A DNA stretch of 64,000 nucleotides. It comes from Bilabrum cf. latius (taxonomy: Eukaryota). The stretch spans positions 434,001-498,000 of the forward strand of contig OZ237745.1 in the NCBI GenBank assembly GCA_965178125.1, given 5' to 3'. Below, in pieces: positions 1 to 64,000 of the stretch (its first letter is position 1; every line of letters begins with the position of its first letter). Position numbers and translations under genes: made by a program. The notes under the pieces are model-generated. The model saw only the letters and a list, made by a program, of their open reading frames with translations. It made no database searches and was not told where the DNA came from.

Positions 1-1
1 A

Positions 2-910
2 CATGAGTTGGATTCGGCGGGCGAGGGAGACTCTGCAGAAGCGCGAGATTTGTTGAAGAAGACCTAGGAGTTGGCAGTGCGCGCGAAAACGGAGGGGAAT
101 CGGGTTGTAAACGCTGCACGCACAGCTATGACGGCCGCTCAGGCTGACGCCGAACGGGTCCAGGGATTGCGGGAGCGACTGGATGCAAAGTCTGGCGGGT
201 CCTCAAGCGGCCCCAGCAAGTCTGGAGGAGACCGACACCCTTCTTCCCTGGTGCGAGCCAGCAAGTCTGGCTACCTCAAGGATCCCGCCCACTCTGCATC
301 TTCCCCTCGGGTCGGCGCCAGTGGTGACAATGGCAGGGCGGAGGGCAGCAACGGTGCGGTGCCAGACAAAGAGCAAGTGGAACATGTCAAAGACGCGGGA
401 GATGATGAAGAAGAGTAGGCCGAGGATGGCGCCGGTACTGGAGCTGCAGAAACAGGCGCATCGGCTGAGGATCTGTTCTTCGCGACTTCTGTGCCGCCCT
501 CCGCGCGCACTGAGGGGGACCGTGCTGCGGCTGACGGCAGCAGCCCTGCAGGGCAAGCGTCTAGCGGTGCAGGGGGCTCGGCCGCACCAGTTCCTGCAAC
601 TTCTTCTTCTTCGTCGTCGTCGTCATCTGGTGCAGATGCCGCATCTGCGGAGGCTTAGCCCAGTGCATCGGGACGCACTTTGTCAATCGAGGCATCCAGC
701 ATACCAGGCTATGATCCATCCGCGCCTGCCTCCTCCCTTGATGCCCTGAAGGTGCACATGGGCGCATTTGGCGCCGTGGAGGGTGTCACTGCCGACGGGG
801 ATAATGGTGCGGCTGTCCTTGTCCGCTTCGGAGACGCCAAGGCGGCGGAGATGGCGTCACAGATGGGTAGAGCCATGGGAGGAAAGTTGCTCGATGTGAA
901 GGTGGTGTGA
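2..910 (+). CDS. 3' part of an RNA-binding protein with a C-terminal RRM-like domain (RBM26/27-like); 5' end lies outside the window
   Basis: One frame from 2 to TGA 908-910, interrupted only by TAG at 65, 416 and 656. The C-terminus LKVHMGAFGAVEGV...AVLVRFGDAKAAEMASQMGRAMGGKLLDVKVV has an RRM pattern like the last RRM of RBM26/27, after a coiled-coil/low-complexity stretch. Confidence 0.5.
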
Positions 911-1089
911 CTCTTCTGGGTGAAATGGGTGAGTTAATAAGGCTGGAATTCCTGATATTAAATTGTTTTGCGTAGAAATCCGGATTCCGGATACAGCCAA
1001 TCCAGGTCCTGGTAGAACGCCGCAGTGCCCAATAATCGATGCTTCGAAACAAATGGGGCCGTCCACCGGATCAACTAAAGAGAACCACA

Positions 1090-4000
1090 TCATGCAGGGG
1101 GGCCAGGGGGTGGCCGGGGCGCCTGTTTCTTGCCGGTTGGTGCCGGCGCTTTCGGGCTTTTTCTGCCATGGGGCGGTCTGCGCGCACTGGCTGGCCTGCC
1201 TGCTGCCGGCGGCGACGACACTAAACTGGAAGGATCTTTCGCAGTACTCGGCGGTGCTGGGGGCGGCCTGGCCCCTTTCGGGGGTGCAGGCCTGGAGCTC
1301 TTGCTTGGGGGTGATGGTCTGCCTCCCTTGGGTGCCTTGGGTGCGCCGCGGCTTGGGGGCGCTCTCGGCCCGTTGCCTGGTGGGTCTCTTGGTGGGGCTC
1401 GGGGCGATGCGGGGGCGCGGGAGGGCCGCGGGGGAGCCTTCGGCGGTGACTTGGGAGCTGTCGAGTCCCCGGTGCTCTTGTTCCCCGCGTCCTTTTGCTC
1501 CGGTTTTCCCGGGATGAGTGGCATGGCCCTCTGGCGGATCCTTTCGGGCGGCTCACTCGAGCTCCTCCTCGTCCGCTGCATTGCCTCGATGCTGAACCTG
1601 TCTTCATCGCCATCTCCGCCATCCTCATCATCTCTACCAGCTCGATTCCTCGCGTCCCAAGCCCCAGCACCATCTGCAGCGCTGCCAGCTCCGGCGCTAT
1701 CACCGGGAATCTCGCTGTCTAGAGGCGATGAGCCTGTCCCTGCCCTGCTCCGTCCAGTGGGGGCTATCGATGGCTTGCCACCTCTGCTTGAACCATTCTT
1801 GCCAGTGCTTGCGCTCGTTTCATCACTCCTGTCCGTGCCCTTCCCGTCCTCGCCACTGCCAGCCGCAACGTCCAATCCGCGGCTAGACCGAATCCTGCCG
1901 ATCGCACCGAGCATCTGCTGCGAATCAGTGCCGCTGCCTCGGCGCCGGATATCGCCCTCGATCATGTCGCGCAGAGCGGCCGCGTCGTGCTCTTCATCGC
2001 CATCTCCAGCCATCGCTTCCGCCACCTCGGACACGCTCAGCAGAGAGCCGGGCAACGAGGCACGCGACGCTCCAGCGGCGTGTGCATCGGGCGCACTCCC
2101 CAGTAGAGAGCTACCGCCCTCCAAGCTCTTGTGGAAGGACCTGTGCAGCAGTGATTGCCTCCTGCCGCGCCTGCGGTTGGGTCCCAGCGGCGGCAAACCA
2201 TCAGTGCCTGCCCCTGACAGGCTGCCTCGCTGTCCCGACCTCATGTTGTGGGGCAGCGGGGGGTTGCTCTCGCTTCGTGCGCGCTGCATGATCGGTACAG
2301 GGCCCAAGATGTCGCTTTTGGCAGGGTTTGGGCCGATGGGTGGCGGCGTTGGCGGCTTCCTGCCGGGCGGTGCGCCCGCGCTTGCAGCTGCAGCCGCGTT
2401 CTTGCTATCATTGTCCGAGTCATCGCTTCCGATCATGACGATTGCATCAGGATCGCTCTCGTCGCCCGTGTCGTTGGAGCCCTCATTCTCCTCCTCGTCA
2501 TCCTCCTCTTCATCATCTTCTTCTTCTTCATCCTCCTCCAGGATCGCATCTGCGTCTGCCTTGACTGCAGTGGGCCGGCGCTGCTGCGCAGCGGGAGCCT
2601 TCTTCTTCGCTCCAGGAGAGGATGTTTTCTCGGCTGGCGTGCCATTGGCAGCAGCTTCTGCCATCCTCTTTTTCATCGCCAGCTTGGCTGCCTTCTTGAG
2701 CTTCTTGGCGGCCTTCTTTGCCGCCATCTCTGCCTTGGCGGCTTTCTTGGCCTCCTCTCTGTGTCTCCTCTCCTCTGCTCTTGCCACCTTGTTGATCTGC
2801 TTGGCAAACAGCTGCAAGAACTCCTTTAGGTGGTCAAAGAGAACCTGCGGGGGTACTTCTTTGGGATTGTCGCCCAAGAAGGTGCACAGCCTCGAGTAGG
2901 TGTCGGTGGCCTTCTTGACCTGCTCCTGCACCCTGGAGGCAGTGGCAGTGGCTCGGGCCAGGATTGGCTCCACCGCCGACTTGAGCTGCTCATCGTTCGT
3001 AGTATCCGCCCGCTTTGCCAGGTTCTTCACCTGCTAGAGACCTGCTTGAAGCTTGGCGCTGTCTCCAGTGATTGGTTCGAGCCGAAGGAAGGCCAGCTGC
3101 GCCTGCATGAGGGACGGGAAATCGTCCACCACCGCAAGCAGGCGCCTCGAGTGCTTCCAAAGCGTCTCCACGATGAACTCGAGGAAGGAGGCTCCGCTCC
3201 TGGACCGAAGCATCACGGTCTGGTTCAGGCTGCTCATTTTGATACCAGCTGCACCGGCTGCCTTGTGCCCTGCCGTCTCGTTTAGGTGGTTCCCGAGAGG
3301 AAGGATCACGTCCCGCAGGAGCAGCTTGAACTGCCTGCTCGCCTTGACCTCGTCACAGACAGCGAGCAGCAAGCCAGTTCTATCCAGCACGTCGTCCTCC
3401 AGCTCGGCCATGCTTCCCATGAAGGCCATGCATCTGAGGCGGAGGATGCAGGCCGGCACGCCAACCACGATCTTGGCGATGAACCGGTCTGCCAGAGAGA
3501 AGTTCTCATCGATGGGTTCTTTCTTGTCCTCAATGTGCCGCTTGACGGGGTTGACGGCCATAGGATCGAATGCTTGCTTGGCGTTCAGCAACGTCTCGGC
3601 GACGGAGCTGGACATGGACTCGAAGTCCAGGCGGCGGATCGCCTCCGCGGCGTCGTTGAGGTCCATGCGGCCCAGTGTGCCAGCGATGGCGATCTCAATG
3701 TTCTTGGCCGCACCTTGGTCCTATTGAAGCGACTTCTTCGCCTTGTCTTTCTTCTTGGCCCCCACACCTGCAGCACCCGACCCCTTACCTTTGCCCTTGC
3801 CCTTCTTGCCCGACTCCTTCTTTTCGTTGGAAAAGACGTCAAGCATGGAGCTGTACACGCTGTGCATGTTCTGCAGCGTGTGAGGGGGAGACCCTGGGCT
3901 GGTGGGACCAGAGCTGGGGCCGGCACCACCTGCCGCTGGCGGAGATCCAAACATGCCAGCCATTCCACCGCTCTGCCCAAACAGGCCAGGCATGATTGAA

Positions 4001-7000
4001 CCTCTCCTCCTGTCAAAAATGGTGCCTTTCACGTCACCCTTGTCCATCGTCTCCCAGCGGAGGGAACGCACCTTCGGCAGATTCTTCTCGCCGCTCTTGG
4101 TCCCCTTGCCCTTCCCTTTACCCTTGCCCTTGCCCTTGCCCTTGCCGTTCCAGCCCGCCTTGGCTCGATTAGCCTTAATCCTCGCTGCCCTTTCCTGGCG
4201 CTCCTTGGCCTCCTCTTCCTCCTGCAGCCAGCGCACCGACATAGCACAAAATCCAGGAAAGAAGACCCGAGTAGCCACATTCATGCTGCGGCGCTGCCGC
4301 ACAGTACCAACGAATGAACCGAACGCAGCCATCTTTATGCTTCGAATAAGCCTCTTCCTCAGCTTCAACATGAGGCCAGGAAGACCAATGCTGAACGCAA
4401 TCGCTCTAACGGTGTCCTTGCGCCGGTTGTGCGCAGACCGCATCAGCACGCCCACTCCAGCCATTTTGCCCCTGAACATGTCCCACAGCTCGGCCCCGCT
4501 GAGCTTCACCACCTTCATTCGCCTGCCTTTGGGATTGTCCACTACCGCTACAAGGCCCTTCTAAGCCAGCCCACCAGCTCTCCCGATGTCTTGCGACTTC
4601 TCCTCTGCCTCCTCCTACTTGGGATCGATCGGTACACCTGCAACTTCATCAGGCTCGTAGGCATCTGCACTGGTGGAGTCGTTGTGCTGGTCCGGCTTGC
4701 TGCCGTGGTAGTCAGCTTCATCGTAGGCAATCATGCTGCTGTTGCTAGTTCCATTGCCATCTGCGTGCCCACTGCTATATTCTCCGCCAAAATCGCCGGA
4801 GTCAGCGGCCGGACCTTCCGAAGGTAGGTTAGCTGCCGTGGAACCGGAAGCTGCTCCAGCACGAAACAATTCGCCCGGCTCACTAGAATCCTCTAAGCTC
4901 TTCCCGCTTGCCTCGGCAGCTGCTTGCATCTGTGCCCGTTCCCTTTCTGCTGCGTTGCGCAAGCGCTCCGCGATAGGGTCAAACGCAGCCGACGGCTTGG
5001 CATCCCTCTGGTCACTGCCTCCTCGAGACGCCCCACCGACGCCACCGAACAGTGCTTGCAGGGCAGCAGCATCTCCCTCGGCTATGCCTCCTTGTCCAAT
5101 GGCGGCACCCGTACCTTTGATCTCTGCATTTGCCTGCCTCTGCTTTTCAATCCTCTCGCGCTCTGCTGCAGTAGCTGCATCTGCCTGCTTGACTCCTTCC
5201 GTTGCGGCCAACACCCCTGCCAGAGCACTACCGGATAGTCCAGCCTGCAACAAGCCAGCAGCAGCATCAGGATCGGTACTAGCACCAGCACCAGCACCAG
5301 CACCAGCACCAGCACCAGTACCAGCACCAGCACCAGCGCCAGCACCAGCACCAGCACCAGCACCAGCACCGCTTTCGCCGCTGATACCGAGAGCCTATTC
5401 GAAACTGCTCAAGTGCCCGACAGAATCACCTTGGACTGCATCTGCACCGAATGCATGTGACCCGGCTACACCATGAGATGCAGCATCTGCACTATGAGTG
5501 ACTTGACCATCAGCAGTCTGGTCGCCATCGGTGTGCCCTGCACGGGGACTCCCGTGGTCCACAGTGCCGGTTGGATCTGCAATGCCTCGCCGTCTCTGCA
5601 AGCCCACCCGTGCCACCTCCCTCGTCGGTCTGCGAATCACACTGATCGGATTGATGGGCGCGTCAGCTCCTGCCTGCTCCCCGGCCACCACAAGCCCGCC
5701 TGCAGCAATACCAGCAACTAGTCGCTGCCCGGGTCCCAGCCGGAAGCTGCCGCCTGACAGAGCGTGCCCGACGTACAGCCCCATACCGGGCTTCTCAGCA
5801 CCACCAGGGACCTCATCTGGCATCATTACGCCACTCTGTGCCACCGATCCATGGGCCCCGTCGATGTCTTGGTCTGATGGTTCGGCCAAGCTTGCCTCCA
5901 GCACGCCTCCACTCGCCACGACATTTGCGGCCTCCTGCACCCTTGCAGTGCCTCCGAAGATTGCCGCATCAGCATCAGCCTCTTGGCCCGTCCGAGTGCG
6001 CCCTGATGGCCCGTGAAGCTGCACCGACTGGGACCCGAAGTCGATTCCAAGCTCGTTTTGAAACTGCGAAGATGCTCCAAGCTGGGAGCCGCCATTACCA
6101 GCATCAGGCAGGTACAGGCTGCGTCGAGGCGGCCCCATCCCGTGGTTCGTAACTTCAGCTCCCGCACCATCGCTACTAGGACCAGCGGAGTCATAGGATG
6201 AAAACATGTTGGTTCGCTTTGGAGGAGTTGCTGGCGGCGTGCGAATCTTTCCAGGTCTGCCCTGTGATTCCACACCGCTGGCAGTGACCCCAGGGCTGCC
6301 CCCGCCGAAGCGCCGCCCGGGTGACTCGCCCACATGCTACCTCGGTGTGGCCGCCTCAAAATCGTCGTCCACATCGACTGGGGTTACCCCATCCAAGATG
6401 TCATCACCCAGGCGGAGCGACTCCGGCGCCACGTTTCTGCCGTATCTAGTGCCCGGAGCGGCCAATGGGGGTGAGCGGGGCGGGGCGGCGTACACCCCAG
6501 GATGGGCCAGCTCATGCCTGCCGGACGGATTTTGCCGACTATCCGCGGACTCGCCAGAACCGCTGCTACTGGTGCGAACCACTCTCGCAAGCGGCGAGCC
6601 TGGCCGCCCTGGCGCCCCTGGAGGCGCACCTGAAGGCGATGAACCGACACCTCTACTGGCCATGGGGATAGGCATCGCTGGCCTGCTTCCGCTAGGTGAA
6701 TCTATCGGGAACCCGCCCGCAGACTCTTGGCTTGAAGTCGGCGATATCACACCATCGGCTGCGAAGGCATCGAAATCTGCTACCACCGCACTGACTAGGT
6801 CCTTGCCGTGCAGGCTGTGTTGCCTGTGCAGCGCACCCGGCACATCATCGCCGCTCGTGCCTGCCCCATCGCCATCCCCGGTCCGGCGCACGCCCTTCGA
6901 TCCACCTTTGCCCATCCCCTAGATCGAGCTGACACGCACCATCTGAGGCTGGCCCAGATCCCCGTTAGCATCAACGACCATTTCTGCTGCTGCACTCGAT

Positions 7001-10000
7001 CCCGTGCCCGCCTCCAACTCTGCTCGCCTGCCCCTGACCTTAGACCTAGCGAGACTGCTGCCACCCGCAGACTTCTGCTTCACTCTGTTGTCCACAACAA
7101 TAGAGTGCATGCGCCCGCGAGCGTGATGCCCCGTCTCGTCCTCCTCGTCCTCCTCGTCCGATGCCTCTGGCACCTGGATGATCGAATACCTGGGCTTCGC
7201 TCCCGGGCCGAGCGCAGGAGAACTGAACGAGTTGACTGAAACCATGCTGTAGGTCGACCCAGAGGACTCAAGCCTGGCCGGGGCGGCCGAAGAAGACTGC
7301 TACTCTTCCAAGAATGAGTCAAGGCCATCAGAAGGCGAGCGGGATGGGTGCATGGAAGGCGATTCGCCCCACTCCGCGCTTGCCGCGGTCCAGCTGCTTG
7401 ATGTGCGGCGCCTCCCGATGGGCTCGAACGCCAGCCTGCCACTCCCGCTCCGCTCTCTCCCGCGGATGCCCCCGGGCCCAGCACCGTTGAGATCGGTACC
7501 ATCACCGGCATCCATAGAATCGTATCGCTGGAAACGACCAGACGGCGGTAGCTGCAGCGAACCCTGGCTGGAATCGCTGCCAGTCTTGCTGCCCCTCCTC
7601 GCGAAATAGCCGCGTGCCACAGATGACGACTTGGATTCGCGCCTCTCTACCTTTGCTCCTGTTGACGAGGCACCTTGGGGCTGGCCAGCGTCATCGGTGG
7701 CACCTGCCCTTAGAGAGAACATCGCACCGGCGTCCTGATCGTGGCTCGGCATGGCCGGAGCAGGCATGTCCATGGAGGGCTCCGGGAATCCCAAACTGCC
7801 ATTTCCCCCGCCAGTTTGGTTCTCCTCCTCTGCAACGGAGGCTTGAATGCCGCCCGCACTCAGACCCAGACCCGCTCCACCCGCCCCCGCTATGCCGAGC
7901 CCTACAGCAGTCCCCTTCCGCTTCAAGGAGCGGGGGGGCCCCGCAACACCACCACCGCCACCGCCACCATTGCTACCGGCTTCGGTCCCTGGACCAGAAC
8001 CAGTCTATGCTGCGAATGAAACCTTGCGTCCCAGCGGGGACCGAGCTGTCCCGCTGGCAGCAAACCCTAACTCGCTGGACGTCGGCACCTGCCCCGACCC
8101 CGCGCCGCCTCCAAGCTGAAACAAGTCTTCCATGCCGTCACCGAGCATTCTTCCGGCCGAACGGTATGAGCCGCCACCGACTCTGAACGATTTGCCGCGC
8201 TTCGGCAGAGCGTCGCCGAACCGCTTGGTGGACCCGTCATCCACGGCAGGCTGAAGCTCGGCGAGTGCTGCTTCGACTTCCCTATCATCGACATCCTCCT
8301 CCTCCACGATGCTCTCCACGTCATCGTGCATGGAATACGGATTAAAAGGCGTGGGCGGTGCATCAGGAGTGCCTGGCGGCTGCAGCGGTGACTTTGGCCC
8401 AATGGCTTGGCTTCGGTTGGCACCCGGTGACCCATTCTGACCTAGTGCGCCACCCATGCGCCCGCCCTCTACACCCCCATCGCCCCCGTCTACACCAATT
8501 CGCACGGCCGATGCCCTTGCTCGCGCAGCTGCCCTCCTCACAGCACCCCAGTCCCCCTTGCCGTCCTCAGCCTCTCGCACTGCCTTGCCGAACTCCGCAA
8601 GGGCGGCAAAATCCGATTCCAGCTGCGCGTCGCTGCGTTCTTCCGGGGCAGAAGATACCCGAATACCCCCAATACCATCAGCATTACCCTGTCGGAGATT
8701 CTACTGTCCCAGTTCCTGCCTCTGGCGCTGCAGCTCCTTCGCAGTCAGCTGCTTCACTCCTGGCTGCAGCACTCCGAGCTCTTGCTGGCTGTACTCGCTC
8801 ACTGGCTTGTCCCCAATGCTGCTAGCCGACCCCGTTGTGCTGCTGTTCCCTGGGGTCAACCTGGGCCCCCGTGTAAACGCGAGTGCCTCCCTCTCTCGCG
8901 TGCCCCAGTAGTCCCCATCGTCTGCCCCGTCGTCGTCATGCAGTGACTCGTCCCGACTGGTGCCGGTGCCAGTGCCCGTGCCCGCCGACTGAGAATTACT
9001 GTACGGTACGATAGAGCGCTTTATCGACCCTCTTTCCCTCCTGTTCGTGGTTCCAATCGCGAGCACGCTGGGGTCACCGGTGATGGCAGAGAGTGCCTCC
9101 GTCCCATAGACCACGTGTGATCGAGGAAACCAGCCGGAGTGGCCCAACACAGAGCGACTAAAGGCGTCTATTGTTGTTGTTGTTCCCTGGGATGACCTGC
9201 CACTCATCACACCTAATTTCTCGATGGTTCCGAACCACCATTCGCTGCTCCTCCTCCACTCGGATACGCGCACAAGGTCCCCGGGGTTGATGGACAGCTC
9301 GTTGCCGCCGGGAGACGCGTGAAACGCGTGCACGCAGCAGGACCGGAAACTTTTTGGGGCAGTTGTTCGCCCGCTAGAGGGTGTCCCCTTGCTCATTGGA
9401 AGAGACGAAGGAGTGCCAGTGGGCGGAGCGTCTAGGCCCAGATCAGCCAGGTCTGGGGCATGGAGGCTGGCCGACGCATCGGAGCTGTCGCTGCTCACCG
9501 ACTTGCCTTCCTGCTCGAGACTCCCACCGCCGCTGCTGGCGCCGTCCATGCTGTGTGACGAGTGCAAATGCTCGGTGATCTCGACGAGCGACCGGTGAAG
9601 CTCGGGGTCACGGCGCCGCGCCGCAGTGGCAATCTTCGCGAGCGATGCCGTGGTGCGGCGCCGGCTGCGTCGGGCTGCCTCTAATCGTGATCCACGCGTG
9701 ACGAGCGAGCCGCGGCGGCTGCCGGGCCCGTTCAGCAAGCCTGGCTTCAAGTCGGCTGCCGACGAACAAGTGCCAGTGCGGCTGCCGCCTTGGCTTCGTT
9801 GCACTCCAGCGTCGGGCAAGGTCGCGTAGGGAGACGGCACAGGAATTCTACGCCACTAGTCATCCTAATCTTTCAGTTCCTAGCGAAGCACTGCTTCTCG
9901 CAGCATGTCTTGGCGTGCGAGCACTCGAGCGAGCAGGTCTTGCTCCGAGCTTGCCTCCAGCTACAGCCTCCCAGCGGATGCGATTGCCTCTGATAGCTTG

Positions 10001-10548
10001 TCTAGTGCACTAACCATGCTGCTTGAATACTGATCCGGAAGCTTTGGCAACTTGGGAAGTTCTGCGAGTGCGGAGGCCGGCTTGTCCGCATGCCGAACGG
10101 ACTCGGTCCTCTTGGTGCTGTTGCTGCCAGGCAAAGAGCTGCTGCAGGGAAGTAGTCCCTACTTCATGTCAACCAACATTTCAGCTAATCTCTCCTTGTA
10201 TGATCGCCATGCTTCAAGGTTTCCTTCCTTCTGGATTCCCTCCTTGCTTGCTGCTGCAAGCACCGCTCCGTCCGTCTCACACACCTGCGCAACCTATCGC
10301 AAGAGCTTGGCTTCAGCGGCAGTTGCGCGGGTCGATCCCAGCGCATACCTTGCCCGAATGGTTGCGGCTCTTCTTGTTCGGACAACTTGATTTTGTGTCA
10401 TACTTGCAGATGCTGAATCTAACAGACTGCCGATCAGCTGCAATTCTGCGCCACGAGCTTCTTCGATTTCTTGTTGAAAATCGGATGATTTCGTTGCATA
10501 GGAGTGTTCATCGCTCGTGTGGCCTGCGCCGGGCATACCCGTAGCCAT
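1090..10548 (-). CDS. giant formin-like protein (SH3 + FH2, Pro-rich C-terminal tail), ~3152 aa with TAG=Gln
   Basis: The listed minus ORFs 1090, 3034, 3721, 4615, 5395, 6337, 6919, 7300, 8005, 8701 and 10294 share one frame. I read the gaps: only TAG (16x), no TAA/TGA, from ATG 10548 to TGA 1090. FH2 motifs KVRSLRWETM...KGTIF, AKNIEIAI and VILPLGNHLN...GAAGIKMSSL...SFLEFIV at ~2780-4085. SH3 HAFHAS..NELSINPGDLVRV..EWWFG..GWFPRSHV at ~9110-9345. Confidence 0.85.
5281..5370 (-). repeat. coding hexamer microsatellite (GGTGCT)n encoding (Gly-Ala)n inside the formin
   Basis: agcacc repeated ~15 times, in frame with the formin ORF. Confidence 0.85.
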
Positions 10549-10764
10549 CGCTATCGCGGTATTTTAGCACTTGCAGATGCGCTGGTGCAGTTTTGGTCGC
10601 AATAAATTTGTAACGAATGGTTAGAATTAATCGGAAATTCGATGCGACGCGCAACAGGGAACCAGCCCTTGGCGGAGATCCTTTGGCGCACACTCTACCG
10701 ACCCAAGCGTTCCACATCGACGCTTGTGACCGCTTTGTTTTAACTGGCATACAAAGTTTTCAAC

Positions 10765-13700
10765 ATGGCTTTAGCAGCCGCAGCATCGATGCCTGTGAGC
10801 CGTGAGGGCGGAGCCACCATCGAGTCCAAGGAAGGTGTTAGCATCAAGATCGCCAGCCCCGACACGGATTCCAAGGCGCTTGGTTTCACGACGTCAGAGG
10901 AGGAGGAACTTAAGTTGTGCTTGGTTGATATTCAGGTGACAGCAGCTAGGGAAGTGTCCAAGGTAGATGTGGCGAGGATCGGAATGCCCTCAGCTGAGGC
11001 TGCCACCGTGGACGTGGAAGGCAAGGCTGTCCAGAAGGAGGGCCCGAAGGAGACTCAGTACCAGGTAGTCTCGCGGTATGTAAAGCGAAGATCTCCTTCG
11101 TCGCCGTCGAGCGGAGCAGGCGAGAGCAAGTCGGCCGACGGGGAAGACGGATTGCCAAAGGTCGAGATTCGGCGCGTCTGGCGGTCCTGGGAGGACTTCA
11201 AGGAGCTTGAGAAAGCTTTGACCCATGACAAAGCAGCAAGGGCAGCTATGGAAGACAATGCCATCTCTCTGCCATCGGAAGGCTGGTACGCTGTCACGCT
11301 GCCCCAGTCTGGCGAGGTTTCCTTCGAGGCGAGGGCTCGGGCACAGGCGCTCGCGCAGCGCGCACAGGCGGCAGCCGCTGCCGGCAAGCACGCAGAGGCA
11401 GAGCGCGCTCGGGAGGAATCTGCAGCCGCGGATCCTACCTGTTTGCGCCTGGCATTGCTCGGCGAGTACCTGAAGAGCCTCCTCGGGCTGAGGCAAGCCA
11501 GGGATTGCACCGCTTTGCGGTCATTTCTCCGCAAAAAGTTGCGGCCTGACTGGCCCGCTCCCCTTGGGCCAATCAATTTGGAAGAGCAGGATCTTCCGCA
11601 TGCTTCGTCCGTGACCGAGTGGTGGTACCTGAACTGCCATTTCGAGGACGAGGCCGGCAGGCCGCACTCGGCCTTCGTCGCGTTTTTCCGCGCCGTGGCC
11701 GCCAACGACGCCAAGGGCGACAAGATCTGGATGGAAGCTCTCAACTGGGCCATCACTGACGTGCGAGCGGGCCGGTACCTCCAGGAATCGCTCATGCACA
11801 AGGATTCTCCCGGCGTGCTCGCCGACATGTTCGATCAGGGGCTCGTCACCAAGGACAACATGATCCGCAAGGCGTACCGGATGGTGTTCGACAAAAAGAA
11901 CGTCCCGCTGCCCGACAGGATCTTCCCTGACGACCCGGTGGTGCACCACGACCGGCTGGAGCTCGACTACGTGTACGCGACGCTCAAGAAGGACGAGGCC
12001 GGAGACTACCTGCTCACCGCAAAGACCCACGACGGCAAGGCCGGCATCGACCTCAAGTTCCACCCCACAAAGCCTCCAGTCAGGCACGGCGTGGACGGCG
12101 TGGTCATGGGCCACGACGGCGACGACATGTTCTACTACCTCATCCCCAGGTGCGAGGTCACGGGCACCTTCCGGCTGGACGACGAGGCCCTCCCCGCGGA
12201 CAGCCAGGAGGCGCAGGCGGACGAGGAGGGGGACAAGTACATGTGGATGGGCCGTTCCCTCAAGACCATCAAGGACCCGAAGAAGGAGGCAAAGAAGAAG
12301 GCCTACCAGGCGGCCGCGCACGGCGACTCGCCGGTGGCTCGCGATCTCGCCCAGGAGGCCGTCGCCAGGCTGGAGGCGGTCGCGAGCGGCCGCGCCATGG
12401 GCGAGTCCGAGTCGAAGGCGAGGGCCGAGGCGGAGAGCAAGGCGGCCGCGGAGGGCGGCGTGCCCGCGTCCGGCGGTGCCGCCGAGTCTGCTCGCCAGGC
12501 CGCCAAGGCCGACGCCAAGCCCAAGAGGGCGGGCGTGCCCGACGGCGTCTGGCGCACTGTGGTGAACGGACAGGGCTGGTACGACCACGAGTTCGGTGGG
12601 GAGCGCGCCGAGGGCAACGAGAAGCAGCAGGGGACCCACTATGCCTGGAACTGGGCCGCCATCCAGCTCGACAACGGCATGGAGGTGTCGGTGGCCACGC
12701 TCAGCAACCCCCGCGAGGCCGCCAAGCTGGTCAAGGAGGGCAAGTGCCCGACGGGCGCCGAGCTCGGCCGGAGGGTCATCCTCATCGACAGGGAGGGCAG
12801 GAGGACAGAGGCCGCTGACGTTGAATTCATCGGGACGAACAACTGGACATCCCTGAGGACCTTTTACGACTACCCCACGCAGTTCACGCTGCAGGTGCCG
12901 TCGCTTGGCCTCGACCTCAAGCTGTCCGCGGACGTGGATGACCAGGAGTTCGTGACGATCATCGCCAAGCCCGCCTTCTGGGAAGGCCGCGTGACGATCG
13001 AGGGCAGCCTGGGCGGGCAGGCGGTGAGCGGGGTCGGCTTCATCGAGCGCAACGGCTTCAACGAGATGGCCAGCGTGATGGAGTTCTTCAAGCGCGTGGG
13101 CGGGCAGGTCCGCAAGGCCGTGCAGTTCGTGTACCCCGACAACCCCTCTCTCGAGGACGGCGTGATGCTCATCGCCTCGGAGGACACGAAGCACTACGTG
13201 CAAGGGGTAGACATGACGCAGATCGACAAGAACCTGCTCAAGCCGGTGAGGCACATCAGCGATCAGGGAGGCAAGAGCTGGCGGTCCTACGGCGCTCTGG
13301 CTTGCATCGACCTCGTGGGCGGCGACTCGCGCAAGTTTGCCCACTGGCTGGCCATGCCCGAGTTCATGCACGTCGGCTCGCTCATCGTGGACGACTTTTA
13401 GGACGACAGCAAGCTCAGGCGGGGCGTGCCCTGCTCCCACCTTGTGTACGGCACCAACGTGTCGATCAACGCCGGGACGGCCGCCTACTTCCAGGGCCAG
13501 AAGATGCTGCCGCTCCCCTGCATGTCTCAGAAGACGCTCAACACCGTCTACGACCTGTACTTCGCCGCTCTCCGAGCCGGGCACGCCGGCCAGGCTCTGG
13601 ACCTTGCTGGCCTGGAGTACTGCATCGACGAGTGCATCGATTCGGGCAACTGGTAGCTGCTGCTGGATCGGATCTTGGCCATCCACAGGCTCAAGACCGC

Positions 13701-14187
13701 TGTGCCCGCGGGCTCCCTGGCGAGGATGGGCGTGTACGCGGGCGAGGGCAACAGCACGCAGGCCACCGCAGTGGGTATCTACTTCGAAGCCGTGGGCGTG
13801 GCCTTCTAGATCATGGACGACGTGCTCAACCTGCGTGGCCTGAGGACCGACGGCTCCGACAAGAAGGCCAACGTGGTGCTCAAGACCCTGGGCGAGGACA
13901 TCATGTGCGGCAAGGTGACCATGCCCGTGGTGCTGGCTGTGAGGCTGCTCGAGAAGCAGAAGATGAAGGACCTGTGGTCGGTGATCAAGACCAAGCCGCA
14001 GGACCCCAAGGTGGTGCAAGAGTGCATCGACACCCTCGAGGACTGTGGGGCCATAACCGAGTGCTGCGAGATGGCCAGCAAGATGGTCGACGATGCGTGG
14101 CTGGAAATGGACAAGGCCGTGCCCGACAGCTTCAGCAAGATCATGATCTACACGTTCGGCAAGTTTGTCATCAACAGGGGCGTGTGA
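10765..14187 (+). CDS. PX domain + CrtC/AttH-like lipocalin-fold domains + trans-isoprenyl diphosphate synthase (GGPPS-like) fusion, 1140 aa
   Basis: ATG 10765 to TGA 14187 with TAG at 13399, 13654 and 13807. PX-like: VWRSWEDFKELEKAL...LGEYLKSLL...LRSFL. CrtC/AttH-like: TEWWYLNCH, YYLIPR, GWYDHEFG, WNWAAIQLDNG, DDQE, FWEG. Prenyltransferase: GGKSWR, HVGSLIVDDF[TAG]DDSKLRRG, GQALD, KTA, AF[TAG]IMDDVLN, GEDIMCGKVT. Confidence 0.9.
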
Positions 14188-14952
14188 GCTGGCCCGTCCA
14201 TCCAGGCAGGGAAGGACCGAAGAATTCGGTCAATCGATTGGGGAGGGGGGCGGTAGGATGAGGGACACATAGGAACAAATAAGAAGAAGGGTTGCTGGCA
14301 CCTTGACTGTGCTGCCAAGCTGCCCGCCACTAGAGGGGAAAAAAACACCTGCGCTGGATGGTACCCGCTTTATGTGTGACCTCGCCGCTTGCCCGGCTTT
14401 CCCGGGCAAACGCTGGCGCGGCAGCACGAGGCGCCTCTCATACATCGAGAGGCACCGAGTACCAAAGCAGGGTTTTTTGCCTTAGGATGGACTGTGTAGG
14501 GTCGCCTGGGGAGGCCGGGGTCCAGAGATTATGTTGGATTGGATTTGGCTGCCATGCAGGCTCCTCCCTCGGGCACGACGTGCCCAATGAGGGAGAAGCC
14601 GAGTGTGCATCCGTTGTACCTGCCCACAGCCGCCTGTGCCTGCTGCCAAAACGAGCATTCTAGCTTGTTGCGGCAGCACGTGCAGGTTGGCGTTGGCAAG
14701 AGTCCGGAGCACGCTGGCAAAGAGCTTGCGGCAGCAAATCACGAGGACCCCGGCACGCCACGGGTTCATTAGAACGTATTGAAGAAAAGAAGAACCGTGT
14801 ATGTTTGTGATTCCATTTTGCAACGAACACCACCAGCTCGCCTCGGGAAGGAGCAAGAAACTCCCTGGCCAGTGGCCACACTGTTGGCAACGAGTTGCGT
14901 GCCATTTCCGACATCGCTTTGCATCGGGCAGGAAATGCCCATTCTGACCGAC

Positions 14953-15972
14953 ATGGCCGCTGCAGGAGGGGCTCGCGATGCGCTTGGTTCGGCAAAATCC
15001 GAATTAGATGAGTTCAAAGCACTTGTGACCGCGAAGTCCGTGGACGAAAAGGCCGCAAAGGCCAAGTTGGTGCAATTGAAAGTGAGCGAGCGGCCGTCAC
15101 ACTTGAATGCTACCAGCTGCACAGCTTCTGGAAGCAGTCCGCGTTTCTTGTTCTACACTTCTATTCACAGATTATTATGACTGAGATGCCCTCGCTGCCC
15201 CCAGCTGTGACCAGCGGATCTGCGACAGCAATAGATGAGCAAACCGTAGCAAGTGAGCAACAAGCAGTGCTTGCTGAAGTCTTGGTCAACCATCAGCATC
15301 GTGCACACCGACCTAGTAATTTCTATTGTCGCGCCACGCTATGCTGCCGCAGGGGATATTCTTGAGCATGCGTTCTTGCTGTCGGTTCTGACGAGCGACG
15401 ACAAGGGATTGGAACGTCACTACGCCTAGCTGCAGCCCTACTACTCAGAGTTGAGAGGAAACCTGCCGGAATCAAAGCAAAGATTAAAGGTAGTTGGGCT
15501 TCTCCTGATGTTTCTGCTTGTCAAGTCCCGATTGGGCGAGTTTCATTTGGAGCTGGAGCGCCTGTCGGATGAGGACCTCGCCGCTGCCGAAATCGCGTTT
15601 CCCGTCAAACTAGAAAGCCGTCTGCTCGAGGGATCGTACAACTAGGTGCTTGGAGCGCGAGAAGGGGCCCCAAACAAGCTGTTCCAGCCGTTTTTGGATG
15701 GCATCGTGCAAACAGTCAGGGATGAGGTGGCCGAGTGCATGAGTGCCTCCTACGAGAAGATCAGCGCGGAGGGCGCCCGGAAAATGCTGCATCTGGGCAC
15801 CGGAGCTTCCGCTGATGCCGAGCTCGGTCAGATAGTCGAGGACCAGGGCTGGACCATGGAGGACGGGTGGGTGAAGTTCGCGGCCGACGAGGAGCGCGTC
15901 GAGGGCGTGGAGGCAATCGCGGTGGTGCAGTCCACTCTTGAAGTGGCTACTGAGATGGAGCGCATCATCTGA
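14953..15972 (+). CDS. RPN12: 26S proteasome non-ATPase regulatory subunit Rpn12/PSMD8
   Basis: Exons 14953-15081, 15171-15252 and 15353-15972 (introns GTGAGC...CAG). Motifs ARDILEHA, ERHYA[TAG]LQPYY, LPES, VGLLLMFLL..SRLGEFHLELE, LESRLLEGSYN[TAG]V, TVRDEVAEC, ATEMERII*. Ends TGA. Confidence 0.92.
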
Positions 15973-16218
15973 GTGATCATGGAGAGACTGTTGCGAAATA
16001 CAGCGTGTGCAGAAGACTTGTCCTGATATGGAACGTTCGTTCGTGTGAGCCCAACGGCAACTACAATCATCTACGCAATTTCCTTCAACCGCGAGGGTAT
16101 CCACGTGATATAACCTCCGCTACTGGTTTGTATTGTATTCGAGGGGAGGCCAGCTTCGCGGCTTGTTTGGTCTGGTTTCTTGCGCACCTTAAACAGAGCG
16201 GTCCACCACTGGATTTTC

Positions 16219-19212
16219 ATGGCTAGTCCCTTGGTCCCACCCTACTCGTGCGGTTCGCTTGCACTTAGACTATCATGTACCCATCCAAGTACTGCTTTGA
16301 ATAGGACGCAAACTGTAGCTGGAACTAAGTGGGCTGGAGAGGACATCGAATCTCTCCGGACTGCACATGACGACTTGGCAGTCTCTCTTCTGTACTCACC
16401 AAGCTGCGCAAGCATATGGTGCAATTTCTTATGCAGCAATCGATACAGCTTGTCATACTGCTGCACGCGCTCCCTGGCTAGATTCTGCGGGATCACGAGC
16501 TTGTTGTGGATGCTGGCTGGTTCTGCAGCCCTGCTGGCTCGCACTGCAGCAGGTGCAGCTGGCGGAAACGGGGTATGGACCGACATTCCTGGGTGGTTGG
16601 TTGCAGCGAATCTGTCGTCGTGGTTGAGTATGGTTGCTGCAATCGGACTCCTTGCCGCTGCTGTTGGTGGGTGTCACGCTGTTGCTCAGCTAGAAGCAGA
16701 CGCCGCCTATGCTCGCTCCAGTGCGAGCATAGCTCGGGCCCTCTCGGTGCTTCGGGCTGCGGCAAAAGGAGCGAGGCCGCAAGCATGCCGAGATTTTGGT
16801 GCTGGTTTGAATGAGCCTAACGTTGAAGTTCTCGATGGCGGCACGTTTGGCCGAGCTGGCGGGGCAGGGCCTCCACGTGTGAATTTTCGCCTCCTGAAAC
16901 TGGGCCACAGTGCACTGGCAGGCGACAGGGGGGTGGGTGGAATGACAACCCGAGGGTATGCGACGAGACCGCCGGCTGTGGCTGCTGCCCCTCAAGCAGT
17001 GATGGAGCAGCCAGTGCACCCCGGCGAGCAGGTGCTCGGCAGTCCGCTCGGCCTGGACCATCCTTGGCTGCGGCGCGGCGCCGACGGCACAGCACACGGA
17101 GGTGGAGGCGGCCAGCACTATGCCGATGCAAGGGGAGGCTTCCGGGCAGTCGGGCAGGTTCAATCACTATCACCACCACCACAGCGCAGGGCAGCGCGTG
17201 AGGCATCGACCGGAGCAGGTGAGCCGCCGTTCTCTGCCAGAGGGCAGGGGGGTCCATTAGCCGGCGGTGCGGAGCCTGCCAGGAGCCCACGGGGGCTGGA
17301 GATGGGTGCTGGAGCCTTGCACGACCATGCAGCCGATGCAGATCCTCGGCATGGCCGGGCGCTGCTCCAGGAGCGCCAGTTGCTGCACGACCATGCAGTG
17401 CAGCAGGAGCAAGGGCCGTTTCCCTGGTCCAGTCCGGCTCCTGACGGTCTCAAGCTGCGGGGCGGGGCCGAGGTTCCGTCATTTTTGCGCGGCGCCGGCA
17501 ATGGTCGCGCAGGCTCCAGTCACCGGGCGCTGGCAGTCGGAGCTGGGGGTGAGCTGGACGACGAGCCGGTGTGCGGTGACGAGTGCGAGTACTACTGCGG
17601 CTGCTGGTGCGACTGCTGCTAGTCGCCGGCGCCTGTTGTGGACGGAGCGGCTCCGCCAGGAGCGTGTGACGAGTGCTGTCGGGCACTCGTCTGCCTGCCA
17701 TCGCGCAGCCCATCACCAGCGGCACCGTGCAGCAGCCCGTGCAGCTGCTTGTAGAGCTGCTGCCCCGATCCCTGCTGCAGGGATCAATGCTGTTGTAGCG
17801 ATCAGCATTCCGAAAACGGGACTTGGTGCGGCTCGCTGGACTGCTGCTCGAGCACATGCTCCCGGGAAACCGACGGCGGAACCGAGCAGACCCAATGCTG
17901 CGCATGGATGTGCCAGGAGACCCCTGCTGAGAAGTAGCCTCTCCCTGACTCCCCATGTTGTTCCCTGGAATGCTGTTTCCTGGCACACGATGACGGTAGC
18001 ACGCAAAGAGAGGCGTGCAATTGTCACTGCAAAGGCCTAAATGACGCGTGCTTCCCTTGCCGCCCAGAAGCACGAGGCAGTGGTTGCCTTGCGTGCGGGG
18101 GGATCGGTGCAGGTGTCTCAGCCGCTGCATCGCTGATCGTCGCGAGTCTCACCGAAAACCGCATGAACTCGATGGAGGGGTGCTTTGGCGGTGTGACGAG
18201 TGCGAACGAGGGGTTGCCTCTGGACGACTCACTCCTGGGCATCGACGCCGCGATCGTGTTGATGGGCGCTCTGGCCGGGGGAGTCGTTCTTGGGGTTGCC
18301 CTGTCTGTCGGATACAGCCATGCCCACGCTCTGGATGCGGTTAGCCAGGTGCTGCTGCAGCTTCACGGGAGCTACTCCCGTGCCATTCATGGACAGCCGC
18401 ACGCCACTGCAATGCTGCGCACGCAGGGTCAGCCCCAGCCTTAGCACCAGCACCAGCACCAGCACCAGCACCAGCACCAGCAGCAGGCACCAACATTTCC
18501 ACAAGGGGCGCGCGGTCGCGGCGGGAGGAACACAACCAGTACCGATCTCGCTCTTGCGCAATCCACCGGCGGATTCACGACCCTTGGGGGTGGGGCGCAG
18601 GGCCGGTGGCACGGGCGCCTGCCTCGTAGGCGTGGCCTCGCAGTCATGGCGCTGGGCCTCCACCTCGACCTCGAAGTAGCGAGCACTTTCATGATCCGCG
18701 CGGGCTGGCTGATCCTCGCAGGTACCGGCGTGGCGGTGGTTGCTGGGGTGGTGCAGTTTGGTACTAGAGTGCTGGGCGGCAGGGGCAGCAAGGAGGCATG
18801 CGGGCCGGTGGATCTTGCCTGGCTCGCGGCAGGGGGCCTCCCACTTTTTGTCCTTCTCTTAGGTCTGATTTGGATCGCGCGGGGCTTTGTGCGTGCGAGG
18901 CACGCTCTTCGAGCGGTCGCAGCACAGCTCCGGTACTCGATGCTGGTAGCAGATAGAGGCTCTCCTCTCCACGGCCGTACTGGCGCCGCGGGAGTCGCTG
19001 TGGCGGGTGAAGATCAGAATAGTGGACCGGGTGCAGGTGGCGGTGGTTTGGTTGTTCTGCTAGGAGACGTGATTCGGGGGAGGGGTGAAGGCATGGACGG
19101 GTGGTCCACGGGCTGTGGGAGTGTGTGGTGCGGCTGGCTTTGTTGGGGGTTCGCGGCTGGGGCAGGGGCGCTTTCGAGCGTTCTTCTGATTCATCTCGTG
19201 TCTTTGATATGA
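16219..19212 (+). CDS. hypothetical multi-pass membrane protein with a central Cys-rich region (~997 aa)
   Basis: ORFs 16180, 18163 and 18646 are one frame joined by TAG at 17620, 17752, 17935 and 18442; ends TGA 19212. Several hydrophobic segments, a CC/CxC-rich block at ~17570-18100 and an (HQ)n tract. Start uncertain. Confidence 0.6.
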
Positions 19213-19494
19213 AAATAATGGGTTGGTCCATTGATTGTGTGGTGTTCATGCGGAATAGCTTGAACATTCCAGCTGGTGTGCTCACGATCCGCACGAAGAT
19301 CTGGCTGAAGATGCAAACGGAACTACCCGGTTGCGCGGCGCCGCACTGACAACGCCATCTGCCCTTCCGATGCATCAGCACTTATTTCAGCTCGCATTTG
19401 GATCACAGAGATACATCTGTGGCCTAAGTCGACTGCAATATTATTGAATAACTCGCGAACCGGCTTTCAATTGTGTAACTGCAGTTCTGTACAA

Positions 19495-21521
19495 ATGCGA
19501 AGCATCTTTTCGATCGCAGCTGCAATCAGTGCTACCGTGGCTTTGGGGGATATTTCGGTGTCCCCAGATTCCTTCTCGGGTTCCCACGCATGGCTTGAGG
19601 TTTCATGGACATTTCCAGCGTCAGAGGACGTTAGCGATTGCTGGATTGGCTCGTGGCCCGTGCAGGACGGAAACATGCCGAACGTTTCAGCGATCCCCGC
19701 ACAGCAGTACCCTGCGACGGCTCCGTGGACGGCAAACTTGCCCACATACTACTTCCCATGCACCATTGATCCTTCGTTCGGTGCTAGCTCTCGATCTGGG
19801 AGCTGGAAAGTGTACGAGGTCAACTCGCGAACGGACCGAGTGCTCGGCCTGTTTTCTGGTGGGATCCACACGCCCAAACCACTGGAGATGAGCTCTGTGG
19901 TTACCGTGGAGGATAAGGACAACTATTTGTTCCCCAAGCTCGCCCGTACCGCCGTGGAGACCGAGATGCAGGTCGCGTTCCGTTCCAACAAGAACTCTGG
20001 CAGCCCCGGTGTCAAGTACGGGCTGTCTCCCTCGAGCCTGACCAAGTCTGCGGCCGCATACACCTACACCTACTCCCAGGAGGACTTGTGCAGCCCTAGC
20101 GGTGCTGGCGCGAACTATGGCTGGGTGCAGCCCGGCTACTTCCACCAGGCAGTGATGACCGGCCTCCCAACCGACGGCAAGTCCACCGTCTACTACTCCA
20201 TCGGCGACGACACGACCGGCTGGTCCCAGGTCTACTCCTTCACCGCCACGCGCGGTGCCGACCCCACCGCGGAGGTCGGCTTCATCATGATCGCCGACAT
20301 GGGGGTGAGCCGCCCCGACAACACCTCGGAGCACTGGGAGGAGCAGGACGCCCAGCTGACCATGCAGGGCATGTACAACCACATGAAGGACCACCCGCTC
20401 ATCCTGCACGCTGGGGACGTGAGTTTATGTCGATCCATTGCGCGTCTTAATACCTAGTTGCCTCTTATTATTGCTTGGAATGCGACCTGCACCTGAACTT
20501 GCGGTGCCCCAAACAAGGAATGCACGCAAGCCCCTCGTATTCGCACCCCGCTCGCCCCGCTCTTGTCATGTTCCTCACTTCACTGCAGGTCGCCTACGCC
20601 ACTGGAATTGAGGGGTGAGACCGAGCAGAGCTGCGATAGATTGTTGGCTAGTGCGCAGACACACTGGACTGCACCGAACCACGCCAGCCGCGATCTAGTC
20701 CGTCATCGTGCCATCTATCGTTGTTGCTTTCACCCCTTCTTTTCGCTTATCACCGCAGCAAGTGGGACCTCTTCGAGCAGGCCGTGGAGAACATCACGAG
20801 CGCGACCCCCTACATGGTCGGTCTCGGCAACCACGAGCAGGATGTTGCGTGGAAGGATGTCGAATGCAAGAACAACAAGGACAACTCGGAGCTCTACTAC
20901 TCTACTTCCCGCGACTCCGGGGGGGAGAACGGCGTGCCCACCAACGCCCGATTCCCCATGCCCCTCGATGGCATGACCAAGCCCGACCCCACCAAGATGC
21001 AAGTGTACTACTCCTTCGCGTACGGTCCCGTGACCTTCGTGATGTGGGACACGGAGCTGACCTGCGACTCCTCCTCCGCCCAGTACAAGTGGCTGGAGTC
21101 CACCCTCAGCGGCATCGACAGGAGCAGGACCCCCTGGGTCATTCTGTTCGGGCACAGGCCCATCTACACTGGCAACTCCCGGGACAGCCACCTGTCCGAG
21201 ATCGAGCCGCTCATCATCAAGTACAACGTGTCCTTCTCGGCGTACGGACACGTGCACAACGCCCAGCTGTGGTGCCCCATCGCGAATGGAGAGTGCATCC
21301 GCGAGGGCTCCCCCGAGGGCAAGTGGGTCGGGCCTATTCACAGCGTGATTGGCAACGCTGGCCAGTCGCTGAGCCGTTTCCCCAAGCTGGACAACCGGAC
21401 CGTGTTCAGCCTCGAGGGCCACGGGTACACCACCCTCAAGGCGAATGCCACCAGCCTTCACGTGGAGTACTACGCTGACCACGGGCAGAACATGGTATAC
21501 GAGTTCACCACTCACCTGTGA
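19495..21521 (+). CDS. secreted purple acid phosphatase (metallophosphoesterase with FN3-like N-terminal domain)
   Basis: Signal peptide MRSIFSIAAAISATVALG. Exons 19495-20418, 20589-20614 (26-nt micro-exon) and 20759-21521 rebuild ADMG, GD|VAYATG, GNHE, GHRP and GHVH. Ends TGA. Confidence 0.92.
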
Positions 21522-21836
21522 GGTGCAAGTGTGAGGAACTCGCTACCAGGCGCCATTGTTGTAGCAGCGCTGATGTTGGAGGGGAGTTTGTATACGGTCC
21601 TGCCGCTCGGAAAACGACCGGTAGCCGAATCCAAGCTCATTTTCCAAGCGTTCAATGTATGGTGCGCGCGGCTCGGATGCTCTTTGACCCCAACGGATCC
21701 GATAGATCTGATCCGATCTGGTCCTTTATCCGAACACTGAGATTGCGGCTCCAATCCTGCCGTGCTAGAGAAATTGCTAATTGCTTTGTAACATGAGAAT
21801 CCGGATACACTTGAAATCAAGTATTCGTTATAGTTT

Positions 21837-22023
21837 GTCCACCACGGGGCCGAATATGATCAGATCCAGTTGCGGCTGCCAAGCGCGATCTTCTCAAGAC
21901 GCACAGTCCACCGGGATTCGGAATGAGATCCGAAATTCGGATTCCGGATCTAGGCCTAGATCGGTGATCCGGCTGTGCTCTTGCCAAACCACTCAGCGCC
22001 GCTTTCCCTTGACTGGGCTGCCA
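21837..22023 (-). repeat. diverged direct copy of the PPi-PFK beta 3' end and downstream flank (partner 42152-42327)
   Basis: Shared blocks gtccaccacggg.ccgaat, ttgcggctgccaagcgc, agatcggtga.ccggct and tcagcgcc...ctgggctgcca. Minus-strand translation ends GSPVKGKRR* here versus GSPAKRKRR* in PFK-beta. Confidence 0.7.
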
Positions 22024-22686
22024 TCATGGTGGACACGATGACGTAGCGCGGCGTCGACAGCGAGACCTGGCAGCTGCTGGCGCCCTCCACCGCAACACTG
22101 CAGGGCGCCACAACCGGACTGCCCACGGACGGGCAGCAACCCGAAGATGGCGCGCCGACAGACGGCAACGGCTTGGCGAAGTCAAAGGTAGCGTCGGTCG
22201 AGTTAGGTGGGCTCGTGCTACTGGACTGCCCGGCCACCACCACGCGGAAGAGCGCGTTATCGGCCCACCCCGGCTCCGTCACGATCTGGATCCGGATCAG
22301 CGTTGGTGAGGCCAACAGATCTAAGGTCTCTGAGATTGAGGTCACCGACGGTCGCGCGGTCACGGTGGGCGCAACAAATTATTCTGGTATTCTGGTACTC
22401 TGGACTTCTCAATCATATTCCTTGGTCAGAACAATCCGTTCTGCACAGAACGGATAAGTCTGACTGTTGGTGTGTATCAAATAGGTGATTGACAATGTAT
22501 CGAAGCTACAGGATTCTGCGGTCCATCTCGTGGAAGCCTCTCGCATCACGGGGTTCGCTTTCCTTCCGCTGCACCGTTCCTGCGCGAACGTAGGGATGGT
22601 GCAGCGTTACTACTCGCGATGTACAATTATGTAGAAGTTTGCATGGGCCTTCGGCAAGCTTAGGCTTCGGACAGGCTTACCGTTTC

Positions 22687-25600
22687 ATGTCGACAGGAGC
22701 CAGACGCAGCCCCACCGACAGCCAGGATTGGACGGCATCTTTTGGGGGTGCCTGGCAAACGCATGGCTCAATCGGCGTATTCATACTGATAGTCCCGCTT
22801 GTCTTCGAAACTCTTCAAAATAGTCCGCGAGCGGTCGTGGACTAGGCTGCTAGAGACATGGCGTTCTGCCAATCGTATGGTATTTCAGTATCTCGCGCGG
22901 TTGGGGGAATGAATGCCACAGATGCTGCTTCATCCATTAAAGCTCTCATCCGGCACTTGGATGCCGACGATACCACCGGGTCATTGCCGGTCGATGGCTG
23001 GGCTGCCGCGATAGTTGATCAGGCGGGCTTTTTGCACGACAAGGGCGTGCTGAGTTATGTGGCGCACGCTAGCTCGATAAAGTACCTCCGTAGTGAGCAG
23101 GCAGAGCGAGATCTCGAGGCGTTGCGTAAGACTGTGAGCTAGCTGCTTGAGCGAGATGCACAGGTGCGCGAAGAGGAAGAGGAGCGCCAGGCCAAGATGC
23201 GCAAGGATGAGGACCAGAAGCTTCAGGAATAGGGCCTTCCCTCTTCAGACTTTCTCGACAAAGCACGGAATGGCCGCAGACACGCTATCGTGCCCGATGC
23301 CGAAGGTGTGGTGTCGACAGTGAGTTCCGCAGCAGCAGACACCGGTTTCAAGCTTCCGAAGCCATTCAAAGGAGACACGCTGGAGGAAGCCATCAAAGGC
23401 CACATTCGGTCAAACAGCGACCCGAGACTGATTTCGGGCGCAGTGCGCGAGTCTTTGAGGCTGCTTGGAGATGCGATTCTGTACGTGAAAGCAAGTACCC
23501 CGACAGCTTCCGTTATCTCAGACAACAGAATCCTGCCGATTGTGGACGTACCTGACGATGCGTCTCCGCGTGGGAATGGGCTGAAAGATCTGCTGGGTGT
23601 TGCTTTCGGCAGAGATCGGGTGGGACTCCGAGGGGGCACCCTGATGGGATACAAGGGCTTCGGAAAATCTCAGCTGGTCCGCAATGTGGTGCTTGGGAAG
23701 CAGCTGGCGGGGTGGGCGCTACGAGACGACGACAGCTACGGTTTTCGACATGTTGGGATCTATATCAAGGATCCAAAAGCTCCTGATCTCGGACCGTTGA
23801 ACTTCGTACCCGCTTGGGCGTACATCGCCGCTGGGCTGGATCATGCGGGCCTTCTTCGGGATATCAACGACACCGTGCCAAGCTGGGCTCAGCCAGCGAA
23901 TTCGTACTTGAGACACGAAAACTTGTTCTATTTCTTGCAGGATCACAACATTGACTGCATGCTTGCCATCGATGAGGCCCAGCAAGCACATGAGGTGGTT
24001 GAAGGCCCCGTTGGTAAAGTCGAGTATTCGCCGAGGTCTGTGTAGTTTTGGGACTCAGTGGACAGTGGGGTCAATACTGATTTTGGTGCCATGCTTGTGC
24101 TCACTGGTACTGGCAGTAGTCTGGGCAGGACAGTATACGAAAGGCCGCAAGAGAGCTCACAGTTCTATTTCAATCTTCAGCGCACGAAGTTCAAGTCGAG
24201 GTGGATGAGGTTCGCCTACACAGAGGCTGAAATGTGTCTCATGCTGCTTCGGTAGCCAGATTTGGAGGGGTACGACAGTTGCTGGGTTCCGGACGATGGC
24301 AGCGACCCCGCCGCAGCAGAGAGGCCGTTGTCTGGGCAAGACGCCGTGTTAACCCTAGCCCTGGCCATCCGCGATGCTCCGGCCTCGAGTCCGTGGGCCA
24401 ACACAGGACAGGTGGTGTACCCGAGCCCGGACACCGTGAACGAAGCCATGCAATCGTTTTGGAGGCGGGCAGATCATGACGATAGCCCAGGGCCTTGCAT
24501 CCCTGATGGTGTGTCGTTGTAGAAGGTTCCTGCTGGCAGGCTGACCCAGCAGCTTGCCAAGGAAATGCTGAGTGATCCGCGGGCCATGCAGGTTGCCACG
24601 AAGTCCAGAGACAAGTTGAGACGGGTGGCTTGGCAGACAGGGGGCCTAGCCCGGAGTATGGCTGACATGACCGGCAAGGGAGCTGTCCAGACCAAGTTGG
24701 CGGAGTGGTTTAGGATCATGCACACAAATGAGGAGGGCTTCCGCGACGTAATGCTGGCCATGCTGAGCCTCATGGAATCGCTGAAGCCCAATTGGTTGCA
24801 TGCCTCGCTCAAGAACCCAGTTGCCGAGCTGCCACGGCTCCCTGTTCAGGAAGTGGTGGCGGAGATGGAGAGGCTCGCCGCTGTGGAGAGGACCAAGGGC
24901 GAGGCGCGGGACAAGAAAGTGGCAGAGCTGGAGGAACTCCTGGCTCATTGGCAGGTCTAGCAGCTGGTCGGGTACCGCTCCGTAGCTGAGACGTAGCACA
25001 CATCGCAGGAAAAGGCCGTGTACCCTGCCACGGTGAATTTTCTTGGGGGTGTATTTGCGTATCGAACGCAGCACTTTACTGCGATCTTCAGCGGAGTGTA
25101 CTTGACCCGACGCGAGCGTGCATCGCTGCAGGTGCACGACGGTCGGTTTGGAGGCTATTTCGAGTTGGTTGTGGCCGAGTCGCTGCATCGCGGGCTAGTG
25201 TCCAAGATCCTGGCGAAGAACGTGCTGCCCAAGGTGCCCAAGGAGGTGTGGAAGGGCTTGGAGGATCCCATCGTGGAGCATGACCGGGGGGGCTGTTTCG
25301 TGAAGCCCGAGTCTATCTTCTACGTCACGAGGCCTTTCGCAGGTGAGCCAGCTGAGCTCGTTGGTCGCGTGATGCGGGAATTCCCGGACAGGACTGGTAT
25401 TGATCTTTCTTTGATTCTGGAAGCAAGAGGCGTGGGAAGCGGTGATGGAACGAAATCCACAGTGCGGTATCACGTGATCCGAGTGCAGGTGAAGGCCGGG
25501 AAGTCTACGGTGGACAAGGCAAGGCTCGCAACATTCCTGAGCAAGGAAAAGAATGACAATGCCAAGGCTGCCTATGCCCGTGCGCTGCGTGTAGAAGAGG

Positions 25601-25962
25601 GCTAGATCCAGTTCCACCGCCTGCTTGCCTCCCTTGCACCAGTGGCACCAGAAGTTCTGAGCATGGTATCTGAAGGGTAGAAGGGCGGCAAAACCCAGGA
25701 GGAGACGGAGCAGCTCGAGGGCGTGGACGTATCAGATATGTGGGTTCTGACAAGTGATGAATTTCGCAGGTTCTTGTTCCCTGATGCGCAGATTGCGCTC
25801 AACCGCATGAATCATTGGGGGCTTGCAAGTGACGAGGAGCGTGAGTTGATGCAGTCCGTTGATCCAGAGGACAGGCGGGTGCCGGCAGACTCTCTGGCTG
25901 AGAAGTTTGACTGGGTCGACGACGAGGGGGCACCGGACGACGGGCAAGTATCCCCACCGTGA
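22687..25962 (+). CDS. P-loop NTPase + PD-(D/E)xK restriction-endonuclease-fold protein (Crinkler/RHS-like architecture), copy 1, ~1091 aa
   Basis: One frame with 10 TAGs (22843, 23140, 23230, 24043, 24253, 24520, 24958, 24994, 25603, 25678), ends TGA. Walker A GTLMGYKGFGKS, Walker B CMLAIDEAQ, sensor-like LVLTGTGS; C-terminal PDRTGIDLSLIL...VIRVQVKAGK. Start could instead be 22909. Confidence 0.75.
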
Positions 25963-26249
25963 CGCCAGCGACTTCGCAGAGCGCACAGTCTACCGTATCA
26001 CGAACACTTGCGGCGACGCTCGAGTCACTGGAGCTACTCGCCGGGACGGATCAGACTAGAGTATTCCTAGAAGGATTGATGAGTCAGAGTGTGCTGCGGC
26101 TTGGAGGAGGCTTGCCTAGCTGTGGCCAGCCAGCCGCCTTGAGCCACACGCATTTGAACTGAAGCCTGTAGATAATCGACCGCAAACATGGCTTTGATTA
26201 CACAAGCAGTCGCCCGTTGCTGTGCCAGTTAGGCTCGAACTGGTCCGCT

Positions 26250-26640
26250 TCAGTTGCCGATAGGGGGCGGCGGCGGCTGCCTCGGATATCCGCCTCCCCC
26301 CACATGCCCGGGCGCGCTGTTGTTCATGATCATCAAGTGCTTCGAGATCAAAATCATGTCGTCCACGTAGCTGTTCCCCTCCCCGCCAATGCCGCTCATC
26401 TCTACCCCGTACACCTCCTGTACCCCGTCTGCCACCCCGTGCTCCACGCACACCTGCTGCGCATCCCAGGCCGTGTCATCCACCTGGTAGGCCCCGTAGT
26501 CCACGAGGCGTTGAGACCGCTGGCGTCGGTAGGCTCGACGGCGAGCAGGGAGTGCCCTGGCGCATCCACGGGTTCGTTCCGTTGTAAGCAATGTCACTGC
26601 TGTTGTCCAGCGCGTACCCGGCGCAGGTCCGCCATTCTTG
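26250..26640 (-). pseudogene. frameshifted 3' fragment of a paralog of the secreted protein at 47645-48739
   Basis: TCAGYALDNSSDIAYNGTNPWMRQG and DYGAYQVDDTAWD...CVEHGV...YVDDM...NNSAPGHVGGGGYPRQPPPPPI match TCDGYALK..YGGSNPWVRPG and GFGGYLVDDTA...CTEHGV...YDDM...SNNGPDSQGGGGDPIVTPPAPL, but lie in two different frames. Confidence 0.8.
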
Positions 26641-28845
26641 GCATTCCGAGTCCCAATTTCGCGTCCGACCTACTGACATACGTTGTACCCGAATCATTAC
26701 AGTACTATGAAAGTATCCATAGTAAATGATGAACGGAATAGCCCTCGTATGATTTCAGAGTCAAAAATTAAAATCTTCATACCCCACCAAGGGGGTGGTA
26801 ACCAAAGGATCGTCGGGGAGGGTGGTAACATTTTGGGGGGGTGGCACCCACCAGGGGTTACCACCCTTCGAAACCGTATATTCCCAAATCGACTAGGCCT
26901 ATAGCAGCCGTAGCACCCGGTAAAGAACAGATTTGAGTAGTGGAAATACACAATTCAGTTCTCAAATAGTTGCTCCAGGGAAAGTGGGTCACACTTAGGC
27001 GTCATGCTGCCCTGCGAAAGGCGGTCAAGCAGCCTGCTGCGCTCAGCCCGGGGCTTTGTGCAGCCTGGCAGCACCCTTCACCGGCACTGTAGGCGGCATC
27101 GCTACCTGGTGCCATAGGCACTGTAGCCGCCACTAGTCATAAACATATTAAGACGTATGCCTACTTTGTCTGCTAGGCTCCTACGCCTGAGGACGCCCAA
27201 CGACCCTGGGCGGCTGCCCCCCTCGGATGCCTGGGCAATGCCTGTGGCTTGGCTGCCACGCCTGACTATACTGAGGCCCTGATCCAAATTGGATTGCCTC
27301 CTCAAGTCACACGCCAGTTTCAAGAGTAAGTGCACTTAGTCCACTCCATAGCACTGGCGCCATGCCGTCGCTGTCCTTACCTGGCCAAGCCAGTTGTTCA
27401 TCGCCTCCTCCCTCCCTCGCGAGGAGAAGCTGAAATCTTGGATCTGTTGCCTAGCGCTCCACCGACTTCAACCAACAACCCCTTCAACATATCCTATTTA
27501 TTCTGCAATGAATGCGATGCCTACTTTACGCGCCCAAACTTGACCTCTCCGCTCGCCTCCGCCTCGTCCCGGCTGCCGATCTCGATCTTGCCTGTCATCG
27601 TACCTCATAATCGTAATCGACACCCATGCAGGTGGCTACTGTATCCAAATGTATACTCGGCATAGTCGCGTCCACACTTTTGCAGGATGCAGATGAGATC
27701 GAAGAACTTGGGAAATCTGGGCAGGAGCACACGACGACAAGTGTTGAGGATCTGAGATCACTCGTTGTACACAGCACCCTAATCGCGGAGGGCGGCCGGG
27801 AAAGCCAAAGGCCGAGGCACGACCGCGAGCAGCCGCCGCACCTTCAGCACCCGAAGAGCGCCGTCCACTTACCGGACCGGGACCTGGCCGCATCGCGGGC
27901 AACCTTGCACCTACCGCCGGTCTCGGGCCAAGACTAGCAGCAGGCACAGCAGATGGGCTGGCCTGCGGCGCTGGGGACGCCGCGGCGGCCGCCTGAGCCC
28001 CTGGTATTAAGGAGACAGAGTCTGATTCGTTGTTGACGTCAAATGAGATGATAAGCGTCCATGCGATGAGAATGGCTCTGCGAAGAAGGAGAACGCGGCA
28101 ACACCTTGTCCGTAGGTGGGAAGAGGAATTGTAGCGTTAGACATCGTAATCTGATTAACGGAAGAGGCAGGCCACGAAGAGTGGAGGTTGGCATTTCTCT
28201 AGTCAATCACCTCCATTCGGGGTGGAAGAGCTCAGGACTGACAGATCATCTTGAATTCTTTTCCCACCCGCCCGGGCCCGGAGAATTCGTTGTGTGTCTC
28301 CACTGGTGGACAAATCCACCGGTGGATTCAGGCACATGGCGACGGCTCTGTGTTCGATGCCTGCCAGAAGATACAGAATTGGACCGGCTCTTTGATGCCG
28401 CCCGACGTTCAGCACGCTCAGTACGCTGCTATGATGCCTTACTTGAATCCATAGTAGAGCAAGAGGTTAAGAAGGCGAAAACTGGCGAACGCTGCCCCTC
28501 AGCGCCCGAATAACACGCGGCTTGATTGCCGCTCGAGTCTAATTGTGACCTCTCAACTTCCACATCCGCATGTGGTCGGTGATCCGATCCCCCTGATCCG
28601 AGTCACTCGTCATACATGCCCAACCCACACCTGCCCGGCCTGTGCCTCCCCCTTCCTATCCGCCTCATCAACCCAATGACCCCACCGATCATCTTCTCCT
28701 CCACTATTTCCTCCCCCGTTCCGGGGAACCGTCGTCCCCCCCCTCCCTCTGCTCTACCCTCCCCAACCCCTCCATTCGCCCCCCCCACCCCCCACCCCAC
28801 CCCTGCACTTCCCCCCCCTAGCTGCTCTCTCTCTCTCTTTCTGCC

Positions 28846-28918
28846 TGCCCAGTGCGATTGCCTCTTGGGGTGGTCGTTGTAGTTGGGTAGTGTGTGCTTT
28901 GACTCAGACATATTATAT
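28846..28918 (+). mobile_element. extremely 5'-truncated non-LTR retrotransposon 3' end with a 16-bp flanking direct repeat
   Basis: 73 bp nearly identical to the 3' UTR at 29723-29794, flanked on both sides by tctctctctttctgcc (28830-28845 and 28919-28934). Confidence 0.7.
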
Positions 28919-28934
28919 TCTCTCTCTTTCTGCC

Positions 28935-29794
28935 AACTAGAGGTTCAAGAAGGGAGCACGCGAGGGGGACCGCACCGGACCTGCGAAGCCCGTGGGCTTG
29001 GACTACCAGGATGAGACTGCCTGGGTCAGGGGAGCATTCAGAAAGCACAGGGAGGTTCATCTGGAGGTGCCTCCGCACCGGAGGATGGCTGGTCGTATCC
29101 CCACGGGGGCGACGGGGAACCCAGTGAAGACGCTGAAATATCCCAAAACGGTGATCTTTCGGGATTTTGTGATCCAGCCTTCAGGCAGGATCGGAGATGG
29201 AGCCAGAGGGGTCCTCAAGCTGCTAGCACGCATCAGGCGTAAGCGGCTCGGGAAGAATGGGAGCAAGTCAGTGGATGCCCAGGTCAGGTTCTGGGCTCGG
29301 GATATCGCCAGGTTGGTCGCCATGCGGAACGCAGCTTTCACGAGCAAATTTAACCTTAACGCTTGTGAGCTGCTGAAGCAGAGGGAGGCAACCGGCGCAC
29401 AGGGAGCGGCCGCAGCAGGAGCTGGTGGTCAGGTGGGAGAGCTGGCAGCGGGAGTTGCGCAGCTAGGAGTGGCACTACAGCAGGCTGGTGGAGCTGGTGG
29501 TGCGTAGGGTTTGGATGCAGCTGAAGCGCCAGCTGTGCCCGCAGTACCTGCTGCAGCTGCAGTAGGAGCTGAGGGTGCAGCACCGGACGAGGCGGCTGAT
29601 CCGAACGCAATCGAACACGAAGGCATCGCGAATGCAGATGGACCGCAAGCAGCGCAACTCCCCCACGGAGGAGCGGCCCAGCTTGCGGAGCCCATGGCGT
29701 GAGCTTGCTGATCCGTTCGACCTGTCCAGTGCGATTGCCTCTTGGGGTGGTCGTTGTAGTTGGGTAGTGTGTGCTTTGACTCAGACATATTATA
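28935..29794 (+). mobile_element. 5'-truncated RLE-type non-LTR retrotransposon (C-terminal endonuclease region plus 3' UTR)
   Basis: Frame 28935-29702 (TAG at 28938 and 29505, ends TGA). IFRDFVIQPSGRIGDGARGVLKLLARIRR...SKSVDAQVRFWARDIA is homologous to the minus-strand element's IFRDFVVLHTGKLGTGAWKVLEELARIRR...SKSVDAQVRTWARRIT. Confidence 0.75.
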
Positions 29795-30102
29795 CTCACT
29801 CCTCCGCATCGCTACGTCGCATCTGAGCCTGCTCCTCGAGGGGGTCCTGCGCCCACCGAGCGACCTCAATCTCAGAGACCTTGCTGGCCTCACCAACAAA
29901 TCAAGCCCCCTTGGGGTCTAGTCTCGAGCCGGGGGGGGCTATGTCTACTTTGTTCCGTCTTTATCTCTGCCTTCATGTCTGTGCCAAATAACGGTAATAA
30001 AAAGGCATCCACTCCGCAACAGCGCAGTTCCCATGCCATGCACTCACAAACTGCGTACGTATGCCTCTGCACCGTCAAATCGGTCCTCCAACATCATCCG
30101 TA

Positions 30103-30201
30103 CCGTCAGTGGCCCGCTGGCCAGCTGCAAAGCCCCGCATGCTCATTCAACCGGGGCCGAATGCCGTCAGTGGCCCGCTGGCCAGCCGCAAAGCCCCGCA
30201 T
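30103..30201. repeat. two 38-bp direct repeats (30103-30140 and 30164-30201) downstream of the minus-strand retroelement ORF
   Basis: ccgtcagtggcccgctggccagc(t/c)gcaaagccccgcat occurs twice. Confidence 0.85.
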
Positions 30202-30281
30202 CCCCATCATCACCTTCGAGATCTCGCACCGGACCCTCGTCCAATACTTAATCTCTGTGGCACTCATCGAGACTCCCGAGT

Positions 30282-32741
30282 TCACTCAGGATGATCCAGA
30301 AGCACCTATACCCCGCCGTGGTGGGGTTGTGCTGCAGCTGGAGCTCCTGGATCCTCGGGCTCGATCTCTGGAGGAGGTGCTTCGCCAGGGTCAGCAGCTG
30401 CGACTGCTCCTTCCCGGGCTCCGCCCTGCAGGTTGAGTGCGACCGGCAATTCTCCCCGCTGCTGGTCGGCTTCAGCTTCGGTCTGCTCAACGACTGCTGC
30501 GAGTGCTGCGGCCTCTGCCGCCTCACCTGCCGCTGCCACTGCTGCTGCTTCCTGTTGCTGTTCCGCTCTCTCTGCGTCCTCCCTCATCTTCTCCTCCTCG
30601 GCAATGGCACGGCGCGTAGTAACCAGCTGAACATGTTTGTAATAGTCGTTCATGTGCTTCGCCCGTGTCGTTGCCAAACTCATCGTGATGCGCCTGGCCC
30701 ACGTCCTGACCTGTGCGTCCACGCTCTTGCTCTGCTCTGGCCCAACTCGCTCTCGCCTGATCCTCGCCAGTTCCTCCAATACCTTCCATGCGCCGGTACC
30801 AAGTTTTCCGGTGTGTAGAACGACAAAGTCCCGAAAAATGTACCTTCCCGGGTGTTTCAGGTGTTTGCGATACTGTTGGCCTGGTGCGTTGCCTCCTAGC
30901 GGCACCTGTCCTGCGATCAGCCTCGTCTGGTCCTTGGGTTGGTAGTACGTCTGCAGCTTCACCTACGCCCCTGCGTATAGTGCGCTCTCGTTCTGCCAGT
31001 CTGCCCCCGACCGCTTGCCTGGTCTCTTCGTTTTGTCGAAAATGCGGCGTGCATACTTACCCGTGTGTGCTTGTGCCACAAGCACGTCGACGACTACGTT
31101 GATGCCATCCTTCCTAGTGTAGATTGCGTCCGCGTACCTGCCTCTCTCCTTGAACAGCCCACGTGGTTTCATCGTTCTACGAAATCCTACGGCGGTGTTG
31201 ATAATGTTGCCGAGGATCCCTTCGATTTCCCCACTGCCTCGCGTGGCGAAGCCTTTCTGGAAAGTGTGCTGTTGTCCTGATCCGCACCGTGCCCAATGCA
31301 GTGGGTCGTGCAAATATCCCTCCTTGCCACACCTGGGCATCGGGCACGTGTGGTTCTTCTCCTTCTCGAGGTCGTGCTGCCCCTCTGTCGTCAGCTTGGT
31401 CCGCAGCTGAGCGATGGGGCGCGCTTTGACGTAGGGCACGTGCAGCCTGGCGCATACCTCCTGTTGGAAGACTGCCTCAGTGATGCCTCCGTGGCATTGC
31501 CTGATGGGTTCTGCTGTGTGTGCACTCCTGCGTGAGCGAATTGCTATCCTCACGTCCTACACCTGTTGTCGTTGTAGCCGCGTGTAGTCGAGGGGGGTCT
31601 CGCCCAGCAGTTTGCCTGCTTCGTGCTCCAGCATAAAACGTTCGCACTAGGCGTACGCTGCTGCAGCCCTGAGCAGGCTCTGATGGTTGCCTCCCATGAT
31701 GACGCGCTCTGGTCCTGCCTACTACAGCTTCAGATGCACCCAGTCTGACAGGTTCTTACTCTCCATGAGCCATGCTGGGGGTTTTGGTATCGCCTTCTTT
31801 GCTCGAGCGAGACGATCCGTCCCGGTGGACGGTCCCCGTTCTGCGGGTGGGAGTGGAGTCGGATCTCTGGGGATCTCGAGTGATTTGTCAGGCGGGGGCA
31901 TGATCACGTTTGCCAGCTTGGGTCCTGTCTGTGAGTCCCGAGCAGCTGCTTGGAACTTCTGTGTGTTCCATACTGTCTGCAGGAAAGTGGGAAACAAATC
32001 GGTATCGAGAGGCCGGAACGGCTGTACGTTCCATTCATGCTCGTTGGGTAGTTCCTTCTTGCCCCAAATTAGCCTCTTCATCTTGTCCAAGGTGTACTTG
32101 AGGGCCCAGTCTGCCACCTCCAGCAGGGGGGCACTGTGCAGGCCAAAGGAGGGAGCCCGCTGCTCAACCTCTCCATCTCTCGCCGGCTCGACCAGGGAGT
32201 CGAGAGAGTTCAGGTATGGTAGGTCATACTTCTTCCCCATGCTGAACAGACCCGCCACGACGTCCAGGCACATTCCTGAAAACATCGCGAGCCTGATCAG
32301 CAGTGGGGGTACCAGACCTATGTCCAGGCCACCTTGCGCCTGAGACGAATTTCTTGCCTGCTTGGCAATGGCGATTCTGAGCTAATCGTCCAGTTTCTCG
32401 AGCATTGTCGAGTTGAAATTGGAAGCGTAGTCGCCTATCACTTGGGACAAACGCTCCAACTTGGCAAACGTGCCGCTGCCCGCGAGGCCCAGCGTGGTCC
32501 CCGACCTGTGAAGGTGGTCCCACATGGGTTTCACGCAGTCTCGGAACGCTCGGAAAGCCTCGGAGGGTGGCAGCTGCACACAGAACATATTTTGTGGAAT
32601 CAACTCAAAAGCGCACGCTATCACGAAGAAACATCTGGAACGAGGGCCCGGGACCTACCACACTTCACGCTTCAGCTGCAATGGCCTAAACCACCTAAGC
32701 TCCACCCTGAGGACCCATTTCCCCCTGGGGAGCGTCAGCAT
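30282..32741 (-). mobile_element. RLE-type (CRE/R2-like) non-LTR retrotransposon ORF fragment: RT thumb, CCHC finger and restriction-like endonuclease; RT core not seen
   Basis: One frame of ~819 codons with 8 TAGs, ends TGA 30282. QGGLDIGL (thumb-like), CPMPRC...HWARC zinc finger, RGRYADAIY...VVVDV, FRDFVVLHTGKLG. Confidence 0.75.
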
Positions 32742-33008
32742 TCACGTTCCCTCCGGCGCCCGCTGCCGGCACCCCGTCCTGCTGCCCGTTCTGAGCCTAC
32801 CCTGCCTTGACTTGGCGATCGCCATGGCGAGGTTGTTGTTTTCGGCTGCCCCTACAGCCAGGCTGGCAAAGTCCTCCCGAACCGCCCTTGCGAGCGCCCG
32901 TTTGGCCTTCGCTGCAGCCCTCCTCGATCCCTTCGAGACAAAATCGAGGATCCTTGAGTGGTCCTGCATGACCCGTCATAGTGTGGTACACACGAAGAAC
33001 CAGAAATA

Positions 33009-33057
33009 CAGAAATACAGAAATACATTGTTGGGTAAAGATTCCATAAACACCCAGA
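33009..33057. repeat. 49-bp direct repeat, copy 1 (partner 34846-34894)
   Basis: cagaaatacagaaatacattgttgggtaaagattccataaacacccaga is exact at both sites and is built partly from cagaaata octamers. Confidence 0.9.
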
Positions 33058-33236
33058 TGCACCGTTGCCCCCGAGGGGGTTTGGGTGATCACCTAGATCC
33101 AGAGGAGCCCTAAAAACAAAGGACTACAAGACCCCCGGCCCTTTCAGGCCAAAGGCCCCCCGTTCTCAGCCAATGCCGCCGAGTTCCCATTCTTCGCCAT
33201 CAGTGTGGTCCCCCACAGGCCCCCAGCCTGTTGCCT

Positions 33237-34634
33237 TCACAAGGAGAAAGCATACAGGTGCGGAGCGTGTGCCCGGCACAAGGCGCGGTCCAGTCCCACA
33301 TCGGGGTCCCCGGTCGAGACCCACCATTTCCTCCTCCATGACCGTCTCTGCGTCTCACGATCCTTCAGAGAGGCGAGCATGCACGCGCTCATGCCTTTGG
33401 CCCATTGCCTCTCTATATCCTTTAGCAAGCCGTGGGGCTTGAACATCCGTCGCTGTAGTCGGGCGTTCGCATTGGTTGCCGCTATCAGCTCCTGCGTGGC
33501 CGTGGCGGCTAAGGCAGCCGCCGCATCACCACGCATCCACTGCCTGCATGTCAGTTGCTCCTGCTGGCGCAGCTGGTTTCGGAGCACCTGCACCACTTGG
33601 TTGGCCAGCACCTTGACAGCTGTACGTTCCGAGGACCGTGCAATCGTGCGCTCTATCCGAATGAGCGCGCCTTCGACGATGGGCTTGGCCCTGTTGGTGT
33701 GTTCCAGCTTCTCGTCCCAGGGATCCAGGGCGAGAGCTGTCTTCGCCCATGCCTTCCGAAGAGAGGCGGGCGACCTCCCTCTATTCTGATCCCCGGCATC
33801 AGGTTGCCACGGCTTCGTTTCGGCGTGACGCTCATGCTCAGCCCGCTCCATCTGCTCTACCGCGGTGCCCGATACCTGGAGGTTGGGCGTTCCCTGCTGT
33901 GGGTATTGTCCAGCTCGGATGCGCAGGATTCGTCTTCCTTGATGACCGTACTCCTGCATTGCCGCTGTAGTCACCATGGCTCCTGGTCCGAAAGCATTCC
34001 GTCCTTTCGTTGCAAATCGGTTAACCATCACCACTCCGCACGCGGCGCGCTCCCGGTCTTGGTCTGACAGTGCTGGATCGTGCGAGCATCCCAGGCTAAG
34101 GCTTGTGAATGCCCGTTCCGCAGCTCCGGACGTGGATCGCCTCCATTTCGTGACTCTTTTCGCAGTCTCTTGATATCCCAGCCAGTCCTTCGCGTCGTCA
34201 GAATGTAGAATCCGCCCAGGCATCTTGATTCTGTATCCCAGTGCCAGGGCGGCCCCGAGGGGGCCCGTCTGTAGCGGTGGTCCCTGCAGGTGTCGGCCCT
34301 GGTACATGTACCTGGCTGCTACGTCAAGGCCCTTTTTCAGGGGGCACTCGATCAGATCTAGCAGGCTCACTGCAACTCGTCCCGCTGCTGTTGCAGTGAG
34401 CAGCTCGGTGTTCATCGCAAGGCTTGGCACATATCGGCCTCCCATGGAGAATGGCCTTACCTGCGTCGATCCGCTGGCAATCATCCAGCGCATGTCCAGC
34501 AGGAATTTGTCCAGCATCCTGAGGACTTCTAGGTTTAGCTTCATCCCGTAGAAGATGCCAGTACCTTGTCCTACTCCTGACATCAGACTCTGTCTCCTTA
34601 ATACCATGACAAGCAGTCCCATCCTGTTGCGCAT
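33237..34634 (-). mobile_element. reverse-transcriptase-like ORF with a degenerate catalytic motif (465 aa)
   Basis: Order and spacing of SGVGQGTGIF..KLNL, GGRYVPSLA-MNTE-LLTA, LLDLIE..LKKGLDV and DWLGY follow non-LTR RT motifs 4-7, but YADD is absent. A YGAE thumb-like piece lies in another frame at 34598-34840. Confidence 0.45.
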
Positions 34635-34845
34635 GCCGCTGCCTCTGCTCCGTAGAATGCACTCGTGATCGCTCCTGCGTGCAGCAGCTGAGCGTGCAGA
34701 GAGACTGCCCAGTTTCCGTTAACCGCCGCTCGTGTGATGTCTCTAGCCGCCCGGTACGCCATAGCAAGCCTCCTGCGCACGTGCGGTACCATGTCGATCA
34801 CCCAGACGTCTCTAGCCTGCAGGAGCCCGACTGTCTCATCTGGAC

Positions 34846-34894
34846 CAGAAATACAGAAATACATTGTTGGGTAAAGATTCCATAAACACCCAGA
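34846..34894. repeat. 49-bp direct repeat, copy 2 (partner 33009-33057)
   Basis: Exact match to 33009-33057. Confidence 0.9.
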
Positions 34895-34964
34895 AATACC
34901 AGAATTGTAGGGTAAAGTATTCTGGTTGTGTGGTTTCTTTACCCAATTCTAGACATCTCTCAAT

Positions 34965-35826
34965 CAGACCTGTGCATGGGGGGGGGCCCGATGGCCCCAT
35001 CGGGCCCCCTCCCGATGGCCCAGATCCGGGGTCTCATCGGGCCCCCCCTGGATCTCACCCCACATTGCCCTAATCACAATTCTAAAGGCAGATTCGAACT
35101 ATTTAGTAAAAGTTATATGCAAATTATCGGTTTGTCATCGGTCGAAAGGCGTGGAAGCTTGGTCTAGTGATTTGTAACGCAACTCGAAAATCTGATATAG
35201 GCCAAGGCTCCGTGAGCCAGCCATTGTCCATCACCAGCACAGCGCCTCCATGTCAGGTGGGCTGCCCTGAAACGTTCCATCGAAACATCCACCTCTCTCT
35301 GCAAAGTCAAAAGACCTCGCATCACGATGCATGCAGATGCGAAGTCGAGCCTGCACTGCGTCTCGAACACTCGCAGCTCTGGACTCAAGCACGCACGGTG
35401 GACATCACCGACCAGCTTGGCAACGGAGAAGGTCACCGGTGCGCTCCACCTCGGCTGATGATAACCGTAGTGCCATGATATACCTGGCACAGTCCACGGC
35501 ACTATTCATCTCACTTAAGACCTTGCTGTCTACGCAGCTGACCTTGGTGCCGTCCGCACTCATGGTGGGCGACCCTGTAGCAGGACGGGTGTGCGGGTTG
35601 AGGCCTACAAATATGGGTTTCACAGGTTTCTAGTGCACCATTAGGATTAATAGCCTTATGGCAATGTCATGAGCCTACTTACGCTTCCCAATCCTCTCCA
35701 GATAGAAAGATATGGGCGGTTTTGTGTTTGGAGAGGGGGGCCCGATGGCCGATGGGGGGTGGCATCGGGCCCCCCACCTGGCCATGGGGGGGGCCCGATG
35801 CATCGGGCCCCCCATGCACAGGTCTG
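34965..35826. mobile_element. non-autonomous hAT-superfamily DNA transposon (862 bp, internally deleted)
   Basis: TIRs cagacctgtgcatggggg..gcccgatg / catcgggccccccatgcacaggtctg. 8-bp TSD ctctcaat at 34957-34964 and 35827-35834. Subterminal catcgggcccc repeats. Internal remnant ARYIMALRLSSAEVERT (minus strand, 35405-35623) resembles the hAT C-terminal dimerisation motif. Confidence 0.88.
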
Positions 35827-36115
35827 CTCTCAATCACATATTCCTTAGGCCTGGTCAGAACAATCCGTTCTGCACAGAACGGATAAGTCTGACTGTTGGT
35901 GTATATCAAATAGGTGATTGACAATGTATCGAAGCTACAGGATTCTGCGGTCCATCTCGTGGAAGCCTCTCGCATCACGGGGTTCGCTTTTCTTCCGCTG
36001 CACCGTTCCTGCGCGAACGTAGGGATGGTGCAGCGTTACTACTCGCGATGTACAATTATGTAGAAGTTTGCATGTGCCTTCGGCAAGCTTAGGCTTCGGA
36101 CAGGCTTACCGTTTC

Positions 36116-39100
36116 ATGTCGACAGGAGCCAGACGCAGCCCCAACAGCCAGGATTGGACGGCATCTTTTGGAGGTGCCTGGCAAACGCATGGCTCAATCG
36201 GCGTATTCATACTAATAGTCCCGCTTGTCTTCGAAACTCTTCAAAATAGTCCGCGAGCGGTCGTGGACTAGGCTGCTAGAGACATTGTGTTCTGCCAATC
36301 GTATGGTATTTCAGTATCTCGCGCGGTTGGGGGAATGAATGCCACAGATGCTGCTTCATCCATTAAAGCTCTCATGCGGCACTTGGATGCTGACGATACC
36401 ACCGGGTCATTGCCGGTCGATGGCTGGGCTGCCGCGATAGTTGATCAGGCGGGCTTTTTGCACGACAAGGGCGTGCTGAGTTATGTGGCGCACGCTAGCT
36501 CGATAAAGTACCTCCGTAGTGAGCAGGCAGAGCGAGATCTCGAGGCGTTGCGTAAGACTGTGAGCTAGCTGCTTGAGCGAGATGCACAGGTGCGCGAGGA
36601 GGAAGAGGAGCGCCAGGCCAAGATGCGCGAGGAGGAAGAGGAGCACAAGGCCAAGATGCGCGAGGAGGAAGAGGAGCACAAGGCCAAGATGCGCGAGGAG
36701 GAAGAGGAGCACAAGGCCAAGATGCGCGAGGATGAGGACCAGAAGCTTCAGGAATAGGGCCTTCCCTCTTCAGACTATCTCGACAAAGCACGGAATTGCC
36801 GCAGACACGCTATCGTGCCCGATGCCGAAGGTGTGGTGTCGACAGTGAGTTCCGCAGCAGCAGACACCGGTTTCAAGCTTCCGAAGCCATTCAAAGGAGA
36901 CACGCTGGAGGATGCCATCAAAGGCCACATTCGGTCAAACAGCGACCCGAGACTGATTTCGGGCGCAGTGCGCGAGTCTTTGAGGCTGCTTGGAGATGCG
37001 ATTCTGTACGTGAAAGCAAGTACCCCGACAGCTTCCGTTATCTCAGACAACAGAATCCTGCCGATTGTGGACGTACCTGACGATGCATCTCCGCGTGGGA
37101 ATGGGCTGAAAGATCTGCTGGATGTTGCTTTCGGCAGAGATCGGGTGGGACTCCGAGGGGGCACCCTGATGGGATACAAGGGCTTCGGAAAATCTCAGCT
37201 GGTCCGCAATGTGGTGCTTGGGAAGCAGCTGGCGGGGTGGGCGCTACGAGACGACGACAGCTACGGTTTTCGACATGTTGGGATCTATATCAAGGATCCA
37301 AAAGCTCCTGATCTCGGACCGTTGAACTTCGTACCCGCTTGGGCGTACATCGCCGCTGGGCTGGATCATGCGGGCCTTCTTCGGGATATCAACGACACCG
37401 TGCCAAGCTGGGCTCAGCCAGCGAATTCGTACTTGAGACACGAGAACTTGTTCTATTTCTTGCAGGATCACAACATTGACTGCATGCTTGCCATCGATGA
37501 GGCCCAGCAAGCACGTGAGGTGGTTGAAGGCCCCGTTGGTAAAGTCGAGTATTCGCCGAGGTCTGTGTAGTTTTGGGACTCAGTGGACAGTGGGGTCAAT
37601 ACTGATTTTGGTGCCATGCTTGTGCTCACTGGTACTGGCAGTAGTCTGGGCAGGACAGTATATGAAAGGCCGCAAGAGAGCTCACAGTTCTATTTCAATC
37701 TTCAGCGCACGAAGTTCAAGTCGAGGTGGATGAGATTCGCCTACACAGAGGCTGAAATGTGTCTCATGCTGCTTCGGTAGCCAGATTTGGAGGGGTACGA
37801 CAGTTGCTGGGTTCCGGACGATGGCAGCGACCCCGCCGCAGCAGAGAGGCCGTTGTCTGGGCAAGACGCCGTGTTAACCCTAGCCCTGGCCATCCGCGAT
37901 GCTCCGGCCTCGAGTTCGTGGGCCAACACAGGACAGGTGGTGTACCCGAGCCCGGACACCGTGAACGAAGCCATGCAATCGTTTTGGAGGCGGGCAGATC
38001 ATGACGATAGCCCAGGGCCTTGCATCCCTGATGGTGTGTCGTTGTAGAAGGTTCCTGCTGGCAGGCTGACCCAGCAGCTTGCCAAGGAAATGCTGAGTGA
38101 TCCGCGGGCCATGCAGGTTGCCACGAAGTCCAGAGACAAGTTGAGACGGGTGGCTTGGCAGACAGGGGGCCTAGCCCGGAGTATGGCTGACATGACCGGC
38201 AAGGGAGCTGTCCAGACCAAGTTGGCGGAGTGGTTTAGGATCATGCACACAAATGAGGAGGGCTTCCGCGACGTAATGCTGGCCATGCTGAGCCTCATGG
38301 AATCGCTGAAGCCCAATTGGTTGCATGCCTCGCTCAAGAACCCAGTTACCGAGCTGCCACGGCTCCCTGTTCAGGAAGTGGTGGCGGAGATGGAGAGGCT
38401 CGCCGCTGTGGAGAGGACCAAGGGCGAGGCGCGGGACAAGAAAGTGGCAGAGCTGGAGGAACTCCTGGCTCATTGGCAGGTCTAGCAGCTGGTCGGGTAC
38501 CGCTCCGTAGCTGAGACGTAGCACACATCGCAGGAAAAGGCCGTGTACCCTGCCACGGTGAATTTTCTTGGGGGTGTATTTGCGTATCGAACGCAGCACT
38601 TTACTGCGATCTTCAGCGGAGTGTACTTGACCCGACGCGAGCGTGCATCGCTGCAGGTGCAGGACGGTCGGTTTGGAGGCTATTTCGAGTTGGTTGTGGC
38701 CGAGTCGCTGCATCGCGGGCTAGTGTCCAAGATCCTGGCGAAGAACGTGCTACCCAAGGTGCCCAAGGAGGTGTGGAAGGGCTTGGAGGATCCCATCGTG
38801 GAGCATGACCGGGGGGGCTGTTTCGTGAAGCCCGAGTCTATCTTCTACGTCACGAGGCCTTTCGCAGGTGAGCCAGCTGAGCTCGTTGGTCGCGTGATGC
38901 GGGAATTCCCGGACAGGACTGGTATTGATCTTTCTTTGATTCTGGAAGCAAGAGGCGTGGGAAGCGGTGATGGAACGAAATCCACAGTGCGGTATCACGT
39001 GATCCGAGTGCAGGTGAAGGCCGGGAAGTCTACGGTGGACAAGGCAAGGCTCGCAACATTCCTGAGCAAGGAAAAGAATGACAATGCCAAGGCTGCCTAT

Positions 39101-39487
39101 GCCCGTGCGCTGCGTGTAGAAGAGGGCTAGATCCAGTTCCACCGCCTGCTTGCCTCCCTTGCACCAGTGGCACCAAAAGTTATGAGCATGGTATCTGCAG
39201 GGTAGAGGGGCGGCAAAACCCAGGAGGAGACGGAGCAGCTCGAGGGCGTGGACGTATCAGATATGTGGGTTCTGACAGGTGATGAATTTCGCAGGTTCTT
39301 GTTCCCTGATGCGCAGATTGCGCTCAACCGCATGAATCATTGGGGGCTTGCAAGTGACGAGGAGCGTGAGTTGATGCAGTCCGTTGATCCAGAGGACAGG
39401 CGGGTGCCGGCGGACTCTCTGGCTGAGAAGTTTGACTGGGTCGACGACGAGGGGGCACCGGACGACGGGCAAGTATCCCCACCGTGA
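36116..39487 (+). CDS. P-loop NTPase + restriction-endonuclease-fold protein, copy 2, with three extra 11-aa repeats
   Basis: Same motifs and TAG-delimited ORF pattern as copy 1, ends TGA. Only substitutions and in-frame indels differ. Confidence 0.75.
36590..36735 (+). repeat. 33-bp coding minisatellite (MREEEEEHKAK)n
   Basis: Unit atgcgcgaggaggaagaggagcacaaggccaag; 99 bp (3 units) longer than in copy 1. Confidence 0.9.
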
Positions 39488-39612
39488 CGCCAGCGACTTC
39501 GCAGAGCGCACAGTCTACCGTATCACGAACACTTGCGGCGACGCTCGAGTCACTGGAGCTACTCGCCGGGACGGATCAGACTAGAGTATTCCTAGAAGGA
39601 TTGATGAGTCAG

Positions 39613-39812
39613 GCTCCACGCACACCTGCTGCGCGTCCCAGGCCGTGTCGTCCACCTGGTAGGCCCCGTAGTCCACGAGCCGTTGAGACCGCTGGCGTCG
39701 GTGGGCTCGACGGCGAGCAGGGAGTGCCCTGGCGCATCCACGGGTTCGTTCCGTTGTAAGCAATGTCACTGCTGTTGTCCAGCGCGTACCCGGCGCAGGT
39801 CCGCCATTCTTG
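39613..39812 (-). pseudogene. shorter copy of the captured secreted-protein fragment
   Basis: Matches 26441-26640; the 3' part is lost at the gagtcag|gctccacg junction. Confidence 0.7.
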
Positions 39813-42297
39813 GCATTCCGAGTCCCAATTTCGCGACCGACTTACGTTGTACCCGAAACATTGCAGTACTATGAAAGTATCCTTAGTAAATGATGTACTG
39901 AATAATTGGTATGTATAGTTTTGATTACCCTCGTATGATTTCAGAGTCAAAAATTAAAATCTATCTCGAAAGCATCGAAAATTGGCCGTCGCACATATTG
40001 GCCGGAGATGCCCTGTCTGTGCGTGAGGAGCTTGCGCCTCTAAGGCTGAGGTCGCGCAATTGGCGCATCGCTTGGGTGAGTCGACAAGTCGAGTTGCGTG
40101 AGTGAGGTGAAGGACAAGGGGGTGGATGGAATGGAGGACAGGTGGACAAGGTGGAAGGGGTGGATGAAGCGGGAGGCACAGGCAGGGCAGGAATGTGGGA
40201 AGGGGGGGATGGGGCCCGGAGAGGTTCCAAGTTAGAATGAAGGGTAGGAGATGTTACAATCACCTATCCGAATGCCGTCATTGGAAGGATCGGTAGTCAC
40301 AGATACGTTGGACGGTTCGCTACAGCCGTAGGCGACAAGAGAGCGAGGTGGAGCACTCTGAAATTTACTGATCTACCAGTGAACTACGTTGTCTTCGGAC
40401 AGCAAGAAAGGGCGCAGGGAGCCTGACATTGCTCGTGCAAGAACGCAAGCGTTGGCACAGGCTGCCGGTGCCACTGCGTCCAAGGTGGGCGCTGGGGGCT
40501 CCTCGTCGGCCTCATTGTCTTCAGGAAGTGTACCCACACAGTCTGTTGGCGATAGCCGGGGAATCGCGACCGTCGTTGGGAATATCGGCTTGCGCCGCGG
40601 GGCAAAAGCAGTACCCGCGATTTCCGCCGAGAAGCCCTCAGGGGGCTAGGGTGGTCCATCTCCAAGCAGCTCTACTGCAAGCAGTCATGGTGTTCCCGCA
40701 CCGTCTGTTGCCGGAGTAAATCGCCGCCGGAACCGCCTCATCTGGGCAGGTGTTGGCCCTGTTCCGCACCATGTACGTGTTTCGTTTGGCAGTGGAGCGC
40801 ACCCACGATGCGGGCGCGGGAGCTGCCGTCAGCGGCCGGTCCGGCGGGTGTCAGAGGCCTCGAAGGATGGCGCAGAGGCCCACGCGGCTGTGGCCCAGCC
40901 GAGGCGCTTCCTCGCTGAGGCAGAGGTGAACGAGGCGCTGCTGGGAGCCGCTGTGCGCAAGGCGAGGGCAGGCAGCGAGGAGGCGGGGCTGCCGAGGGGT
41001 GCAGCTGACTTGGAGCTGCCCGCGGTGGTGGAAGTAGCAGCAAGGCAGGCGGGCCCCGTGCGAGCACAGCACTTCGCGTTGGCCACCAACGATGACCCTG
41101 AGCAGTCTTACGTGCCCTTTGTTCGAGGAGGCGGTGGCCGAATCGACTCCGGACCTGGGGTGGGTCGATCTCGGCAGCGAGGGAGCGAGCGGGCAGAAGG
41201 CGGCGCTAGGGGGCTAGGATGCCGAGGGGGCGGGGATGACGAGGGGGGCGGGGATGCGGTGCAGCTGATCGACCTGTCTGACCTGTGCCTGCACCCCAGT
41301 CAAAAGGTGGTCGTGCAGGAGGAGCCAGGGGCGGGGGAAGGTGCGCTGCAGGCCCAGGCGGCCAGGGAATCGAGTCAGGCAGCTGTTGCAGCTGCGGGAG
41401 GGGCAGCCGCGGCTGCCCGAGGGTGTGGGCTCTGTAGAGGAACAAGGCAACGGCAAGCAATCGCAGGGGGCTGTAGCAAAGGGCGTGTGAGTACGTCCTC
41501 CAACGGGGTGTTGAGTACCATCATGAATTCTGACATACTAGTAGTGGCTTATTATACGTGCATGCGCACTGAGTCTCTGCCACGGGAGCACCAGCGCGGG
41601 CCGCGTCAGCCTTTTGCACCCGCCGCCTTCCTGGTAGCACGCAGCTGCTGCTAGATCTCACGGAATCTTGCCCTGCACCCGGATGCAGTTTGCTCCTTCA
41701 CGTCCTCTGCAATGGCGCGCCACAGCTGCTTCTCACTGAGTCCTGCCGCCCGGTGCTTCCGCAAACCGGCCTCGAGCTGGAACCGGCAGTCGCAGTCGAG
41801 GGGATGGGTGAAGCGGCAGTGACGGTAGAGCCGACTGAAGCGCGGGAGGACGCTGTGGCAGTGCTCCCACTACCAGCAGTCGACTCGCCCTCCCCTGCAG
41901 TGCCAGAACCAGCGCCCGCGGTGGCCCCTTTTGCCAGCCGCAGAGGCTGCGGGGGAGGGCCGCGCTCATCCCCAGGAACCGGCGCGCCAGTTACAGCCCC
42001 CTTCCCTCTCCGCACACGGTGGTCTGCAGTCGGTCCGCATACCACGCGCAGTCTTCGTGAAGCGCGCCCCTACACGGACTTGCCGATTGCTTTGAGACTT
42101 GGAAAAAAAAAACGCTTATTTATATTTGAATGTCCGATCTAGCTAGATCTAGTCCACCACGGGCCCGAATCTGAGCGGGTCCAATTGCGGCTGCCAAGCG
42201 CCAGCTTCGCAAAGCTCACGATCTTCAGTGCATTGGAGTCCGAGCTTCCGATTCAGGATCCAGATCGGTGACCCGGCTATGTTCTTGAACAAGCCAT

Positions 42298-44719
<2,422 letters not shown>

Positions 44720-45234
44720 CGTGTCTGCAAATACGAAGCAACACATTGATAAGATGTAACACGCTGAGGTTGAGCTATTGCATGCGCACCATGCGACTGC
44801 GTCAGTGCGAGCATACGATCGTGCCAGCAACGCCAACAAGACAAGGCCACAACGTCTAATTCGGAGCATACGTATACCAAAGCAACCAAATCTTAGCAAA
44901 CTAAAACGCTTATTATGCTTGATTCCTTCAATACGTCCTAATTTGCGCAGAACTTGTGAAACCATGCAAACCAGTACCGATCCAACCAAACACTTGCCAA
45001 GGGGCATGCATCGGCTATCGCGCGAGGGAAGCCAACAGACTCATGCAGATGAGCCATGGCATGCATACCAAGACAGAAATTCTTACCGGGCTGTGTGCAA
45101 TGATAACTGTAGTTGCGAGCTCGAGTCGGCGCAGTTGCCGCGTTGATCCGGATCGATGACGCGCAGCAGAGTTGGCTCATTTATAGCGCAAATACTGCAG
45201 ACTAGCGACTCCCCTAGAAAGTAGCACAAATTAT
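44720..45234. promoter_or_regulatory. probable bidirectional promoter between the PFP beta-like and alpha-like genes
   Basis: 515-bp relatively AT-rich spacer between two divergent ATGs; inferred from layout only. Confidence 0.55.
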
Positions 45235-47401
45235 ATGGCAGCTGCATCCGGATCTGGCGCCTCATCTGCAGGCGGAGGAGTTACCGGGGGCGTTGATGTG
45301 CCCAAGTTTGCACCAGCTGTATCATTGGCCGATTATAGTCCCGTTTAGATTGCCCGGCTCGCTTCCAAACCAGATGTTCCGTCATGCCTTGAACATGCAT
45401 CTGTTGGTGTATCCAAGGGGGATACGACAACAAGCTTGCATCGGGGCGACCACGAAGCTCTGGAGGATGCCTTGCCGCTGACATTCGGACAGCCCTTGCT
45501 CAAGATCGGGTGAGACGGTGTCGTTGGAATTGCTTTTGGTTGATCATGCATTCAGTTAGAACCACAAGTCTTAGCGTGATGCATCCTAGGCGCATTATCG
45601 TATGGGGTATCGACTCGCAAGCTGGCGAGGCAGATCTCGCTGTTCAAGTGCACCCAAAGTCCATGTAAAACTGCGTGAACTACGTGAACCACTGAATCCG
45701 GTGGAGAAGCTGCTCAAGCCCGGGTGATCTTAGTTCGCCCTGTATTTGTGCCGAGCACTTGCCCCTCGCAGCGGAGCAGCAGAGACAGCCGCCGCGGGTG
45801 GCAGTACTGCACCAGCTGTTAAGGTAGCTGTGGTGTTCTGCGGCCGGCAGAGCCCTGCGGGGCACAACGTGGTCGCGGGACTACACGACGCCATGAAGGC
45901 TGCCAACACTGAGAGCGTCTTATTTGGAGCTATCGGCGGGACGCTCGGTTTGTTCCAGGACAATCTCGTTGAAATAACTGAGGACATGCTATCTAAATAT
46001 CGCAACCAGGGAGGATATCACATGCTGGGACGTTCGGTGGACCAGATCCGGACGAGCGAGCATCAAGCAGCTGCTCTGAAAGTCGTCAAGAGCCGCGGGC
46101 TCGACGCACTCGTCATGATAGGAGGCACGCACACCACCACGGATGCCGGGCACCTCGCCGAGTATTTCGCAGAGGAAGGGAAGAAGGAGGGCGGAGATGG
46201 TCCCGCGGCGGCTGCCGTGATCGGCGTGCCAGTCTCGATCGACAACGACTTTCCGGACCAGTTCGTCGAAAGTTCGCTGGGGTTCGACTCGGCTACCAAG
46301 GTGTACTCCCAGCTGGTAGGCAACATGGCAACGGACGCGGCCAGCGCGCGCAAGTACACGATGTTCATCCGGCTGATGGGCCGCAAGGCCAGCCACATCA
46401 CCATGGAGTGCGCTCTGCAGACGCGGCCCAACGTCGTGCTGCTTGGGGAGGAGATCGAGCACCGGAAAATGACCCTGGCCGCCATCGTCTCGGAGCTGGC
46501 CGACACCGTGGCCCGCCGCTCCGCCGCCGGCAAGGAGTTCAGCGTCGTTCTGGTACCCGAGGGGGTAATCGAGTACATCCCCGAGCTCAGGACGCTGATC
46601 GAGGAACTCAACGGATTAGTGGCCCAAGGGGTAGCCAAGCACGAAGATGACGTCATTGGCCACCTGACACCCTGGTCAAAGGCGGTGCTTGGCTTCCTCC
46701 CCGCGTTCGTCCGCAAGCAGCTGCTACTAGAGAGGGAGTCGCACGGGACGGTGCAGCTGTCGCAGATCTCGACCGAGAAGCTGCTGGCCGAGCTGGTGGG
46801 GGACGAGCTGGCTAGGCGAAAGGCCAAGGGAACGTTCAAGGGCAAGTATTCTGTCGTGAGCCACTTCTTCGGGTACCAGTCTCGGTCTTCCCTCCCCTCG
46901 TGCTTCGACTGCAACCTGGGGTACGCGCTGGGCAAAGTCGCCGCCGCTTTGGCCACCGCTGGGGCCAACGGATACCTTGCGACCATCCAGGGCCAAGCAG
47001 GTGCTTGCTCTTCCTGGCAGGCGGTTGGGGTGCCCATCACCGCAATGATGGCGATCAAGGACACCCCCAGTGGCAGGCGACCCGTTGTTCCCTCGGTACC
47101 AGTGGATGTGACGAGCAGGTCGTTCAGGTCGCTCAAGAAGGGCATGAAGGAGTGGGAGGCGGCCGACGATTACAGCAACCCTGGGCCCATCCAGTTTGCG
47201 GGACGGACGCGGCTGGCCATCACCCAGACGCTCGCGACGGAGAAGCACGACTACATGAAGAGGATAGAGGAACTGAAGAGCCACCTGGCCTTCGTGTCGG
47301 AGACCTGCAAGCCGGGCGTGTCTGATGCGCTGCTGAGCGCAGCACTGACCGGCATGTGCTCGCTCCGGGAGATCCTCGGGATGATCGCAGACAAGGACTG
47401 A
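45235..47401 (+). CDS. PFP-alpha: pyrophosphate-dependent phosphofructokinase, regulatory alpha-like subunit
   Basis: Exons 45235-45509 and 45772-47401. YSPV[TAG]IAR, PLTFGQP, VVFCGRQSPAGHNV, YRNQGGY. Catalytic motifs are replaced (GGTHTTTDA, GVPVSIDND) as in plant alpha subunits. Ends TGA. Confidence 0.9.
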
Positions 47402-47644
47402 TGATGAGGGGTGGGGGGCCTCAGGCTGTGTGGCGGGGCACGGCTCACAAAGGTGATCTACGCTGCGGAGGCTGGATGCAGTGTTCCCTGCTTGGTATCG
47501 TAGTCTGCTGTCCATGTATGCAAGCACACGCATACGCACTCGCACTCCAGGCCGTGACGTCGCAGCGCGCTCGTCACGCAGCGACGACTTGTTGGTGGAT
47601 CTTTCCGAGAAAAATGGCATTGCCTGCTCCCATCCTGTGCACAC

Positions 47645-48739
47645 ATGAAGATGCTTCGATTTTCATTACATGTAACTTGTTTTTGCTCGCTCGTGGTAGG
47701 CCTTACTGCCTTGAACTCCTGCAGAAATCCGATGCAACAACCGTTCATGCGAACCAGCGTTTGGAATACGCCCATTGGATCCAGCGCGCGGTACGTTACC
47801 GCAGACTTATTTAACAGCACCATGCCACCACCTAGAAATTTCTTCTCTGACGACGACTACTTTATTGTGACGAAAGCAAGTGATCCATAGGTGCCTTGGT
47901 ACAAGTAGGGCTGGTGGGGACCACCTAGCGGTACTGCCCACTGCAACATCACCGGGCCTTTCGTTGAACAGCTTCGCTTTCCATACAATTACACAATGCG
48001 AGCTTTTGGTGGCAACAACGGAGCCGGGCTGCTGCAGCCAGATGGGCACACGCTGCAGGAGATGCAGCCTGTGTACCGTTGCGAGCCAGGCTCACCGGTG
48101 CTCGCGTAGGACTGCGGTAGCAAGTGCGTCAACGATATCCGGTACGGAAATGGAACGTACGGGGCACACGGCGGGAGCGCTCTGTCAGCCGTTGGAGGTA
48201 CGATCCGGCTGGGCGAGCTTGCCCCCGGAGCACCCGCGATACAGCACGCCGTCAAGCTTGAGCTGTTCGCGAAGCAGTACTACTGGCACGCTCCAAATCG
48301 CTCGTCCTGCTACTCATGGCCAGCATTGACTTGCGACGGGTACGCGCTGAAGCCCGGGGAGCACCTGGAGTACGGAGGGAGCAACCCGTGGGTGAGGCCT
48401 GGCAGCCTGCTCGCCTTGCCGCCTGCCGTAAGGAAGCAGATCGAGCCGAAGCTGCAGACGGTACCCGGCCGAAAGATGGCCGACGCGCTGACTGGCTTTG
48501 GAGGATACCTCGTCGACGACACCGCTTGCAATCGAGGCACGGTGTGCACCGAGCACGGCGTCACGGACGAGTTCCAGTCGGCCTACGGCATGGCATTCGA
48601 CCAGCAGCAAGGGCCATGGTATGACGACATGCTGGAGATTTTCAGGGGGCTGCACGTGGTGTCGAATAACGGACCTGACTCCCAGGGTGGCGGCGGGGAT
48701 CCAATCGTCACTCCACCGGCCCCGTTATGCCCGCAGTGA
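47645..48739 (+). CDS. secreted protein of an uncharacterised, bacterial-like family (364 aa)
   Basis: Signal-peptide-like start; single frame with TAG at 47888, 47906 and 48107; ends TGA. Blocks PF..SVWNTPIGS.A.Y, GAHGGSALSAVGGTIRLGEL, IQHAVKLEL, WPA..CDGYA, GSLLALP, GGYLVDDT, GGGG.P. Confidence 0.75.
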
Positions 48740-49035
48740 GGCTGAGAGTCAGCGAGGTGGGAGGAGATCCAATCGTCACTCCACCGGCCCCGTTATGCCC
48801 GCAGTGAGGCTGAGAGTCAGCGAGGTGGGAGGAGATCCAATCGTCACTCCACCGGCCCCGTTATGCCCGCAGTGAGGCTGAGAGTCAGCGAGGTGGGAGG
48901 AGATCCAATCGTCACTCCACCGGCCCCGTTATGCCCGCAGTGAGGCTGAGAGTCAGCGAGGTGGGAGGAGATCCAATCGTCACTCCACCGGCCCCGTTAT
49001 GCCCGCAGTGAGGCTGAGAGTCAGCGAGGTGGGAG
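48698..49035 (+). repeat. five tandem 68-bp units spanning the stop codon of the upstream gene
   Basis: Units start at 48698, 48766, 48834, 48902 and 48970; identical, no spacers. Confidence 0.95.
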
Positions 49036-49203
49036 AGAGTAGATCTACCGCCTCAGTGGTCGGGCGTCTATCCGATTCGCGGATCTGAAAGGGTGGAAAA
49101 GGGGAAGGGTGCGGTCTAGGAGGGATTGTTAGCTTGCTCGATAGCCTCTCTATGCTTTTTTAGTATTAGTATGCGTGTGTCTACGCCGGGCGCAGACACC
49201 CAA

Positions 49204-51531
49204 TCACGCCCATGATCTGGCCCACCAGTGCAAGGCGACAGCCTGCCTCAGTCGCCCAAGCCCTCCCAGAACTGCACCATCTGCTGCCTCTTCGACTCTA
49301 TCGCCATCCTAAATGTGACCGTCCTTCGCCAAAATGCAAGCACCGGCCCGGGCAGCTACTACACCAACACCAGCGGCTGCACTGCTGGCAGTCCCGGCAG
49401 CTTTGGCTGCTTTGGATCGCCAGTACTCCAGCACGTGCTCGGTTGCCGTGATCCCAAGCAGCTGCTGCAGGTCTGCCAACGAATCCAAACGGAACCTTCG
49501 CTGGTGCCCAGCCTCTGAACCTGATGCGGTCAACGCTCGAGGTGCCTGCCACGGGACCACCGGATGGCCCATTGGGGCTGGTGGCAGGTTGAGCGCCTCG
49601 TTCTCACCGGTAGCACCAATGGAGCTGCTACCCTGCGCATGCTCAGACCGGCCGCACCGCTGTATCTGCACGCACAGGTCGTTCGGCAGTGGGTAGTATG
49701 CCCAGGATGGCATGAGGACGACTTCACACGCTCTGCTGGCAGCTGTGCCTGAAATCTCTACCCTGCAAGACCGGATCGGCTCCGAAGCATGCAGCTCCAC
49801 AGTCCGGCCTGGGGTTGCCCCTTCAGCACGTGCTGTCGATGTCGCTGAGTTTCGTCCGGCTGAAGTACTGCCTTCTTCTAGAGAATCCACACCGGCCTTG
49901 GAAGATGCCTCCACGCGCGCGCTTTCGCGAGCCTCGGCCAAGCCAACGGTGGGAGATGACCGGAGGTCGACGCAGCTGGCTGTGCTGTGACCGACTGAAT
50001 CAGACCCACTGGGCGTGCAAGTGGCCTTGCCACCCTCAAGCGACGATAGCGCCGCTTCAGCTGCTGCTTCTGCCAACGGCATCGCGGCCCTGATAGCTTC
50101 AACGGTCTTGGATGGCAGCACACCGTCTAAGTCGTGCTTGCTGGGGGCATGGTAGACCGGCGACGCTGCGCCAGGGGCATCATGGGAACACAAGCTACCG
50201 CTAGTCTCGCGATCTGTCCCGCGTCCAACGGCACGCTAGCTTCCCATGATACACGTGGGCGACGATACTTCATCCGAGGCGCCGGCTTCTCCAAGACTTG
50301 CCCGTTGCATTGCGTGGCCGCACGCGCTTAGCACAGCCACCGACCACACCCACGGCCCCGTTTTCGCGATGGTCTCCATTGCGCGCCACTCGACCGCGTC
50401 CTTGTCTGTGCTGCCACTATCAATCTGCGGTATTGGATTGCCATCAGCGTCCTCACCCGGCTTCCCCGCTGCAGACGCACGCTCCTCTACCACACTACCT
50501 GCACTGATGCCTCCCATGGCCGCAGCAAGCAACCCACCCAGACCACTGCGACCCATGCGCTCAGCTGCCAGCCGCAGTGCCTCATCACGGGCTTTCCTTC
50601 GCTTGGTTGCCCTGTCGCGGGCCTGTAGTAACGCAGCTATGGGGAGCGTGACGGACTATTGCCACCTCGAACCAGTGCCAGCGGGACCAGCGCAACCTGA
50701 AGCATCGCTCGCTCCAGCTCGATTCATTGAATCTGCAACAGCCATAGCCGCTCGCTGGGCCGCCAGTACGTGCAGCAGCAAGGGGTGCCCCCGGTCGGCG
50801 ACGAGTACTGCGTTGTTGAGCTCTGCAAGCCACGGCCCTCTTGCGGCGTCTCCAAGTCGAGTACCACGCGGGGTGCTTGCAGTACTGGCAGTCTTGGCTT
50901 TGGCCTGTAAGGCGTTGCAGTCGGATGCCGTGCCACTGCCAGCGTCTGGGCGGGTGGTGCTGGTTGTAGTGGATTGCTCCCTGCAGGCTCGAGGGACTGG
51001 GCGAGCAAGGCCAAGTAGGATCCTTGGAGAACTGTCATTTTGCTAGCTAGCTGGGTAAGATCCGTGCTCGGTAGGGCCATCGGGGTCTTTTCTCTGGGTG
51101 CGAGGTGGCGGCTGCAGACCCTCGTGCAGCATGCTCCTCATCGGAAGCACGTCGCAGTCGGCGTAGACACCACCGCATGCGAATAGAATCATCGCACGAA
51201 TAATATCGGAGGCTTCTGCAAAGTTTGAGCAGCAGGTTCTGTCGTATGGCTTGAACCACGGGGGCAGGTGCTCCAGCAACCTTAGCACCACATCGTCAGT
51301 CCAAAGACAGATGCGATCGAGCGGGTGCAGCTACTTCCACGCTCCCACCATATGACCCAGAGAGGATCCAATACATGATCTACGAATAATGTCATCATCA
51401 TTTCCTAGCCAGACTAGATGAATGCTTTGTTCTCGGCAGTTCTTGGCGGCGTCATCGTGCTGCTCCACGACATCCATGCAGCGCACCACCCTGAGCAACT
51501 GGGGTTGTGCGCGCTTCCAGCACCTCTCCAT
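49204..51531 (-). CDS. DXD-motif glycosyltransferase (GT32/OCH1-like) with long low-complexity insertions
   Basis: Single frame with TAG at 51331, 51043, 50656, 50236 and 49309; ends TGA 49204. IHLVWLG, W.[Q]LHP...LWTD, ASDIIR..ILFACGGVYADCD, LNNAVLVADRGHP, KTGP, YYP, LHWWARSWA*. Confidence 0.85.
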
Positions 51532-51683
51532 ATCTTTAATCAGCAGTAAGAGGTCACCATTTTCATTGATGAATCGGCAGGTTCCAATACCAGGGCCCAA
51601 AATCGGCTCTTGCACTTGGAGCGGTGTGATGAGAGTTGCACCTGAGTTGTTGTGCCATTGGCACAACTCCAAATTCCACGATT

Positions 51684-53305
51684 ATGTACCGCGTACGGCG
51701 CCTTCAGACGCTCCGAATTCCTTTATGTAGGCTAGGTGTAGCTTCTCGTGCATTGAGCTCGGGGGTGCAACCAGCTGAGGTAGTTACAATGTGGGTATTT
51801 GATTGGCTAGTGACCGTTGCTTCCCCGGTACCATTTTGTTCTTTAAAGCTGTACCAGAAGGCCCCTACTGCAACAATAGCCTATAACATTGCATAATAAT
51901 TAGATTCAAGCGGGTCGCAGCGAGTACGAGGACCTGGCAAGTAACGCAAAGGATCTCTCTAAAGAAATAGAAACCGCATACGGGTGAGCACAAGACCTAG
52001 GAGGATAGTTGAGCTCCTAAATATGTACTCTGGGGTTGTGCGCTGATCTGCGTGATGCGACTGTCCGATGGGGTGCTGACAAGGATGAGGATTGCCGTAT
52101 TGGCTGCCACTTGCCGCATCCAATTGCAACGAATTTTATCACTGCCAACATCGTAGATATGATGGTATTGGCCTCCTTGCGGTGCGCAACGTGCCTGGCT
52201 ACGAAGAGAAGCGGCAGGCGCTGCTCCCCCTGGCCCGAGAGCTCGCGCACTTGCCCCAGAACGAGCTGGACGCCCTCGAGGACGAGCCCTCGTTCTACTC
52301 CGTCGGGTGGTCTCACGGAAAGGAGAAATTCCTTGGCAAGCCAGACTACAGCAAGGGCAGTTTCTACGCGAACCCGCTCATGGACAAGGTCGTGGACGAC
52401 GATGCCCTCATCAAGCAGCGTGAGCAGTGTCATGCATTGCATTGCCGTGCACTCTGGCCCCGAGCTCTAGCAGCCATGTGATGATGTCTCCCCAAAAATC
52501 TCTCCATTGATCCCCGTATACCCCTTGCTGCATCATCTGTATCGCACCCGCGGCTCTCGCAGACCCTGCTTTCCTGGCTCCCAACCTGTGGCCGCAACAG
52601 AGCCTGCCGGGACTGGAGCCAGGATTCAAAAACCTGGGCCAGCTGATCGTGGACGTGGGGCGCATGGTGGCTAGGCACTGCGACCAGCTGGTGCACCAGA
52701 GACTGCCCTCGTACCCCGCCGACAAGCTGGAGAAACTGCTGCACACGAGCCGGGTACCGAAGGGGAGGCTCCTATACTACTACCCCAAGGAACAAGGAGG
52801 GGACCAGGAGCAGCAGGCACAGAGCGTTGAGCAAGAGCTGGGCAGCTGGTGCGGCTGGCACAACGACCATGGGAGCCTTACGGGATTGGCCACCGCCATG
52901 TACTTTGACCAGGAGGGCAAGCAGGTGCCATGTCCCGACGAGGGGGCAGGCCTGCACGTGAGATCCAGGTCGGGCGCCGTGCTCCACGTGAAGCCTCCCG
53001 CAGACTGCATGGCATTCCAGATCGGAGAGAGCGCACAGATTCACTCTGCGGGTGTGCTGCAGGCCACGCCACACGCCGTGCGTGCCGCGAACGTCCCCGG
53101 GATCGGCCGGGCCACGCTCGCGGTGTTCATGGAGCCCGAGTGGGACGAGCCCATGGGCGTGCCTGAGGGCGCGGACGCCTCCCGCGTGCTCAAAGGGGCC
53201 AAGGGGGAGCTCCTGCCTCCTGGCGTGCCGCCGCTGCAGGGCAGGTGGCAGCCGACTTAGGACTTTGCGGAGTTTAGCGAGAAGACGCTGGCGGAATACT
53301 ACTGA
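51684..53305 (+). CDS. 2-oxoglutarate/Fe(II)-dependent oxygenase (IPNS-like) with a likely mitochondrial presequence
   Basis: Exons 51684-51790, 51921-51983, 52157-52419 and 52563-53305. GWSHGKE, KGSFYANP, NLWP, WCGWHNDHGSLTGL, FQIGE, LQATPHAV. TAG 53258 is read through to DFAEFSEKTLAEYY-TGA. Confidence 0.88.
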
Positions 53306-53618
53306 TCCATCTGGAGGTGCTTGACCTCCTCCGCCGGATCTGGTCCTGGCCGTCTTCCTTTTCAGCCAAACCACTGCGGTGAACAAAAATAGGCATTTCG
53401 AAATCTGCGCGGCGGTCACAGGCGTTTATATAGTCAAAAGCGCGACACTGCGATGCGAATCAGAAGCTGTCCATCTTTTTGCTGCACCTGCCGAACATGG
53501 CTGGCTGCATGCATCTCGAATTAATACACCCTGGAAGCAGTCACCATTTGGAAAAGCTAGACATGGCCAACCTTTGATCGATGACTATAACAGGACAAAA
53601 TTCGTTTGTGCAAACAAT

Positions 53619-54608
53619 TCATCCCTGACGGGACATGAGTGCGGCGCCGCGCAGCTGCGCGAAGGCCGTGGAGTCCTGCTGCTCCATGGCATCATCGACG
53701 GCCTTGGTGAGAGCAGCGACAGCGTCCTCCTCGCTCTCCTTCTTCTCTCCACCCTTCTTGCTGGCCGGGGCATGCCCGCCCATCATCTCGTGGATCGTCT
53801 TGTCGATGTCGGTCAGGTCGCCCGCCTCCTCGTCCGTGGCGGCGGGCACGGAATCGGGGTGCACGCCCTCGGGGAAATCGAGAGAAAGAGTGTGTTGGGG
53901 GTGCTCCTCGACGTCGCCCTTGGCGGTCTGCTCGGCGCCCGCATCGGCCAGCTCGAGGTTGTTCTTCATCTCGTGGAGCTCGCTGACCCTGCCCTTCCAC
54001 GCGGTCACCAGGCGCCTCATCGTGTCCTCCTCCCCCTTGAGGTGCGCCAGCATGCTCTCGAACTCAGTGAGCTTGCCCTTGCCCTCCTCCAGCTTGGCGG
54101 TGTGCTCCGCGATGCTGTCCTCGAGCTGCTTCTTGAGGTCGTCCCGCTCCCTCACGTGCTCCTCGGCCGCCGCCCCCAGGTCCTCGATGCCCTTGCTCAG
54201 CTCGTCAATCTTCTTCTGCGTGTCGTTCAGCCGGGTCGTGGCCGATCGCAGCTGCAGCAGGGCGTGCAGCGTCTCCTTGAGCAGGAGCAGGTGCTTCTTC
54301 TGCCTCTCGGCCTGGACCAGCTGGTCGTTGATGGCGGTCAGCTCGTGCTCCTGCTGCTCGATCCTGGCATGCAGGGAATCAACGTGCCCGTGGAACTTGT
54401 CGGGGACCTTGTGGGTGCGACCCAGGTGCAGGTCGTGGGCAGAAGGGGGTGCCTCATCCGCCATGATGCTCGCAGCCTCCTTGGCATCGGCGGCACCTCC
54501 GGCGGCTGTCTCGTCGATCCCGATCTCGCGCTCTAGTTTGGCGATCGTGTCCTCACCGTCTGCGACGGTGCTATCAGTGTGCTCCGACGGGAGCTCGTCC
54601 ACGATCAT
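53619..54608 (-). CDS. hypothetical coiled-coil protein (5' exons unresolved)
   Basis: 329-aa ORF with strong GC3 bias and E/K/L heptads; ends TGA. A probable splice acceptor lies just upstream (~54626). Confidence 0.65.
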   Translation of the reverse strand: MIVDELPSEHTDSTVADGEDTIAKLEREIGIDETAAGGAADAKEAASIMADEAPPSAHDLHLGRTHKVPDKFHGHVDSLHARIEQQEHELTAINDQLVQAERQKKHLLLLKETLHALLQLRSATTRLNDTQKKIDELSKGIEDLGAAAEEHVRERDDLKKQLEDSIAEHTAKLEEGKGKLTEFESMLAHLKGEEDTMRRLVTAWKGRVSELHEMKNNLELADAGAEQTAKGDVEEHPQHTLSLDFPEGVHPDSVPAATDEEAGDLTDIDKTIHEMMGGHAPASKKGGEKKESEEDAVAALTKAVDDAMEQQDSTAFAQLRGAALMSRQG

Positions 54609-55481
54609 TGGGGCGCGAGTAACATCTGCGAGATTTCACAAGGTGCATGGAAGGCGATAGGGGACGGCATGGGGTTCACACAGTGTTCGACTCTTTTCGT
54701 GAAGAGTCGAAAGCAGCGGCAGCATCTCTTGAGGCGATCAGCACAGAGAATCATGCAAGCAGAGATCAAATCTGGCAAGGTTACACGGTCATAGCCGGGA
54801 TACGCCTGCCTGTAGTCGTAGCGTGATGGTAGCAACGCGAATCAAGCCAGCCACGTTCCAGAGAACTCCCGACGCCCTCATTAGCCACATCCACAACATA
54901 GGCATTATGGTGCACCGTTGTACACTTCCAATATCATGCTTCAAGCGTGTAGCGTAACACAAAGCTGGGGAGAACCCCCGGTTGGCCTTGGCAAGGCATC
55001 CGTGAGGACCAGCAAGGTTGCAACACCAGTCGCACACACGAGACCAGCCCGGCGAAATAGCAGCAAACGTACGCAAATAAGGTGCATAATATACCGAGCT
55101 AGGCAAGCAGGCAGTCCAGTCGGCGAAATCACTCGTACAAAAGAAGCCTCTCACCCTTACCCTCATCCCCATCATCTCTCTGCCTAGCAGCCGCCAATAC
55201 TGCCAAAGAGGCGAGAGCAAACAAAACAAGCTTCATTGTATTTATACTACTGGCCTACTGCGGTCCTTAGCAAGGTGTTGGCTTGGCCTTCAAGTCCTGT
55301 AAGTTGCGCCCAGTAAGGCGCTGGCTTTTCAATCCTGTTTTTCTGGTTGTAAGGTTGATTTTTGTCCGTATGGTGCGGTTGCAACTGCTAGGTGGAGGCA
55401 AGTTGGGATTATTGAATGGTATTCGTTCGGTCCTGCGCAATGCTAGTCAGATAAAACTGCGGTTTTGTTCTGGATGCACGA

Positions 55482-57424
55482 ATGATGCTGAGAATGAGGA
55501 GACTAGTGCGAGAAGGCATGCGTTTGGGAGCTTGTCGAGCAATTGCTCCATCACTGGTGTATCAGCTCGTCACCCCACGGCACTTCCACGCATGCAGCCG
55601 TGGTATGGCATCGCATACTCCAAAAGAGGCGTAGGGATCCCAAAGTGAGGGTCTTCCGCCGGCTCGACTTGATTTTCGGTCCATTCGAGACGACATCGAG
55701 TATCACGCGTGGAACAGCAGTGCAAGAAACGCGGTTGCGGAACCGCATAAGGCGGCAACTCTGTACAGCGATCGAATCAAAGCCGATTTGGAGCTCAATA
55801 CTGTCCGAAAAGGTGAGAAACTTGGAATGGCATCTGCTGGTGTGCCCGTCTAAACTCCTCACACATCGTCTGCAGCAACTGTTCCGCCCATACCTTGATA
55901 TACGCAGAAAGGAATATGCTATCCAAGAGCAAAAACGCCAGCCGCGAAGAGAAGCGGGAGCGTGGCAAGGCTCTGAAGCAAAAGCTAGCCGAATTGGAAC
56001 GGGCCAGAGATGCGCTCGCGGAGCAGCTGCAGGCAGAGGCCCTCCGAGTCCCCAATGCGACGCACCCAGCGGCCCCATCCGGTGACGAAGACCAGGCGAT
56101 AGAAGTCCTGCGAGCCGGTCCGCTCGCAGATCCCGCGGCGCCCGGCACGAAGAGCTGGCTAGGTGCAGAGATGGCCAGCGTTGCCTCGGGTGAGACGGGC
56201 GGTGAGGGCGGGGCGGCAGGGTCCTCGCTGCCCCAGCCCAGGGACCACTACGAGCTCTGCGAGCTGCTGGACATCGCGGATTTCGGCTCCGGATCCCGTG
56301 TCTCCGGCCCCAAGTTCGCCGTGTTCAAGAACGCGGGCGCCATGCTGGAGATGGGCATCGCCCTGTGGGCCGCGGGAGAGCTGAGGAGCAAACTGGGCAT
56401 GGAGGTGCTTGTTCCCCCGGACGTGGCACGGGCAGACATCGCGGCCGGCTGCGGGTTTCAGCCTCGCGGGGTTGAATCCCAGACCTACCAGCTGGACGGG
56501 ACGGACCAGGTGCTGGTCGCAACCTCGGAGGTGACGCTCACCGGGATGCACGCCAGTGCAGTGCACCCTACAAAGTCCCTGCCCATGGTGCACGCGGGCG
56601 TGAGCCACTGCTTCCGCAGGGAGGCCGGTTCCAGCGGGGTGGCTCAGCGGGGGCTGTACCGCCTGCACCAGTTCACCAAGGCCGAGATGGTGGTCGTGTG
56701 TCACGCCACTCCAGAGGACGGCAAGGGCGCTGGCAGCAGGCCCACCATCTTGAGGCCGGCGGGGGAACACGGTCTCGGGGATAGGGGTGACGGCAGCGGC
56801 GGCGCGTCAGCTGACGTGGTGGTTCCGCTCCACGAGCGCGCCCACTCCGAGATTGCGCGGCGCCAGCTCGCGGGTGTTCCGCAGCCGGACGGCCGGCCCG
56901 TGCTGGGCGGCGCGGCGGCCGAGTGCCCCACCGCAACCGCTGCTTCTGTTCCCCAGGGAACAACAGCGGATCCCCCGCCGCAGGACCGCTACCTCCAGGA
57001 CCTGGTGGCCATCCAGTGCTGGCTGCTGGACCAGCTGGGGCTGTCATACCGCGTGCTTGACATGCCCACCGCGGAGCTGGGTGCGTCTGCCAGCAGGAAG
57101 TTTGACGTGGAGGCGTGGATGCCGGGGCGCCGCGCATTCGGGGAGGTGTGTTCCGCAAGCGACTGCGGTGACTACCAGGCGCGCCGGCTGGGCATCCAGT
57201 ACGAGGCCGGGGGCAGCAGGGGCAGGGTGTTCGCCCACACCCTGAACGCCACAGCGGTGGCCGTCCCACGGGTGCTTCTCGCCATCCTCGAGACGCATCA
57301 GAGGGAGGACGGGTCAGTGGTTATCCCCGAGTGCCTGCGCCCCTTCCTCGGGGGACAGGAGGTGCTCGAGCCGGTCCCCGCCGAGAAGAGGACCGGGATG
57401 CGACACGTAGGGTTCGCAAGCTGA
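55482..57424 (+). CDS. SARS2: seryl-tRNA synthetase, mitochondrial type
   Basis: Exons 55482-55812 and 55908-57424. Arg-rich presequence, TAG 55632, VPNATHP, LVATSE, CFRREAG, GLYRLHQFTKAEM, GEVCSASDCGDYQARRL, HTLNATAVAVPR. Ends TGA. Confidence 0.93.
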
Positions 57425-57794
57425 CGATGACCGCATGGTGATGCTTCAAGTGTGCCGTGGCACTCCTTGTTAGGGCGATGAATTAGACCTGATTGGGCGG
57501 TGGAATTGACCTTACTGGGCTCGCATGCGAGACTGGAATCGGAGCAAAGCAGCCAGACTTAGGCGGCAGTTGGCAGCCGCGGAGCCGTCGCTCTGGTCTT
57601 GTTTGGCGTGTGCGCGCTGGAAAACGGAAGCAATGAATAGATTGTACAAGTAGCAGCGCGCAACACACGTGCAGACTGACATGCAAGCAACCAGGCGGGC
57701 ACTGGGCAGTCGGCAACGCAAGCCGATCCCCTGCCGCCTCCAGACGTCTGCACCCGATCCTGAAACCATGCCTCGAAACGTCGTATTGCCCAGC

Positions 57795-59375
57795 TCAGAA
57801 GAAGCCCAGCTTGTTCTTGTCGTGCGAGATGAGCATGTTCTTGGTCTGCCTGTAGTGGTTCAGCATCATCTTGTGCGTCTCGCGGCCGAAGCCGGACTGC
57901 TTGTATCCGCCAAAGGGTGCGTGCGCGGGGTACGCGTGGTAGCAGTTCACCCACACGCGACCCGCCTTGATCGCACGGGGCACCTGGTACGCCTGGTGCG
58001 TGTCGCGGGTCCACACGCCAGCGCCCAGCCCGTAGATGGTGTCGTTGGCGATCTCGATGGCCTCCTCCTCAGTCTTGAAGGTGGTGACCCCCGCCACGGG
58101 GCCGAAGATCTCCTCCTGGAAGACCTTCATGTCGTTGGTGCCCGCCAGGATCGTGGGCTTGATGTAGTACCCGCCGTCCACGGGATCGTGCGATGCACCC
58201 CCGGTGAGGACCTTGGCGCCCTCGGTCTGCCCCAGGTTGATGTAGTTCATGATCTTCTCGTGCTGCGCGGCGGACACCTGCGCCCCCATCATCGTGTCGG
58301 CGTCCAGGGGGTTTCCGGTCTTGACCGCCTCGGCGCGCTTGACCACCCTCTCCATGAAATCGTCGTAAATGTCCTCCTGCACGAGCCAGCGGGAGTTGCA
58401 GGTGCACACCTCGCCCTGGTTGAGCGCGAAGAGCACGGCGCCCTCCACGGCCTTGTCGAGGAACTCGTCGTCCTTGTCGCACACGGAGGAGAAGAACACG
58501 GAGGGGCTCTTCCCGCCGAGCTCCAGGGTCGTGGGGATGAGCGAGTCGGCGGCGGCGTGCAGCACGTGAGTGCCCGTGGCGGTGGAACCGGTGAAGGCGA
58601 CCTTGTCGATTCCCTTGCTCGTCGCCAGCGCCTCGCCCGCCTCGGCACCGAATCCGGTGACTACGTTGAGAACGCCAGGAGGGAGGATGTTTGCTTCCTT
58701 GATAAGCTCCATGAGCGCCATAATGGACGTGGGCGTCTGCTCGGCGGGCTTGAGAACGACGCAGTTGCCTGCGGCGATGGCCGGCGCGACCTTCCACGCG
58801 GCCATGAGCAGCGGGAAGTTCCACGGAATGATCTGTCCCACAACACCAAGAGGCTCCTGGATGCAGAGCGAGACGGTGTTTGCGTCCAGCTCAGACGCGG
58901 TCCCTTCCTCTCCGCGAATCACACCCGCGAAGTACCTGAAGTGGTCGATAACCAGCGGAATGTCGGCTGCCATGCACTCGCGGATGGCCTTACCGTTATC
59001 CACGCACTCGATTTTGGCCAAACGCTCGGCGTTGGCCTCCACGAGGTCGGCAATCTTGAGCAACATGTTTGATCGCTCCGTGACCGAGGCCTTCGAGAAG
59101 GTCGACTCAAACGCAGTCCTTGCCGTCTGCACAGCGTTGTCCACGTCCTCCTTCGTCCCTCTGGCAGTTTTGATGAATGGCTTTCCATCGATGGGCGAAA
59201 TGTTGTCGAAGTACTGCCCCTGGGCCGGCTTCACCCACTCACCACCGATGAAGTTGTCGTACTTGTCTGGCAGGCCAAGATCCAGGCCTGCAACGATCGA
59301 CATTGCGCGCCTCGCGCCAGAAAAAGACGCCATAGGCAGTGACCTACGCATCGAACGGAAACTTCGGGCCAGCAT
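57795..59375 (-). CDS. NAD-dependent aldehyde dehydrogenase, bacterial AldB/AcoD/ExaC type, with a mitochondrial presequence
   Basis: Intronless. GQIIPWNFP, KPAEQTP, FTGST, LELGGKSP, NQGEVCTC, EEIFGPV, C-terminus HYRQTKNMLISHDKNKLGFF; N-terminus MLARSFRSMRRSLPMASFSGARRAMS. Ends TGA. Confidence 0.93.
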   Translation of the reverse strand: MLARSFRSMRRSLPMASFSGARRAMSIVAGLDLGLPDKYDNFIGGEWVKPAQGQYFDNISPIDGKPFIKTARGTKEDVDNAVQTARTAFESTFSKASVTERSNMLLKIADLVEANAERLAKIECVDNGKAIRECMAADIPLVIDHFRYFAGVIRGEEGTASELDANTVSLCIQEPLGVVGQIIPWNFPLLMAAWKVAPAIAAGNCVVLKPAEQTPTSIMALMELIKEANILPPGVLNVVTGFGAEAGEALATSKGIDKVAFTGSTATGTHVLHAAADSLIPTTLELGGKSPSVFFSSVCDKDDEFLDKAVEGAVLFALNQGEVCTCNSRWLVQEDIYDDFMERVVKRAEAVKTGNPLDADTMMGAQVSAAQHEKIMNYINLGQTEGAKVLTGGASHDPVDGGYYIKPTILAGTNDMKVFQEEIFGPVAGVTTFKTEEEAIEIANDTIYGLGAGVWTRDTHQAYQVPRAIKAGRVWVNCYHAYPAHAPFGGYKQSGFGRETHKMMLNHYRQTKNMLISHDKNKLGFF

Positions 59376-59603
59376 GCTGTTCAAGGAAGGAGAAGTTGCA
59401 GACTGATGATGTAGCGTTCGATGGATTCTGCCGCGTGACCCCAATGCGATCGTGTTGGGGGGTGAATGTCACAGGGGACCACCACTTGGATTTATCGTAT
59501 TTTTACCCTATTGAATGTAACGTTCAGATTGGTATTCAATTTTCAGGAACGGGGGCGTCCATCACTCCAAAGCAACCCAAAGTAACCTACAAGCGTTTAC
59601 AAC

Positions 59604-62069
59604 ATGGCAGCATCAGCAGATTCCGGAAGCAAGATTGACGGCCACTCAGTTGGCATCGACCTGGGTGAGTTTGGAAGCGATATGCAACGATGAGGCTTCG
59701 AAATGCGCTGCCACGCGTCGGTGCGGCCGCAGTCTCGTTTGGACAGAGCGCGCTACATGCCTTCTGATCGCATCCATGCAAGGTCGCATATATTAAACAC
59801 ATCTCATTCTATCGCAGGCACCACCTATTCATGCGTCGGTGTGTGGCAGAACGACCGCGTCGAGATCATCGGTGAGAGTGGCGCGTAGTTGGCTGTGTTC
59901 CCGACATTTCGAGCGATATCCCGGCTGATGCACGTTCACTGCGCAATTCACGATGGCCTGTATTGATAATCACCATCAATAAGTGTTTATTAATGCGGTG
60001 ACTGTGTCGATTGTGCGACTGATGCCTTGGTTCACCAGGTTTCGACAGATTTCCAGGGTTTTCCAAGGTGCTCGGTCGGCGATTTCATTCACCATTGCGG
60101 CCGTGTACGGCTTCAATAGGCACCATGCGACTGTTTCCATGTATCCTTTTTCTGTCCTTGCTTTCTGCAATCTCTCGCAGCCAACGACATGGGCAACCGC
60201 ACGACCCCGTCGTACATCGCGTTCACCGATGCCGAGCGCCTCATCGGCGACGCCGCCAAGAACCAGGTGGCCATGAACCCTAAGAACACCGTGTTCGACG
60301 CCAAGCGTCTCATCGGCCGCAAGTTCGCGGACCCCAAGATCCAGGAGGACATGAAGCACTGGCCCTTCAGGGTGGTGGCCTCTCCCGACGGCAACCCCGT
60401 CATCCAGGTCGACTACAAGGGCGAGACCAAGACCTTCCGCCCCGAGGAGATGTCCGCCATGGTCCTTCAGAAGATGAAGGCCATCGCCGAGTCTTACCTC
60501 ACCGGTGACGTGAAGAACGCCGTGGTGACCGTGCCCGCGTACTTCAACGACTCCCAGCGCCAGGCCACCAAGGACGCCGGCACCATCGCCGGCCTCAACG
60601 TGCTGCGCATCATCAACGAGCCCACGGCCGCCGCCATCGCGTACGGCCTCGACAAGAAGGGCGGCGAGAAGAACGTGCTCATCTTCGACCTCGGCGGCGG
60701 CACCTTCGATGTGTCCCTCCTGACCATGGAGGACGGCATCTTCGAGGTCAAGGCCACGGCCGGCGACACCCATCTCGGTGGCGAGGACTTCGACAACCTG
60801 ATGGTGGACCACATGGTCAAGGTGTTCGAGCGCAAGAACAAGGGCGTGGGCAACATCCGCAAGAACGACCGCGCCATGCGCCGCCTGCGCACCGCCTGCG
60901 AGCGCGCCAAGCGCAGCCTGTCCACCCAGCTGCGCGCCCACATCGAGATCGACTCCCTGTTCGAGGGCGTGGACTTCTCCGCGGACGTGACCCAGTCCAA
61001 GTTCGAGGACCTGTGCGACACCCTGTTCAACAAGTGCATGTCCCCCGTGGCCCAGGTGCTCAAGGACTCCAAGATCCCCAAGGACAAGGTCGACGAGATC
61101 GTGCTGGTGGGCGGGTCCACCCGCATCCCCAAGATCCAGAACCTCCTCAAGAGCTTCTTCAACGGCAAGGAGGTGTGCAAGAGCATCAACCCCGATGAGG
61201 CCGTGGCCTATGGCGCCACCGTGCAGGCGGCCATCCTGAGCGGCAGCGGTGCCGGCACCAAGCTGGACGAGCTCCTGCTGCTGGACGTGACCCCCCTGTC
61301 CCTGGGCCTCGAGACGGCCGGCGGCGTGATGACCACGCTGATCAAGCGCAACACCACCATCCCCACCAACCAGAGCCAGACCTTCTCCACCTACCAGGAC
61401 AACCAGCCCGGCGTGCTGATCCAGGTGTACGAGGGAGAGCGCAAGATGACCAAGTTCAACAACCTGCTCGGCAAGTTCCAGCTGTCCGGCATCCCCCCCA
61501 TGCCCCGCGGCGTGCCCCAGGTGGAGGTCACCTACGACCTGGACGCGAATGGGATCCTCAACGTGAGCGCCGTGGAGAAGTCCACTGGCAAGGCCGAGAA
61601 GATCACCATCACCAACGACAAGGGGCGCCTGTCCAAGGACGACATCGAGCGGATGGTGTCCGAGGCCGAGAGCTTCTCCGCCGACGACGAGCGCATGGCC
61701 GAGCGCATCGAGGCCAAGAACGCCGTGGAGAACTACGCCTACAACGTGCGCAACAGCGTGCGCGACGACAAGGTCAAGGACAAGCTCTCGGACGAGGACC
61801 GCGAGACTGTCGAGAGCGCCGCCAAGGAGGTGATCGAGTGGATCGAGGAGCACGAGGAGTCCGAGAAGGAGGAGTTCGAGGCCAAGCAGAAGGAGCTCGA
61901 GCAGAAGGTCATGCCCATCATGACCAAGCTGTACGCCGGCATGGGCGGCGCACCCGGCGGGATGCCTGGCGGCATGCCCGGTGGTATGCCCGGCGGCATG
62001 GGCGGAGGCCCCGAGTCGGCCACTGCCATGGACGAGGACGACGGGCCCCAGATCGACGAGGTCGACTAA
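59604..62069 (+). CDS. HSP70: cytosolic Hsp70
   Basis: Exons 59604-59664, 59818-59871 and 60181-62069 rebuild [49 protein letters not shown] repeats, ends IDEVD followed directly by TAA. Confidence 0.97.
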
Positions 62070-62919
62070 GCGGCAGGCACCCCGGTGCTGGCAGCCCTTG
62101 CCTCGGATGCGCACGCGACAGTGTGAGCAGCAACGCTTTTGTTTCAGCTGAATGATTTTCAGAAAGCTCTTGATATATTGCAACTATCTCAAAATGTCGT
62201 TTCATCTCTCAACTCTTCACAAGCTCGGGTTGAAATCGCATACACGAAAGCATGGCCGCACAGAGGCTAGCTCTCGCAGATCTGCCCGATCCGCACTGTA
62301 CGTGCGAGAGACTAGAGTCAGGGAGAGAAATGAGAAACTTGTTTCGCTTCCAGCTGCCCTAAGTCCAATGTGCCCTCGATCTAGTGCGACCTCACAGGCA
62401 CCCGCAGCCACGCGACGGTCGCACCACAGCCCTCCCGAGCCATTCATTGATTCTAGCTGTCCCCGGCCTGGCAATACCCCTTCCTCCTCCCTGTGCCTGG
62501 CCGCCGCTCAGAGGCCATCCATGTTTATCCCACCCCCCTGTCATGCCCTCCTGTCAACCTACCTGGCATTCAGATGCAGCCACGGACAGGTCCAAACCCA
62601 TGGCCGCCTGCAGCCCAGGAGCTCCTCTCCATTCGAAAAAAGGCTCCGATCAGTGACACGATTCAACTAAGGAAGCCGCCAAATGCGGTAGTGCTCTTTG
62701 AACTTCGCCGTGCTATCCTGCGCAAGAACACTCGTTCACCCGGACAACTGTCGCCGTTGGCTGTCGCTCCCCACCCCTGGCCTAGTGATCGGTGCACCAA
62801 GGGATTCGATACAAATCGTGCTGATTGTGCTCATCGTCTTGGCTAGAACATTGCACATTGCCAACGGCGTGGGCGCACGGGCGCACCTGGACAGCTCGAT
62901 CAAATGGCAGCGCTAACGG

Positions 62920-63444
62920 TCAGTACTTGTGCGAAGTACTGTAGTCTTTGGGGCTGATTGCGAGGCCCCTCCCTTTCCTAGCCTGCTTGTAAACAGCTTC
63001 AATGATTGCGATCATCTCGTCCTCGTCGTCAAAAGCCCAGTCTATCTTGTTGTTGTTGCCAGTCCCAAGGTCCACCATGATGTGCTTGTTTCGATAGAAA
63101 AACATCACCGCACAGTCATCATCCCAGAGCTCGTACATCGAATTAAATTCTGGAACTTCCGTGGTATCTACCAGGTACACAACAGCAAACTTCTTGATCT
63201 TTTCGGCTATGCCAGCCAAGACCTCGTCAACAACCAGGCACGTGTCGTCCCAGTCATGGCCAAATCGAATGACAATAACCCGCTCTTCCTCATTCTGCAA
63301 AATTCAGTAACTAGCAAGGCGTAAAAGAGATGGTGGTGCTCGCTTTCGACCGATATTTCGCGCACCTCTCAATCATGTGTCTCTTACCAAGATAGCCTGG
63401 TCAACCGAATAACCGGTTCGTAAATGTGGAAGCAGATACGACAT
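62920..63444 (-). CDS. DIM1: U5 snRNP protein Dim1/TXNL4A
   Basis: Exons 63444-63388 and 63294-62920: MSYLLPHLRTGYSVDQAIL|NEEERVIVIRFGHDWD...MFFYRNKHIMVDLGTGNNNKI...GRGLAISPKDYS. Ends TGA. Confidence 0.96.
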
Positions 63445-64000
63445 AGGAGACAACTCAAATTACTATTCTGATTCGCAGGCAATCTACTTTGTTCCGATGC
63501 AGGGAAGGAAATGAATAGACGGAATTTGGGAAAGTGCCAGCGGAACCGAGCACGGCGACTGCGCGGCGCCACAAGGACTTGCTTGCCAGATACAAAACGC
63601 GCGACACAGAACCCTAAATTGTGGTTTCACGGCAGTTGTCAATTGAATATTTATATCATTGTTAGATGTCATGATATTGCGCTGCATGGATCTGTAAATA
63701 GTACGCTACTCAACTTCTCCCTATCCCGTAGCACGCATTGAACTTGCATTCTTTTCTACGATTGCAGCAATTGAAGAGGCTAGCCTCGTAGCATGCAGAC
63801 TCTTAAACGTACGAGAATTGTGCCACGAGTACTCCGTTGCCGCGGATGGCAAAGGCAACAGGTGCGTACAATGATCCGTCATGCGGAACGCGCACGACAA
63901 CCGCTGTCGTATGTGCACGGTGCCGACAGCGAAGCACTTTCGCACGAGACCCTGCCCCATGTGCTCTATGCTGCGGCCCATGACTTTGGCGACAGGCCCG

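What the first reader, a model, noticed from the sequence alone, without database searches (positions are those of the whole stretch)
2..63444. Nuclear genetic code with TAG=Gln while TAA and TGA remain stops
Seen: ~70 in-frame TAGs in about 15 ORFs, with no in-frame TAA/TGA inside the intact genes. TAG sits at conserved Gln sites: prenyltransferase AF*IMDD (13807) and DDF*D (13399); PPi-PFK SGG*APGG (44429) and YSPV*IAR (45346); Rpn12 YA*LQPYY (15427); and the Q slot of a QPQP*HQHQHQ repeat (18442). All fixable gene ends are TGA, or TAA for Hsp70 directly after DEVD; none is TAG. Known: UAA and UAG are usually reassigned together in nuclear codes. UAG=Gln alone (the pattern of NCBI table 15) is known to me only from the fornicate Iotanema spirale and a few phyllopharyngean ciliates. 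Inference: this GC-rich, intron-bearing organism may be an independent, possibly undescribed origin. Standard-code annotation would fragment or pseudogenise its genes.
Basis: partly seen in the sequence, partly recalled or inferred. Interest (0 to 1): 0.97.

Follow-up and report, generated by a model that had tools for sequence, protein, structure and literature searches.

The report
Stramenopile nucleus reads TAG as glutamine
This stretch of nuclear DNA comes from a GC-rich protist, probably a heterotrophic stramenopile, that uses the stop codon TAG to encode glutamine while still stopping at TGA and TAA, a rare change of the genetic code that I could not find reported for this group.

Summary
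In 15 gene frames (11,787 codons) there are 53 in-frame TAG, 0 TAA and 0 TGA. Spliced RNA contigs from two studies keep TAG at 9 sites in 6 genes, with no editing.

TAG means glutamine:
- Homologue columns under TAG are Q in 120 of 120 and 87 of 120 (polyprenyl synthase), 99 of 179 (PFK1) and 28 of 48 (PFK2).
- Summed log-likelihood over five columns is Q -4.8 and E -15.8.
- Against a related metagenome contig, 5 of 6 TAG-bearing codon pairs are TAG versus CAG/CAA, in both directions.

Twelve gene ends are 11 TGA and 1 TAA, none TAG. If TAA were also glutamine, about 13.6 in-frame TAA would be expected; none is seen.

Best protein matches are stramenopiles: Cafeteria, placidids and oomycetes. 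This is therefore an origin separate from Iotanema and the ciliates. Six full-text searches found no nuclear code change reported in stramenopiles.

The tRNA-Gln(CUA) and eRF1 could not be examined, because no genome is held. Verdict: a real new member of the known table-15-type code, in a new lineage.

The parts
1090..10563 (-). Formin gene frame (FH2 domain at about aa 2234-2586), 3157 codons, 16 in-frame TAG, ends TGA
   Evidence: Pfam FH2 E 4.6e-36; TAG positions; stop. The two TAGs inside FH2 fall in variable columns.
10744..14187 (+). CrtC-lipocalin + polyprenyl synthase fusion gene; TAG at 13399, 13654 and 13807; stop TGA
   Evidence: Pfam. Columns in 120 homologues: 13399 Q 87 / E 33; 13654 variable; 13807 Q 120 of 120. 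The relative L001 has CAG at 13807.
15340..15972 (+). Last exon of proteasome lid subunit Rpn12/PSMD8; TAG at 15427 and 15643; stop TGA
   Evidence: Pfam CSN8_PSD8_EIF3K. In 3 PDB homologues, 15427 aligns with Q in all 3 and 15643 with R/K. P0391 (99% identical) and P0392 (77%) have Q at 15643. L001 has CAG at both sites.
22489..25962 (+). 1157-codon ORF with 11 TAG inside repeat copy 1 (22423-26087); no family found
35918..39487 (+). 1189-codon ORF with 11 TAG inside repeat copy 2 (35852-39612). The copies are 98-99% identical and all 11 TAG sites are kept
30282..32741 (-). 819-codon ORF with 8 TAG, including a TAG-TAG pair; no family found
42114..44725 (-). PPi-type phosphofructokinase 1 mRNA (introns 42957-43170 and 43314-43454), 688 aa, TAG at 44429, stop TGA
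   Evidence: Spliced RNA contigs in X5 and X7 with 0 differences; model; column Q 99 / P 63 of 179.
45195..47629 (+). Phosphofructokinase 2 mRNA (intron 45509-45770), 634 aa, TAG at 45346, stop TGA
   Evidence: column Q 28 / E 9 of 48.
47629..48727 (+). Expressed ORF of unknown family with a signal-peptide-like start; TAG at 47888, 47906 and 48107
   Evidence: RNA contig in X5; no Pfam match.
49204..51681 (-). DXD glycosyltransferase-like ORF with 5 TAG (51333, 51045, 50658, 50238, 49311), ends TGA
   Evidence: Pfam Gly_transf_sug. The X5 RNA contig 49872-50969 covers two of the TAGs.
52156..53583 (+). 2OG-oxygenase-like gene (further exons upstream; introns 51791-51920, 51983-52155 and 52420-52562); TAG at 53258; stop TGA
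55432..57630 (+). Seryl-tRNA synthetase-like gene (intron 55811-55905); TAG at 55632 in the N-terminal extension; stop TGA
57643..59454 (-). Aldehyde dehydrogenase gene, 0 TAG and 0 CAA, stop TGA
   Evidence: Pfam E 2.6e-163.
60174..62069 (+). Cytosolic Hsp70, second exon to the end; 0 TAG and 0 CAA; stop TAA at 62067-62069 directly after ...IDEVD; next in-frame stop is TGA, 19 codons on
   Evidence: PDB match E 1e-275.

Best explanation
The window is nuclear DNA of a GC-rich (about 60%), intron-bearing protist, most likely a non-ochrophyte, non-oomycete stramenopile. Its cytoplasmic translation reads UAG as glutamine, while UGA (the main stop) and UAA still terminate.

Shown:
- UAG sits inside expressed, spliced, conserved genes.
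- It stays UAG in the mRNA.
- It stands where relatives have Gln.
- It interchanges with CAG/CAA between close relatives.
- It is not seen at gene ends.
- It behaves like a non-preferred synonymous Gln codon. It makes up 11% of Gln-family codons and, like CAA, is absent from the most GC3-biased genes.

Inferred, not shown:
- Decoding is by a tRNA-Gln with anticodon CUA. This is one base change from tRNA-Gln(CUG), and it pairs with UAG but not UAA, which would explain why UAA stayed a stop.
- An eRF1 N-domain with weakened UAG recognition accompanies it.
- The strong preference for TGA stops in this GC-rich genome made loss of UAG stops cheap.
For: (1) 53 TAG, 0 TAA and 0 TGA in 11,787 in-frame codons of 15 genes. 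Off-frames hold 145 TAG, 51 TAA and 447 TGA in 23,544 codons.

(2) Contigs in X5, X6 and X7 carry GT..AG or CT..AC joints and a poly-T loose end, so they are spliced RNA. They match the window with only 2 differences in 19.9 kb, neither at a TAG. The listed pieces cover 9 TAG sites in 6 genes.

(3) Homologue columns are Q in 120/120, 87/120, 99/179 and 28/48. Summed log-likelihood over five columns is Q -4.79, E -15.8 and P -19.1. Q also stands at 15427 in 3 of 3 PDB homologues shown.

(4) Against the relative L001, window TAG pairs with CAG 3 times and window CAA/CAG pairs with L001 TAG 2 times, out of 6 exon pairs that involve TAG. A 99%-identical protein and a 77%-identical protein both have Q at the window's TAG 15643.

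(5) Stops are 11 TGA and 1 TAA of 12 in the window, and 3 TGA of 3 in L001.

(6) If TAA tracked TAG as CAA tracks CAG (ratio 0.26), 13.6 in-frame TAA would be expected. None is seen, Poisson P about 1e-6. Hsp70 ends at TAA right after its C-terminal EEVD-type motif.

(7) The tRNA(CUA) logic and the eRF1 precedent (T32G in Iotanema) come from passages of PMC5304391.
Against: - No tRNA gene lies in the window and no genome is held. Neither tRNA-Gln(CUA) nor eRF1 was seen, so the mechanism is inference.
- There is no protein-level evidence.
- Only 64 kb plus a 3.7 kb relative were sampled, and only one TAA-terminated gene.
- At variable columns TAG aligns with other residues: 13654 has A 39, D 19, E 14 and Q 9 of 120; both FH2 sites align with E in the best PDB hit; 15643 aligns with R/K in distant homologues; and one L001 TAG pairs with Lys AAG.
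- Zero TAA/TGA is partly circular for ORFs that lack homology or RNA support.
- With 15 gene ends, occasional use of UAG as a terminator cannot be excluded.
Confidence: 0.9

Rival explanations
1. Ambiguous, context-dependent UAG. It is read as Gln inside genes but also ends some genes, as UAA does in Blastocrithidia or all stops do in Condylostoma.
For: Only 12 + 3 gene ends were examined. Such codes exist (abstracts listed).
Against: 0 of 15 gene ends use TAG. One TAG lies only 14 codons before a TGA stop, in the 2OG-like gene at aa 246 of 259, so proximity to the 3' end does not exclude it as a sense codon.
Confidence: 0.06
2. Both UAA and UAG are glutamine (the common table-6-type code), and TAA is simply too rare to be seen in a GC-rich genome.
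For: UAA and UAG are usually reassigned together (PMC5304391 abstract). TAA is the rarest of the three triplets here: 410 against 905 TAG, both strands.
Against: 13.6 in-frame TAA are expected from the CAA/CAG ratio and 0 are seen, while the off-frames of the same genes hold 51 TAA. Hsp70 ends at TAA exactly at its conserved C-terminus. Reading through would add 18 residues after the EEVD-type motif.
Confidence: 0.03
3. UAG encodes another amino acid (Glu, Lys, Leu, Pro) or is read by low-level readthrough.
For: E is second at two columns: 33 of 120 and 9 of 48. P is second at PFK1: 63 of 179. One L001 TAG pairs with Lys. The FH2 sites align with E.
Against: The log-likelihood gap between Q and E is 11 nats. 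The invariant FQxxDD Gln is Q in 120 of 120. 5 of 6 orthologous codon pairs are TAG versus CAG/CAA. TAG lies in a catalytic motif of essential enzymes, which inefficient readthrough would not sustain.
Confidence: 0.02
4. Artefact or decay: assembly errors, RNA editing of UAG to CAG, or pseudogenes.
For: None found.
Against: DNA contigs (X1) and RNA contigs from two other studies (X5/X7 and X6) agree with the window at the TAG sites. Only TAG, never TAA or TGA, interrupts frames. The genes are spliced and polyadenylated. A separate metagenome relative shows the same pattern.
Confidence: 0.01

Closest known systems
Iotanema spirale (Fornicata, Metamonada): UAG = Gln, UAA and UGA stops (PMC5304391: abstract and passages)
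   Same: The same codon table. UAG alone is reassigned to Gln, and the same single-step tRNA-Gln(CUG) to (CUA) route is proposed.
   Different: A different supergroup, since the best matches here are stramenopiles. UAA is the primary stop in Iotanema, whereas TGA is here (11 of 12). The organism here has an aldehyde dehydrogenase and a seryl-tRNA synthetase whose N-terminal extensions look like targeting sequences; Iotanema is an anaerobe. The Iotanema eRF1 T32G change could not be checked here.
Phyllopharyngean ciliates Hartmannula sinica and Trochilia petrani, and Protocruzia tuzeti: UAG = Gln only (PMC11687900 passages)
   Same: The same table-15-type code, and UAG is not used as a stop.
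   Different: These are ciliates, in which 93.5-100% of C-terminal alignments end at UAA. Here the lineage is outside the ciliates, the genome is GC-rich, and the stops are mostly UGA.
UAA+UAG = Gln codes (NCBI table 6 type: many ciliates, hexamitin diplomonads, some ulvophycean green algae; abstracts)
   Same: Stop-to-Gln reassignment of UAG.
   Different: UAA is not a sense codon here: 0 observed against about 13.6 expected, and there is one TAA gene end.
Rhizarian exLh (UAG = Leu) and Scotinosphaera (UAG = Ser) (PMC5304391; PMC11687900 passage)
   Same: UAG is uncoupled from UAA in a nuclear code.
   Different: The amino acid here is Gln.
Code-15 bacteriophages (TAG = Gln), e.g. crAss-like phages (PMC9523058 abstract)
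   Same: The same codon meaning.
   Different: Those are viral and suppressor-tRNA driven in a standard-code host. Here it is a cellular nuclear genome with spliceosomal introns.

Membership tests
Table-15-type nuclear code (UAG = Gln; UAA and UGA stops) | In-frame UAG inside intact, conserved, expressed genes | tested here: met
   53 TAG in 15 gene frames. Nine sites are covered by spliced RNA contigs.
Table-15-type nuclear code (UAG = Gln; UAA and UGA stops) | UAG stands at positions where homologues have Gln | tested here: met
   Q in 120/120, 87/120, 99/179 and 28/48. Log-likelihood Q -4.79 against E -15.8. TAG versus CAG/CAA in 5 of 6 orthologous pairs.
Table-15-type nuclear code (UAG = Gln; UAA and UGA stops) | UAA is not a sense codon and is used as a stop | tested here: met
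   0 in-frame TAA against 13.6 expected. One gene end (Hsp70) uses TAA. The sample is small.
Table-15-type nuclear code (UAG = Gln; UAA and UGA stops) | UGA is a stop | tested here: met
   11 of 12 gene ends in the window and 3 of 3 in L001 are TGA. There are 0 in-frame TGA against 447 in off-frames.
Table-15-type nuclear code (UAG = Gln; UAA and UGA stops) | UAG is not used as a terminator | tested here: inconclusive
   0 of 15 gene ends use TAG. That is too few to exclude rare or context-dependent termination.
Table-15-type nuclear code (UAG = Gln; UAA and UGA stops) | The mRNA keeps UAG (no editing) | tested here: met
   RNA contigs of X5, X6 and X7 show 2 differences in 19.9 kb, none at a TAG.
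Table-15-type nuclear code (UAG = Gln; UAA and UGA stops) | A tRNA-Gln with anticodon CUA, and none with UUA | not testable with these tools
   No tRNA lies in the window and no genome is held.
Table-15-type nuclear code (UAG = Gln; UAA and UGA stops) | eRF1 N-domain altered at the stop-recognition motifs (GTS, NIKS, YxCxxxF) | not testable with these tools
   The eRF1 gene is not in the window and no genome is held.
Table-15-type nuclear code (UAG = Gln; UAA and UGA stops) | Gln in the protein at UAG sites | not testable with these tools
   This needs proteomics.
Stramenopiles (heterotrophic, Bigyra-like) | Conserved proteins group with stramenopile sequences | tested here: inconclusive
   The best named prenyl-synthase hits are Cafeteria roenbergensis (61%), then Mucochytrium and Hondaea. 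The best named normal-length Hsp70 hits are Suigetsumonas and Placidida sp. (73%), then oomycetes and diatoms. In a quick Hsp70 tree of 30 chosen rows, the window sits on a long branch (0.65) in an SH-aLRT 91 group with placidids and unnamed sequences, outside oomycetes and ochrophytes. No rRNA and no multi-gene tree are available.

The most novel reading that the evidence does not exclude
This is the first nuclear genetic-code change in stramenopiles. It would be an independent origin of the rare UAG-only-to-Gln code, shared by at least two related lineages (the window's organism and the metagenome relative L001). It arose in a GC-rich, TGA-terminating genome rather than in a ciliate or an anaerobic metamonad, and RNA and DNA runs exist in at least three studies. 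That would make a new system in which the uncoupling of UAG from UAA (tRNA-Gln CUA, eRF1 specificity) can be studied.
Probability: 0.6. Interest if true: 0.85.

Novelty: new member of a known kind. Interest (0 to 1): 0.8.

Why it matters
Nuclear code changes are few. Changes that separate UAG from UAA are fewer still. The Gln cases named in the passages I read are Iotanema, two phyllopharyngean ciliate lineages and Protocruzia.

A further, phylogenetically distant case in a GC-rich genome with mainly UGA stops tests ideas on how such codes arise. These ideas include capture of a rarely used stop, single-step anticodon mutation of tRNA-Gln(CUG), and change of eRF1 specificity.

There is also a practical consequence. 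Standard-code gene calling breaks or truncates this organism's genes. The only two database matches to its Rpn12 both start at the first Met after an in-frame TAG. Its proteins are therefore under-represented or mis-annotated in public protein sets, and in metagenome and metatranscriptome surveys.

Tried and rejected
- Whole genome: none is held, so no genome-wide codon inference, tRNA scan or eRF1 check was possible.
- tRNA scan of the window: 0 genes.
- Earlier findings of this scan: nothing for this genome, its sequence or a stramenopile case. A words search gave only phage and bacterial TAG cases that do not bear on this.
- Hsp70 search: no near-identical protein (best 75%). Only the 8000 candidates sharing most words were scored.
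- Cluster look-up of 10 hits gave no organism names.
- Hsp70 tree: the careful search did not finish in 288 s, and only the quick tree was read.
- FH2 columns under TAG are variable and uninformative.
They say nothing on habitat or expression.
- Parts of 40000-59900 without RNA cover in X6 and X7 are not evidence of silence.
- A family scan with a mis-framed reference failed and was not repeated.
- The long stop-free antisense ORF 11521-14229(-), 902 codons, was rejected as a gene. It has no family, lies opposite the polyprenyl synthase, and has GC 0.91 at its first codon position.
- Supplements of the cited papers were not seen. Their tables of codon usage and eRF1 alignments could refine the comparison.

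Full report
WHAT THE WINDOW IS

The 64 kb window has about 60% G+C throughout. It carries eukaryotic nuclear genes:
- a formin (FH2) gene;
- a CrtC-lipocalin/polyprenyl synthase fusion;
- proteasome subunit Rpn12;
- a purple-acid-phosphatase-like exon;
- two PPi-type phosphofructokinases, head to head;
- a DXD glycosyltransferase-like ORF;
- a 2OG-oxygenase-like gene;
- a coiled-coil protein gene;
- a seryl-tRNA synthetase;
- an aldehyde dehydrogenase;
- a cytosolic Hsp70 (Pfam; PDB).

No whole genome is held for it, and the window has no tRNA gene.

THE OBSERVATION

In 15 gene frames, with one of two repeat copies counted, there are 53 TAG, 0 TAA and 0 TGA in 11,787 codons. The two other frames of the same genes hold 145 TAG, 51 TAA and 447 TGA in 23,544 codons. 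So TAG occurs in frame at nearly its background rate (0.45% against 0.62%), while TAA and TGA are excluded.

The formin frame alone runs 3157 codons with 16 TAG.

Part of this is circular, because several frames were defined as TAA/TGA-free ORFs. Long stop-free antisense ORFs also occur in this GC-rich DNA; one example is 11521-14229(-), opposite the prenyl synthase. I therefore rely mainly on frames fixed by homology or by RNA.

RNA EVIDENCE

I laid the contigs of four public runs on 40000-59900.
- X1 behaves as DNA. Its contigs 41735-48727 and 49006-59900 are unspliced.
- X5, X6 and X7 carry joints with GT..AG ends, or CT..AC ends for minus-strand genes. A poly-T loose end sits at 53588. These runs come from two studies that differ from X1's study.
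- The X5, X6 and X7 contigs are therefore spliced, polyadenylated RNA.

The joints define eight introns of 95-529 nt: 42957-43170, 43314-43454, 45509-45770, 51791-51920, 51983-52155, 52420-52562, 54626-55154 and 55811-55905.

Across the 19.9 kb only two differences from the window were listed (54851 and 56676). Neither is at a TAG.

The listed RNA pieces cover 9 TAG sites in 6 genes:
- PFK1: 44429;
- PFK2: 45346;
- the unknown ORF: 47888, 47906 and 48107;
- the glycosyltransferase: 50658 and 50238;
- the 2OG-like gene: 53258;
- SerRS: 55632.

For PFK2 exon 1, the cover is inferred from the contig lengths and from the 255-letter side of the joint.

Assembly error and UAG-to-CAG editing are thus excluded at these sites. 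The spliced models give complete ORFs: PFK1 688 aa, PFK2 634 aa, SerRS, ALDH, the coiled-coil gene and the 2OG-like gene. All end at TGA.

WHICH AMINO ACID

All translations used for comparison had X at TAG.

Counts of homologue residues in the alignment column under each window TAG:

| Site | Gene | Homologues | Residues |
|---|---|---|---|
| 13807 | prenyl synthase (FQxxDD motif) | 120 | Q 120 |
| 13399 | prenyl synthase | 120 | Q 87, E 33 |
| 13654 | prenyl synthase | 120 | variable: A 39, D 19, E 14, S 9, Q 9 |
| 44429 | PFK1 | 179 aligned stretches | Q 99, P 63 |
| 45346 | PFK2 | 48 | Q 28, E 9 |

The prenyl synthase columns come from the fused synthase homologues. The PFK columns come from 150 representatives.

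Summed over these five columns, the log-likelihood with pseudocounts is Q -4.79, E -15.8 and P -19.1.

Rpn12 15427 aligns with Q in the 3 PDB homologues shown. 15643 aligns with R/K there. The two FH2 sites fall in variable columns, with E in the best hit.

THE STRONGEST EVIDENCE: CLOSE RELATIVES

The Rpn12 search returned only two proteins, 99% and 77% identical. Both are 154 aa and both start at the first Met after the window's TAG 15427. Both have Q at the window's TAG 15643.

The contig encoding the 77% relative is L001, 3746 nt with 57% G+C. It carries the end of the prenyl synthase, Rpn12 and the end of a PFK1 orthologue.

Codon by codon:
- Window TAG pairs with L001 CAG at 13807, 15427 and 15643.
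- Window CAA or CAG pairs with L001 TAG at two further sites, one in Rpn12 and one in PFK1.
- One L001 TAG pairs with window AAG (Lys).

So 5 of 6 exon pairs that involve TAG are TAG versus CAG/CAA, in both directions. That is the pattern of synonymous change. It also shows that the relative uses the same code. Its three gene ends are TGA.

STOPS

Twelve gene ends in the window are 11 TGA and 1 TAA, with none at TAG.

The TAA follows the Hsp70 C-terminal ...IDEVD. Reading through it would add 18 residues before a TGA.

The in-frame CAA/CAG ratio is 0.26. If TAA were a second new Gln codon used in the same proportion, 13.6 would be expected. None is seen, Poisson P about 1e-6.

TAG makes up 11% of Gln-family codons. 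Like CAA, it is absent from the most GC3-biased genes, Hsp70 and ALDH. That fits a non-preferred synonymous codon.

With 15 gene ends in all, rare or context-dependent termination at UAG cannot be excluded.

WHO IT IS

- For the synthase, the best named hits are Cafeteria roenbergensis (61%), Mucochytrium quahogii and Hondaea fermentalgiana.
- For Hsp70, the best named normal-length hits are the placidids Suigetsumonas and Placidida sp. (73%), then oomycetes and diatoms.
- I built a quick Hsp70 tree of 30 rows: the window, 17 named hits and 12 unnamed hits, chosen out of 120 listed. It puts the window on a long branch in a weakly supported group (SH-aLRT 91) with placidids and unnamed sequences, outside oomycetes and ochrophytes.

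I read this as a stramenopile, probably among the heterotrophic Bigyra-like lineages. Placement below that level is open.

MECHANISM

The mechanism is inferred. A tRNA with anticodon CUA pairs with UAG and not UAA, and it is one change from tRNA-Gln(CUG). eRF1 must lose UAG recognition; in Iotanema a T32G change in the GTS motif was proposed (passages of PMC5304391).

The near-exclusive use of TGA as the stop here suggests that few genes depended on UAG termination when the change happened. None of this could be tested without the genome.

WHAT IS KNOWN

UAG-only reassignment to Gln is reported for Iotanema spirale, Hartmannula sinica, Trochilia petrani and Protocruzia tuzeti (passages of PMC11687900; abstract and passages of PMC5304391).

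Six full-text searches and two follow-up look-ups found only mitochondrial code changes in stramenopiles (Labyrinthulea), and no nuclear one. The library lacks most subscription journals, and supplements were closed, so 'undescribed' remains probable, not proven.

VERDICT

This is a real table-15-type nuclear code in a lineage where I could find no report of one: a new member of a known kind. The open points are the tRNA, eRF1, protein-level proof, genome-wide stop usage and exact phylogenetic placement.

Noticed in passing
window 22423-26087 and 35852-39612: Two copies, 98-99% identical, of a 3.7 kb repeat. Each carries an ORF of 1157 or 1189 codons with no Pfam family and 11 TAG at the same sites in both copies. 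It may be a mobile or recently duplicated element that is fully adapted to the variant code.
   Followed up: partly
window 30282-32741 (-) and 28680-29702 (+): An 819-codon ORF with 8 TAG, including a TAG-TAG pair, and a 340-codon ORF share a similar C-terminal stretch (…RIRR.R.G…SKSVDAQVR.WAR…). This suggests a second repeated gene family of unknown function between the two large repeats.
   Followed up: no
window 42114-47629; proteins P0241-P0262: The two phosphofructokinase genes lie head to head as separate transcripts. Most of the best-scoring representatives are proteins of 1000-1370 aa that match the query in two stretches, so relatives seem to have the two halves fused.
   Followed up: no
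L001 1-3746 against window 13801-15982 and 42114-43313: In the relative, a PFK1-like gene lies next to Rpn12 on the opposite strand. In the window, PFK1 is 27 kb away from Rpn12. Gene order has therefore changed between the two organisms.
   Followed up: partly
window 53588-55282 (-): A coiled-coil protein gene with a signal-peptide-like start and a 529-nt intron has by far the deepest RNA contigs of the stretch, with word depth up to about 3400 in X5. It has no clear family.
   Followed up: no
window 47629-48727 (+): An expressed ORF of about 360 aa with a hydrophobic N-terminus, Cys-rich, with 3 TAG and no Pfam family.
   Followed up: no
window 48692-49039: A tandem array of a unit of about 68 bp (about 5 copies, 96-99% identical) lies between the unknown ORF and the glycosyltransferase-like gene.
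   Followed up: no
window 11521-14229 (-): A 902-codon frame without any stop codon (TAG included) lies antisense to the polyprenyl synthase gene. It looks like a by-product of the strong GC3 bias, and it warns against calling genes from ORF length alone in this genome.
   Followed up: partly
window 57630-57643: The SerRS and ALDH transcripts converge, and their 3' ends are about 12 nt apart. One X5 RNA contig runs across both genes.
   Followed up: no
window 59994-60174: The Hsp70 homology starts at about residue 28 of the family, so a short first exon must lie upstream of an intron. The protein sits on an unusually long branch for a cytosolic Hsp70 (0.65 in the quick tree).
   Followed up: no
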